Below are positions 1-64,000 of a stretch of DNA of 64,000 nt, in pieces. The notes below the pieces were generated by a model. The model saw nothing but the letters and a program-made list of their open reading frames with translations, searched no databases and was not told the origin of the DNA. The translations under genes and the position numbers were made by a program. Each line of letters begins with the position of its first letter. The first letter of the stretch is position 1. Source of the stretch: Phoronis australis (taxonomy: Eukaryota > Animalia > Phoronida); the NCBI GenBank assembly GCA_002633005.1, contig NMRA01000184.1:691407-755406 (forward strand). The letters run 5' to 3'.

Positions 1-660
1 GCGTCCCCTGTTGTGTCTCCAAAACCTCTTAGAGGATCTTCATGAAAGTTGAAAGATGCGTTCCTTCGGAGATGACTTTCGGCTGGATCCGACTGCAGGT
101 GTGCCCCTTCTTGACAATGTTAATATTTTGTGGCTTTAACAGCTTTCGGAGTTCCTTGACAAAATGTAACGAAATTTAACAGCTACTGATCATTTTATTA
201 TTTACGAGGCTATTTCCGCTCGAAGGATTATTATGAATATGGGCAGTTGTGTTCCTGCCGAAAAGACCACATTTGACAGTGGTGTCCCCTAGTGACAATT
301 TTGTAATTTCGTCTGCTGAAGTATCTTCTCAACCCCTGGCAAGATTTATGTGAAATTTGGCAAATGTTTTTGTGTGAATGTGACGACTGAAGATTACGGT
401 TTTCGGACGAATTTGACCACCGCTGTTTTCCTGGTGACAATTTTAGTTTCATTACATTTACCCCAGTATCTCCAGAGATCCGGGACAGACTATCATGAAA
501 TTTGGCAAAGAGACTTTCTATTAAGGAGACGACGACACTTTTCCATCTTTGGACGGATTTGACGCATTCTGCCTCGGCATTTTTTATTTACGAGTACGTT
601 TTTCTACTGCGGAGCCCCCAATTTTTGCGTCCACAACTGTGTATCTCCGGATATCTCAAA
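1..660. repeat. Degenerate tandem-repeat array (~140-150 bp units), same family as 28345-29420 (Helentron/HINE-like); starts before the window
   Basis: Recurrent 'cc(t)agtgacaatttt...gaaatttgg...gatttgac' motifs (~288, ~432), also seen in 28500-29400. Confidence 0.5.
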
Positions 661-2522
661 CTTTATTCACAAAAATTGGTCGTTTTTACAATATTTCTCA
701 TAGGTCTAAGAAAAATACTTTATCTTCATTCTCAGGGAACTTCAAATGGGAAATATATACTGTGTAGCGAGAAAAAAGATTCAGCAGAACCACCTTGGAA
801 CCGCACAACCGCGTGGAAATTTGTTTAATACCATTTAGCCTAGGTCAAAGATTACAGGACTGCCTCTCAAATCGAATCTCCAGCCAAGCACAGAACGGTT
901 CTGTAATAACCCTAGCTCAGTCCTTTCATTCACCGAGTCGCCGTAATATTGAAACAACGAGGTGTGCATAGGATTGAAAGATACCGGGGAAATGTGTGTC
1001 TGCCTGCATACTATCGCTAAGAATGAATGACTTTATGTTCGCGAACACAGCAAGTTATAGAAAAATAAAAGTCCTTACTCCAAATTTTAATCTGATATTT
1101 TCCGTTACGACCTCAAGCTCTCAACGACTCGAGTTCTGATGTCCATTTCGTAATTGGTTTCATGTCATTCTCCCAGCCCATTCACAAAAGTAAAACGTTT
1201 TAGTGTTAATTGAGTTATTTACGAAATGCAAATTCATTTGACATTGCGAGCAAATGTAGACAAGATGAATATGGCTAAGACATGTATAGGTTGTATTGAC
1301 CAAGCACAAGTTTTCACCAAATGATTAAGCGAAAACCCCAAGGCATCCGATTTTTAAGACTCGCGAGGTTTTCCTCGACTTACTTTCAACTTAGGAACAC
1401 AAGTTTTCAAAAAGGCTGGGTGAATTTCACTGAAACTTTGCGGCTTTAATACTTATTCATCAATGTTAAAAATGCTGTTAGGATTTCCCTTTTAAATGCC
1501 TAGTTTTTGCGTACCGTAAGATAAACAACTACGACTGCCATTTTAAAAAATACCTTAAATTTTACAAGCTAATTTGACATAAAAACAAAGCTAAACGAGT
1601 AATCCAAAATTCCTAAAGCATTTTTGAGGTAACTTGTGAAATTTTCATTTAAAAAGGGCTTCAATAAAATCTACCAAAGGGTTAATTTGCTATGGATGGA
1701 CTTTTCTTAAAAATAAAATTTTGACTTTAAAAAGGTGTTAACGTAATAGTCTATAATAATAATAATAATGACACCTCAATATAAAGCATTAATCTGTGAT
1801 CTTTTCTTTCAGAAAATGTATACTTTTACTAGTTAACGTAGCCTGTGAGTGTGTTAGACTGATGCGGTCACTAAATAAGGTTTGAGATAACTTGAACCCC
1901 TAACACGATTTCTGTGAATTTAGTTAGCAAGTGTTTTTGTGAGAATTTAACAACGTTGAGATGACAAAGACTTGGAATTATCTGACTACCGCTTTGGCCA
2001 CTGATGAAAGTTTCAGGTTTTTACGCTTACCTCTTTATCTTCCGGAGTTCATGGACGGGTTTCGAGAAATTTGGCTCATAAGTTTTTATTAGGGAGACAA
2101 CAATATTCCCATTTTTGGACAGGTGTGACCATGGACTTGTCATAGAAGCCGCCGGTTCGACATACCCTTCGCCACCTAGTAGCGGCCATTTGCATGGGCG
2201 GCGCACCATAAGGGGCTGGGGGGCTGTAGCCCCCCACTTTTTTCATGAGTGCTATGCCGCACGTGGCCTATAGGCAGTGCACCACAAGGGGGGGGGCTGA
2301 GGGGCTTTAGCCCCTCCACTTTTTTCAGTGCTGCGGCGCCAATGATTTGTATGACGTCAATGAACACCTCTAGAAGGACACCGTTTGCGCCGCACTCGTG
2401 GGCGCACTTCAAATCTTTGCGTCGCTTTTGAGTCTTACTTTAAACTTTTGACCATTTTTGAGCCGTCGAACAAATACCGGTATATTTGCTCGTAAGCATG
2501 TACGTACGTGCGCACGTATGTT

Positions 2523-2524
2523 TG

Positions 2525-2561
<37 letters not shown>

Positions 2562-2565
2562 ATAT
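2523..2565. repeat. (TATATG)n microsatellite
   Basis: Directly visible; explains the MYMYMY/VYVYVY ORFs. Confidence 0.9.
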
Positions 2566-2779
2566 CCAGAGAAGTGCTGCCAAAAATCTATATCTCACAA
2601 GCTTGCAGAAGTGGCTGGACAGACCGACGCAGCCCGAAGGTTGCGTCGAGTGAAATGGGCACTATTTTAATTCTCGGCAAATGTTTTCCACAATCGCCTA
2701 TTTTATAAGCATTTCTGCACGATCAGCCAGAGATGTCAACAATCTTTAACGACAGTTTGCACCCTCGGTTTTCGTTGAT

Positions 2780-2887
2780 GTCACGTGACTTCGACTGACG
2801 TTGCGATGACGCATGACCACTTCATTTATAAACACCGTCACGTTTCTGTTTGGGGAGATAACGTGATCGGACACACTAGCGGTGAGT
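2780..2887 (+). promoter_or_regulatory. Possible promoter and short non-coding first exon
   Basis: GTCACGTGAC E-box at 2780, TGACG half-sites, TTTATAAA at 2825, strong donor G|GTGAGT at 2882. Downstream gene not established. Confidence 0.3.
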
Positions 2888-5800
2888 CGCAATTTCTTCG
2901 TGTATTTCAAAAGTTGTTTCTGTTTACCAAAAATTCTTGAAGTCAGTGAGTGAAATGTTAAAACTTCCTGACATCGGGTAGGGAGGTCAACTCATTGGTG
3001 CACAGAATAACTATTCAATAGGCTAAGCTTTGAAGATTTAAAATGGATTTAAAATTAATTGCCTTCAAGACGTTGCTCACAACGACGCATATCGATGCGA
3101 TGTTGATTTTTATTTCATTTGCTAAGCACAACCTTGGTATCTTCAGTTTAAACAAAATGTTAAATTCCCTTTAGGCATACGAACTTTATTAACAGGAAAA
3201 TGTGTCTTATTTACTAATTCGGCTTTTGTTTAGGTCAAAACGACAATATTCCGCTTAGTGCAGGCTAGTGTTCGCTTACCCAGTTAATGTCCGGTCTTTC
3301 AGTTAACATTAACTATAAAGGACTTAATGCTGTAGTGGGGCGTAGGCGCACGAAGGCGCAGCCAACCTCCTTTTGGTATTTAAACGTAGCGCCTACGCAC
3401 CGTAAGTTACGTTCAGTGCTCAAGGTGGTACGGCGAGCTTTGAGCGCCTACTTACCTCTTATTTTACCACTACAGCACTGGAAGAACTGCTTTTCACATC
3501 GTGCCAGTACTCGCTATTCGGTTTGTTCGGCATAACTCATAACCGCGTTCTTTTCCCACGAAACTATCGTAATTCGGGCAGATAACCCGTCAACTCAAAT
3601 CCGCCTTTCATGCACTAAGTCAAGTCTGTGATTTTTAGGTCATGTTTGCTTTCCGCTGATTGTTGCCTTCCAACAAGAAGCCCGAGTTCACGAACTTCGG
3701 TTATACTGTACACAGTTTTGTGTGTTCTAAACTGATTGTACTGAAGATATGTGAAGTTGATTTTTTCACTGTCTCTCATTTTGAATCCAATTACTGTACA
3801 ACATATGTGACAAGACTTTCTTTTGTGCAGTGAAGAAGGTGCCAAATCTGTACTTTTACCATGCATGTTTTCTCAAAGAACACCAAACTTGTCTATTTGG
3901 CCACGACAATTCATTCACAAATTTGAATGAACACAATTCATTCGGTTGTAAATTTTGACAATTTCGCGCAAGTCCTCTACAAGTCTACCCTTTACTCGCA
4001 CTGATTCCTATCGGCTACGCCTTCACAACATTTTATTAAAGGCGAATGCATTTGGACCCTGTCGTCAGACAGAAGAATCCCGTGCATTCACATTTCTCAC
4101 CTTCCAATCAAACATGTGGAAAATTCTGTTTTGCTGGTATCTAGCGTTTTCGGAACGCACCAGAGAACCGCATCGAATGTCTTTAACTTACCAAAATGAC
4201 GAAAATTCAAACGTTGGAAAGCACAGAATTTTTTGCCAAATTACATAGGCTTTATTTATCAGCTTGAGTGGGTGACGTTCATTGTGTGGACTACAATTCC
4301 TGAATGATTGTTCTTATATAATTTACGCCCGCTTTAAATGGAATTAATCCTCTTTTTCCTACATAATCTCGATAACTGGGTGTCCAATGTTCCCGGTTAG
4401 TATTATTGAGTTCCTGGGTTCGATTCTTGGTTGGGACAAGCGATTTTTAAGCTGACAAATAAAGCCTATGTAGTTTGGCGAAAAAAATAAGGTGATAGAC
4501 TGAGTTTTCGCCAGGTTTACTGTATGGTCTACCATTCCCGAGTGGCTGAACGCAGCAAGTATGCCAGGAACTGAGTAAAATGCATCGCATGTTCTCGAAA
4601 TGGTTTCGATAACTCTGTGCTCAGAATGTCCGGTTAGTATTCGGGAGATCGTGGGTGCGATTACTACCGGGCAATAGGCGATTTTTTTTTCAAAACTGGC
4701 GAATGAACCCTATGCAATTAGGTAAAAAATACTGGGCTTTCGAAAACGAACTTTCGTCATTCAGTACTTTGTCATTCCAGTAACCTGTAGTTACCCATCG
4801 CCATCGGGCATTGTTTACTGTACTATTCGTATCTTCTAAATTTTGAAGGCATAATCTAATTGATTCCGGTCTATACCTTTGTGTAGATGCAAGACACGAG
4901 TGAGAAAACCTAATGTGATCACGTACTTCGCTTGTACTGCATGAGAATATCTTGGGAAGGCTTGCGTAATCTTGCAGTTTTACGAGTTTCATTGGTTTGC
5001 GGAACGAAGCACGGGATTTCCAAGTGATTTGATTGTAACACTTACTGTTTTCTCTTCGCTTTCACCACCAGCGGATTATCCAAAGAGCAAAAAATACAAA
5101 TTCTGTGTCATTTTTAAAGGAAGTACTAGAGAACAAATAGAGATGTGTAATTGTGCAGACCCAAATTGTCGCAACATTTCACATTCAATTTGTTCAAATC
5201 GTCAAAGTTTGGGTCAGCTCCAAATTTAATGTCACCATTTGCCCCAATTGTCACAACGATTTTTTGTGACAATTTGGGCCTGCACAGTGCAGGTATGAGA
5301 TTTTTCTAAGAGACAGCGCAGCGTCTAAACCCAGTCCTTGTTTATTGAGTGCCGAGAACACTGGTGAACGGGGAAACGTGGCGAGTTTAAGTGTGCAAAT
5401 CCTTGTTTTTAGCGTTTCAAATTGGTTTTGAATTATGCAGATTGTGCGAATTTTCACAAAGTTTCGAATTTTTCAATAAACAATTCTAGTTTCGATCGAC
5501 AAAATTAATTCTGACAAAAGTTGGCGGTGTTACGGCCGCGACTAACTTCATTACTAAAAGTGATGCATGAACGTTATTTGCCAGGATACGATAAACATAA
5601 AACGAATGCGGTAAGTTGTGGTCTGAATGTCTCCTGTAGAGGTCACATCCTACTTATTCAAGAATTTATAATAATGTTATATTCCACTGGTGATCGCGTG
5701 TTGTATAAACACACATATTGCACAAGTCATAGTTCATTAACTGACACAGGAGTGGGCAATGGAGGAGGTGTAAGGACCCGGGAAGTGGCAGCGTGAAGAC

Positions 5801-8800
5801 TGAAATGTTGCTGAATCGAGTTCCCGCTTGTGTAAATATCGGTTCTTTCCAAGCCGCAAGTCAAAACCGCGCACATGAAGTTATAAATCTTACTTAATTC
5901 TGCTTTGATAGAACTGCACAATCTTCATTTCTTAAAGTACGCAAACAAAAGTTCTGCGCTAGTCAAACTGTCATATCCGTAATTTGGGAATTTATTGTAA
6001 ACCGAGTAAAGCGAAAATCCGCAAAAGGGTTCTAGGCGCCGGCTGTTTTAGAAATTTCCAGCAGTAAATTGGTGGGAGCGAAAATACCACAGCCAAGACT
6101 ATCGCAGACGGAGAGTGACGAACTACCTGCCTCATGTGAATGATAGCAGAGATGGCAGCTCAAGTCCACGCGTGAGAACATCGATAATTATCCGCTGGCT
6201 CATGCAATTGTTCTTGCCTTGAAATGAGCTAACTGTCAACTCCGCTTTTGATCACTGGAGACAAACAACCGAGCTTCTACGTAGCTCTCCGTCTGTGGAG
6301 GCCCTTAATGTGAGACAAGTTTCAGTTATAAACTAACTCGTTCAAGCAGAGAGTTTCTAATTTAGACCACTGGTCTCAACTTGTTCCTCGCTTAGACGAG
6401 GACATGTACACTCGGCGCATAAAATGTTACGTCGTGACAAGTCAACTTCGAAAGCTTTGTTTCAAGCAACAATGAACTGCCAGTCTAACGAGGAATAACA
6501 CAACGAACGCAGAAATATTCATGATAGTTATAACATATTCCAAAGTCCAACGATTCGGTTCAGTCTTGAAAAATCTTGAAGGTTACAATATAATCTCAAA
6601 CAAGAAATATTACAACCTTAAAAGTAACTTTGCGTTGTCCTGTTATTCCTCATTAAATTATGACCAACACGTAACCTTATTGAACTGTCATTTCCGCTTT
6701 TGAAGCCCGAAAACCACCTCCAAATTTGACTTTGAAACAATTTCAGACTAGTTTCATAACCAAGTGGTCTAAATCGAAAGTTGCTTTTGTGATGGAAGGT
6801 GAGTTTGTACTTGCTGTAACAAAGTGTATCGTTGATAGGACGTGTTTATCAAAAAACGTTGACAGTTGTGACAAAAAGGCGAAATATACTTAGCAGGTGT
6901 CACTGATTTTTTCGCCTGCGGTTTCTTGACTCGGGGATTTCGCGCGGGGAATTTTTATCCTCTGTATTCTGACAGATTTGACCAATCTATCCTAAATACA
7001 CCAACGCCTGAACAAACTGTTAAGCAAACAATTCCATTCCGGTTAGTGGTATGAGAAGGTGCGATAACCCTCGACCTGCGCTGTAGCGGCTAATATTGAC
7101 AATGCTATGGCGAACTAATGAAGACCAGTTGGTGCCTCGATCCTGGCAGTTTCGCAAGCTGAACCGAATTGTTATTTAATACACGAATTTGTTTATTGTG
7201 AACTTTGTTATGGGGTGTTGCCAAACAAGTATAACTGGATGAAACCAGTACTACCATGTTCCGTTCCGCCAAATCAAATTTCACATTTTAGTCGGAAGTT
7301 TAACTTGACATCTCAACGCTGCTTCAATGTTTTTATTGATACAAATTTCGTGCGCGCTTACAAAGCTGACTGTCTGACTAAGTTCACATCATACAAAAAG
7401 TCCGCAATTTTACGAACTCCTTGATCAACGTTCTTCAATTTCTAAACAGAGAAAACTTGCCTTCTGTTCGTTGAAGTCAACAACAACCATTGCATTATGT
7501 CCCAAACAATGAAATGGGTCTTTTGAACGCAAGATCCTGTACGAATTAGTAGTAGACCAACAAAACAAGATTACATAATCTTTTTATGTGCACGAAGGAA
7601 ATACCGAAACGTTGGTAATTACATGATAGCATTCTTCTCAAAATAGTGGTAAAAGGCAAATCCAAGTGTAGAAGTGTGTCACGTAACTTAGCAACATATT
7701 TGATCGTTTTAAGGAAAAGGGTCTCTCCTTAAAGTATCCACATCAACTTTCACAATTCACAACCCCAACAACATAATATGATCGCTCAGATGAGGAAATG
7801 CTGCGAGGTAATTGTGAATGGAAATTGACGCCCTTTAATGAATGACGCATTGTTTTGTGATGGTGTTTGAGCTAAAATAGTACAAGCATTGGAAATGTGG
7901 AAACCGAAGTATTAATTTTAAGAGGATTAAATCAGAGCTGACATTTCAGTAACCCGTGTAACTTTTCCATTTTCGCCTGAGGCGCCTCTTTTTAGGCAGC
8001 ACTAGCGAAAAAGCTAATTCAGTGACTCCACAATTTTATATTAGGCAAAGATCAAAATAAAAACAAAGAAAATTTGGAGAAAATCAACAATAAGTTAAAA
8101 TTGCGTAGAACCTCTTTAATCGATTAATGCATGAAAGAAGTGCCTGTTGCTAAGTTGCCAGGCCACTTTGTTCAACAGGCCACATTTGATATGTTTGTGT
8201 AGCTTTTTATACAAAAAGAATCTCGCATGTTTATTTAAGCAGTGAGGTGCTGGTTTCAACATTAGTCGGGCGCAGACCAGAAACAACTATGCTATTATTT
8301 TTGCCCTTGCATGAAGTTTTCAGAGTTTACTGCAATTAATAACCATTACTCTGTTTATATGGCGGGTTGCTTTGAAACTTCATCCTGTTCACAAGCACCA
8401 GTTACGTGTCATTTGGCGATCACACAGAGCTTCACGGAAGTTGCAACTTACGATAACAACACATTATATTCGGGGCTCTAAACCCTGAGTGCTAATCTAA
8501 CTGTGCTGCGACTGAATGCGCGACCAACGGCAAAGGACTGTCCAAAAAGTTTCGAAACTTGAAACGTTCGCGAGGTGCGCACTTTTTCCTCGTGAGTGTT
8601 GCTGCAACAACTTGCAAAATCTTTCAAGTGAATCTTCCTCGCAAATGTGTCTCAAACACGTCTCCAACCTTCTCAGTTTAGTTTCTTAGACACAGAAAGT
8701 TCCGAGAACATGGAAGGCAACTTCGCGATGTACAAAATTAACTTGGTACTGATATTGAAGACAAAGTGAGAATCTGTTGCACCACAAAAATAGTATTTAT

Positions 8801-9902
8801 TATCGCGTGAGTGTAGCACGACATGGTATGCTATCCCCAACGAACTTAGCCTTTGTTTCGAAAGACTGTCATGATTAAATTATATTTTTTAAACACTGTA
8901 GCAGATTCCAACAAGCTTCCGTGGAGTTGTAATTAAGGTATTAGCAAGTCATACCCGCGACCTGGGTTGAATTCCGTGAACGAAAGAATCTCACTGAGGA
9001 AGCTATTTTTTTCGCGTGCTCTAATTGTAATACATGACAACTTGTCGCATTGCATTTTCCGATATTCTCATTTTTATGAAACGTACGCCTTGATACTAGC
9101 AAAATAGACAGCGTTCGGTGGGCAAAACAACCCCACTGAATAAGCAAAAGTAAAAACCAAGTGTTGCGCGATTCCTCACGAGCATAACCCATGAAATGGC
9201 GGCCTCACTCAGGAGATTGAAATATTGAATAATTGGATGGAATTATAAATTTAGGATAGAATTAACGGTTTCCGTTCCATAAGCGAAAGTTGTCACCGCA
9301 AGTGCGTGGCTAATAGCTTGGGTCTACGGAACACAGCCCTGGACTCGTGTTTTGACGACAACATGACGCATTTGGTTTAATCACAACCTGAAACATCAAA
9401 TGCATTTTTACTGGCCAAGTATACGGTTGTGTTTTTGAAGGCTAAGGGTATATTTCAGCTTAACAAATAGCGACGTTTATAGCGTGTCGATTCTACTAGG
9501 AGCCAATCACGTTCTACAACACACGATTTGCATTATATTTTGAAAGTTTATTGGAGATGCGCTACTTGTTTTTTCAATTATTTTGTGAAAATTGCTAAGC
9601 CTATCCAAAGATTCAACGGTCAGCGACTAAACATCAGAGAATTACTAGCGAAGTCAAAAAATCTGGTCTCCCACAGAGGGCGACTGCATGGCTTAGCAGT
9701 AGGCAGCACAGGCGCACGACAATATTTCAGGTTCAAAGCAAATAGCGGCCTTATAAAGTAGGAACAATGATAGCATGGCTTTCATCCCACTGGCAGTTTT
9801 AGCTCGCATTGGCAACTTCTAACGCATTCCGCATCGTAGACGCGTAGCATTGCATATTCCCGGCTGGGCCACGATGTCGCTACATGTCACTATAATAAAA
9901 AA

Positions 9903-9933
9903 TTACTTACTTACTTACTTACTTACTTACTTT
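9903..9933. repeat. (TTAC)n microsatellite
   Basis: Directly visible. Confidence 0.85.
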
Positions 9934-10103
9934 ACAAGTGCTAGTATTCACAATGCAACTACAGACGTATGAACACGTCTCAATTCTTAACTTGACAATA
10001 TTGAATTCAACTGTACCTTTATCTTACATTTTGCAAATGAAACACATGTTTCTATTTTCAGACGCTACTTTTCCTGACCCAGCCATAGTCTACAGGCAGA
10101 GAA

Positions 10104-10227
10104 ATGAAGTTGGCCGTTGCTCTTGCAGTTTTCGTTGCGTTTGTCATCTGCATCGAAGCCACACGTCGTGGCGGAAGACGTCCCAACTTTCCTTCATGCG
10201 TTGAGTCAGCTAGCGCCTGCAACGAAA
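10104..10227 (+). CDS. Secreted Cys-rich prokineticin/astakine/colipase-fold-like peptide, coding exon 1
   Basis: Acceptor ttttcag ends 10061; ATG 10104 gives MKLAVALAVFVAFVICIEA|TRRGGRRPNFPSCVESASACNE; phase-1 GC donor A|GCAAGT at 10228. Confidence 0.8.
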
Positions 10228-10492
10228 GCAAGTAGATTTCCGGTTTTCCCTTTTCAAATAGGTTCGAGCACTTGGGGAATACGTACTTGTCGTTGAAACG
10301 AAATACTGAATCAAACCATCTTCAGAGTAGTTTGTTGATGTCATCATTACACTTCACGTGCTCATTAACATACTCATTACGTAGGCCTAGCTATGTTCCA
10401 AGTCACTTCATGTAAAACAGGGCACCTATTTAATTGGTCACTACATCTTGCTTAGTTTCCTCTTGCTATGTATGAGCACTTTTGTCTTCCAG

Positions 10493-10603
10493 ATTCGTGT
10501 TGTGTTCCGATTCCAGAACGCTATCAGAGCATCATAGGTTACGCCAAAGCCTGCTTGCCAAAGACAGAGCGTCGTTGTGCCGACTCTTGTCAATGTCCCG
10601 AAG
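10493..10603 (+). CDS. Same peptide, coding exon 2
   Basis: Acceptor tttgtcttccag; encodes (N)SCCVPIPERYQSIIGYAKACLPKTERRCADSCQCPE(G); donor AG|GTATTG at 10604. Confidence 0.8.
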
Positions 10604-10802
10604 GTATTGTGTCCAAGGGAGTGGCTGATGCATGTAGCTATTCTTAAGAATAGGTGGAACGTTTTTAGTCATTTTTTATATGCGCGTGCATGTAATGAGG
10701 CCTATCTACCTACATATGACTACCTGAATTAAGTTACTAACAGCTATATCCGGAATTAGGAGCATGCATAACTTTAGCAAAAACAAAGGAGTAACCTTGT
10801 AC

Positions 10803-10848
10803 GCTCGCGCGCGCGCACACACGCACACACACACAAACACTCACGCAC
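10803..10848. repeat. (CG)n/(CA)n alternating purine-pyrimidine tract
   Basis: gcgcgcgcgcacacacgcacacacacac; a similar tract lies at 44571-44612. Confidence 0.8.
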
Positions 10849-12331
10849 AGGGGCGTCCTGCGTCTGCCTCTCCATTTTATTGGCCGCTTGATGGAATTTT
10901 CTTGAAATTTTACACTTTGCAGTCATGATGTTTATAACATGGAGTGAGCGCACTGGTACGTTTACTAATCTGCACCAGCTCTCACCCTCCGGGACAATTT
11001 TAGTTTTTCGCTTCAACTTCTATAAGTACTTAGTTCATTGATTGATTTCTTCATTGACTGATTTTCCTGAAATTTGACAAATGTGTTTTTATCCAGGAGG
11101 TGATGACACCGGTCCGTTTTCGACGACTCCGACGTGTTGTGCAGTGTTATTATTTTATGTCTACTTAAATAATTATTTCGCTATGGTCGACAGTACAAGT
11201 TTCGGAAAGAGTCTCATCACTTTTTCAGAAAAAACACTGGTAGCGTTTTGTTTTTCCAAGAGCCACCAAAAGGTTACTTTCGGAAATCACCGTATCTTTA
11301 CTATCATGACATTACTAAATGGGTCAAGTGGCAAATCAACGATTTGTGACTATTTTCCGAAAGTAATTGCAGAATTACTGCTTGCCTGAGAAAATGATTT
11401 ATGCGTTAGAAAGAGCTCCCCTTTGTTAACAGGGTGTAGTCAATTTCTTTTTTCTCATGTCGCACATTAATGGCGTAATCGTGGTTTGAAAATGTTGTCG
11501 CTATTAAAAATTTCCAAACTCACACATGATGTATAAATGGTGCTGAAATCAAATATATTCTCATGTACGCTTCAGCAACTGGGAGTCTTCGACGAATATA
11601 CCGTCCTTCTTTCATGGGGCTTGTAGGTGGCGCTGAACACCTGTCCACCAAAGACCTGTTCGCCGTCTGGCGACAGTAAATAGCGGTAGACATAAAAATT
11701 TGACGCTATCGGAAATGCCTAAGAAACGGTGTCTTTTTGGTGGTAAACCACGTCATATTTATTGCACGTTAATATTAAATTGAAGACATTTTTACATGCA
11801 GATATTCCAAGCCTCACTGCGCCAATAGGCGATTTAAAATTCAGCTTTTTGTCTACTTTAATGAAGTGTTTCGCTAATTGAGGATATTGGCCCATGGCCT
11901 ACTACCAATACTACTTTTAGCACTGCTACTAGTAGTACTACTTCTCGAAGTACTACTTTTAAGCACTAGTGACAACATTTATCAATGTCAATCATAATCG
12001 TAACAACACGGTAAAGGAATATTGTATAGGCACTTTAAATAACAAACGTTTCACTTTGGTTTGGTCTTACAGGAGACAAACGCGGCTATTTCCCGAGCCC
12101 TCTACCGTAGGGGCTCTTTTAGTGTGAAAGGACATAAAACTTCGACCAACAAAAAAGTACTTATTACTTCTTTCATCCCATTCTAGCCTGCTGGAGCTCC
12201 CTCGTTCAAACATCATTTCTTACGTTTGTGTATTATTTAAGGCGTACTGCATTTGACGACTCCCATTGTTTGCAAGTCATCAAACTAGTGAAATGGACCT
12301 TTGAAGGAATTTATGGTGTTCGTGATTTCAG

Positions 12332-12480
12332 GTAAATTCTGTTGGATGAAGGAAGGACGCCGTGGCGGGAGGAGACGCGGACATGGTGCCGCCAGACGTC
12401 CCAGACAGTTCCCTGGTAAATGCAAGTTGCCAGGACAAGAAAGAGGTTCGGGCTCTTGGCTCGGACAGGCACCGGAGTAA
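12332..12480 (+). CDS. Same peptide, terminal coding exon 3
   Basis: Acceptor gatttcag; (G)KFCWMKEGRRGGRRRGHGAARRPRQFPGKCKLPGQERGSGSWLGQAPE*; completes 10 Cys; total CDS 384 nt in frame; ATTAAA at 12561. Confidence 0.75.
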
Positions 12481-14760
12481 AACCACGTGACAATTTTAAG
12501 GTTGCGTTTAACACGAGAGAGCGCATGCGTCGTCACCGGAAGGATTATCCTGAAGGTTACATTAAATTCTTGTATTGTAGGAAATCAAACGTAAAAAGCT
12601 AAAGCATATTACACGTGTTCTCATTTTCAGTATTTTTTTATCTTTCTTTATAAATTAGTTGCGTGTGTGAATTATAGTTACTATAACATAACACATCGTT
12701 TGTCTATGTTGCATGTCTGCTTGTTTTGAAATATATCGCCGGGAGTAACCTTACATTGAGTTTTCTCTTGTTTCATTCCGTTTTCTTCTCCTTACGACAT
12801 GAAAAATGACTGATAACGTCAATAGTTCTTTCTCGCAATTCCTCTTGACCGTATAGCAATTGCTCTCTGACGCATAAAGTTTTTATTGGTCTGTCTGCCA
12901 AAACCGGGAGCTTTTCATACAGCTCTTTTTGACTTGCATGGGAACGAAAGTCGTGTTTCGTTTAAGGTTTTTGACCCACGTTGTTTTGTAGAGAAACCTG
13001 GTTTGGAATTCGGTTTTAGCTCGCTGATATAAAGAAGAAAACATCTCTATTGATAACAGGCAAGAAAATTGCCTAACGAATGAACTCAGGCAGCTTATTC
13101 GTTATTGTGTTAAAACCGAAGATTTCAAGGGTATTGATCAGTTTTATATTTTAAATGTTTTGTTTAAAAAACCAAAACGATACTTTCAGAACATTCATTT
13201 ATTGGCGAGTATAAACGTTTTGCTACAGGGTTGAAGAGAAGACTAAGTTATCAAAAATTTTCTGACCTGCTTGTATAAAAAAGGGAATTAGATTGCACCG
13301 AACCGGGTACACTTAGGGTTATAAGTAGCCAACCATTAAGCTATCAAATTTCACTTCGTCGAAAATTTTTACTCAGTTAGTTCCCAACTGGAATGAAATC
13401 GTCGATCAGAAGGCATTGTTCTTATTTATTGATAGATTTTGCAAAGATTTGTTTTCAATTAAACTCTACATTTCATAAGATGTGAATTTGGGAACTGTTA
13501 TACATAAAAGTAAACTACGAAAACGTTATACAGAAAGTTCCAAACTCAATGTACTGACATCTGTTACGGACGCTTTAGCTGTAAAGCAAACAAAAAATGA
13601 CAAATCATCTGGTCCCCCACGGCTTTTCAAGTAAGTTTTATAAGTTTTTCTTGCAAGAAATTTCCTTCATTCGTTTAATAATAGCTTTGGTTAAACGAAC
13701 TTTAGCACTTAACTTAAACCAAGGTAACTAATGTCGAGAGTATATCATCCACATAGTGCCCTATTTTACTATCTAACAACAGCTAAAAAATTGAGAATTG
13801 ACCTATCGCCAGGATTTTGGCTGACTGCTAACTGGCCAATCAGAACGCAGCAGTCTTGACACACCTTCGTCTGCGTTTCGAAGCCGCCATTTTACCCGAC
13901 AAATAACACGTTGTGGGGGTAAAGTTTATGCTAATCTATAGCTCAAGAAATTGTACGATCAGAATAATGAAACAGTGTTGCTATGGCGTGTGTAATTCCG
14001 ACAGCCATTATGCAGCTCGATAAGAATATTCCGTAACTTTTTAGGTATTCCCTAAGCCTAAAAGTGAATTCGAAATGTGTGAACGACAGACTATCTCTGT
14101 ATACGGCCACACGAGTAACTGAACTTGACAATGTTGTTGCTTGATTACTCGAAGGTTAAATACGAACATCTTTGTTCCAAGATACTTACTTTTCATTTTG
14201 GTGGCTATAGTATTCTCTTATCTGATTTTGACTCAGGAGTTTCACTCGTCTAACCGCCTTTGTCTCGACACTTGCTGAATCCCAGCATTAGCCCTAGCGG
14301 TAGTCCCCGGAATTGTTGTTTAACATTTTTCATTTCTTCCGAATGGACATCATTTTGTTTCGTAGCTAAAGCAAAGATGGCTAAAGTGAGGTACATTTTT
14401 GTTATTACACCTGTAGGCCGGCGTTCACCTCAACTTCTCTCAAAATTGGCAGATTCGATCGGCACAGGAGGGGCACTGGATCACTGCTGACACGAAAAAT
14501 TAGAGCATTTAAATTATTTTTTGTCGAGAACCTCTAGTATACATTTCGCCTGTAGTGTTAGAAAGAGCTCATTTTGTAGTTGTTCAAACATGATACTTGG
14601 ATTTATGAAGCTTTAAAAAAGAATTTGAGTTCTTTTGTACTTAAAATACCCACATTCTGCTAATACACCGGACTTGTCATCTTTTGTAACCATACCATAG
14701 CTTAGTGATCATGCTACGTTTAAAAGTAACTGAAAGCTACCTTTCCGCAATGAAACTGGC

Positions 14761-17672
14761 GGGGGTGATGCTGCAGCTTGTCAAGTGGTGTGTAAAATTG
14801 CTCTCAACAGTACATCAATTTTTTTGCAAACGAACGTACAGGAGCAGGCAGAAAATTGCAGAGAGGGGAAATTTGTGTCAGAGACTTTGGTGAACGTGTT
14901 TTGAGGTTTTAGATACTTTCACCAGATAGAGAAAGTTTTCTGTTTGTAGTGGGGCTTGTCCTCCTATGACTGATATCGCTGTGTTCAGTGGCAACTCATT
15001 GACCAACATTACTGCTATCTGAACTAGACCCCTGCTGTTGGTGGTAAAAGGTCAACATTCAAAACCACCATGGATGACTGAAAGGAATCTAGGTTAGTCA
15101 CTCAGTCCCTTGCTGTGTGTTATACTGGTCAAGATGGATGCAAAACAGTTAGAGGAAAGAATTGCTAAACTCGATGAGAGAATGCAAAATCTGTGAAACT
15201 TATCATCAAGGAGGAGGTTTTGAAGTTGAATGAAGAACTGGTCAAGCTTAAAAGGGAAAATGAGATCTTGAAGGAAAAGGTGAATTCTCTTGAGCAGTGT
15301 TCAAGAAGGAATAGTCTACGCATCTATGGTTTGAAAGAAGAGGAATCTAAAGTATGTATTCAAACAGTGACAGAGTTTTTGGAAAAATCTCTTAAAGTAA
15401 AAGTTAAACCTGCATAGACTGACCGTGCGCACCGAATTGGGAAACTCAAAACTACAGGTAGAGTGTCAAGACATTCTGTCCAATCAACAACTCCGAGACC
15501 AATGATTGTGAAATTTATTTCTTATCAAACTAGATAAAACGTGTTTAAACAGAAGAGGGTTCTAAAAGATACGGGCTATTATATTTTAGAAGACCTAACA
15601 TCGCTAAACTAGAATTTACTCATGTCTGCATTCAAGAATGATAAAGTCAAAAGTAGGGGGTCCAGCGATGGCAGGATCTATGTACAGTTGACAAACGGAA
15701 CTATAAAGGTGATAAAGGGTACGGAAGATATTTAATTTGCGACTTCTAATGGCTAGCCAGAGGGCGAAGACGGACCGAACGAGATGGACTGGAATTCTTT
15801 CAGTTGTATATATTTTTTGTTTCGTAGGTGTGAGTGTGTCGGAGTGAATGGTTTCTATATTCACGTGATCACTGTTCATTTTTTTGTTGGAAGGTTTTGT
15901 AGTGGTTTATCTAATTATATGTTTTGTGGTTTCCCAATTGATGACAATGGTTAGCTTAAACTTAATATCATTAAATTGCAGGGGTTTAAATCGTGAATTG
16001 AAAAGGCAGCATTTGTTTTCTTTTTTGAGGAAGGAGGGGGTTGATATTGCCTTTTTACAAGAAACATACAGTACAATAACTAACATTAATAAATGGGGAC
16101 ATGAGTGGGGAAGTAGAATCTATGCTGCTCATGGGTCAGAGCACAGCAGGGGTGTTGCCATCATGTTTAACAACAATTTAAATGTTACAGTTAAAAGATG
16201 TATCGAAGATCCTGATGGTCGTTATTTGTGCATTGACGCAGATGTGGATGATTATAATTATATTTTCATAGACGTTTATTTTCCAAATGAAAATAGATCT
16301 CAATTAATGTTTTTGGACAAGTTAAATAATACCTTCCAAAGATATGTAAATAACGATAATATTTTTGTGCTGGTGATTTTAATTGCCCATCAGGAAAAAT
16401 TGATAAACAAGGAATAAGAGATACTAGAGATAAACAAACAGTCATTGTAAGCTTAAATGTTTTGCAGAGTCTTTCCATCTATTGTTTGGAGATTTCAGAA
16501 TCCAGACAAAAAACAATATACATGGCATAATAATTCCTACAGATTACAAAGCAGAATTGACTACTGGTTGGTTTCAAAGAACCTCAAAGATCACATCAAT
16601 TATTTCATTAAAAGTTTTTCGGATCACTCGGTAGTCAAACTTCATTGCTCACTTAAAGATTCTATACCGAGAGGGCATGGATTATGGAAAATTAATAATA
16701 GTCTTTTCGAAGATTAAGAATATGTAACTAACTTAAAAAGAATTATAAATACCTGTGTTGAAGAGTATGTTTATCTACGTAATAAACATACCAAATGGGA
16801 AATGGTTAAAATGAAAATAAGGGAATATACTATGAGACACTCGAAAAGAAAAAAGAAATTGGAAAATGCTGAGGAAGAGAAATTGTTTGAAATTATCAAC
16901 AACTTGACAGGAGAACTAAATGATGGTAGAAATGATGATGGAATTGTGCAGAATTTGGAAAGAGCAAAGTCCAATTTGCAACGTATACAAACTCATAGAG
17001 TACGTGGACGAATGTTAAGGAGTAAAGCCTAGTTAATTGAGGAAGGGGTGAATAGCCCAAATGTTTTTGCCTCATTGAAGAAAAGAAATTTTAAAAAAGT
17101 GTATAAGTATCCTTGAAAATAAAGATGGCCACTAGATAAGAGATCATGCTGAAATCAGGTCAGAATTGACTCATTATTACTCCTCTGTTTTCACAGATTG
17201 TCAAATGGAAACACCATCCACTATACCAAATCTTTTTAATGGCGCCAGAGATGTAGCATCCAGTGATTTTGAAGAACTGGATGAACCTTTAAGAGAGGGT
17301 GAATTTTATGAAGTTTTAAAAACTTGTAAAAATAAGTCTCCAGGAAATGACGGGCTAACTTACGAATTTTATATCAAATGTTTCTGGCATGAGGTTAAAA
17401 ACTCCTTACTTAAAGCTTTTGAATTTAGTTTTTCAGTGCGGGAATTATCTACGTCACAGAGGCAAGGAGCAATAAAGCTCCTACCCAAGTCAAAAGATGC
17501 GTTCGAGCTCCAGTCCTTGGATAATATCGCCAATATCGCTATTGAATACCGATTATAAATTACTTACAAAAGTTCTTACAGCCCGTATAAATAACATCAT
17601 GGGAAAACTGGTTCACCCAGGTCAAACAGCTGTTAAAGGACGATATATAGGATACAATATGCGTATCATTCA

Positions 17673-17709
<37 letters not shown>

Positions 17710-19228
17710 TTATTACATGTTCTCAGCCGTCATCCGCCTTATCTGGAGCCCTCGTGGATTTTGGAGAATTATCACCCTCGGGGCTAACGCCCCTCGGGCT
17801 AATGCCCCTCGGGCCATAATTCTCCAAAATCCACTCGGGCTCTAGTAAACGGGAGATAACGACTGAGAACATGTAATAATCTATTCATACTACATACTAA
17901 ACGAGAATCGATCTACCTTTTCTCGACTCTCCACGGCTTTGTAACTACTTTCTATGTCAGAGGCCGGGGTCGGAGGTCGTGACCTTTTAAGCAAAGCCGG
18001 GCTATTTTTGTCAAATAATGGTTTTACTCAAATCCAATTGAAAACTTAAATATAATAGAAATAAATTGAATTTATAAATTAAGGTTTACCAACTATTATA
18101 GCTTAAAACACGTTTTTTTCATGCTAAGCTTCGACCGGGAAATTATCGTCTTCTAAAGTAGGTCACCACAGATAACTGAATATAATTCTCAAGTCAAAGA
18201 TCCCGACGACACAATACCCGCATTCAAACTGGAGATCGGTGATTTACAAGTAAGAGGACATGAGAGAAAAATTTCACTGAATTAAGATATCATTTTTATG
18301 GAAATTATGTGGCTTATTTTTCGTAGCGTATAAGTACAGTACAATGCGGTTTTTTGAAAATGGGATTATTGCGCGTGCTCATTTAAGTATTCTATTTTCA
18401 CTCTTGATGACGTCAGTCGCTGCGTGGTGTAGTGGTAAAGTCGGCGACAAGCAACTCCAAGGTTCGACTCCGTCATCAGTTTCCCGCCAAAACGTTATCT
18501 CACTAGTGAGATAACTTTATGGCTTATTACACGGATGTATCTGCCATTTGACGCTAATATTGTGGTATAAAATTTCTTATACAAATGTTACTGATGGTCA
18601 AGGACACATTTTATTTTTGGACTTTTGCAAGGCGTATGATACAATAAAATGGGACTTTATTTTTCAAGCTTTGATAGCTTTTAATTTTGGACAGGGTTTT
18701 ACACGATGGGTAGAAATAATCTATAACAAACCAACAGCTTGTGTTGTCAATAATGGTTTTACAACAGGTTATTTTCGTAAGACAGGGTGATTCATTGTCA
18801 GGTCCATTATTTTGCCTAGTTGTTGGAGTTATGTCCAATTATATACGAAAGTGTAATTTAATTAAAGGCATAAGTGTTGAGAAAACTGAAGTTAAAATTC
18901 TCTAGTACGCAGATGACACTACCTTATTTCTTCATGACAAAAATTCTGGCATGAATTGTCTCAAATTTTTAGAATATTTTGGTTTACTCTCTGGTCTCCA
19001 GCTAAATATTAAGAAATGTGAATGGTTACATATTTGGGTCGAGAAAAAGTGTTGTGAACCACTTTATGGCTTCAAGTGGACTGGCAAACCAATCAAGAGT
19101 CTGGGAATATTTTTTAGTCATAACAAAAAAGAAAATGATTTCTTAAATCTTGAACACAAAATTAAGTCCTTTAAAAAGTCTCTTGATATCTGGAAAAGTC
19201 GCAATATTTCATTGTTAGGAAGGATCAA
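14761..19228 (+). mobile_element. Degenerate L1/Tx1-clade LINE (ORF1 + APE endonuclease/RT ORF2), interrupted by an insertion and 3'-truncated
   Basis: ORF1 ~15134-15736: coiled coil, LEQCSRRNSLRIYG, DRAHRIG, PRPMIVKF, EDLT. ORF2 from ~15947: SLNCRGL, FLQET, SRIDY, SDH; KSPGNDGLTYEFY, PISLLNTDYK, DFCKAYD, YADDT. Many stops and frameshifts; 5' end approximate. Confidence 0.9.
17680..18571. mobile_element. Non-autonomous element with (TA)n end, 180-bp hairpin and tRNA-like segment, inserted in the LINE RT
   Basis: RT frame reads QDI|ISYTN across it; inverted repeat 17705-17884; A-box TGGTGTAGTGG at 18425 and B-box GGTTCGACTCC at 18461. Confidence 0.7.
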
Positions 19229-20165
19229 TGAATTTTAAACCAGAAAAAAGCGTTGACCTCACCTTCTCCAAATCTATTAATGCTCTCTTCCTTGTTGACC
19301 GTCTTATGACCTTAAACTTAATGATGAAATCATTCCTAGAAAATAGTCGCACAGACATCTGGGTATACTGTTAGATGAAAAACTCTCATTCACCCCTCAC
19401 GTTCGGGAGCTCGTACAAAAAACTCAGGAACTAATTAACCCACTTTTAAGCTTAAAAGCTTGTCTCTCGTCATCTGAATTCTACACATTTAAAAGTTTTG
19501 TTCAAGTCCTTTGTGCTTCCACACATTGATTATTGTGATATTATATATCAGTCTGCCAATACGGGTGCACTCCAACATTTGGAGAAGTTACAATATCAAG
19601 CCGCGTTACTCATAACCGGAGCTTACAGGGGATCCAATAGTGTTAAGGTTTTGATTAGTCTCAAGTGGCCCAAACTGTCTACTCGACGCAATCTTCACAT
19701 GACCACATTTGCTTTCAAGGTAATAAACAATGTCAACAACGTGTCTGTCAAAAAAATATTTGATCTATATATAAGACAAGGCCATCGTAGTGATTTGAGA
19801 TCCTCCACCCCATATGCAATTCCTCCGTCGTTCAGTCAGGCATTCAGAAGGTCTACAGTCATGATGTGCATCAACAACTGGAATTCTCTTCCAGTCTCTG
19901 TTAAGGAAAGCAACTCTTTTACGAGTATAAAAAATAATTTTAGAACTGTTTTTCATAATTTTGATAACTCAACACCCTTGACTCAATTCTCCCTTACCCG
20001 CGATAACGAAATAGCATTGTACAGATCAAGATGTGGCCTTTTCCTCAACTCTGACAAGTTCAGGCACAACTTTAGTAATGTATCTCCAAACTGTAAATGT
20101 GGTGACCATCAATCTTATCCTCATATTTTCTTCAAATGTCCCCTCATCGAATCCCTGAGAGACTC
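19229..20165 (+). mobile_element. 3' part of a CR1/L2-type LINE ORF2 (degenerate)
   Basis: HRHLGILLDEKLSFTPHV, KSFVLPHIDYCDIIY, LEKLQYQAALLITGA, WNSLP, terminal SPNCKCG...HIFFKCP; ends at the N at 20166. Confidence 0.8.
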
Positions 20166-20166
20166 N

Positions 20167-20550
20167 TGATACAAGACAAATGCAGCATGACCAAAGCATT
20201 CGCCCAGACAAAAATCATATAAATTGACCGAATTAAAGTGTATAATTGTCTATATCCTGACAATATATGTAATTGAGAGTGTTCACAGTGTCCAAAATGA
20301 ATTAGGCATACCCAAAACTATAACATTTGACCCCAAGATCGCTAAAATCGGTTGGGTAGATACTGATTTACAAGGAAAATCATTATCACGAACACTGGAC
20401 GGCGGCCATCTTGAAAAATGGCCGCCATCTTGGTTTTTCAGTTGGCTAGTCGGACAGATTTTTTAAGTATGCTATTATGAGTCATCATGGAAAATTTGGT
20501 GCTTGTATCATCATTTGCACAATTCTGGTGCATATTTGCACTTATCAGTA
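20167..20550. mobile_element. DNA transposon terminal fragment (Academ-like)
   Basis: Inverted ggcggccatcttg / gccgccatcttgg motifs and an 'aaatttggtgcttgtatcatcatttgcacaatt...gcacttatc' end resembling Academ termini from memory. Confidence 0.35.
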
Positions 20551-20551
20551 G

Positions 20552-21171
20552 TGATGATGTAATTTGTATACTACAGTATAGTGTGGAACTTTCTAGAAGA
20601 CTAGCATGACAGTGATTAATGCAGTCTGGAATATTCTAGAGACTAGTATATGTTTGTAGAATGATTGGGTAGGTTCCAGAAAGTTCTGGTATGTGCTTGA
20701 ATTGATGGAAAGTTCTAGAACAATGCATTAGGCTATAAATACACAAGCCCGGGTTTGTGTTAGTCAGTTGAGTCCAAGAAGATTACGTCAGTTGAGTCCA
20801 AGAAGATCAAGTCAGTTCAAGAGAAGATCAAGTCAGTTCAAGAGAAGATCAAGTCAGTTCAAGTAAGTCAATCAGGAGAACTACAGTTGAGTTGCAGTGA
20901 AGAGAATCAGCAGTTACAGCGATAGTCAATAGAGAGCCAGCTATAGAGACAGCAGGTTATTGAATCAACGAGTGTAACAGTCGCTGAAAGTATCTCAGAA
21001 GTTCAACACAAGTCAAGGCTTCGCAGCACTGGCTGGAGCATAAACAGGCATTACGTCGGACGTTTTGTTTGAGTAGGCTTGTGAACGTACGGTCGGGATT
21101 AATAAAGGATTAACTCGAACCAGTCTTCAGTCAATCTTCACACCGAAAGCTATTAGCACCGGTCTGTAACA
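20552..21171 (+). mobile_element. Solo-LTR-like sequence
   Basis: TG...CA ends, CTATAAATA ~20733, 21-bp tandem AGTCAGTTCAAGAGAAGATCA ~20810-20862, AATAAA 21101; no clear TSD. Confidence 0.45.
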
Positions 21172-22995
21172 ACCTGCGCCCACCCACACATTGATAATTT
21201 TTATGGAAACGCCTTTACAACAAGTGCGTTTTAATCACATCAAACAACGTATTTTTTGGCTCATAAACATTTTCGATTTAGGGGTTCAACAGCGTGACCC
21301 CTTTTACTAACCTACCTTCTTCTTTGACTGATTATGATATTACCCTTGAATAGCATTGCAAGTGTCCTCACTCACTAACACCAGAGAACGTCAAGTCCCC
21401 CCACCTAGCATTAAAATACCGAGCGCACTCGAAGACAATAAATAGCAAGGACCCTCATATTTCCACGTGGTTCCGCTCAAAGGCAAGTAAACAGGGGTTC
21501 CCATACTTCGGCCTGAAAACTAAAATTTTGTCTATGTCGCTTCGAAAATAGAGCCATTGATAGGAATGTATAATTTTGAGGGGCAATGATTGAGTTGGCC
21601 ATGGAAAAGGAAAAACTACCCTTGTGTCCATCTATTTAGAAAGGGTTGAAGTCCTAGTCGGACAAATGCAGTACGTCTATCGGAAAAAGAATAGGCCTCA
21701 TTGTGATACGTCATACATCAGTTCCTGGGAAGGAATATTGCCAGAAAAAACATTTCAGCTTTGAAACTCCGTTCAACGTCTCCCTTTAGAAGAACTCTTA
21801 GTGTCGTGAGTAATTTTGGCAATGGTACATGATGTGCAATTGCAAAATTCAAACTCTAGCGCTGACTGATTTTCTTCTCTTCTTACACACATACGCTCGT
21901 CGATATCTGCTCTGTCTCCGAGTAGTTTGGAATTCAGAGTTGATTTTCTAACTAAAATACAAAAGCGTAGTGTTCCGTCACATGGAATGTCTATGACTAC
22001 TTTCTCAATGTTCTTCTTTCAGATAGGTTTACTACTAATCGAGAAATTTTGTTCTGACGTGGCTACGAATTTATTGGTCCAACGTCCGTCTGATTATAGT
22101 TTTACAAGCGATCATCGTTTTTCTTTTGGGATGGTGCTATGCGGCGTTCAAATGGGGCCGTTGGTTGTAAGTGTTAGCTTGATGTATAACTTGAAATATT
22201 TTCCAAAGAACCGCCTAAGGAATTCATTGGTCACTTAAGCCAAGTCTTAGGAAAGGTTGGATGAAAACAAAGAAGATGGTAATTTATAACACTAAAATAG
22301 ACGTGTGTTTTGAGCTTACTTGAAAGCAAACCTAACGTGGAGTACGAAAATCAGGTTGTTAAAGTCCGAGCAGACCGACAGAATTTGGATACTGGTTGTG
22401 ATTCTTGGTATATTAATGCGAGTTTTAAAACGTTTCACCAGCGATAAAAAATTGAACTTTTGAGTGTTCAGCTCTGCAAACTCGCCGATCCAAATTCTGG
22501 CAAAACGGTTTCCATAGGTTTTTCGCCCAACATATATTTTGTTGTGTGACCGAGCAATCGACCACACGACAAACAACCATGGTAAACAGACGAGCTATAT
22601 AAACCAGATATCACACGAGGGTCGAGTTCTATAACTGTTTAGCTAAAACCAAGTGCTCTTATTAAAAATGCTCGGAGATATCTTGCAGAGATCTTGTTTT
22701 TCTGCAGATACACTGGCGTTACAGGACTCCATGATCCAATTACCGCTTATGAATTGTGACGTTGAGGATCGTGCGCATAGTCACATTTTTGTTTGTCTAT
22801 GATGAAACAGCCACACATGTGTCCGGAATGTTCACCTTCTGGAAACCCTGTATTTGTCGCATTTAGTAGTATTATCTGATTACACAATTCAGCGGATGAC
22901 TGTTGACATTTGAACTTTACACATGATCTAAGATATCTTCCTTCTTCAACCACTGGTCACAAAACGCCTGGTGATTGAATGTTTGAGCTTTGAGA

Positions 22996-24894
22996 ATGCG
23001 TCTGTGTTTTAGAGTCGATGCCTTGTTTCTCCTACTTGCTTTGGTGGGATTATCTTTTGCTGATGAAGTGGCCGACTTAGAAAATATCGTCAGTGAGTTT
23101 TGGACATGGCGACTTCGTGACGATCCTGAATTTGCGACCCAAAGTGGAATTCACGATTTTGACGATAAGCTTAGGTCATACGACTATGGACAGTTTCAAG
23201 TACGAAAGGAGAAATGCGAACTGCTTTTGGGGAAATTGAGAAGAATTGACACCAGTAAACTTCCAAGTTCTTCTAAGCTTTCGTTTGACGTTTTGGAAGA
23301 CAATCTTATGGTCTTCATCGACGGATTCCAATGGCGAAACTATGGGAACCTTAATCCGATTAATTTTCTCGAGGGAATTCATATGAATATGGATTATTTT
23401 GTGTCGCATATGGACTTCAAGAACAAGGTAGACTACGACTTTTATTTGAAGAGACTGCGTGCATTGCCAACTCAGGTATCTCAAATAATCAGCCTCATGG
23501 AACGAGCGATACAGGAGGGAACAACTAACCATAACGTATCCATTCTTAGTGTGCCTTCTCAGATTGACTCGATGATCAATAGGAGCACTGAGGATTTAAC
23601 CGCTTACAAGCCATTTAAAGATACACTTACCAACGTCACTTACATAAACAACACAGTCAAACAGGAACTTAGAAACCAGGCTAAAACCGTTTTATCCACT
23701 ATGGTTGTACCTTCTTTTCAAAACCTTTCTCGGTTTATACGGGATCAATACATTCCTAAATGCAGAAATACATACGGAGTCGGAGGTCTTCCAAGAGGAC
23801 AACAATACTACAAAGCTTGTTTAAAATGGCATTTGTCCACAGACATGACACCCGAAGAAGTTCATCAGAAGGGACACGATGAAGTAAAACGCCTAGAAGA
23901 AGAAATGCTGAAAATAGCAAGAAGAAATGGATTCACAGGCACAACGTTGGCGGAGTTTTTCGGTATTTTAAGAAACGATTCGAGATTTTACAGAAACTCG
24001 TCACAAGAGTTACTGGATATGTACAATGAAATTATTTTCCAGAGAATTAAACCGCAGTTGCCAAAACTTTTTAACGACATTCCAAATTACCCTCTTGAGG
24101 TGAAGCCCATGGAGTTTGACGGTCCTGGTGGATCATATTCTCCCGCCGCAGAGGACGGTTCACGACCTGGAATATTTTGGGTTAACTTGTTAAACCCTGA
24201 GAAACGGGCAACGTTCGATATGGCTTCTTTGTCGCTTCACGAAGCCGACCCAGGGCATCACATGCAGATAAGCTACATGATACGAGAAAAGAATCCGTCT
24301 TTCCGTAAATATTTGGACCTCAGCAAATATTTTGCATGTCCTTTCCACTTCCCGTTTTTCACTGCCTATATCGAAGGATGGGCGCTATACGCGGAAGATC
24401 TCGGAATTGAGATGGGAAGTTACGTTGACGACTATGAGCTTTTCGGCAAGTACTCGTCGGAAATGTTTCGCGCGTGTCGCCTTGTAGTCGATACTGGATT
24501 GCACGCAAAGGGTTGGTCACGTGACCGGGCTGTAAATTTCATGGTGGAACATACCTTTGACCTGAGATCGCAACTGGAAATAGAGATCGATAGATACATC
24601 ACGTGGCCAGGACAGGCATGCGCGTACAAGATAGGTCAATTAAAATTTCAAGAATTGCGAAGCAAAGCCAAGAACAACCTCGGAGAAGCATTTGACGTCG
24701 CTGAGTTTCATGATGTCGTTTTGAGAATTGGAGCAGTGCCTTTGAGAATTTTGGAACGGCGCGTCGACGAGTGGATTCAAAATAAGAAAGTATCGACAAC
24801 GACGAAACCTACATCAAACGCTCTTATGACCCAGCCAATTTACTGGACTTTAATGGTTGCACTATTCTGCAATTTATACACCACGTATTTTTGA
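22996..24894 (+). CDS. DUF885-family zinc-metallopeptidase-like protein, secreted, probably GPI-anchored; intronless CDS (632 aa)
   Basis: Signal peptide MRLCFRVDALFLLLALVGLSFA; DUF885 motifs DDPEFAT, SRPGIFWVN, HEADPGHHMQ, YIEGWALYAE, RACRLVVDTGLH, EIDRYITWPGQACAYKIG, FHDVVL; Ser/Thr linker then hydrophobic C-terminus. Confidence 0.92.
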   Translation: MRLCFRVDALFLLLALVGLSFADEVADLENIVSEFWTWRLRDDPEFATQSGIHDFDDKLRSYDYGQFQVRKEKCELLLGKLRRIDTSKLPSSSKLSFDVLEDNLMVFIDGFQWRNYGNLNPINFLEGIHMNMDYFVSHMDFKNKVDYDFYLKRLRALPTQVSQIISLMERAIQEGTTNHNVSILSVPSQIDSMINRSTEDLTAYKPFKDTLTNVTYINNTVKQELRNQAKTVLSTMVVPSFQNLSRFIRDQYIPKCRNTYGVGGLPRGQQYYKACLKWHLSTDMTPEEVHQKGHDEVKRLEEEMLKIARRNGFTGTTLAEFFGILRNDSRFYRNSSQELLDMYNEIIFQRIKPQLPKLFNDIPNYPLEVKPMEFDGPGGSYSPAAEDGSRPGIFWVNLLNPEKRATFDMASLSLHEADPGHHMQISYMIREKNPSFRKYLDLSKYFACPFHFPFFTAYIEGWALYAEDLGIEMGSYVDDYELFGKYSSEMFRACRLVVDTGLHAKGWSRDRAVNFMVEHTFDLRSQLEIEIDRYITWPGQACAYKIGQLKFQELRSKAKNNLGEAFDVAEFHDVVLRIGAVPLRILERRVDEWIQNKKVSTTTKPTSNALMTQPIYWTLMVALFCNLYTTYF

Positions 24895-25239
24895 GATTTC
24901 GCTGAATCGTTGAGTAAAACGCCGCGAATATCAAATTAACCAAAAACGAAAATTTACAGTCATTAAAAATTACTTACCGATCGGTTAGAAGGCGGTCGCT
25001 TGCGTCTAACCGTATATACAGTTAAAGTGCAGCATTAGGGGACAGTGGGTTTTCAGGAATGACGTCAACTTTTTTCTCTCTGGGTGCCTCTATCTACCAG
25101 TGAATTAATGTATAAAAGTTTGACGTCCCCACAAGGCCTTGCCACCATATAAAATTTTTGCTTCTATTACTCAGACACATGAATTATTTATGTCATACTT
25201 ATGGACTTTAAAAGAATCAGTAAAATTATTTTTATCTAA

Positions 25240-25490
25240 GGCATGTCACAGAGGAAGAGCTACCCACTCAGCCAGTTGGCTCAGGTACCAGTAAGCTAAG
25301 CGTTTTGCTTAAGTCAAGGCGTGAAAAAAGACTCACAGCGCTTGAATAAACAAACCCAACTGGCATATTTCACTGACCATTTTCCTTTATTTGTAGGTAA
25401 TTGGCACAGAGCTATATGCTTAGCTTAGTTTACTCAGTTACTTGAGCCAGCTGACTGAGCGCCACGAAGCTCTATGTCTGGGCCATGCCC
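25240..25490. mobile_element. MITE (PIF/Harbinger/Tourist-like)
   Basis: ~60-bp imperfect TIRs (ggcatg..cagagg..agagct..ctcagccagttggctcaggta vs tacttgagccagctgactgag..agctct..tctgggccatgccc); TAA/TAG flanks. Confidence 0.6.
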
Positions 25491-26890
25491 TAGTCTAATC
25501 AGACTAGCTTCCGATAAGCTGTTTTTGGTAAGTCGTCAGCACTCAGTTAATGCACTGTTTGGCTCCATTGGTTAGACCCATGTGTGTTTTATCGCTATTG
25601 GATATTTCAATTGGCTAAATACATCTCGTATCGATGTGTGCAAACAGGACCTTGAGCTTGTTGGCACTCACCATTGAGAGAAGTTAGATAGGAGACAAGT
25701 ACGCCAGTACACCGTCGTACTACAAGGAAGATAAGGAAGGAGTCCTTTACTAAGCGCGTAACTGTGTTACATGGTTTTGACAGCATTGACCTTAATCTTA
25801 AATTAATGTGGGTGAGGTCCCTGGGAGTGGAACAGGTCGGTTCGTTATTAATTACTCTGGAAGAGTATTTTCGTTATCACCATGTAACTTTGTGTCTGGG
25901 GGGTTTCACTATACCCAAACAAGTATCGGAAATTTCAGATGGTAAGCTCCGGGATGAACACGCATATTTGGAAAATTGTATTTTTACATTCTTGGAACAC
26001 CAAATTTAAGTCCGATATACTTTCGGAAGCGGAGAACCTATAAACGGATGTTGCGTTATAAAAAGATAAAGAATAGTTCTAAAGCGTCATCAAAAACAGT
26101 TTGTAAAACTACTGACTGGCCTGAATAAATGGTTGTTTGACTGACATACATGGACACTGTACATTTTGGAAAAGTCCACAAACACTGAGAAATTTTAATT
26201 GTTTGCGGAAATTCCAGGTACTTTTCGCTATTCCTTAAACGGGACAATGTGTTTTTTTTAACTGGCAAATGTGCAAATTGTCAATTAGGAAGCAGTGATG
26301 AAATTTGAAGCTCCTTGACGGTTTTAAACAAAACTGGTTGCGGTAACATTTTTAAATAATCGAAAAATTGAACTTGGAAATCAGGTATTCAGAAAACGAA
26401 ACGTTTGACCTCGCGCATGAATATTACCTTTTCATTGACAATGCTAGGCATGACGTTCCTTCACAGCCCCTTCTCGTGACCATGAGAGTGGCGCTGCAAA
26501 TATCAACGCCATACATTTAAGCTCAAGCGAAAACAATTCATGGAAGACAATTTTATTAATGACTCAGTTCATGACAGACATTCAGGTAAACACAGATCAA
26601 CACAACGGTCTAGCCTTCATGGCAAACATTCCGAGTGACTGACTCTGTGTCGTAGCAAGGGGGTTCAGTTGCCTCCGGGTGCCTGCCGAAGGGTGGGGGG
26701 TGCTAAACAGGTGTCGTCCAAGGGGGCACCAGGCATGTTTTGGGGGGTTACACAGCTACCAACCGGGGATGGGAGGTGTCGACGGGGGGCAAGGAAGTAA
26801 CCGCTACGCCACTGGACTACTGTCATTTCTCCTCAACTACAAACTACGATTAACTACGATAAAATATATTATACATGTATAAGGCGAGCA

Positions 26891-27200
26891 CTAGGAAAGC
26901 AAAGTTGTGACGCTTGAAGTCAAAGGTTTCGGGTGGTACCGCCCATTCTGAGCCTGTGCAAACTGAGCCAATATCCACCGTGAAATGTTGAAGTCAATAC
27001 CCCGTTCGGACTTTCTTCTGAAAAGTCTTGGGTGTTCAGGGTACAGACACTTCCGCTTGTGTGAAAACCGGGACCAAATTCTGTTCGGTGAACATTGCAT
27101 GATTTGACTCCACGACTGGTCCTGCTCAGTCACAAATATACCTATCCTGGTGAGTACGAGTTCATACTCTGCCAATGGCCTTGGTTTATGCGGTACTTTA
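26891..27200 (-). pseudogene. Possible fragment of a DNA-transposon protein N-terminus
   Basis: EYELVLTRIGIF...CLYPEH...ERGIDFNIS resembles Cys/His N-termini of invertebrate transposon proteins; family not established. Confidence 0.25.
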
Positions 27201-28344
27201 CACCATCTTAAGAGTGTCTTTAGTATGACTGTCTAAAGCCAAAAAGCTTTTCTGATAGCACTCTCTAAACGGACAGATATCGTCTTTGTTCTTCATTTTG
27301 TCTTTAAGAACATGACAAGCCTCAAAACCAGACTTGACATATAGCAATTCTTAAAAATTCAAACTTCATCGGGATTTATTTCCATTTATTTTACCTGCAC
27401 TTGCCATATAAATGATAATGGAATAAAACAAGAGGGTTATATGTACAATTTTTCATTTATCCTCAAACCTAATGTCAGCTGACTCACTGGGCAAAGGTCG
27501 TATGGTTCAGGTTTGATACCGATCGCGTAATTCATGCAGAAAACAATTTGTTTTCATTGCAAAGCCCTTGGACTTGACTTTTATAACAATTTAAAGCAGG
27601 TTTCTTCAATTTTAATTCAATTTGTCTGTAAACTATTCTCATCATTTCCAAAAAAATTACATAAAGCTACAAGGTGCAACATGGCAGTAAGAGCGTCACA
27701 GAAACGGCCACTAATATTGTCTCCCCTGCATAGCCAAATAATCATTTATAGTATATATTGCTTATCCCAACTTTTAATCTATTTTTTTACTTATTTTCGT
27801 TGCTGAAAACGTACAATTTTGGATTCGGCTAATATGACCAATAGCGGTCTAGTGCTCCAGCGGCGAAATTAGGGGTCATTGAGTGCATAAAAAGGCAATT
27901 AGATTTTTGTGCAAAAATAAAATTGTTTTAAATTTTGACCTATAGACTGATTTTTGAAAATCTACTGTTTTTATATGGACTGCCTCTTTTAAGTCTTTGA
28001 AACAACTGAGAGGCACCGTCAGGCTCCTGGTAAAGGAGGCTATGCATATACGGTTCAACCATGCTGAGCGCTATCTCAATAGAAACAGTGCTTCATTTGA
28101 GCTCCCACTGTTTTGATATCTAGTCTCAAGTAATTTTGACGTGTACCTGTACAGTCTGTTCTCCACCTGTCACCTGACTGGAATATTGTAAACTTTTGTT
28201 TTCTATCTTGTAAACAATAAACCGAAACGTCGATCGTTGTTTTCATATGCGCTGATTTTAAATTTCGTACTTATTCTAGTTGCTTTACTTGAACTCTCAG
28301 TTTCAATTGAAGATCCAAAGTAGTTTGGGCACATATTTATATGT

Positions 28345-29420
28345 GGACTCATTATGCCGTCACCCCGTCCGTCAGTCCGTCCGTCTGTCCGTCCGTCCGT
28401 CCGGCGCCCGGCACAAGCTGCTCCATTTCCAAAACCCTTTGACGTAGGTTCATGAAATTTTGCACGTGTTCCTTTCCTGGATGGGACGGCATGAGCGAAC
28501 TTTGACTACTGGTGTGCTCCTTAGTGGCAATTTTATCTTCAAAGTACTCAACGTAGTTTCATAAAATTTGGTATATAGGCATTCATTACTGAGATGACGC
28601 TATCCTCCCGTTTTCCGATAGATTTGTCGAAGTTTGCGCCACCTAGTGGCAATTTTTACTGTTTTCGACTCTCGTTTTTGTGGCGTCTATCTTCTATAAA
28701 CCAAACCGCTCTAAGGATGATTGTGAAAATTGCTATGTATGTTCTTAATATGAAGAGGACAGCTGACGATGTTTTTCCGACGAATTCGACTACTGTGGCG
28801 CCTCCTAGTGTCAGTTTTGATTTTTTTTGCGCCCATGGCTGTATCTCCTAAACCGTTTGCAGGATTTTTACTAAATTTAGCAATTGCATTTATATGACGT
28901 TTACAACAGACAACGAAGACTTTCGTACCGATCTTACTACCGGTATGCCTCATAGTGACAATTTTAGTTTTTTACTGTTACCTCTGTGTCTTCAAAGGTC
29001 ATCAATAGATTTTCATAAAATTCTGAATATAGGCATTTATTGGTGAGATGACGCTATACTCCCGTTTTTGGATGGTGTTTTGCTCCACCTAGTCGGCATT
29101 TTGTTGTTTTTGAGTCTGTTTTTTGATGTCCATCTCTCTATCAACCAAATCGTTCTCAACATACTTTTGAAAATTGGCATATATGTTCTCAGTGTGAAGG
29201 TGACGATTGACGATGGCGACTTCGACTACTTTGGCTCCTCCTAGTGGTAGTTTTGTTTTGTTTTGCCCCCATATCTGTATCTGCTAAACCCACGGAACGA
29301 TATTTATTAAATTTAGTAAGTGTATTTATATGAAGCTAACAACAGACGACGACAACTTTCAGACGGATTCAACGAATGCTGAGCATCCTAGTGGTAATGT
29401 CATTTTTCCGTCTTTGTTTC
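28345..29420 (+). mobile_element. Helentron-associated (HINE/DINE-1-like) element: (GTCC)n microsatellite followed by ~145-bp tandem repeats
   Basis: (CCGT)n ~28365-28402; TAGT-anchored units at ~28522, 28645, 28806, 28953, 29090, 29241, 29389. Confidence 0.6.
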
Positions 29421-29444
29421 TCTGAAGTTCTACCTTTTCATTAA

Positions 29445-30385
29445 AGTGTACACAACATGACTCTAGTACCTCAAAATAAATTTTATTATTGTATCTTACT
29501 TGATTTCAGTACCTTTAGTGCACAGCTCATAATGAAAAACCCAAAAATTGAAAAAATAATAATTATGTACAACGTCATGGGTTGAACCCAAGTCGTTCTC
29601 CATAGTGTTCGGAACAGAGACAAAGTGTATAGAGTGAAGTGAAAGTAAAGTACATTTAGCGTCGAGAAGGTTCGTAGAGGGATCAAAAGATCTGTTGCCG
29701 GAGGCTGCAGCAACAGCAGCCAGGCGGAGAACGTCTCGGTGTTCCGAAGGACACCAAAGTTGCGCAGAAGTGGCATCGCTTCGTGCGCCGAACGAGAGTG
29801 TGGGACCTCATCGTGGACCAAGCGATTCGATCCGGGGCCACTCTGCATTTTGCCCACTTTGAGGACTCGTGTTTCGACTCCAGGTCACAGGAGATGTTAC
29901 GATGATGGCCTGGTTCAATAAAGGACAATATTTATCATTCAGAAACATCGGCTCTTAATTCAGAATCGTCTGTTGGATGTCTGGGTTGACTCGCCGAGCC
30001 CGAGGCCGCTTCTCTCGCGGGAGGATCCAGTTCGTAAGGCTCAAAGTAGAAAAGTAAGCAGCCGGAAGCACATCAAACTTGTTCTCGCTTTCGTGCAACC
30101 CCATTTCCTCATCCTGGCCACCATTCCCGTACGTTTCTTCATAGTATTCATTCAATTCTTGCTCATAATCGTCTCCACTATTGTTCAATGCTAGTCACTG
30201 ATCTCTTGTGTTCAACCCATGACGTCACATGGCGGGAAATGTGAAAATTGTCAAAATTGAAAGAAAAATCAAAATTTCGAGCTAATTACACAAAATAAAC
30301 ATGGGTTTAGCTAAATTTTACGTCATACATTTAGTCTGTGGCCACCGGTAATTCAAAATGTGCAAAAATCCATGGTGTGTACTGT
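29445..30385. mobile_element. Internally deleted Kolobok-type DNA transposon (family A)
   Basis: TTAA on both sides (29441, 30386); imperfect TIRs AGTGTACACAACATG / CATGGTGTGTACTGT; subterminal IR 29572/30226; degenerate THAP on + (SVAGGCSN...PKDTKVAQKWHRFVRRTR...AHFEDSCF, ~29688-29878); acidic ORF on - (30188). Confidence 0.75.
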
Positions 30386-32375
30386 TTAAAGAAGCAATGG
30401 CATGTTCCAGTTTTCGGATGGATTCGACGTTTTTGCACCATTTAGGGGTCATTTTTATGATACAAATGAACAACCCTAGAAGCACACGTTTGCGGTGCGT
30501 TCGTGGGCACATTTCAGCGCTCCGCATTGCTTTTGTACTGAATCTAGAATGCACTCTACATTCAGAGTGAGTTGTTATTACGCTGTTAGCTTGCTCATGC
30601 GCACCTTAATGCTATGGGCCCTCGCTTGAGACTGTATATTTTTCAGATAAACAGAGTAACGATACGAGATTACTGCAGACTTCTGAAAGACCCGTTCATT
30701 CTTGTGGCGCTTGGTTTCGGGTTTGTGCAGCATTTTGACCTGGGAATCTTCTTGGCAACGGGCCCCGCTTGGATGCTGTTTACTTTGAAGGCAGAGCAGT
30801 AGGAAATTGGAGAGGCTTAAATCTGAGAGAACAGTTGTGGGCGAGAAGACGAAAAGCATTGATCGTATTTGTGATTAGTAAAATTTTGGTGGATCTTAAT
30901 GAAGGCAAAATGGTTTAACAACAAGTTTTTAGAATGACCGAGAAGACTGAAAAGACGTCGAATCGTCTAATTATCTCTTGCAAATTTTGTTTTTAGGGCT
31001 TAGAACTGCATAATCCTGTATGTAATAAAATGTTGGCCTCTGAGTCATTATGGTCTTTGCAGACCAAGCCTCGGTCACATTCTGAATCTAAACACGACAT
31101 ACGGTATTTTAATACCTCGGTGAAAGTCACTATTATTGTGTATCAATGCAATTCGTTCCACCACCACTTGAGTTTGCACAACTCGGCGAAAATGCACAGC
31201 TCCGACAGATTGTCAAACAGACTGCAGTACATTCCAAAAATTAGCATTTGTACATAATGTTTGCATTTTTACTTTTGCAACGGGGTTCCAACAGCTACAT
31301 GCCACATGAAATTAATTGTAACTATCTATGCTTTTTATTTAGGAAATTACGATGAGCCAAAACATAATAACAAAGTAAACGACAACAATAAAATTCTTAT
31401 TACTCATAAACTAATCATTCACCATTTCAAATCTACATGATCCTCTCAACTATAGTCTGTATCGTCATAGCATCTCTGTGGTTATTCCCGTTGTTTTCAC
31501 TCGAGATCAAATCTATAGCACTCGTAGACTAGATTTTCCCTCATCTTCGATACATATTTAGGTAAAGTTAAAGTTAACTTCGGAAAACGATTCTTTTAGA
31601 ACAAAGCTGGTAATCAATCGGATACTCTTGATCTTCACATTTATCTTTGTTACAGGCTAAACCAGTTTTAGGCGTGTTTTATGATATTAATGTTGACAAG
31701 TTGTTATCATTTCTTTTTTTATTTCCTATTTCTTCTTTTCTTTTTTAATTCTGATATTTAGATTTATGTTTATACATGTTTATATTTCTTTTTCAATGTG
31801 TATGTGTTAAGCTTGTAGTTTTTATCCAGTGTACTAAATATTTATATCACTAGGGATATTTTGCCGCGCATAAATTCCTCGTGGGTTTAAATGCCTTTGC
31901 AGAATCAATCGCCTTCTTAAATTCTTACTCAACTTGTGAATACATTTGAAGTACTTTAACCTTGAGGATCCAATACACCCACCTTGTTTCAGAAAGTGTC
32001 TTTTGATCTAATCTATTGAACGTTATCAAAAGTGATTTCTCGGCTTGGGAATTCAGAAATAGCAGTTCATTGTTTGTTGCTTCAGAACGAGCTCACCAGA
32101 CAGTTTATGCGCCTAACGCAATATGGAAAGAAGAGGCTAGTTCCTTGACGGAGCGCTAGATGGAGTTAATTTTACATTTTCGGGAGCGGTGTTGGCTTCT
32201 GCAGTGGTGTTTCACTTGCTGGCAAGTCTAGTGACAGGCTGGTTTGCTTTGCGGATCGGAAGATGGATTTTCTGCATGGGTGGACTGCTCCTGTTCGGCA
32301 CGGGCATGATTTTAGTAAGTGACGAAACTGGGTCATCCTAGTACTATAGCGCCTGCCTTGGAATTCATTCATTAA

Positions 32376-34088
32376 AGGAGAATGCCACCCAAAAAACAAC
32401 CTGTTTTATATCAGTTTAGACCGAGTAGTTCTACTCGACAACTGCACGTTCGGTTGCGTTACCTGACTCCTGAGGGCAGACGGAGGTGTTGAAATTATCC
32501 AATGACGTCATTGGTTTCACACGCAGTCTGTTCAGAAGTTCACAACACGGGTTTTTCACTTGAATTCATCGTTTAACACCAATAAATCACCAAACTTCGA
32601 TGCAAAACCCTTAAAGATACACCGAGCTAAAAACGTGTTGTTTTATTTCGCTATTACGGATTTATTCATTTGGTATTTGGACACACCGTAGCCTACAAAG
32701 GTCGGCAAGCCAATTTACCAAGGTCCGTAGCAGGAGTTTGGGGTCTGTTCGGAGATAAATTCGAAGTATTATTCCGTGAAATACAGACAAGAGAACCTAG
32801 ATCTGTGTTGTTTAGACTTGTGATTTTTTGAGTTCTAAACACACAAACCGCTTGTTATCCCGGCCAGTGGCTCGGAACCCGATCAGGCCCGTCGCGGCCG
32901 GACTGACTCGTTATCCCGCCTGGGCCTGAGTGGCTCGGAACCCTATCAGGCCCGTCGCGGCCGCCGGGACTGGCACGAACATAAACCAGCTTGAGTTGGA
33001 AACTAAGCCTCCAGTCACAAAAAGACTATAATAGTGAGCCAAAGAAATAATGTGCATGTATCTATTTTTGTTAATTGGCCACGAAAATCTACTTACTTGC
33101 CGGGGGCCGCGATGTCGGGTTTCCCTTCCACAGACCGTCAAGGCAAAGGTTGTACAGTAACAATGATTTGAATAATGTATTTGTATTTCTAAATAAAGAT
33201 TCCCCTAACATGTGACCATAGCATATAAAATCGAGTAATTGTTTCACAACAGCTTTCTGTCAGCAAACACTGAATTAACATGCGCTCAGACGGCCTCGGT
33301 GCCCGGTCAATTACCTTTGTTGCCGGCATCAAAAGCCGGTAACGCAGTGGTTTATTCATTGCTGGCTTCTCAAAACATTTGCACTCACGAGCACTCCAAG
33401 GCATTACCAATTGTATCTAATGAGACAGACTTTGTTTCAGTTTTATATAAGCATTGGTTAGGATGAGAATAATACATTTTGAAACAAAACGCAGAATAAT
33501 AAACGTTTACTAATAAACGGCAACTCGCCCCGCGCCAATCCCGACTTAGTCAAGAGCTCAGGCGACGAAGACTTCACGGGTCGGATCGTTAGTTTTCACA
33601 GGCTATCAGTTCGAACCGGATTACACTGATCAAGAAATATACAGAAGCGCCGTGAACATGCACAGGCAACGAAACGTATTGATAGTTCTTTGGTAAGCCG
33701 AAATTCGTAAGAGAAATCACTGTCGACGAAATGCCGGCCTCAGACACGGAGATGTTTCACGGCCTCATACTTGCTATTAACAGCCTATCTTTCATTCTTC
33801 ACTACCGCGAGCCACTTCCTAAGCATTTTGGACTCTCGAGGAAGACGAAAAAACGATATAATCGCTTTCTTCGCAGCTTCATAGTTCGGACAGGCGGGAA
33901 CGATGCACTGCAATATAGCGGCATTCACTCAACAGACGAACCACTGACGTCGCTGCGTCGTTTCTCACCTTCCTCACAGGTTAACGTGACACCTCTAGGC
34001 AAGGTGAGGTCGACTGTATAAGAGGAGATGTGGATATAGACCGATTAAGACGGTAAAAAAGACTAATTAAATCGGGTGACATTCTCCT
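32376..34088. mobile_element. Complete non-autonomous Kolobok (KolobokP-like) element (family B)
   Basis: TTAA TSD (32372, 34089); 15-bp TIRs AGGAGAATGCCACCC / GGGTGACATTCTCCT; THAP on - from 33924 (CIVPACPN..SFFRLP..LRKWL..LRV*GRHFVDSDF); KolX-like start on + (SGDEDF..GYQFEPDYTDQE ~33560-33635); internal ~55-bp tandem repeat 32854-32971. Confidence 0.85.
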
Positions 34089-34145
34089 TTAATGTCTGCG
34101 CGCGCAACGTCTTGTTGTTCATGATGTACATGAGTCCATGTGAGC

Positions 34146-34157
34146 GAAAACGAAACT
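34146..34157 (+). promoter_or_regulatory. IRF-E/ISRE-like motif upstream of TPR-TIR paralog 1
   Basis: GAAAACGAAACT matches GAAANNGAAA. Confidence 0.35.
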
Positions 34158-35560
34158 TTCCAAGATGTGGGAGGGAATGAAATGAGTGTCACCCTAGAGA
34201 ATCTCGCGAAAACGGCAAGAACAAGCCACCTATTACAGGTGAAGTACGTGATTCCACTAACGGCCTTTGCGAGATTCTTGCGTCTACGAAACTCTACAGT
34301 GAAGGTACTTTTAAGTTGTCGGGGCGCAGGGGACAAATGTAGAATTAAAATAAGTTTACACCTGCGCTAAATGGAGGCATGCATCCATAAAAAACGAAGA
34401 CGACACTGTCAGAACATACGTTTATTGGCGAGTATAAAAGTTTTGTTAAAGGGTTGAATAGAAGACTAGTTGACTATTTTGCGTGAGCAGCGTATCCATA
34501 GAGCGAATGAACATATTACCCAAACAAAACAACACGTGTATTGTTTTCTTACTCACCTTATTGATTATCTGATTCTTTTGTAGTGTTAAGCTTTTTTCAC
34601 AACAGCAACCAGTAGGACCTATAAAACATTGTGCGTAGTTTTATTTCGGAAGCTTTTGATATTCGTTTGATTTCCAAGAACGCCGTGGTAGGTGGAATTA
34701 ACCATGTGTTACATTTGAGAGTATTTCTCTCCGTGTTGGTTACAAGTCTGTCCATGAACCTTGAGCTCGAATTCTGCTGACGCGATTTGGTCAGACAGAT
34801 ATGATGTTTACCAACTAAGCTCAAATTAGCTATGTCAGTCACTTCATCTTTGAGTTTTCATAAGTTTTTTAATTTCAGCGGCGGATTGAATCAATTACTT
34901 GGTCGTGCATTTAATATCATCTTCAATCTCCCAAGTCCCAGTCCCGGGCCGCCAAACACCAAACCCGCATTATCAATTCTATACTTGAGCCCTTAATCTA
35001 AACTTACGCTCCACACCCGAAGACCACGCAAAATGTTCTTTTCAGTAGATCACACTGAACAGTTCGCACAGTATCGCTCAACTAATCTCTACGCTAGTGA
35101 GATCCATTAAAAGGGGGTCTTAATTCTCTGGCGGATGTCCTAGTGGGGGCAAATATCCCCGTGATCCCTAAAAACCACAAGCCGATGGAGCATTCGTTGG
35201 CAGGCATCCTTACTCAGATAAGGAGTGACTTTTGGCTTTACAAAGAACTGACAGTTCGTTTTTTGTTTAAGACCTTACTTGACGAATGAGTGGGGGCTCC
35301 GTGACAACTCAACTTGTAGAACCTTGTCTCATGCAATAACGAACTTTCAGTTCTTTCTACGCTCAAAAATCGCATCTGTTGTGACCAAGAGACATTTTCA
35401 AACCATGGTCTAAATAAAAACTTTTTAGTGACGAAAGAGAGGTTTGAAGGGTTAAGAAGGTAGATTCCTCTGTTTGAACAATTCAGTTGTTCGGAAACCA
35501 CCGTTCATTGCCATCCATGTCTTAGACAGTGTTGTTTTTTGTAGGAATAACGTCGATACA

Positions 35561-37420
35561 ATGCCGAAACGGAAAGAGCCTGAAGAAAAGCAACGCCCAG
35601 AGTGTGTGTTTACCGCAAATTTTGCCCGAAACATTGATCACCGAGTATTGGAAAACCTAAAAGTACGTTGCGAATCGGAAAACAAAAATGAACCAAACTT
35701 CCGGTCTCATGCCACCATGCATATTCTTGGTTTTATTTACAAGAAGTGTCCTGGAAGTTCACGAAGTCCTCGAGACATGTATGAGGAAGTCTTACGCGGA
35801 GATGCGAACAACATTAACGCCCTCCTGAACTTGAAGCATATGAGTCAGACGACTTCTGAGCGTAGCTATTACGAAGAAAATTTGAAGAAGATTTACAATA
35901 GTGAAGAGAGGATGCGTAAGACTTGTATGGCGAGATATTTGTATGAGACTGCCGTCTTTATGCTCTTGCGGGAAGAGCCGTTTTTCGAAAAACGGTACAA
36001 ACAAATCATTGAAAAATTTGAAACTGCAATTAAGTTAGGTGAAAAATGTTCTGTGGACGGCCACGAACTTATCGAGTGGAAGTTTATGTTAGGACGAACC
36101 TATGTGCGCATCGACTCCATCTCCGGTAATCCAGAAGGGGATGAAAGCAAATGGTTGAGATCGTGTTTTAACACCTTATATGCAGTTGCTGTCCATGAAA
36201 TTGACCCTGGACGTTTGTCGGACAGCAGTAGCAAAAAAGATTTGCACATTAAAGGCAAGGCGTGGGTGTATTTGGGTGCAATGCTAATGCGTCGTTATCC
36301 AGAATCTTTGAAGCTATCGCAATTCGTGAAGTTCGCACAAGATCACCATAAAGATTTCAATGCTTCGAAATGCTTTGATACTGCACACAGTATTGCTCAC
36401 AATCCGACTATATTACGAAGATTAGGTCAAGCCTACACTAAAATGAATGACAGTCGAGCATATTATATTTTGATTCAGGCAATTGCCGCGGAACCAATCG
36501 GATACTCTTTCAATCTTCTTGGTCAGTGGTTTCTTAAAAATTACGAAACTGATAAAACAAGAAAAGAACATTTACGTGAAGCCATTAAAAACTTTGAAAA
36601 GGCCATTGCTGCCCACTGTGACCTGTTTGTACTATATATGTCTCTCGCCAAAGCGTATGAATATCATTGCGAAATCGACAAGGCAATCGTTGTGTTTGAA
36701 AAGTGTGAAGAAACGTTTGAGGGGCTCCGCAATGTCAAGTTGTACGAACTGTGGTCCCAGTTACTTGAGAAACATGGATATCATGAAGCAGCCAAAGAAA
36801 AACGTAAGCTCGCAGACGATATTAGACAGGGTAGAAATCCAAAACTGACCTTCGATGTTGGGGTTCTGTACTGCAAGAAAGATGACAGCCAAGTCGCCGA
36901 TTTCATTGAAACCCTTGAGCATGAAATCGACGTAAGTGTGTATTATCTATCTAGGGATACAATACCTGGGAGCAACGAAATCGAAGAGCTACTAAAAATG
37001 CAACAGATTTGTAAATATATCATCGTGTTTTCAACCGACAATTTTGGTAAGGACACTGAGAGCAACAAAGCACTATTAAGAATTGTAAAAGCAAGAGACA
37101 AGGATAAAAATTACACAATCATACCACTTCTTGTTGATGATGGGGAAGTCCCTCAGTGCTTGGAGGATGTTCGACCAATTGAATATCACAAAGAGCAACG
37201 TTTGTTCTGGTACCGACTTGGTCAGGCGCTTGAAAACCACGAAGAAGAGGAGAAGAGTTATTTTTTCGACAGAAGCTGGAGTTTAGGGAACAAAAGAACA
37301 TCGACCAGTTCACTGCAGCATTCGTGTGTCCTCGCTGTGGCATGCAGCGTCTTTGGAATTTTTGTGGGGTTAGTCATTTGTTGGGCGCAGATTTTTGAAG
37401 GAATAATTACTGACTTTTGA
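35561..37420 (+). CDS. TTC22/IFIT-like TPR - TIR - C-terminal TM protein, paralog 1
   Basis: Acceptor ttttttgtag 16 nt before ATG (MPKRK); TPR helices (NINALLNL, KAWVYLG, KCFDTA, AIKNFEKAI); TIR from ~36851 (FDVGVLY, RDTIPG, CKYIIVFSTDNF, IIPLL); TM CVLAVACSVFGIFVGLVICWA. Confidence 0.9.
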   Translation: MPKRKEPEEKQRPECVFTANFARNIDHRVLENLKVRCESENKNEPNFRSHATMHILGFIYKKCPGSSRSPRDMYEEVLRGDANNINALLNLKHMSQTTSERSYYEENLKKIYNSEERMRKTCMARYLYETAVFMLLREEPFFEKRYKQIIEKFETAIKLGEKCSVDGHELIEWKFMLGRTYVRIDSISGNPEGDESKWLRSCFNTLYAVAVHEIDPGRLSDSSSKKDLHIKGKAWVYLGAMLMRRYPESLKLSQFVKFAQDHHKDFNASKCFDTAHSIAHNPTILRRLGQAYTKMNDSRAYYILIQAIAAEPIGYSFNLLGQWFLKNYETDKTRKEHLREAIKNFEKAIAAHCDLFVLYMSLAKAYEYHCEIDKAIVVFEKCEETFEGLRNVKLYELWSQLLEKHGYHEAAKEKRKLADDIRQGRNPKLTFDVGVLYCKKDDSQVADFIETLEHEIDVSVYYLSRDTIPGSNEIEELLKMQQICKYIIVFSTDNFGKDTESNKALLRIVKARDKDKNYTIIPLLVDDGEVPQCLEDVRPIEYHKEQRLFWYRLGQALENHEEEEKSYFFDRSWSLGNKRTSTSSLQHSCVLAVACSVFGIFVGLVICWAQIFEGIITDF

Positions 37421-38722
37421 AGGCCAGGTGGGGATCGGCAACTAAACTTAGTTTTAAATACACAAACTTTTCTGTAATGACCTACATAATCTTTTATCCG
37501 AAATCTATTTTACGTACCGTGGCGAATGCGCTAGACATTAGAATGAGATTTCGAAAAAATCAAAACTGCTGTAAACTAACTTCTGTCAAAAAGCAATTAT
37601 GTGATTCATTGCAGGTGCCGTCATCAAACATGTCTCGACTTGTTCCTTACTCAGATAACTATAAACTATTGAAATCACTGACATAACAGATAATACGATT
37701 TGAGATCAGTACAACGGAATGAGATTTCTAAGTAAGAAAAATTATATGACCCGTGTTACTCATTTCTCAGCACTGTTTGGTAAATAACAGGAAATTGAAG
37801 ACAAACCAGACGCAAGATTTCGTCGGTATTTCGATGTATTATGAGCAATCGGTAACACTGATGACATCTTGTGTCTTATTTTTCTTCAAAATTACTATGA
37901 TCGAAAGCCAATGTGATTGATACCAATTCCATAAGCTGTATTTGAGCTGCTGTGTTGCCTGAGTGGGCGGCTGCTGGTTAGCCTTGGATTGTTTGACTAA
38001 TTTTAGGATAAATTATCAAGTATAGGTTGATATTTTGAATTTCCTCAAACTGTTCGACGTACACGAACACGGTTATATAAAACTGCAAAAAATTGTTGTC
38101 CCCGGATTACTAAGTTTGATTGTTGGATAACAACAAAAATTACTAAAGTATAATCTGGACTCTAGATCCAGATCTTAAATTTCATCCCAGGGACATCAGT
38201 TATATTCTGACCGGTTGCATCGCTGAGATATTAAAATGCCCACCATTTTAGGGAGTTAGCAACATGATGAAACCTACCGTTTTCATTGAGTCATCTTGTG
38301 CCCATTCTTCAATGGAATTGAGTGTCTGCCTACAAAATGGTAATTCATTGAATTGAAGTGGAATAAACCCCTTCAGACTGTATCCTTTTTGAACGCAACG
38401 AACTTTGTAAAATGTGAAACTATTCTGTATAGTCAAGCTGTTGTAAACATCCAATATATTTTAGAGCGGTTCCAACAATTCAGCAACTAATTTAATCGTA
38501 AAAAGGCATTGATATGGAATCGGGTAGCGGAAAAGTTAGCCATCTGAGCGACACGTATCCCTATGCAAATGTACCCAGGACTTTACTTCGGGTATCAGCG
38601 AACAGTAATAGTTTCCCTTGGATAACTAGTATTACGCATTTTACATATTCGAGATAGCGACCAGGCACGACATACAAATATTAACACCCCCTCTTCAACT
38701 ATATATGACTAAACAGAGATGC

Positions 38723-38976
38723 GAAAGTGAAACCAGTTTCATTATTAATACTGAGATCCTTGAGCACTGAACGCACACAGGCAAACAAATCAGCGATCAG
38801 TCCGGGAAAACAAACCAGAGTAAGCACAGGGTGTCGAGTGGACCTCATCTGTTTCGCGCGACCTACAGGTGTACATCTGGTGATTGATCAGGTAAGGTAT
38901 AGCCAAAAGGTTATCACGTTGAACAGTAATGATGTTACATTTCTCTCTCGTCATAGCAACGTTTAGGGAAAGTCCC
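38723..38976 (+). promoter_or_regulatory. Candidate inducible promoter / non-coding exon 1 of paralog 2
   Basis: IRF site GAAAGTGAAACC at 38723; strong donor CAG|GTAAGG at 38892; NF-kB site GGGAAAGTCCC at 38966 (reverse complement contains GGGACTTTCC). Confidence 0.55.
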
Positions 38977-40419
38977 GACATGATTGCTTGAACTGTTATA
39001 CCGTGTGGCCGACAGGGTGTGTTATTCTCAGTCGCCTATGTATCACGGTCGGCATTTTGTGGAGTGGTGCGACAATCCCAAACGCATTCAGCTACAATCA
39101 TTAAGCAATCTGAACATGGGACGAGGCATCTTTGTCGAAACGAACCTCTGAAATAAGATGTAAGACTAACTAGTAGAGCCTATGCGTAATCGTCAGATAC
39201 TGAACTTTTATCGGACTACACCGAACTTGGGCAAAGTAAAGTAGGCTACTAGTGGCGTGATTTACAATATTATGACAGAGACGTGTTCGCATAAGCGTGG
39301 AAATCTTCACCGAATACGAATCGGTCGGTTTTATTCCCACAAAATGGCGGGCCTCAGTGAGTGATTATAGACTGCACAGCTGTCAATGATTTCTCCCACG
39401 CATGTGGCAAATTGTGAAGTGCGGTTCCTTGGTTTACCATCTTGGTGGTGTCGCAATAACTATGGTGATTGTAGAGCTTAATCACGTTTTGGAAAATCCT
39501 GTTATGAAAATGTGTTCGATTCAGTCTTGTACGGTGACGGAGACGAGTTTATTCATTGGCATGTTAAATCAATAACTCTTCGCCCATCAGTGTGACCCAG
39601 TTCAAGATAAGCAATAAAGCCGTGACGTTGCAATGTATACGGTCTGTCACAACTCACGGATCTACATACAATGCATAGCTGAGTACTGTTATAACTTATA
39701 CTAATACAAAAAAGATTAACTATAAAAGTACGAGAGAGAAAAGACAATGTCCGAAAGAAGGATACGACCAGGAAAAGATAGCATGTGAATGGAAAAACTC
39801 AACCAAAACGTAAGCCTTTTAGAACAAATATTAATGACAATGTTGCTTTTTTGAACAATGATGTTTCATACTAGAATACAGCATTGAGAAAATGGTGAAC
39901 TGAAGTACCAACTCGACATAAGAACCGGCATCTAAGCTTACGGAGGCTGACCATAGCATTGGATGTGACACATGGTACAAACAAGACTTGTATTTGTAAA
40001 GTTAGAGAACCCCAGCAATCTTCTGAATGCAGTGAGTGGAGAGTAGGTATACAAAATAAAGTTAAGAGTTTAACTTTTGCTGCAGGAGAGCTACACAAGC
40101 CGGAAGGTTACGAATAAGTGCACAAACAGTTCACATCGTTGTCGCGAAATATCAGCTGATAAGTCACATGAATTAATATAACTCAACCAAGGATACTAAT
40201 ATACCTGGCGTGCGTTCAGTAGACGCTAGGACCTACGCTAGGACCTAGCTAAAACCTAGTCAAAGTCACGTGCTCTCATTTAAAATGCACAGCAATATCT
40301 CACGTAATCTCGCGAAGTCTTGCTTTTAGCGAGGTCCTAGCGTTACACAACGGGAGGCTGGTTCATCACGTTGTCAAGTAGTTTAAAGACCGGCAGTTCG
40401 CTCCAGACTGTAATATAAT

Positions 40420-40720
40420 TCTAAAAAATTATTATCTCACATTTACTAGAGTTGTACTTTACGTCATGAGAGGAATTGTACTTTACGTCATGAGAGGCTT
40501 CATACGTCTCACAAGTCTGAATCAGTTTATTCAAACCAGCAACAGAAGGCACAAGTATAATACCATCAGCATACATCAGGTGATCAATTTTAACATCAGA
40601 GATTATGCATACAACAGACAGAGACTTCAATAACTGACGCTCAAAACATAAACAGTAAATAGATAAGAAGAGAGGATACCACCCTGCCTCACACCATTAG
40701 AGATAGTGAAACATGACGGG
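40420..40720 (-). mobile_element. LINE RT fragment
   Basis: SNGVRQGGILS and HLMYADGIILVPSVAGLNKLI motifs on the minus strand. Confidence 0.75.
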
Positions 40721-41299
40721 CATGACAGATCAGGATCGTGTGGTTTTGTCCCTACAGATCATTCTGTGTCGGACTGTCTAGGGCTGCTTTGAATGAGGTT
40801 GGCTGATGCCGTAGGTCTGAGGCAAATGGAAAAGGATTGGAAATAACGCGGAGAAGTTGACGGTGCTTGGTCAGAAAATGGATAGAGAACTCTTTCCCGT
40901 GATGAATATGCAAAACTAAGTTAATTTGACAACTTGGCGCGAACCTGGTATTATGGTAAAATATGCAAACTACGTGGGTAACTTCTGGAGTGTTTGTGTT
41001 TTGTAAAAACAGTTCGAGTGAGAAATCTGTTGAATGAGACAACCAGGGCAACATTCTTTAACCTAATGTTCTGATTGAAGTCTATCCCACTGGTGGATTT
41101 AATCATGGTAAGCCAACTTTTTATAAGAGCGCTTAGCACTGCTTGAACATTTTGACAGTGTCTTTAATTCTTTGTGGGGATTGGAACCTCGACCAAAAAT
41201 AACCAACAAAACTAATGCCAGAAATGGATTAACCAATCCGTTCAATGTTCAATCTTGTTGATTTAGTTTGAGGTTGTTTAACCCGACAACGGGGATTAT

Positions 41300-41917
41300 G
41301 TGGACAGTGCCTTTCAGAAGTGGGTTAGAGATTTAAACCTTATTTCTATTGACGATTTTGATTGGTTCAAAATTTGTCGATTCCCGTATGTTTTTACGTT
41401 AGATTCACATTTAAGGTATTTCCAGTACAAAATTGTACGTTGTATTATAACAACAAATGTCTTTTTTACGTTAATTAAAGTTCAAGAGAATGACTTATGT
41501 ACATTTTGCTCTGAGCATAGAAAGACATTTTACATCTATTCGTGGAATGTAGATATGTAAGAGAGTTCTGGAGGAAAGTTTGGGATGATTTCCTTTGGAT
41601 TGATTTTTTAAACGGCCTTGACATTCTGTTTTAAAATACCGAATGTAACAACCGCATAAATCTTGTAGTTTGAATATCAAAAAATAAAATTTATCAATGT
41701 AGAATGCAGAACAAAATTCTATTAACAACCGATGTCACTAGAGTTTTGAAAAACTATAGAAATTTAGAATTTACTATTAGTAAAATCAATGGTACATTAG
41801 AAAATCACAACGAAAAATGGAACTTAGTACAACCATAATGGTGGTAAATGTTTATGTATGTTTATGTACGTATACATTGTAATTGTCAGTTTGTTATAAT
41901 AAATGTTTGAAAAAAAA
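41300..41917 (+). mobile_element. 5'-truncated L1/Tx1 LINE 3' end
   Basis: LRYFQYKI...NDLCTFC..(L)HLFVEC..VREFW Cys/His motif; AATAAA at 41898 followed by an A-tail. Confidence 0.8.
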
Positions 41918-42504
41918 TTCTGCAAAGATAGGAACAGTGGCAAACAAGGAGCCTATCTTTGGTAGTGGGTTTTGGGCTTTATCACACAAGGTAGTTCTTA
42001 TAGTACGACCTTAAAAGCAGGAAAAATCCTGATAACAACCAACTCGTCGTTGCGCAATCTGAGTAAGAGACCTGTTGCAGTGTTGCATTTTTGTGGTCAC
42101 TTTAGAATTTATGTAATATTTTGACAGAAAAATGAACGTAGGTTTTCCCTTTCTGTTAGTCAAAACCCGTGTTTACGATTGTTATGTTACTTAAAGAGTT
42201 TGGACTCTGGAAATATAGGCGGATTTAGGGGAGGGGGGCATCCCCCCTTGGCTGCCGCACAAAAATAAAACAGCAATAGCCTAGGGAAAAGTTTATTAAT
42301 TAACTCCGGTAATTAAAATTATACGGCTGAAACATGTTTTAAATGTGTGCAGTTTTAGTGTTGGGGGGGGGGCTCAGATCCAATTTCAAGTGTCAAATTC
42401 GGAACACGGCGCAAGCGTAACAGAACTATGGCTAAGTACAGGCTCTCCCGCGATATCCCAGTCAGTGGCGCTGCGCACTACGACTCCGTTTCCGTCGTCT
42501 GCTT

Positions 42505-43213
42505 CACAGGCGTCCTCAGCTTCTGATCGTCCACAATACACTGCAAGGTACAGTATAACACTCCCGACTAGGAATTCCACGGGTGCTTCACTTCAGCCGT
42601 CCATAGTAAACACAAAACTTAATAAATTTACACAAAACAGAGATTCAACAAACCATGAAGAATTGTTCTTTCTCCCAACACCATTCACGGTGTCCTGCTT
42701 CACCCAGTTCGCAAGAAATTCGCGGTCAAAGCACAAAAATCTTCCCAAAAAGCCCGTCGTGAGAAACTCCTTTGTAAATCGAAGGTCAAGGACGATTATT
42801 ACGGAATTATCCGATAAGTTACGGATGAACGGCGCAGTTGCCAATTTGTTACGGAAAGTTACGAAATCGTTACAATCGGCAATTGCCGTTCATCCGTAAC
42901 TCATCGGATATTTCCGTATCGTCCTTGACCTTCAATTTACAAAGGAGTTTCTCCGGACGGGCTTTTTGGGAAGATTTTTGTGCTTTGACCGCGAATTTCT
43001 TGCTAACTGGGTAAAGCAGGACACCGTGAATGGTGTTGGGAGAAAGAACAATTCCTCATGGTTTTTTGAACCTCTGTTTTGTGTACATTTATTGCGTTTT
43101 GTGTTTGTTATGGACGGCTGAAGTGAAACACCTGTGGAATTTCTAGTCGGGAGTGTCATCCTTGTAGTACTATATAGTGTATTGTGGACGATCAGAAGCT
43201 GAGGACGCCTGTG
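42505..43213. repeat. ~710-bp fold-back palindrome (MITE/foldback-like)
   Basis: Arms 42505-42796 and 42918-43213 are reverse complements, giving near-identical ORFs on opposite strands; the spacer is itself an inverted repeat. Confidence 0.9.
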
Positions 43214-43603
43214 GTCTGTTCCACTGTGCAATGAAGACAATTACTTCATTAATTTTTTTAAAGAAAATGGAATCTGAGTGACGATGAAAAAGCAGAAGCT
43301 TCTGGTAAGATGTGAATTTCAATCGAAGCCTTAGTGAATCCCTCAGAAACTCATAATTCTCTCTTTGTCAAACCTTAACTTAAGACGATTTCCAAAGCAA
43401 TCGCGTCATTATTGCCAACACAAAAAACGGATTTGGTCTTTCGGGCAATTGAAGACAATCTTAAATATAACATTTTTTTTTTACGAACTGATTGCACAAA
43501 ATATAAAACGTGTAATAAGCATTACAAAAAGAAGTAGGTTTCGCGCGCAAACGCTGTGGAATATAAACAAGTAGGTCTCTCAGTATCAAATTAGGAGTGA
43601 AAT

Positions 43604-43680
43604 CGAGGTGGTGCGGTGTTAAAGCACGCGCGCTCTTTCCACTAGGTCGTGAGTTCGAGCCTGTGGTAATTGCAGTTTTT
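43604..43680 (+). repeat. tRNA-derived (SINE-like) degenerate sequence
   Basis: GGTGGTGCGGTG A-box-like and GAGTTCGAGCC B-box-like motifs; no intact cloverleaf. Confidence 0.4.
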
Positions 43681-45042
43681 CCTATTTGACACGTTCTCCG
43701 TGTTTTTTTTTTTTTTGCCTTTTTTCTTGGATAATTGTTCAGGAATCCAGGAAAATGCTTGATTTTGAGAGGAAAAAACAGAAAAATTTCCTGGGCAGGA
43801 GGGGGGTTTGTCATTCGGTGCTATGCGCATCTACAATCGTGCTTTGCGCAAATGTTTACAGACAAAATGTTGGGAACCCTTGTGATATCCTAGATCCACC
43901 ACTGGGAATATAACTATATTCATAAAAAGAGATACCGTTATTTTGAAAACCTGTTGCATGGTTGTGACGATCAACATTCAAGAACAAGAAAACGGAACAA
44001 CTAGATTGACAAGCGGGACTTCAGGATAAAAAGTGGGACATCTCGATTTAGCCAAAACGTAAGGGTGAGATGCTCGTTGTAACACACAGAGAAGCACCAC
44101 CGCCGGACATCGTTTTTTGTTAAACGGCAGATGTAACACCCAAAAATGTCGGACAACGTTTTTGTTGTTTTTTATTGCTGAATGGGAAATTGCGGCTGCC
44201 GCAAAAAACGTCCTTTTTTCTTTTTCATCAAGCGGGAAAAAATGGTTATGTCGCGCGGGACAATAGTATATGATAATATGCTAATTTGGCTGTGTGTCCA
44301 AAAGCGGGACATTTAGATGTCGTGGCGAGATGGCAGAAAAAAATCAAAAGGTGGGACAGTTCGCCAAGAGCGGGGTAATTGACAAATATGATTGGGTTCT
44401 TTTAGGAGGTAAACTTTTCCTTTTTTAAATTCTGTTTCACGGGTATAGGTAAATACACATACTACAGATAACAGTCTGACCTACTTCACAGAAATCGAAT
44501 TAGGAAAAAACGGCATCTGAGCAACAGGTAAACATTGCTCAAATGAGTTATTATGGAAACGATTGAAAATACACATGCACACACACAGACACACACACGC
44601 GCGCGCGCGCGCAAACGCACACCTCACAGTAGCGGATCTAGGATACCATAAGGGGGGGCCCAACATCCTCGGGGAATTGGGCAAAGCGCGATTGCGTGTG
44701 CAGGAGGCTGCACGAAAGTTGTGGGGGCCGAGGGGTTGTGGGCCTTCTGTTCAGAAAATCTATCTGTGGACTAAAAAAAAAAAAAAAACGGGAACGCGTT
44801 TCCGCGTCCCATCCTCCCCTCTTCCGAACTCAATATTTCCTCACGCTGTTGCTCTTTCATTTTGCTTGCGGCAGCTAATTCCGCCTATTGCTTGTAGTAT
44901 GATAGTCTCTTTTAATTTTGGTAAAGAATAAGTTTTATAACATGGGTTAAGGCAAGCTTGTATTTTAGTGTTTTATACCAAGTTAATCTTTAAAACAACA
45001 AAAACCTACTATTCTCTTTTCTGCAGGTACGATCAGAAAACA

Positions 45043-46944
45043 ATGCCAAAACGAAAATCATTTTTGGAGAAAAAGAGGGTGGATGAGGAGGGCCTACTAT
45101 TCACGGCGTGGTTTGCAAGAAACATCGATCATAAAATTTTGGAAAACCTGAAAATACGTTGTGAATCGGAACATCAGCTGGAGCCATACAGCCGGCGCCA
45201 TGCCGTCATGAACATCTTGGGTTTTATCTACCATAAGTGTCATGACCGATCCTCGCCTCAGGAAATGTTCAAACAAGTCCTAGAGGATGACCAGACTAAT
45301 TTGAACGCTCTGTTAAATTTGGCGTATGTGCATGAATGTGCTGGCCAGAAAAGCGATTCGCTGAAATATATCAGACAATACCACAGGCTTTTGCAACTTG
45401 ACGAGAAGCATCAGAAAGTCATCTATGCCAGACATTTGTATGAAATTTCGGTATTTATGCTTTCAAGAGAAGAAAATTTTATAAACAAATACTACAAAGA
45501 AATAGTCAAACATCTCCAACTTGCCATTGATCTAGGCAAGGCATATGTCATGAACGAAGTGGCCATTTGGAAGTTTGCTCTCGGTTCAACCTATATGCGA
45601 ATTGACTCAGTTTTGGCTCAGCGGGAAAATATAGAAAGTAAGTGGATGAAGTCAGCTTTGAAAAATTTGTACGAGGTTGCAATTTACCCGCTAGATCCCA
45701 ATCAGTTGTCCGAAACGTGTTATCATTACCCTTTACATGAGGCACTGTATGACACAAAAGGTAAGGCACGGGCCTACATGGGAACTGTGTTGTGGCGACG
45801 ATATACTAAAAAACGCTTCACCCTGTCGAATTTTATCGATCGCGAGACATTGCAAGCAAAGCACAAGCAGTTTGATGCTTTAAAATGTTTCGACACTGCG
45901 CAAAGCATAGCGCCAACTACGCCAACAGTGCTGCGAAGAATTGGACAAGCGTATACCGATGACAAGAAACTACGTGGTACTGCTTATGAACTGCTAAAAG
46001 GAGCCAAAAAAGCAGAACCAATTGGATATTCCTACAGTCTACTAGGTCAATGGTATCTTAAGCAGTATGAGGACGACAGAAACAGACATGATTATTTACA
46101 GCAGGCCATCAAAAAATTCCGGAAAGCAGTCGAAAAGCACTGTGACATGTTTGTTTTGTTTAAATGCCTCGCTAAGGCTTACGAGTACAATGGGGAAGTT
46201 GACAAGGCTCTCAATGTATTCGCCTCGTGCGAGAGTACGCATGAGGGACCCCGCACGGCTGAACTTTACACGTTATGGGCAGATTTACTTGACAAAAATA
46301 ATCACCACGAGTCGGCTGAAAAGAAACGAATTTTGGCTGCTGAAACTCGAAAGGGACAAAATCCAAAACAAATGCGCGATTTTGGAGTTCTTTACAACGA
46401 AAAAGACAGAAAAGCGGTTACAAAGTTTGTCGAAAATGCAGAATCCAAATTCAGCGTGAATGGGTACTTCATAGACAGGGATCTTATTCCGGGTCACGAT
46501 GTCCTGAAGGGTTTGACCCAGATGCAGGAAAAGTGCAGACTTATTATTGTTTTTGTGACGGAAAATTTTAACAAATCTGAAAAAAATGAGGGCGATCTCA
46601 GTCAAATTATTTCTGCACGGGAAAGGGGGAATACAATAGTACCTCTGCTAGCAAAGAATGGGAAATTGCCCAAATCCCTGTGTTATATACATCCGATAGA
46701 ATATAATAAAAGCAACTCTTTTTGGGAAAAACTTGGGCAAGTTCTTCAAAAAGGTCGATCACGACGATTTGCAATGATTCGGGATATTCTTAGCTCAACA
46801 AGGAAAAGATGGATTTTTGTTAAAGTATTTTTATTCTTCTTGGCGCTGTATGTCGTTTATGTGTTAGGAAATATCGAGGGACGTGTTTCTTGTTCAAATG
46901 GTCACAATTTGTTCCCCGAGCTCTACTCAAATCTGAGCATGTAA
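45043..46944 (+). CDS. TTC22/IFIT-like TPR - TIR - C-terminal TM protein, paralog 2
   Basis: Acceptor ttttctgcag 16 nt before ATG (MPKRK); same TPR blocks; TIR RDFGVLY/RDLIPG/CRLIIVFVTENF; basic stretch then TM WIFVKVFLFFLALYVVYVLG. Confidence 0.9.
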   Translation: MPKRKSFLEKKRVDEEGLLFTAWFARNIDHKILENLKIRCESEHQLEPYSRRHAVMNILGFIYHKCHDRSSPQEMFKQVLEDDQTNLNALLNLAYVHECAGQKSDSLKYIRQYHRLLQLDEKHQKVIYARHLYEISVFMLSREENFINKYYKEIVKHLQLAIDLGKAYVMNEVAIWKFALGSTYMRIDSVLAQRENIESKWMKSALKNLYEVAIYPLDPNQLSETCYHYPLHEALYDTKGKARAYMGTVLWRRYTKKRFTLSNFIDRETLQAKHKQFDALKCFDTAQSIAPTTPTVLRRIGQAYTDDKKLRGTAYELLKGAKKAEPIGYSYSLLGQWYLKQYEDDRNRHDYLQQAIKKFRKAVEKHCDMFVLFKCLAKAYEYNGEVDKALNVFASCESTHEGPRTAELYTLWADLLDKNNHHESAEKKRILAAETRKGQNPKQMRDFGVLYNEKDRKAVTKFVENAESKFSVNGYFIDRDLIPGHDVLKGLTQMQEKCRLIIVFVTENFNKSEKNEGDLSQIISARERGNTIVPLLAKNGKLPKSLCYIHPIEYNKSNSFWEKLGQVLQKGRSRRFAMIRDILSSTRKRWIFVKVFLFFLALYVVYVLGNIEGRVSCSNGHNLFPELYSNLSM

Positions 46945-49483
46945 AAGATTAAAATAATTCTCAGAAAATTATTGTGTCTCAGTTGTAAAGAATGAACGTT
47001 TCGTGCGCTATCTCTTCGATCAGGAAATTATTGCAGCAACCGAGTCAAGCCAAAAGCTATTTTTATCCTGATCTTAGGATGTTGCTTTATCATCGCAACG
47101 CTTGACTGTGTGACAAGATAAGGTATAATACTATTACCAACAGTAACCACTTAACTTTTACTCTAATGGTATTGCTGTGGTACGAGATAAGGGCAAAACG
47201 GGGGTACAAAATTGTAGTTGAATTAGTTTTAAATATAACCTCCAATTTTGTTCGAAATCCTTTAAGGTGTTGTCTTATGAAGACAGGGAGAATGGGATTA
47301 AATGATAACCAAGTGTTTATTGCCAGTCTTGTCTTTGATGAATTTCACTAATAAAATTTAGAATAAACAATTCGGCTCCTTCAGTTCTGATATGCACGAG
47401 GCAAAGAACGAAAGTGATTTGGGGTCGCACCCACTTAAAACACTGACTATTAGCTACAGCGTGAAAACAAAGAACCCCAAAAATTTCAACGGCAGTTAGA
47501 CTGGCGTTCAGGGGCGGATTCGGGCAGTGGACTGGTTAGTTATTGTGAAAAAAACGTTATCAAAAAACTACAATCATTATTTAGAAGGAATAATTCCTGA
47601 CATTTATGTTCAGGGGTTTAATATTGCTTCAACTGCGCTGTTTCCGCCCCTGAGGTAAATGAATTCAATTGACATGCAGGAACAACTCGCTATTTCAGCG
47701 TTCATACACAAAACGGTTATGTGGCGGTTAAAAATTCTCGGGAATCATTTAATTTTTCTGTATGTAGCTAAAATAAATGCTTTCCTATAGTCAGAAGCAG
47801 GTGCTTCTGCATATATAGGAATGGTGAGAAAATTTGATTTACAATTCCGATATTCATTTTGTGAGTAATTTGGTAATATAATGTCTAACCAAAAGGTTTT
47901 TCTTTCTAATGTTAGAACTAAGTAGTAAAATTGAAACAGTAATTAAATTTGATAAATTCCCTGGACAACGGTCCTGCTCGTAGAAATGCGTGTATCCAGG
48001 TACTCACGTAGGAGCACTGACATGCAGACGCCCCTCGGGTTGGTGAACTGCATTTTGCTCTAGTGAATATCGAATTGCATACTTGAAAACTCCAATGCGC
48101 AGAGCGCACCTTTTGAATTTCCAACCCAAGTCCATGCTGAAGTCTGTATGTGAAATCGGGACTTTTTCACGAGGCTTCTGAGGCGTTTGCTGAAGGATTA
48201 CGCAAACTGCAAACCGTATCTTGGGAAGAGCATAAAAGCCAGGACTTTTCTTCCCTACCAGGATTCGGAGTTCCTGCCCGTAGAAATTTTCAGAATTAAT
48301 GCGTAATAACGTGAAACATGATACATTCCAGTGATTTCAAAATAAAATTAATATTTCAAAAATCATTAAATTGTGTTATTTACGGCTCTCATTTTATTGA
48401 AGGGATTTGAAATTTTTACGTGACATGTACACGGTCACCATATACCGGTAGTCTTACGTTCGCTCATTGAGTATCGCACATTAGCTCTTTACAAAGAAAA
48501 CTTTCCCAACAATTATATATTGGCGAAAATGGCGATTATTTTCTTAATTTCGGTCCTGCTAAGGACCACTAAAATATTTCGAGTTTATTGATGAGTTGTC
48601 AACGGAAGAGTCTCTGGAATCCTCTTGTAATATCGTAACTGCCGATAAAGTGAAACCTGGCTGGCAGTTTTAGCCCAAGAGAAATGTTTGCTCGACTCCT
48701 CGTGGCAATACAAGTAACTAACAAGACAAATTAGTCCTGGAGTTATTCAGGTGTCATTCAGCAGGAGATCGATGAAAAAGATATCAGTGATGAGATTTCA
48801 CCCGACCACGAGCTCAATGACATAGAGATCGTTAGAATTATTGACGTAAGACTTGACACAATGTCTTAGAGTATTGTTAAACGCACGTTCATTTTACAGT
48901 AATGCTTTATTTCAAAACATCGAATTTTTGTTTTTATTCTACCAACAAAATTTAAATCTAGGTATATTAAACTAATCATCACTTCCGATGCTATCATCAC
49001 TTAGTTGAACTTTCTAAACTCAATTGCAATCATTTTCCTTTTGCAACAATGCCCACTACTGAATTAGGAGTCGCTGTGGTACAAGTTTCTAAAAGTGCTT
49101 CGACAATTTGTTTCCGAAAGCGGTCCCTGAGTGATTTTTGTGGATACAATATCACTTCAGGTAATCGTGAGAGAGTAGGTAACTAAGTAAGTATGTACGT
49201 AAGAATTAAGTTAGTTAGTTAGTTAGTTAATTGGTTGTTAGATTAGAATTATTGCACTTGCGACTTGAAAATTTGCTTTCTTATTAATATTTCCAATACA
49301 TAACCGATTTATTTTGGAATAACATTAGAACGAGTTTTCAAAGAAAATTGAATCACGTTGCGAATCTTTAACCTTGTCGGCAAGTCTGCAGCCAATTGTT
49401 TACAAAACTACAGATTTTAACTCAATACAAGTAGAAAGTTAGTAAGGTTATTTTTTTTTAACTTTTCAACAATCTACAATTAA

Positions 49484-50361
49484 TTGAGTCACGTGACAAT
49501 GCCTTTTAGTTAACCTGAACAAAAAACGGCCGAATAATGGCTTAATAACATGAATAAATTTTATTGGATATAAGTGTTCAAAATGAAATCTCAAAAACAC
49601 GGTTACAGTTTTCTGCAGCTTTTGATTTTTTCATGAAAATCATCCAAGTCCTACTTTTTGATGGCCCCTCATGGAACATTTTCAAAACGATATTACTTCT
49701 AAAAGTAGTTGAAAGAACACTGCACAAAGCATAGCAATTGAAAGTTTCACATGAATACGAGATATGAAGCTCCAAAATTATCTAAATTTGGACATTCCCT
49801 AGAGTCCTACATAACTACATGAGATGTCCGCGACCGTATGAACTGTGTAGACCTGCCAGTAACAGCCGAACACTCTGCCATGCTCTAGACAGCTCAATAT
49901 TCAAAAAGTGTAAGGACACCGGCCTTACTTTCAGCGAATGTCGTCTGCCAGTCAACGGAAATAAATGGCGAATAGTTATAAAATCACAAAAACTCAACGG
50001 ATTTTGTTGTCTCATAGCTTTGATGAAACTTAACAAGATGTAGAAGTATATCCCGTCTAATAATAATTTCAAAGAAGCGTTTTTCGGTCCTAAAAACATT
50101 AAGGTCTCTTTTACGTCATCAAAGTTGTACTAGCATCAGAAATTTCTAGCTTCTAAAACATATTTCATTTTAGAGATTCCACTTTTTTAATATATGCCAG
50201 TATTGATGGCAGCATTAAATTATTATAACCTGGGTTCACACGCCCACTTGCAGAGCTTCAAAAATCGACATAACAGATTTGCTCTGAATTTCTTCGAACT
50301 TTCTTTGTAAAAAATATTATAAAACCGTTTTCTGTCAAACATTTACCTTTTATTTCTCTTA
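49484..50361 (+). repeat. ~880-bp near-identical direct repeat, copy 1 (copy 2 at 51829-52705)
   Basis: ORFs 49578/51923 are identical and 49815/52160 nearly so; copy 2 starts immediately after the N at 51828. Confidence 0.9.
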
Positions 50362-50362
50362 C

Positions 50363-51827
50363 AGGAGCATGTCACCCAAAAAACAACCTAATTTGTATCA
50401 ATTTAGATCGAGTAGTTCTCCTCGATAGCGGCACGTACGGTTGCGTTACCTGACACCTGACGGCAGACGGAGGTGATGAAATTTTCCACTGACGTCATCG
50501 GTTTCACACGCAGTCTGTTCAGCAGTTCTCAATACGGGTAACTGGTGTCAGCTTATCGCTTGAATTCATCGTTTAACACCAATAAATGATCAAACTTCGA
50601 TGTAAAACCCTTAAAAGTACACCGAGTTCTTATAAAAACGTGTTGTCTTATTTCACTGTTACGGATTTATTGGTATTTGGACACACCGTAGCCAACAAAT
50701 TTCGGCAGTCCAATTTACCAAGGTCCGTAGCAGGAGTTCGTGTTCTGTTCGGAGATAAATTCTAAGTATTTTTCCGTAAATTACAGACAGTAGGATCTAG
50801 ATCTGTGTTGTTTAGACTTGTTTTTTAGTTCTTAACACAAAAAACGCTTGTTATCCCAGCCAGTGTCTCGGAACCCGATCAGGCCCGTCGCGGCCGGACT
50901 GACTCGTTATCCCGGCCAGTGGCTCGGAACCCAAACAGGCCCGTCGCGACCGGACTGAGGACATCAAGAACATTAACCAGCCAAAGTTGGAAACTAAGCT
51001 TGAAGTCAAGAAAATACTATACTAGTGAGCTAAAGAAGTAATGTGCACGTGATTATTTTGGTGAAGCCACGAAACTGCAAATCTACTAAGGCCGATCGTC
51101 GGGGGCCTTGAATTCAGGTTCCCGTTTGGCCACAGAACCGCCAGGGCAGAAGTTGTACATTGACAATCATTATTTGAATAATGTATTAGTAAATAAAGAT
51201 TCCCCTAACACCTGGCCGTGGGATGGAATATCGAGTTATTGTTTCACAACAGATTCTGTCAGCAAACACTGAATTAGCTTGCGCTCACACGGCCTCGGGG
51301 TGTCCGGTCAAATTAGTTTTATTGCACCTGAAGCCGGTAACGCAGTGATTTATTCATTGCTGGCTTCTCAAATCATTTTCACTCACGAACACTCCACAGG
51401 CATTACAAATTGCATCTAATGGGACACACTTTCTTTCAGTTTTATATATATACGTATTGGTTAGGGTGAGAATAATTCATTTTGAAACAGAACGCTTACT
51501 GAGTAATAAACGTCAACATGGCAACTCGCAATCCCGACTTGGAGGAGTACTCATCTGACGAAGACTTCCCAGGTAGATCGTAAGTTTTCTCAGGATATCA
51601 GTTCGAACCAGCTAGAGTACACTGATCAAGAAGTATTAGAGAGGCGCCGTGAACGTGCACAAACAATGGAGCACATGGATAGTTCCGAAAACCGTCTCAT
51701 GGTATCAGTGCGCTAACTGCACCATAATGGAAACAACTGATCCACGTTTCTTTGCTTCCTGCCTGCCGAACGCAAACACACTAGGCACAGCATCTGACTT
51801 CAGCCTCGGTTGCTTTTTCTGCCCTGG
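50363..51827 (+). mobile_element. Second copy of Kolobok family B, truncated at assembly N
   Basis: Starts AGGAGCATGTCACCC, colinear with 32376-33665; KolX/P2X7-C-terminal-like start MATRNPDLEEYSSDEDF..GYQFEP..YTDQE..SWYQCANCTIMET (51518-51735). Confidence 0.8.
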
Positions 51828-51828
51828 N

Positions 51829-52705
51829 TTGAGTCACGTGACAATGCCTTTTAGTTAACCTGAACAAAAAACGGCCGAATAATGGCTTAATAACATGAAT
51901 AAATTTTATTGGATATAAGTGTTCAAAATGAAATCTCAAAAACACGGTTACAGTTTTCTGCAGCTTTTGATTTTTTCATGAAAATCATCCAAGTCCTACT
52001 TTTTGATGGCCCCTCATGGAACATTTTCAAAACGATATTACTTCTAAAAGTAGTTGAAAGAACACTGCACAAAGCATAGCAATTGAAAGTTTCACATGAA
52101 TACGAGATATGAAGCTCCAAAATTATCTAAATTTGGACATTCCCTAGAGTCCTACATAACTACATGAGATGTCCGCGACCGTATGAACTGTGTAGACCTG
52201 CCAGTAACAGCCGAACACTCTGCCATGCTCTAGACAGCTCAATATTCAAAAAGTATAAGGACAACGGCCTTACTTTCAGCGAATGTCGTCTGCCAGTCAA
52301 CGGAAATAAATGGCGAATAGTTATAAAATCACAAAAACTCAACGGATTTTGTTGTCTCATAGCTTTGATGAAACTTAACAAGATGTAGAAGTATATCCCA
52401 TCTAACAATAATTTCAAAGAAGCGTTTTTCGGTCCTAAAAACAATAAGGTCTATTTTACGTCATCAAAGTTGTACTAGCATCAGAAATTTCTAGCTACTG
52501 AAACATATGTCATTTTAGAGATTCCACTTGTTAATATATGCCAGTATTGATGGCAGCATTAAATTATTACAACCTGGGTTCACACGCCCACTTGCAGAGC
52601 TTCAAAAATCGACATAACAGATTTGCTCTGAATTCCTTCTAACTTTCTTTGTAAAAAATATTATAAAACCGTTTTCTGTCAAAAATTTACCTTTTATTTC
52701 TCTTA
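51829..52705 (+). repeat. Direct repeat copy 2 (empty-site haplotype)
   Basis: Matches 49484-50361 and continues through TTAA without the Kolobok insert. Confidence 0.85.
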
Positions 52706-53759
52706 AACTCATAAAACTGGTCTCAACGTGTCCTTTAGCGAGATTAGAATTGATGCTTTTTGACTTGTTAAGAAGTGGCAGGTCGTTTGAGACCAGGATC
52801 AAGAAGTTGATTTTACCCGGCACGGCCGGCCTCTTTTTGAACCAACCGTGGTCACAAGCAAGTACGAACTGTCAGTTCTTTCCAACCGGTCCCGAACCTT
52901 TAGGAGTAAATTCAGCGATTGCCACAGGCAATATATATTTCTAAAAGACAGGAAAACATTCGCAATCGGGGGAGGCTCCTTCAAGAGGGGGGCTCTAACA
53001 AGAACGGATGCATAGTCAATCATAAGTGACCAACCTCGTCAGGTGCCCCCCTAAACATAATGATACCGTAATGAGAACAGGTGGAGAGCAGGGATTGATT
53101 TCATCCGAGTTTGGCACTCGAATGAACGAGTCTTAGTTTTATGAGTTCGACTTCCATCTTTGTGCTGTTCCCTGATTCCAAAACATTACTTTTCAATTTT
53201 ATGCATTCATCAAACATTGGTTGGGCTCATCTCAAGGCATAGGCGGATCCATAGGATGGGTCCAGGGGCCCGGGCCCCTTTTTAACCAAAGTGGCAAACG
53301 AAAACCACGCGAAAATGGATGGTTTCTATTTTTTTCATTACTATATACCGCTGAGAGGAATAATCACGACACAAAATTTTGTTCGTGATATATAACTCTC
53401 TTCAAAACCTATCGTTTTATTTGAAGCTTTTCGTTAAATCGTTGGTCGAATCTGCTGTGGCAATGAAACTGACACTAAGAACAACCTTTATTGAACGTTC
53501 ATTGTAATTTTGCCATCCAATGAAAAAAATCGTATGGAAGAACCTCTGACGTTGGGAAAGGTAACCCATAGTTATGAAAAACAAATAAGCGAAGTGGCTC
53601 TGAAGATTTTACCGTTGAATTTTTAACATGTTTTTGGACTGCCGTTGGAATGTTGCATGCTCTTCGAATACAGGATTTAATAGTTGAAAATTGTCTTTCA
53701 TCCAAAAGGAGGGAGTCATTGCATGCATGCCAAAAGGGGGCGACAAAAGTAAATATTAT

Positions 53760-54900
53760 CTTAAGAATTGGCGTCCTATAGTATGCCCAATGTCATTTAT
53801 AAGTTAGCTTCAGCAGGAGTTACTGGACACATTAAAATGTTTTTTGGTAATTTGATCCACGAAGATCAATCGGCCTTTATCTCGGGAAGGAATATGAGTC
53901 AAAACATTCGTGCACTTTACAACCTTTTTATTACAGTGAGAAGCTGGCAAACTAATTGATTTCGAGAAAGCGTTTGATTCTTTAGCATGGGACTTTATAG
54001 ACAAAACGCTTTCCTTTTTTAATTTTGGTTGTTCCATTAAACGTCATGTCAGAGTGTTTTACAAAAACATAAAGTCTTGTGTTGTAGTTAATGGACAACC
54101 GTGACGCTGGTTTAATGACCGACGTGGAGTTAGACAAGGTGACCTTTTATCCCCCAATCTATTTATTATCTGTGCGGAAATAATGGGTCTCATGATCAGA
54201 CATGATAGTGATGTTAAGGGTATTAGAGAGGGTAACAAGGAATTCTGTATTTCTCAATATGCGGATGATACGTTCATTACATTAGATGGATCTGGAGTTT
54301 CGTTGATGTCTAACTTGAATGTTTTGAAAACATTTGCCTATTCCTCTGGCTTTCGCATCAATATTGAAAAGACAAAAGCTGTTTGGTTTGGTAGTAATGA
54401 TATGAGTCAAGAAAATTACAACAAAAGAAAGCCCGCCGTGGACAAACAATAATCTTACTTTCCTTGGAGTTGATTTTCAAGTCGACCTAACAGACATGGC
54501 TGATCAAAATTATTTGCCGACGTTAAAAGAGAAACAACTCCTATTGACGAAACCTGACGCCTTTTGGAAGGATTACTGTCAAATCTCTGGCTGTGTCGAA
54601 AATTATTCACCTTTTGATAGCCCTGCTAAGTCCATCCCAATAAGTATTTTTTAAAATTTATTTGGCAAGGACGTAACGATAAAATTAAACGCACCGTGCT
54701 GTTCTTGACTATAACAATATCAAAATTACCAATATTTTTAACTTTTGTAAGGCTATTAAGTTCACTTTGGCACCTAAATATATAGGCTATGTTTCAAAAT
54801 CATCTGAACTGTTATATTCGTTATATCGAAAGGTTCAAGGTTTTGCTAAAGTTGGTGATAATTTTTTAATCGTAAACTACCACATACTTATAAACAATAC
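53760..54900 (+). mobile_element. L1/Tx1 LINE RT fragment (degenerate)
   Basis: LIHEDQSAFISGRNMSQNIR, DFEKAFDSLAWDFI, GVRQGDLLSP, ISQYADDT, INIEKTKAVW, LTPFGRIT. Confidence 0.85.
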
Positions 54901-55030
54901 TGTAAGGATTTTTTTATTTTTGGATTGAACATAAAGACTTCTTAAGTTATATTATTTACTTTTTTCATGCTCATTATGCCATATATCCGATGTCAGTTGT
55001 CATATAGTGTTTGATTTTACTTTATTTCTG

Positions 55031-55074
55031 TTACTGCTGAAGAAGGATGTTATTATATCCGAAAATTTCAGTGA
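55031..55074 (+). ncRNA. Candidate minimal type I hammerhead ribozyme (Penelope-like)
   Basis: TTACTG-CTGAAGA-A-GGAT(gttattat)ATCC-GAAA-ATTT-CAGTGA: conserved core, stem II and stem I pairing. Confidence 0.45.
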
Positions 55075-55171
55075 TCCATTTTTGTTGTTTTATTTACGTA
55101 TATTTATGATAAGCTATTGTAATTGCTACAAACTGTTTTCTGATCTGAGCGGGTTATCTTAACCCGATATT

Positions 55172-56013
55172 GAAAGCGAAAGTGAAGTTCAATGTTTCGC
55201 TGTGACGCAATCAGTTTATCTAAAAATAGAACATCACCTATGCGTTAAATATCAATATATGACCATGACTTCATAGATGAAACGGTCGACGGTTGACAGT
55301 GGGATTACTAACAGCTTAATCAGGCATGACAGCGGTAATCAATTTTCGGGGACATTCTCGAACTATTGCACTAAGAAACTTTTGTGCCAAATCTATCATC
55401 GGATTTCAGATATACGCAAATATATATATATATATACATTTTTTAATTGGAGTGGTTGTGGAGTCTAATTAGTGATCCTGGCTGAATCAATGAATCAAGA
55501 ATTGTCTTGTTCCCTCACTGTGCGTCCGTGGCAACAAGGTAGGAAAGACCGGCGACTAAACATCCAATGACTAACATTACGTGGCGTCTGGAAAATCCAT
55601 CTTTCTATTTTTACTTGCTCTGTGACCGTCCTTGCAATGTTCAGAGGACATGTCCTCAGGTTGATATGAACTGTGATTCAGTCTTGCGTTTGCGCAATTA
55701 CAGCCCTGTTTTGTGACTTTTGATTTGATACACAATCTAAAGGCCGTGAACTATGTGCTGCAAATCAGCCGGGCAGCTTTGGGGGTGTTATCAGTTGGTT
55801 GAGTAGGAGGGGGTTTTCCTGGAAGAAGACTTATCAAACATTACTTAGTGGGTTGTACAAAGGTAAACTCTAACACTCATTTGCACACTTAAACAGGTTA
55901 CGGATGTTTATCACTTGTGTTCGAGGCCTCCCATCATCTCAGTAGCAAGTGACTGAATAGGCGGGGAGTGAAACGGTTTCAATTGAAGCATAGGATCGGT
56001 GATTCAGGTATAT
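55172..56013 (+). promoter_or_regulatory. Candidate promoter region of paralog 3
   Basis: GAAAGCGAAAGTGAA at 55172; kB-like GGGGTTTTCC at 55810; AGTGAAACGGTTTCA ~55967 and GGTGATTCAG|GT ~56000 echo the paralog-2 upstream motifs. Confidence 0.4.
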
Positions 56014-57676
56014 CTACAGGCGAACGACGCTACAGTTGAGAGAAGAGCTTGGGTGACGTTACTTTCTGAAAATCATTTCTCTTCATTTTACTGTTGACAA
56101 TGACCAACGCTTCGTTTCATCAGAAGCAGCTCTTTGTCCTAGTGTAACACTAGCAGGCTACTAAGACCAAAAATAGCATAACTGGTTCTGGTCGGTGCCC
56201 GGCCGCAATCACAACAGTTTGAAATCAGCGCTTGGTCTCAAACCAGGCACCAAGTGAAGGATTCTGACCCATTTCTGTTGCCATCAAATGACTTTTTTTT
56301 AAAAATACCCATTGTTCCCTTTATTTAAAAAACGCACATACCAGAATCAAATATGCCATTGACTTTTTGTGACCTGGTGAAAACGCTCTTGTAGTACGCA
56401 TTTGGGGATGCTAAAATTAATGTGATAGACTTGAACGTCTGTTCATATAAAAACATGTTCTTAATGCCATTCTCTAAATAAGTTTGTTAGTTCGAGTGTA
56501 AGTGTTGGAGCCAGTAAATTTCCGTTAGATATCTGTGTAAGCGGTAACACCATATCAATAATTTGTTCTTTTACGTGTAGCCGGACTATACATTGGCACA
56601 ACGTTTCGGTGGTTCATTCTCGTGATAACCTTAGTGTTCTGCAGTATTTTTTGAACAACGAGCATGGGTGGCGGGTAAACTCATGCACGGTGAAACTAGT
56701 GACACCTTTTGGCTGAATCGCTATCACTTATTAATCATCCATTAGCTTCGAATACAATCCATGTGCCGCCATGAATGCATATACCAACTACAGGTGCTCG
56801 TACGTCAAAGAACGTCGGAAACACCTGAAGTTGACCTGGAACATAAACGAACGACTCACGTCGACCGTTCCAACTTAAATAGGTTAAAGGTTTAATGTAA
56901 ATTACACAATGTTTTCTCAGTCAAGTAAGTTAGTTTATTTAAATAGCACCACTTTTTAAAATTTCTTACAAAAACGCATTTCTGTGACTGTGTGATCAAA
57001 CTCCAGTCCCGCGGCGACGAGATTCCTTTAGTTACCCGCCGAAATCACCGGGGCTAGAGCTAGTTCAAGGTGTTCGGCGCGTATGTGAGGCAGGGGATTT
57101 GTACCGCGGGTTTGATGTTTGTTGATCCGGGACTGAAGTTTTGAGGATCACAGTTCGGTAATTTAGAGGCGCATAGATAAAATCGTTTCCACTTCATCCG
57201 ATTGTTCGATTAAAATTGCATTCCGAGTAATCGATCGAGAAATCTGTAGAACCTATCGTGCAGCATCGTACAGTGTATGCGGTTTGGTTGTTCGTATTTT
57301 ATTTTTTAAACTGCGCATTGGAACTGATAATACTGAATTTGAGATTTTTTATAGTTTCAATATTTTATATTGCCGTAACCACCTTTGACATTTCATTCAT
57401 ATTTTGCAAAAAAGTGGAGGTTCCGAACTGATTTTTAAAATTGCATTGTCATTTTGATCCCATATATGAACATTTTACCCTACACCCCGGCCATGCACAG
57501 CACACTTGATTGTGATGCATCCCAAAGACCCTGGATAGCACAAACTTAAAGCGATTTTGATTTAGATTACTTACCGGTATGAAATGTGTTCAAATTGTTC
57601 TTTAATCAAAATAGGTGGTATTCCTGGGCTTGGAAAGATTTGAAAGTTTGTTTTTGCTTTAAACTATTCTCCAACT

Positions 57677-57941
57677 CTTGACTTGTCCCGGTGGGTCTAT
57701 TTATTCAAGGCTCTACTTGTTGATTGTTACGGTGTGTCCATTTATTCAGACTCTGCAACTTGATTTGTCATAGTGTGTCATATTCAGGCTGTACCACTTG
57801 ACTGGTTACGGTGTGTCCATTTATTCAGACTCTGTGAGTTGATTTGTCATAGTGTGTCATTATATTCAGGCTGTACCACTTGACTGGTTACGGTGTGTCC
57901 ATTTATTCAGACTCTAGAAGCTGGTTTGTCACGGTGTATCC
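57677..57941. repeat. ~40-bp minisatellite (6-7 units, dimeric pattern)
   Basis: Repeated cttga..gtta/tcac/tggtgtgtccatttattcagactct units. Confidence 0.8.
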
Positions 57942-58479
57942 ACTTGCAAACTGAAAGTTTTTGCAAGACAAAAACACCTTTAATCAGAATAAGAAACAAA
58001 TTGGGATCGATTTAGTAGCGGCATGTGGCCTAAAACAAAAGTTAGTGACATCGACATACGGCGCAAAGAGAATTTCATCACTGTATGAAATATTACGAGA
58101 CTGATTTTGAGAGACTAAAATGCGTAATTCTACTTTAGATTTTCATCCAACTAAACATGGCGAAATGTAGTTTTAAGCCTTATTTTGAAGAATCAAAGTG
58201 AAATTATAACTGCATATTGTGTATTAGTCAAATCTCAGAAACAATAAACAAAAAGAACAAACTGTAATACCTTTATACGATATGCTTATATCTCATGACT
58301 TGAACAAGACCACAGGGTTCAGTTAGACGAGAAAAGTGCACGATTGGTGCGCAACAGAGAGGCACAATTGGAAGTGCGGGTCTGGAAAAAGTGAAAAGTC
58401 TGTGGAAAGCCAAACGTTTGTGAGAAAATATTTACTTCCAAATTACTCTTTTCTGCTTACAGGCGAACCAAAGAAAAAG

Positions 58480-60402
58480 ATGCCAAAACGCGGTGAGAGA
58501 CAACCATTCTTAGGAAAGAAGAATGTTGTGGAGAAAGGTTTTTTTACTGCTTGGTTTGCAAGAAACATCGATCACAAAGTTCTTGAAAATCTGAAAGTGC
58601 GATATGAATCAGAATACCGACTTGAGCCGTACAGCCGGCGGCATGCCGTCATGAACATCTTAGGGTTTATTTATCACAGATGTCACGGTGACAAGCCAGC
58701 ACCGCAGCAGATGTTCAAAAAGGTGCTCGATGAAGACCCAACGAATGTGAACGCTTTGTTGAGTCTGATGTACGTTTATGACTTTGCAGGTCAAAAGAGC
58801 GAATCGCTCAAATATCATCGACAGTATGACAGGCAACTGCAAAGCGATGTGAAGCACCAAAAAGTCATGTACGCCAGGCACTTGTATGAAATTTCAGTCT
58901 TCATGCTTTCAAGAGAAGAAACCTTTTTAAACAAGAATCACAAAGTAATAACAGAAAACCTTGAACACGCCATTGCCTTGGGAAATGAAACATCGTTAAA
59001 CAAGGATGAAGTAGTAATTTGGAAGTTTGCTCTAGGTTCAACCTTCATGCGAATAGACTCGGTTTTGGCAGAGCGTGAAAATCCAGAAAGCAAAGCAATG
59101 AAGTCGGCTCTAAAAAACTTTTACGATGTGGCAATTCACAAAGTGGATTCCAATCAGTTACCTGGGACGTTTCGTGAAAACACATTGCAGGAACCTGTAT
59201 TAGACACGAAAGGTAAGGCTTGGGCTTACATGGGAGCTGTGTTGTGGAGAAGATATCCAAAAAAACGCCTCACCCTATCGACTCTAATCGAACGCGTGAC
59301 ATTAAAACCTGATCACGAAGCGTTTGATGCTTTCAAATGTTTCGAAACGGCCCGATACATTGCACCACACACTCCAACAGTGTTGCGGAGAATAGGACAA
59401 GCGTATACGGGTAATGAAGATTTTAATGGTATGGCGTACGATTTTCTAGTACAAGCAATAGAGGCGGAACCAATTGGATACGCTTATAGCTTACTAGGTC
59501 AATGGTTTCTTAAGCAGTATGAGAGCGAGAAAAAGCAAGATTCGCTGACACTGGCCATTGAGAACTTTCAAAAAGCTGTCGCAGGTCACTGTGACATGTT
59601 TGTTCTGTTTAAATGCCTCGCAAGGGCTTACGAATATAACAAGGAAGAAGACAAGGCTCTCAACGTATTCGCCTCGTGCGAGAGTACACATGAAGGCCCA
59701 CGCACCGTCGAACTTTACACACTGTGGGCAAATTTGCTTAAAAAAACTGGTCACCAAAAGTCGGCTGAAGAGAAACGCAAGCTCGCCGAGGACACAAAGA
59801 TGGGAAGAAATCCAAAACAGATGCGTGACTTCGGCGTTCTCTACAACAAAAGTGATGTAAAATCTGTAATCAAATTCGTCGAGAATGCCGAATCCAGATT
59901 CAGCGCGAGTGGGTACTTTTTGGACAGGGACCTGAACGCGGGAGATCATGTCGTAGATGGATTAGCCCAAATGCAGACGAAGTGCAGATACATAATTGTG
60001 TTCGTAACTGAAAATTTTAACAAAAGTAAAGGTGACCAGAAAGACCTCAACCAAATTATTGCGGCTCGAAGATCTGAAACAAAGAATACAATCATACCTT
60101 TACTAACAAAGAAGGGTAAACTGCCCCAACCCCTGGCTCATGTACTTCCCCTTGAGTATGATAAAGGTAACTCTTTCTGGAAGAAACTGGGACAGGTTCT
60201 GGAAAAAGGTCCCTCTCAAAGATTTAAAATATTTCGAAGAATTTTGAAAGAGAAAAGGAGAGCACACCGTTCATTGTTATTTTTTTTGTTAAACTTAGTT
60301 ATGACCGTTGTCGTATTCATAATTGGGTCGTATTTTTTTTGCAAGTGTGAAGATAGCAATCAGGGTAGCAGCGCTGGTTGCAATAAATGTGAGTGCAATT
60401 AA
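58480..60402 (+). CDS. TTC22/IFIT-like TPR - TIR - C-terminal TM protein, paralog 3
   Basis: Acceptor ttttctgcttacag 17 nt before ATG (MPKRG); closest to paralog 2; TIR RDFGVLY/RDLNAG/CRYIIVFVTENF; TM LLFFLLNLVMTVVVFIIGSYFF plus Cys-rich tail. Confidence 0.9.
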   Translation: MPKRGERQPFLGKKNVVEKGFFTAWFARNIDHKVLENLKVRYESEYRLEPYSRRHAVMNILGFIYHRCHGDKPAPQQMFKKVLDEDPTNVNALLSLMYVYDFAGQKSESLKYHRQYDRQLQSDVKHQKVMYARHLYEISVFMLSREETFLNKNHKVITENLEHAIALGNETSLNKDEVVIWKFALGSTFMRIDSVLAERENPESKAMKSALKNFYDVAIHKVDSNQLPGTFRENTLQEPVLDTKGKAWAYMGAVLWRRYPKKRLTLSTLIERVTLKPDHEAFDAFKCFETARYIAPHTPTVLRRIGQAYTGNEDFNGMAYDFLVQAIEAEPIGYAYSLLGQWFLKQYESEKKQDSLTLAIENFQKAVAGHCDMFVLFKCLARAYEYNKEEDKALNVFASCESTHEGPRTVELYTLWANLLKKTGHQKSAEEKRKLAEDTKMGRNPKQMRDFGVLYNKSDVKSVIKFVENAESRFSASGYFLDRDLNAGDHVVDGLAQMQTKCRYIIVFVTENFNKSKGDQKDLNQIIAARRSETKNTIIPLLTKKGKLPQPLAHVLPLEYDKGNSFWKKLGQVLEKGPSQRFKIFRRILKEKRRAHRSLLFFLLNLVMTVVVFIIGSYFFCKCEDSNQGSSAGCNKCECN

Positions 60403-61110
60403 TGGGGAAACACTCCATTATTTTGACGCGGTTGTGTTCTACTGGAGCGCGTAAATTCAAATCAAATCCTTTGAATTGTGTGTATTCTAATTAGGAAAAT
60501 TAAGCTAGAAAAGAAACTATGTGTAAATTATAGACCCAGCTTCAAACAGACTCGTATTCATAATATTCACTCTAAAGGGAACATCAGATCAATCTGTTTG
60601 GATTTAGCTTCAGATTTGGACGCTGTACCTTACGATTTACAATTAATTAAAGAGACATGGAACGCGAAAGCTCGTAAAAATATATATTTTAAACAATTCC
60701 TGGCGAAAGTACCATCTCGCAACGTCTAGTACAGTGTAATTCACTTTTCCCTGTGAGGAAATATCCCCCAAAATCACAAAATTTACGATTTTTGAAATAA
60801 GCGCGAAGGAAAAACTCTGTGATTACCACAGAGTTTTTAATATGCCCTTAACTAACGATAACTGCGCGCATGCGCTCACAGTTGCTTGAAGTGGCCAGCA
60901 GTTAACAGATCGTTTCTTTTTGAAATTTGAAACTGAAAGAAAATTCTTCGATATCAACAAAGATTGAAAATCTTTACGAACAAACCCTAAAAATACTTGG
61001 TGAGCACGTTGCGAGGCAGAAAACCACTTTCAATATTGAAATTTAGTCCAAGGTCAGAGTAGATGACGTCTAGAGGTTTGTTAAAGCCGACGTACCTCGT
61101 GCTGTGTTCT

Positions 61111-61503
61111 GACCAAAAAGATCTTAATCAAATAATTGCGGTTCGAAGATATGAAACAAAGAATACAATAATACCTTTACTAACGAAGAAGGGTAAACTG
61201 CCCCAACACCTGGCTCATGTACTTCCTCTAGAGTATGATAAAGGTGACTCTTTCTGGAAGAAATTGGGACAGGTTTTGGAAAAAGGTCCCTCGCAAAGAT
61301 TTAAAACAATTCGAAGAATTTTGAACTCGGAAAGGAGAGAATACAGGTCACTAGCAGTTTATATATTTTTCTTAGTTAATGCCGCTGTCCAATTCTTGAT
61401 AATTGGGTGTTTATTTTGTAAGTCTGAAGATAACAGTCAGTGTAGCTGCACTGGTTCCAACAAATGTGAACGCAATTCCTGGGGAAGCACTCCATTATTT
61501 TGA
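61111..61503 (+). pseudogene. 3' fragment of a fourth TPR-TIR-TM paralog (TIR C-half + TM)
   Basis: DQKDLNQII..NTIIPLLTKKGKLP..FWKKLGQVLEKGPSQRF matches 60034 onward; the downstream flank is also duplicated (60033-61110 vs 61111-62783). Confidence 0.85.
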
Positions 61504-61576
61504 CGTGGTTGCTTTCTTCTGGAGCGCGTAAATTAAAATTCAATTATTAATCCTTTGAAATTAAGTTATATATGAA

Positions 61577-62119
61577 ACTGTGTAAATATTGAACCCAGCT
61601 TCAAACAGGTTCATATCCATAATATTCACTCTAAATTTCTGAGAGGGAATGTCAGATCAATCTTTTTGGATTTAGCTTCAGGTTTGGACGCTGTACCCTA
61701 CCGTTTAAGTGTAGACTACAATTAATTTTATCGTAATCTATTTTGCCCGGGGTACGCCACGAGCTATGTTGCAGAGTAAAACAAGAGGAGGATTGTGAAT
61801 ATTGTCATTTATTATGACGTAATAGATAAAACTAACTAAGACTCTGCAAGATGGGCATGCAAAAAACGCCCACCGGCGTGTACAATGAATAGCCCTGCAA
61901 GAGGGAACAAAACAAAAAAACTGCCTGAAGGGCTTAAAGGAAAAGTACAGAACATGAAAACAAAACTNACTGTGTAAATATTGAACCCAGCTTCAAACAG
62001 GTTCATATCCATAATATTCACTCTAAATTTCTGAGAGGGAATGTCAGATCAATCTTTTTGGATTTAGCTTCAGGTTTGGACGCTGTACCCTACCGTTTAA
62101 GTGTAGACTACAATTAATT
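61577..62119 (+). repeat. 151-bp identical direct repeat around N (61577-61727 / 61969-62119)
   Basis: Second copy starts right after the N at 61968; likely a haplotype/assembly join. Confidence 0.8.
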
Positions 62120-64000
62120 AAGGAGACATGGAACGCGAAACCTCGTAAAAAATTCTTTTAAATAGTTCCTGGCAAAAGTACCATCTCGTAACACAGTAGT
62201 ACAGTGTAATTCACTTTCCCCGAGAGGAAATATCCAAAAAAATCACTCATTTCGCGATTTTTGAAATAGGCGTGAAAGAAAAATTCTGAGGTTAACACAG
62301 AATTTCTAATCTGCCTCCCACTTACGACAAAAGAGCGCATGCGCACAGTCAGTTGCTTGAAGTCTCTTGAGGTCTAAGGTCACAATTTCCATAAAAGGTT
62401 AATGTGCTACGTCTACGTCTCGTGCCATACCAACTGAGGTGACATGCTTTGCCTTGTGGAAGAAAATCGACGAAGTGGCGAGCAGTTAACAGATCGTCTT
62501 TTTTTGAAACTGAAAGAAAATGCTTTGGTATCAGCAGATTGAATTTTATTACGAGCAAACCCTAAAAATACTTGGTGAGCAGGTTGAATTCTGTTTCAGC
62601 GACAGAGAACCTCTTTCAGTATTGAAATTTAGTCTGTCTATCGCGTTCTAGGCCTCTTTAAATATAATAATCACATGGAATCATGTGTCTGTTCAGATCT
62701 TGTTTTCAGACAGACCAATTTCAAGGTCCAAGTAGATAACGCCTAAAGATTTGTTAAAGACAATGTACCTCGAGGTGTGTTCTGGGCCCATTGTTATTCC
62801 TATTATTCACCGACATGCCTAGCACATTTCTTTGCGACTGCTTACATTTGTATATGCAGATGATGTCTGTACCATTCATAAAACCTCAGGAATATGTACG
62901 TCTCCAAATTGACTCCAATAAACATTTCATATTTTGTTGGTGCACTTTAGCATATATGTTCCGAGATAATTAAAAATTCATTTAAAAGACTCAAATATTT
63001 TCTTCTTTACAAATATGATAAATTGCCATTCATTTTTACTTTTCGCTTTCAATCTACTCAACTTAGATCGAAATATTTTTTCTAAGTGATATTGTGTCCA
63101 CCTTCATTTACAGTCATCTTTATACATCGCAGCCGTTTTGTGTTTTTGCTCAAGTGCATTATATTGTAATTAAAAATTTCCGGGTCTCATTGCTACTCTA
63201 AAATATAATGAACCACTTTGGTAATTGTATTTGTATCATATTATTGTATACAAAATATAACATAGACTGTTTGCAGAGTCCCGAATCGATAACGTGAAAC
63301 CTAATCTGAAAGGCACTTTCGTAACGATGTGATCAAGTAAACCAATGTACTTAAATAAGTTTTTACTTCATGTCTCCTCCTTTTCATAGCATGCTATATT
63401 ATCATTAAACTGTATGACTATTTTGTATCTTGTTGCTGTGAAATAAACGTATTGACCTTGACCTTGAATATGGGCGACTCCCGTGACGAGACGATGAAGA
63501 CATCTTCTCATATTCTGGTATTTAAAGTCAAGATGTTGAACACCCTGCTGTTTTTCCCCGGCGTTGTACTCAAGTCTGAGTACATCTTTGGGACATCACA
63601 CAGTATACACACTTCAGCCACAACGAGAGTTCAAATTCAGCTGCGGTAGATCAGGCTCTGTGCCCTGGCCTGCGGTGAGGACTGCACCTTGCTATGGAAG
63701 AGGGCGACTGACCAATCACGTGCTGTGTACGGTAAAGTCGCGTGATTTTCGGACACTGAAAATTAATTCCAATAGAAAAAATTCATTCTTGGACGAATCT
63801 CGCGAAACACCATTTCTGTGGTGTCCGAATTTGGCGGACCTCCAAATTTGGGTTTCCGCTAGTGTCCGAATTTCGTGAGAGTACATTATTTCGATGACCG
63901 GTCGTAGTATCAACATTGCTGGCTCGGACTTCCGGTAAAATGGCGCCAGCACAAAACGTGCGTTTTGCTAGTCTGTAAATTTTCAAAGTTATCTTCACCT

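Follow-up and report, generated by a model that had tools for sequence, protein, structure and literature searches.

The 64-kb window (the whole stretch of Phoronis australis DNA that was analysed) contains three tandem paralogs that encode a TPR region related to TTC22 and the IFITs, a TIR domain, and an added tail helix, and we give an even chance to the reading that they are membrane-tethered sensors with an IFIT fold that signal through TIR assembly. The joining of a predicted IFIT-like fold, a TIR domain, and a likely tail anchor in one chain makes membrane-tethered sensors of foreign RNA the likely interpretation, and we infer a role in both sensing and signaling for the trio. In the proposed mechanism, the genes would be induced via ISRE/IRF sites, and the basic IFIT-like groove would bind a non-self RNA end. 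RNA binding would cluster the proteins on the membrane, and this clustering would nucleate a TIR-TIR assembly that includes a MyD88-type adaptor and activates NF-kB/IRF. Knockout mice lacking Ttc22 were reported to have no phenotype in the accessible part of PMC13693868, which is counted against the sensor reading.

Arrangement of the gene cluster

All three open reading frames are intact, uninterrupted, and located on the plus strand, and they encode proteins of 619, 633, and 640 residues with pairwise identities of 46, 46, and 66%. Paralog 1 (P0001, 619 residues; 35561 to 37420) consists of a predicted IFIT-fold TPR region (residues ~14 to 426), a TIR domain (~427 to 560), and a hydrophobic helix (589 to 607; nucleotides 37325 to 37381). 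Paralog 2 (P0002, 633 residues; 45043 to 46944) has the corresponding TPR region at residues 14 to 438 and the TIR domain at 444 to 570, followed by a basic stretch and the hydrophobic helix (591 to 609; nucleotides 46813 to 46869). Paralog 3 (P0003, 640 residues; 58480 to 60402) has the TPR region at residues ~16 to 444, the TIR domain at ~445 to 577, a basic stretch, the helix at 599 to 617 (nucleotides 60274 to 60330), and a Cys-rich tail. The fourth piece (61108 to 61503, plus strand) is a duplicate of the 3' end of paralog 3 (the second half of the TIR domain, the helix, and the tail) with its 3' flank; positions 61108 to 61476 are 72% identical to residues 518 to 640 of paralog 3. Its frame is still open up to the stop at 61503, and an in-frame ATG is located at 61063. 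The dN/dS of this piece is 0.03/0.36 over the 57 codons of the TIR half and 0.31/0.29 in the tail. No further copies beyond the three reading frames and the fragment were found by tblastn within the window. The preliminary description of three same-strand paralogs and a fourth fragment, diversifying by tandem duplication, was thus borne out, and the copies are under purifying selection (dN/dS between paralogs 2 and 3 = 0.14 in the TPR region and 0.12 in the TIR domain).

TPR region and putative RNA pocket

Most Pfam TPR models score below their cut-offs in the three paralogs. Helical repeats extend over ~425 residues in both predicted models, in line with the ~430 residues of TPR-type helices described previously. 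The structural model used here (AlphaFold, 47-sequence alignment, pLDDT 85) superseded a 3-sequence model, in which the N-terminus was poor (pLDDT 63) and for which SPINDLY or LGN ranked first (LGN first, Z-score of 19.8 versus 17.4). The model of paralog 2 is collinear with IFIT5 (PDB accession number 4hot; Z-score = 28.0, RMSD = 3.3, number of aligned residues = 368), with residues 14 to 438 of the model corresponding to residues 8 to 409 of the chain. IFIT1 is matched with a Z-score of 27.5, and the top 12 rows of the structure comparison are all IFITs, while the best non-IFIT protein is Tom70 (Z-score = 20.0). Foldseek likewise places IFIT1/IFIT5 at ranks 1 to 3, with TM-scores by target of 0.60 to 0.68 versus at most 0.52 for the other rows listed. 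The three paralogs are therefore predicted to share an IFIT-type TPR superhelix, as the preliminary description had proposed.

The predicted superhelix thus resembles that of IFIT1/IFIT5 (PDB accession numbers 5w5h, 5udi, 4hot, and 3zgq) over ~370 residues with Z-scores of 27 to 28, whereas the sequence identity is ~15% and several pocket residues differ. Because the match stops at residue 409 of the 482 residues of IFIT5, the C-terminal clamp is incomplete in the window proteins; these have no counterpart of the last ~70 residues of IFIT5 and carry the TIR domain and the hydrophobic tail at this place, unlike the TPR-only IFITs.

With a 16-sequence profile, the best natural TPR protein is IFIT1 (E = 2.9e-17), and an N-terminal fragment of IFIT1 was matched separately. 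The rank of the IFITs by sequence varies with the profile: BBS4 and SPINDLY are above IFIT1 with one, OGT is above IFIT5 with another, and IFITs are absent from the best 60 matches of a profile of the middle region. Gar TTC22 (XP_006635058.1) is a sequence homologue over the TPR region (E = 2.2e-7) and contains the blocks that the preliminary description had named for vertebrate TTC22, although it has neither a TIR domain nor a hydrophobic tail. TTC22 is a homologue by sequence, the solved structure matched is that of an IFIT, and the tree neither shows nor rejects orthology to TTC22.

The 5'-RNA pocket of IFIT5 is formed by E33, T37, Q41, K150, R186, Y250, R253, Y254, and R260, of which R253 is required for RNA binding (PMC9677429). 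Mapping by profile ranges places an Arg (R286, R298, and R303 in paralogs 1 to 3) at the position of R253/R255 in IFIT5/IFIT1, provided that no gap occurs in the seven positions that follow the start of the match. By ungapped extension of the same ranges, other mapped positions are changed (Y250 to T, Y254 to R, K257 to Q, and R260 to T). The position equivalent to R253 is Arg in only 15 of 44 relatives. Of the two invariant Arg residues R186 and R299, the position of the first is Arg or Lys in 37 of 44 and that of the second is Arg in 34 of 44. The R186 of paralog 2 is presumably equivalent to the R186 of IFIT5. The first 430 residues are basic, with net charges of +6 to +13.

TIR domain

The TIR domain proposed earlier was recovered in all three proteins, in which Pfam TIR_2 scores above its curated cut-off of 28 bits (30.1, 30.3, and 32.8 bits). 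The modeled domain matches the TIR of Hydra TRR-2 in structure (Z-score = 17.3), and the top sequence matches are MyD88 and TLR2. The BB-loop Pro is present in paralogs 1 and 2 and is replaced by Ala in paralog 3, and the FW of box 3 is found in all three. The domains resemble Hydra TRR-2 and the scaffold TIRs of the MyD88/TLR type in fold, BB loop, box 3, and the absence of the catalytic Glu; unlike MyD88 and TLRs, the window proteins have no death domain or LRR ectodomain.

These features also bear on a doubtful but possible alternative, in which the proteins are membrane-bound adaptors or decoys, the TPR groove would bind a protein or peptide instead of RNA, and the TIR domain would have a regulatory role, joining or blocking TLR/MyD88 complexes. 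Compatible with such a role are the partial conservation of the IFIT pocket and, in the TIR domains, the low Pfam scores (30 to 33 bits), the long branch, and the Ala substitution in paralog 3. TTC22 is described, in the part of the literature available, as a protein-interaction TPR, and TIR-only competitors have been proposed in oyster, according to the accessible text of PMC4346834. On the other hand, the model is far closer to RNA-binding IFITs than to peptide-binding TPRs, and R186 and R299 are conserved in the family, both of which argue against this alternative.

Gene structure, transcription, and regulatory motifs

Each open reading frame is uninterrupted, as expected of the single coding exon described previously, with the caveat that a splice acceptor is predicted shortly before each ATG: a pyrimidine tract and AG lie 16, 16, and 17 nt upstream of the ATGs of paralogs 1, 2, and 3 (35530 to 35544, 45010 to 45026, and 58445 to 58462, respectively, all on the plus strand). 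The differing phase of these acceptors favors an intron in the 5' UTR, which suggests that the intron of each gene precedes the ATG. In paralog 2, an ATG-free first exon is predicted at 38740 to 38891 (plus strand; start approximate); the donor that closes it (GT at 38892) is strong and scores best within 38723 to 40000 (8.2 versus 3.3 for the next). Reads on one strand have a mean depth of 0.3 to 0.5 over the 667-nt bin around this exon (38673 to 39339). RNA from one strand covers paralog 2 at depths of 0.8 to 2.8 in all three raw runs and paralog 1 at ~2 in two of the three and at 0 to 0.3 in the third. Two AATAAA signals (47350 to 47367, plus strand) are located at the predicted 3' end of paralog 2, and the read depth drops to 0 to 0.09 in the bin 47344 to 48000.

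An ISRE-like site (38723 to 38733, plus strand) lies in the predicted promoter of paralog 2, a kB-like site (38966 to 38976, minus strand) in its predicted first intron, and a tandem ISRE-like site (55172 to 55186, plus strand) 3.3 kb upstream of paralog 3. For paralog 1, the sole ISRE match is a loose one within repeat-rich DNA. Strict ISREs number four in the window against 0.66 expected, a modest enrichment matched by 1 of 100 resamplings, and all lie within the half that holds the cluster. Three of them are independent, since a single site downstream of paralog 3 was duplicated and accounts for two of the four. The kB motifs are not enriched across the window (four sites, reached by 31 of 100 resamplings).

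The tandem cluster, the entire TPR region in one exon, and the candidate ISRE-like sites upstream resemble those of the IFITs, whereas the intron predicted before the ATG differs from the IFIT intron inside codon 2; the accessible text of PMC3688568 gives IFIT genes two exons, the first with the ATG plus 2 nt. Together with the IFIT fold and the low basal RNA, the cluster, the ISRE-like sites, and the predicted two-exon layout recall the vertebrate IFIT effector genes as described there, and an induced effector that captures viral RNA on replication membranes derived from the ER, using the TIR domain for self-assembly only, might account for them. This explanation appears unlikely, since purifying selection on the TIR domain is as strong as on the TPR region and the boxes of the MyD88/TLR type are retained.

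Relatives of the paralogs and the catalytic position

The claim that the architecture is undescribed did not survive a search of public proteomes, in which TPR and TIR domains occur together in 40 of 41 selected relatives from echinoderms, hemichordates, lancelets, molluscs, and a brachiopod, under the database names "TTC22-like" and "TIR domain-containing". The best hits of the profile search are such invertebrate proteins (E down to 5.7e-25), oyster and mussel relatives were found, and a paper on oyster (PMC4346834) names a "TIR-TPR" class in its accessible part. Echinoderms, hemichordates, and lancelets have a short form (590 to 700 residues), and the long form (700 to 960 residues) extends to molluscs and Lingula as well. 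The trio shares the order of the domains and conserved columns with these proteins but is only 17 to 23% identical to them, forms a separate long-branch lineage, has no TPR-TIR linker, and has lost the catalytic Glu. The combination of TPR and TIR is thus already known, and the distinctive feature here is the putative tail anchor: the helix is missing in 39 of 40 relatives, most of which end at the TIR domain, and the C-terminal anchor of the remaining one is borderline.

In the literature searched, we found neither an IFIT identification nor a tail anchor for TPR-TIR proteins and no papers that combine TTC22 with a TIR domain; "TPR-TIR" was not found among the matches listed, and "TPR" is absent from PMC2858798 and PMC2575513. 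When the full protein was used in an Atlas search, one cluster of echinoderm TPR+TIR proteins and two of mollusc TPR proteins were matched at 0.95, and the TPR part alone gave generic TPR clusters only. In word-index protein searches, neither P0002 nor the 3-sequence alignment retrieved any relatives, the 16-sequence alignment found one family member among 19 hits, and a metagenome scan yielded 207 pattern matches and no relatives.

In the tree of the family, the short clade has a support of 100/99 and the long/TTC22 group one of 92/92, and the trio joins between the two with a stem of 1.77; a grouping of the trio with gar TTC22 is not rejected (p-AU = 0.134). We do not claim the trio as the sister of the short clade, which rests on midpoint rooting. 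The TIR domains of the family cluster apart from those of the window (92/90; 80/91 in a smaller tree), but the AU test does not reject a clade that joins them (p-AU = 0.233), and the window TIRs fall, on a long branch, outside the clade that contains death-domain (MyD88-like) proteins. An exchange of the TIR domain was considered, as BLAST gave TIRs from outside the family as the ten best matches for every window TIR, but these had been selected by a profile of the window itself, and common descent is not rejected by the AU test.

In the sequence alignment, the catalytic Glu column of helix αC contains Ala in paralog 1 and Asp in paralogs 2 and 3. Since the glutamate is missing, the TIR domain is probably a non-enzymatic scaffold. 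A sensor-gated TIR enzyme that consumes NAD+ and produces cADPR-type signals is very improbable: Glu is kept in 17 of 40 family TIRs and animal TIRs with catalysis are stated to be common, yet the accessible text of the same source calls the residue essential (bioRxiv 10.64898/2026.04.20.719644).

According to the accessible text of PMC3688568, IFITs are reported from jawed vertebrates only and are held to be effectors that arose with interferon. That a predicted IFIT-fold domain is fused with TIR in many invertebrates points to an older role in sensing and signaling. Tentatively, an ancestral IFIT-TIR protein could have become, in one invertebrate lineage, a receptor that is inducible by IRF, anchored in a membrane, and specific for non-self RNA ends. 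A single chain would then combine the sensor, the TIR adaptor, and the organelle tether, and its TIR domain may have been replaced. Such a receptor would be the counterpart, facing the cytosol, of TLRs and of RIG-I together with MAVS, and it would indicate that IFITs started as signaling receptors before interferon. The tail-anchored form bears on the detection of viral RNA by invertebrates, and it is a compact, single-exon, easily cloned system for asking whether an IFIT domain can drive TIR signaling from a membrane.

C-terminal hydrophobic tail

Each protein contains one hydrophobic segment of 19 residues with a Kyte-Doolittle value of 2.77, 2.46, and 2.62 in paralogs 1 to 3 (2.41 in the fragment), while the next best segment reaches at most 1.21. 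The segment ends 12 to 24 residues from the C-terminus and is a helix in the predicted model. The hydropathy scan found no hydrophobic N-terminus or signal peptide in the three proteins, which agrees with the preliminary description, and a single hydrophobic helix within ~30 residues of the C-terminus, the features of a tail anchor. The tail is thus predicted to insert as a membrane anchor, leaving the TPR region and TIR domain in the cytosol.

MAVS has a C-terminal anchor and a cytosolic signaling domain (CARD) but no sensor domain, and it is mitochondrial; a short basic tail after the helix is expected of such an anchor. The window proteins are similar in having a C-terminal anchor, as predicted, with a cytosolic signaling domain. 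The basic stretch noted earlier in paralogs 2 and 3 is located before the helix (7 and 9 K+R in the preceding 20 residues, versus only 3 in paralog 1). Beyond the helix, the tails are 12 to 24 residues long, partly Cys-rich, and neutral to acidic (K+R of 0, 1, and 2 versus D+E of 2, 2, and 3), without the basic tail of MAVS. The analogy with MAVS that had been drawn therefore fits poorly, and ER/secretory membranes are more likely than mitochondria.

That the tail is read-through or is spliced away from ordinary soluble TPR-TIR proteins has very little probability: tails are poorly conserved (9 to 30% identity; dN/dS of 0.69 and ~1) and most relatives stop at the TIR domain, but all four copies have the helix at a constant distance from the TIR domain, and the tail-coding bin is still covered by RNA reads in paralog 2 and by a mismatch-free contig in paralog 1 (37304 to 37474).

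A tandem cluster of TPR-TIR genes

The observed cluster is genuine. Three uninterrupted open reading frames on the + strand start at 35561 (paralog 1, 619 aa), 45043 (paralog 2, 633 aa), and 58480 (paralog 3, 640 aa), with pairwise identities of 46-66%, and the 3' end of paralog 3 is duplicated at 61108-61503 (+); the tandem array of intact same-strand paralogs with a fourth fragment, as proposed in the preliminary description, is thus confirmed. The TIR half of the fragment differs from that of paralog 3 by a dN of 0.03 against a dS of 0.36 (57 codons), and its reading frame has an in-frame ATG (61063-61503, +), so that it may represent a paralog truncated not long ago or encode a 146-aa product (half-TIR and anchor). 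The stop codon of paralog 3 falls 8 codons before that of the fragment, the sequences otherwise matching.

Predicted IFIT fold of the TPR part

The AlphaFold model of paralog 2, built from 47 sequences, has a mean pLDDT of 84.8, and IFIT1 and IFIT5 take the top Foldseek ranks. When the 1000 best Foldseek chains were re-examined with VIA-align (962 aligned), residues 14 to 438 of the model were superposed on residues 8 to 409 of IFIT5 (Z-score = 28.0, RMSD = 3.3, number of aligned residues = 368); the Z-scores are 27.5 for IFIT1, 20.6 for IFIT2, and 20.0 for Tom70, the best non-IFIT structure. An IFIT fold of the trio is well supported by this predicted model, which bears out the IFIT-like TPR part suggested previously. 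The link at the sequence level is weaker than the structural one and depends on the profile: IFIT is the best natural TPR match of the 16-sequence profile A2, BBS4, SPINDLY, or OGT ranks above IFIT with profiles A4 and A5, and IFIT is absent from the best 60 matches of a middle-region profile.

As the most likely reading, we see about an even chance that the trio are inducible, tail-anchored sensors with the IFIT fold. A ligand would bind the IFIT-fold part, after which the TIR domain would assemble with adaptors at the membrane. In an ungapped extension of the profile ranges, R253 of IFIT5 corresponds to R298 of paralog 2, whereas Y250, Y254, K257, and R260 correspond to T, R, Q, and T, respectively (pocket residues as given in excerpts of PMC9677429 and PMC13197388); the IFIT RNA pocket would therefore be kept in part, at best. 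A role as protein-binding adaptor or decoy is a less likely alternative, and one as IFIT-like effector is improbable.

TIR domain and C-terminal helix

Pfam TIR_2 passes its cut-off in all three paralogs and the TIR domain of the model matches Hydra TRR-2 (VIA-align Z-score = 17.3), in agreement with the earlier assignment; MyD88 and TLR2 are the best sequence matches among solved structures. Paralogs 1 and 2 have the BB-loop proline, where paralog 3 has alanine, and the box-3 FW is kept in all three. At the catalytic column, where an excerpt of bioRxiv 10.64898/2026.04.20.719644 describes the glutamate as essential, paralogs 1, 2, and 3 have A, D, and D, and 17 of 40 relatives have Glu; that the trio are TIR enzymes is highly improbable. 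In trees, the window TIRs lie outside the family TIRs and outside the clade with death-domain proteins, weakly adjoining an Owenia TIR-Bcl-2 protein (support 63/77 and 89/84); a joint clade of window and family TIRs was not rejected (p-AU = 0.233, test without 18 of 49 rows). P0128 (Owenia fusiformis CAH1781043.1) comprises a TIR, a Bcl-2 domain, and a C-terminal hydrophobic helix.

A single strongly hydrophobic 19-mer (2.46-2.77; all other segments ≤1.21) lies 12-24 residues before the C-terminus of each window protein, and none of the three has a hydrophobic N-terminus, as expected from the proposed C-terminal helix without signal peptide. K and R residues ahead of the helix number 3, 7, and 9 in paralogs 1, 2, and 3, respectively. 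Behind the helix, the sequence is neutral to acidic, and that of paralog 3 is rich in Cys. The basic stretch noted for paralogs 2 and 3 is hence present, but the analogy to MAVS fits the post-helix residues poorly. By the usual tail-targeting rules, basic residues before the helix and neutral to acidic ones after it fit a predicted cytosolic N-terminus and targeting to the ER or secretory pathway rather than a mitochondrial anchor of the MAVS type. For paralog 2 versus paralog 3, dN/dS is 0.14 (TPR part), 0.12 (TIR), and 0.69 (tail), whereas pairs involving paralog 1 are saturated. A tail without function is highly improbable, the helix being present in all three. The proteins share a short basic start (MPKR...; 35561, 45043, and 58480) that looks like a nuclear localisation signal, an unusual feature in a protein with a tail anchor.

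Relatives and novelty

A profile of the three proteins gave 219 matches at E ≤ 0.001 among 1.84 billion representatives, the best 150 of which were examined. Forty relatives were chosen from these 150, a match to the N-terminal TPR region being required, and one came from another search; fragments (P0020, P0022, P0025, and P0070), generic TPR matches, and TIR-only matches were left out. A TIR follows the TPR in 40 of the 41, the exception being gar TTC22 (XP_006635058.1). The 30 relatives looked up by name are from crinoids, sea stars, sea urchins, sea cucumber, acorn worms, lancelets, oyster, mussels, abalone, limpet, Lingula, and gar, and are called 'uncharacterized', 'TTC22-like', or 'TIR domain-containing'. 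The relatives are 17-23% identical to the window proteins and point to an invertebrate animal as host. Whereas all of the trio carry the hydrophobic helix, nearly all relatives found lack a tail anchor: 36 of the 40 TPR-TIR proteins end ≤13 residues after the TIR, and a hydrophobic segment lies behind it in one (P0081, Lytechinus; borderline, 1.91). P0005 (Antedon) has two TIRs and an additional C-terminal region. In the 22-row TPR tree, the trio form a separate long-stem lineage between a short deuterostome clade and a long group including TTC22; a clade with gar TTC22 was not rejected (p-AU = 0.134).

A figure legend of PMC4346834 names a 'TIR-TPR' class, so that, with TPR-TIR order in nearly all relatives, the architecture cannot be called undescribed; what stands of that claim is the IFIT identification and the anchor, neither of which was found in the papers searched. 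Among other excerpts, the abbreviation recurs in PMC9334734, PMC7075850 treats TIR-TPR of bacteria only, PMC3688568 judges TPR matches from lancelet, acorn worm, and lamprey to be non-IFIT, and those of PMC5549309, PMC6321704, PMC8195603, and bioRxiv 2025.07.21.665930 and 2026.05.30.728932 contain nothing on the architecture; neither 'TIR' nor 'IFIT' occurs in PMC13693868. Searches of an open-access library brought up no paper that deals with an IFIT-TIR protein or an anchored TPR-TIR protein; subscription papers, such as a bivalve ecTIR-DC survey, or preprint supplements may already list the family. Given the model-supported IFIT fold and the anchor nearly absent from the relatives found, the trio is a variant, so far new, of a known but unstudied family.

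Gene layout, RNA, and surroundings

A splice acceptor is predicted 16, 16, and 17 nt before the ATG of paralogs 1, 2, and 3, respectively. A predicted ISRE-like site of paralog 2 (38723) is followed by ~150 ATG-free bases and a strong donor (38892), 3' of which lies a kB-like site (38966); a tandem ISRE-like site is predicted for paralog 3 (55172). Strict ISREs number 4 in the window against 0.66 expected (1/100 resamplings), two being copies of one site, and kB sites are not enriched by window resampling. In three raw RNA runs sharing one species label (18-19% of each read), single-direction reads cover paralog 2 in all three (depth 0.8-2.8), paralog 1 in two (~2), and the bin in which the first exon of paralog 2 is predicted (0.3-0.5), a direction that would be sense in most stranded libraries. 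No splice junction of the three genes is among the junctions listed for these runs. A long inverted repeat in the predicted intron of paralog 2 (42505-43213; 88% over ~720 nt) has high read depth on both strands, as for a genome-wide repeat.

The window has a GC content of ~39% and decayed LINE-type retrotransposon pieces (15869-20169 and 54105-54452, +; endonuclease Pfam E = 1e-8, reverse-transcriptase-like fragments). Two of the three single-N joins (20166, 51828, and 61968) have near-identical flanks (878 nt, 98%, 49484/51829; 151 nt, 100%, 61577/61969), which are probably assembly overlaps. A single open reading frame at 22996-24894 (+) encodes a 632-aa DUF885 protein of a 'bacterial' family (Pfam E = 1e-148); both termini are hydrophobic, like those of a secreted or GPI-anchored protein, and its HEADPGHH stretch resembles a metallopeptidase site.
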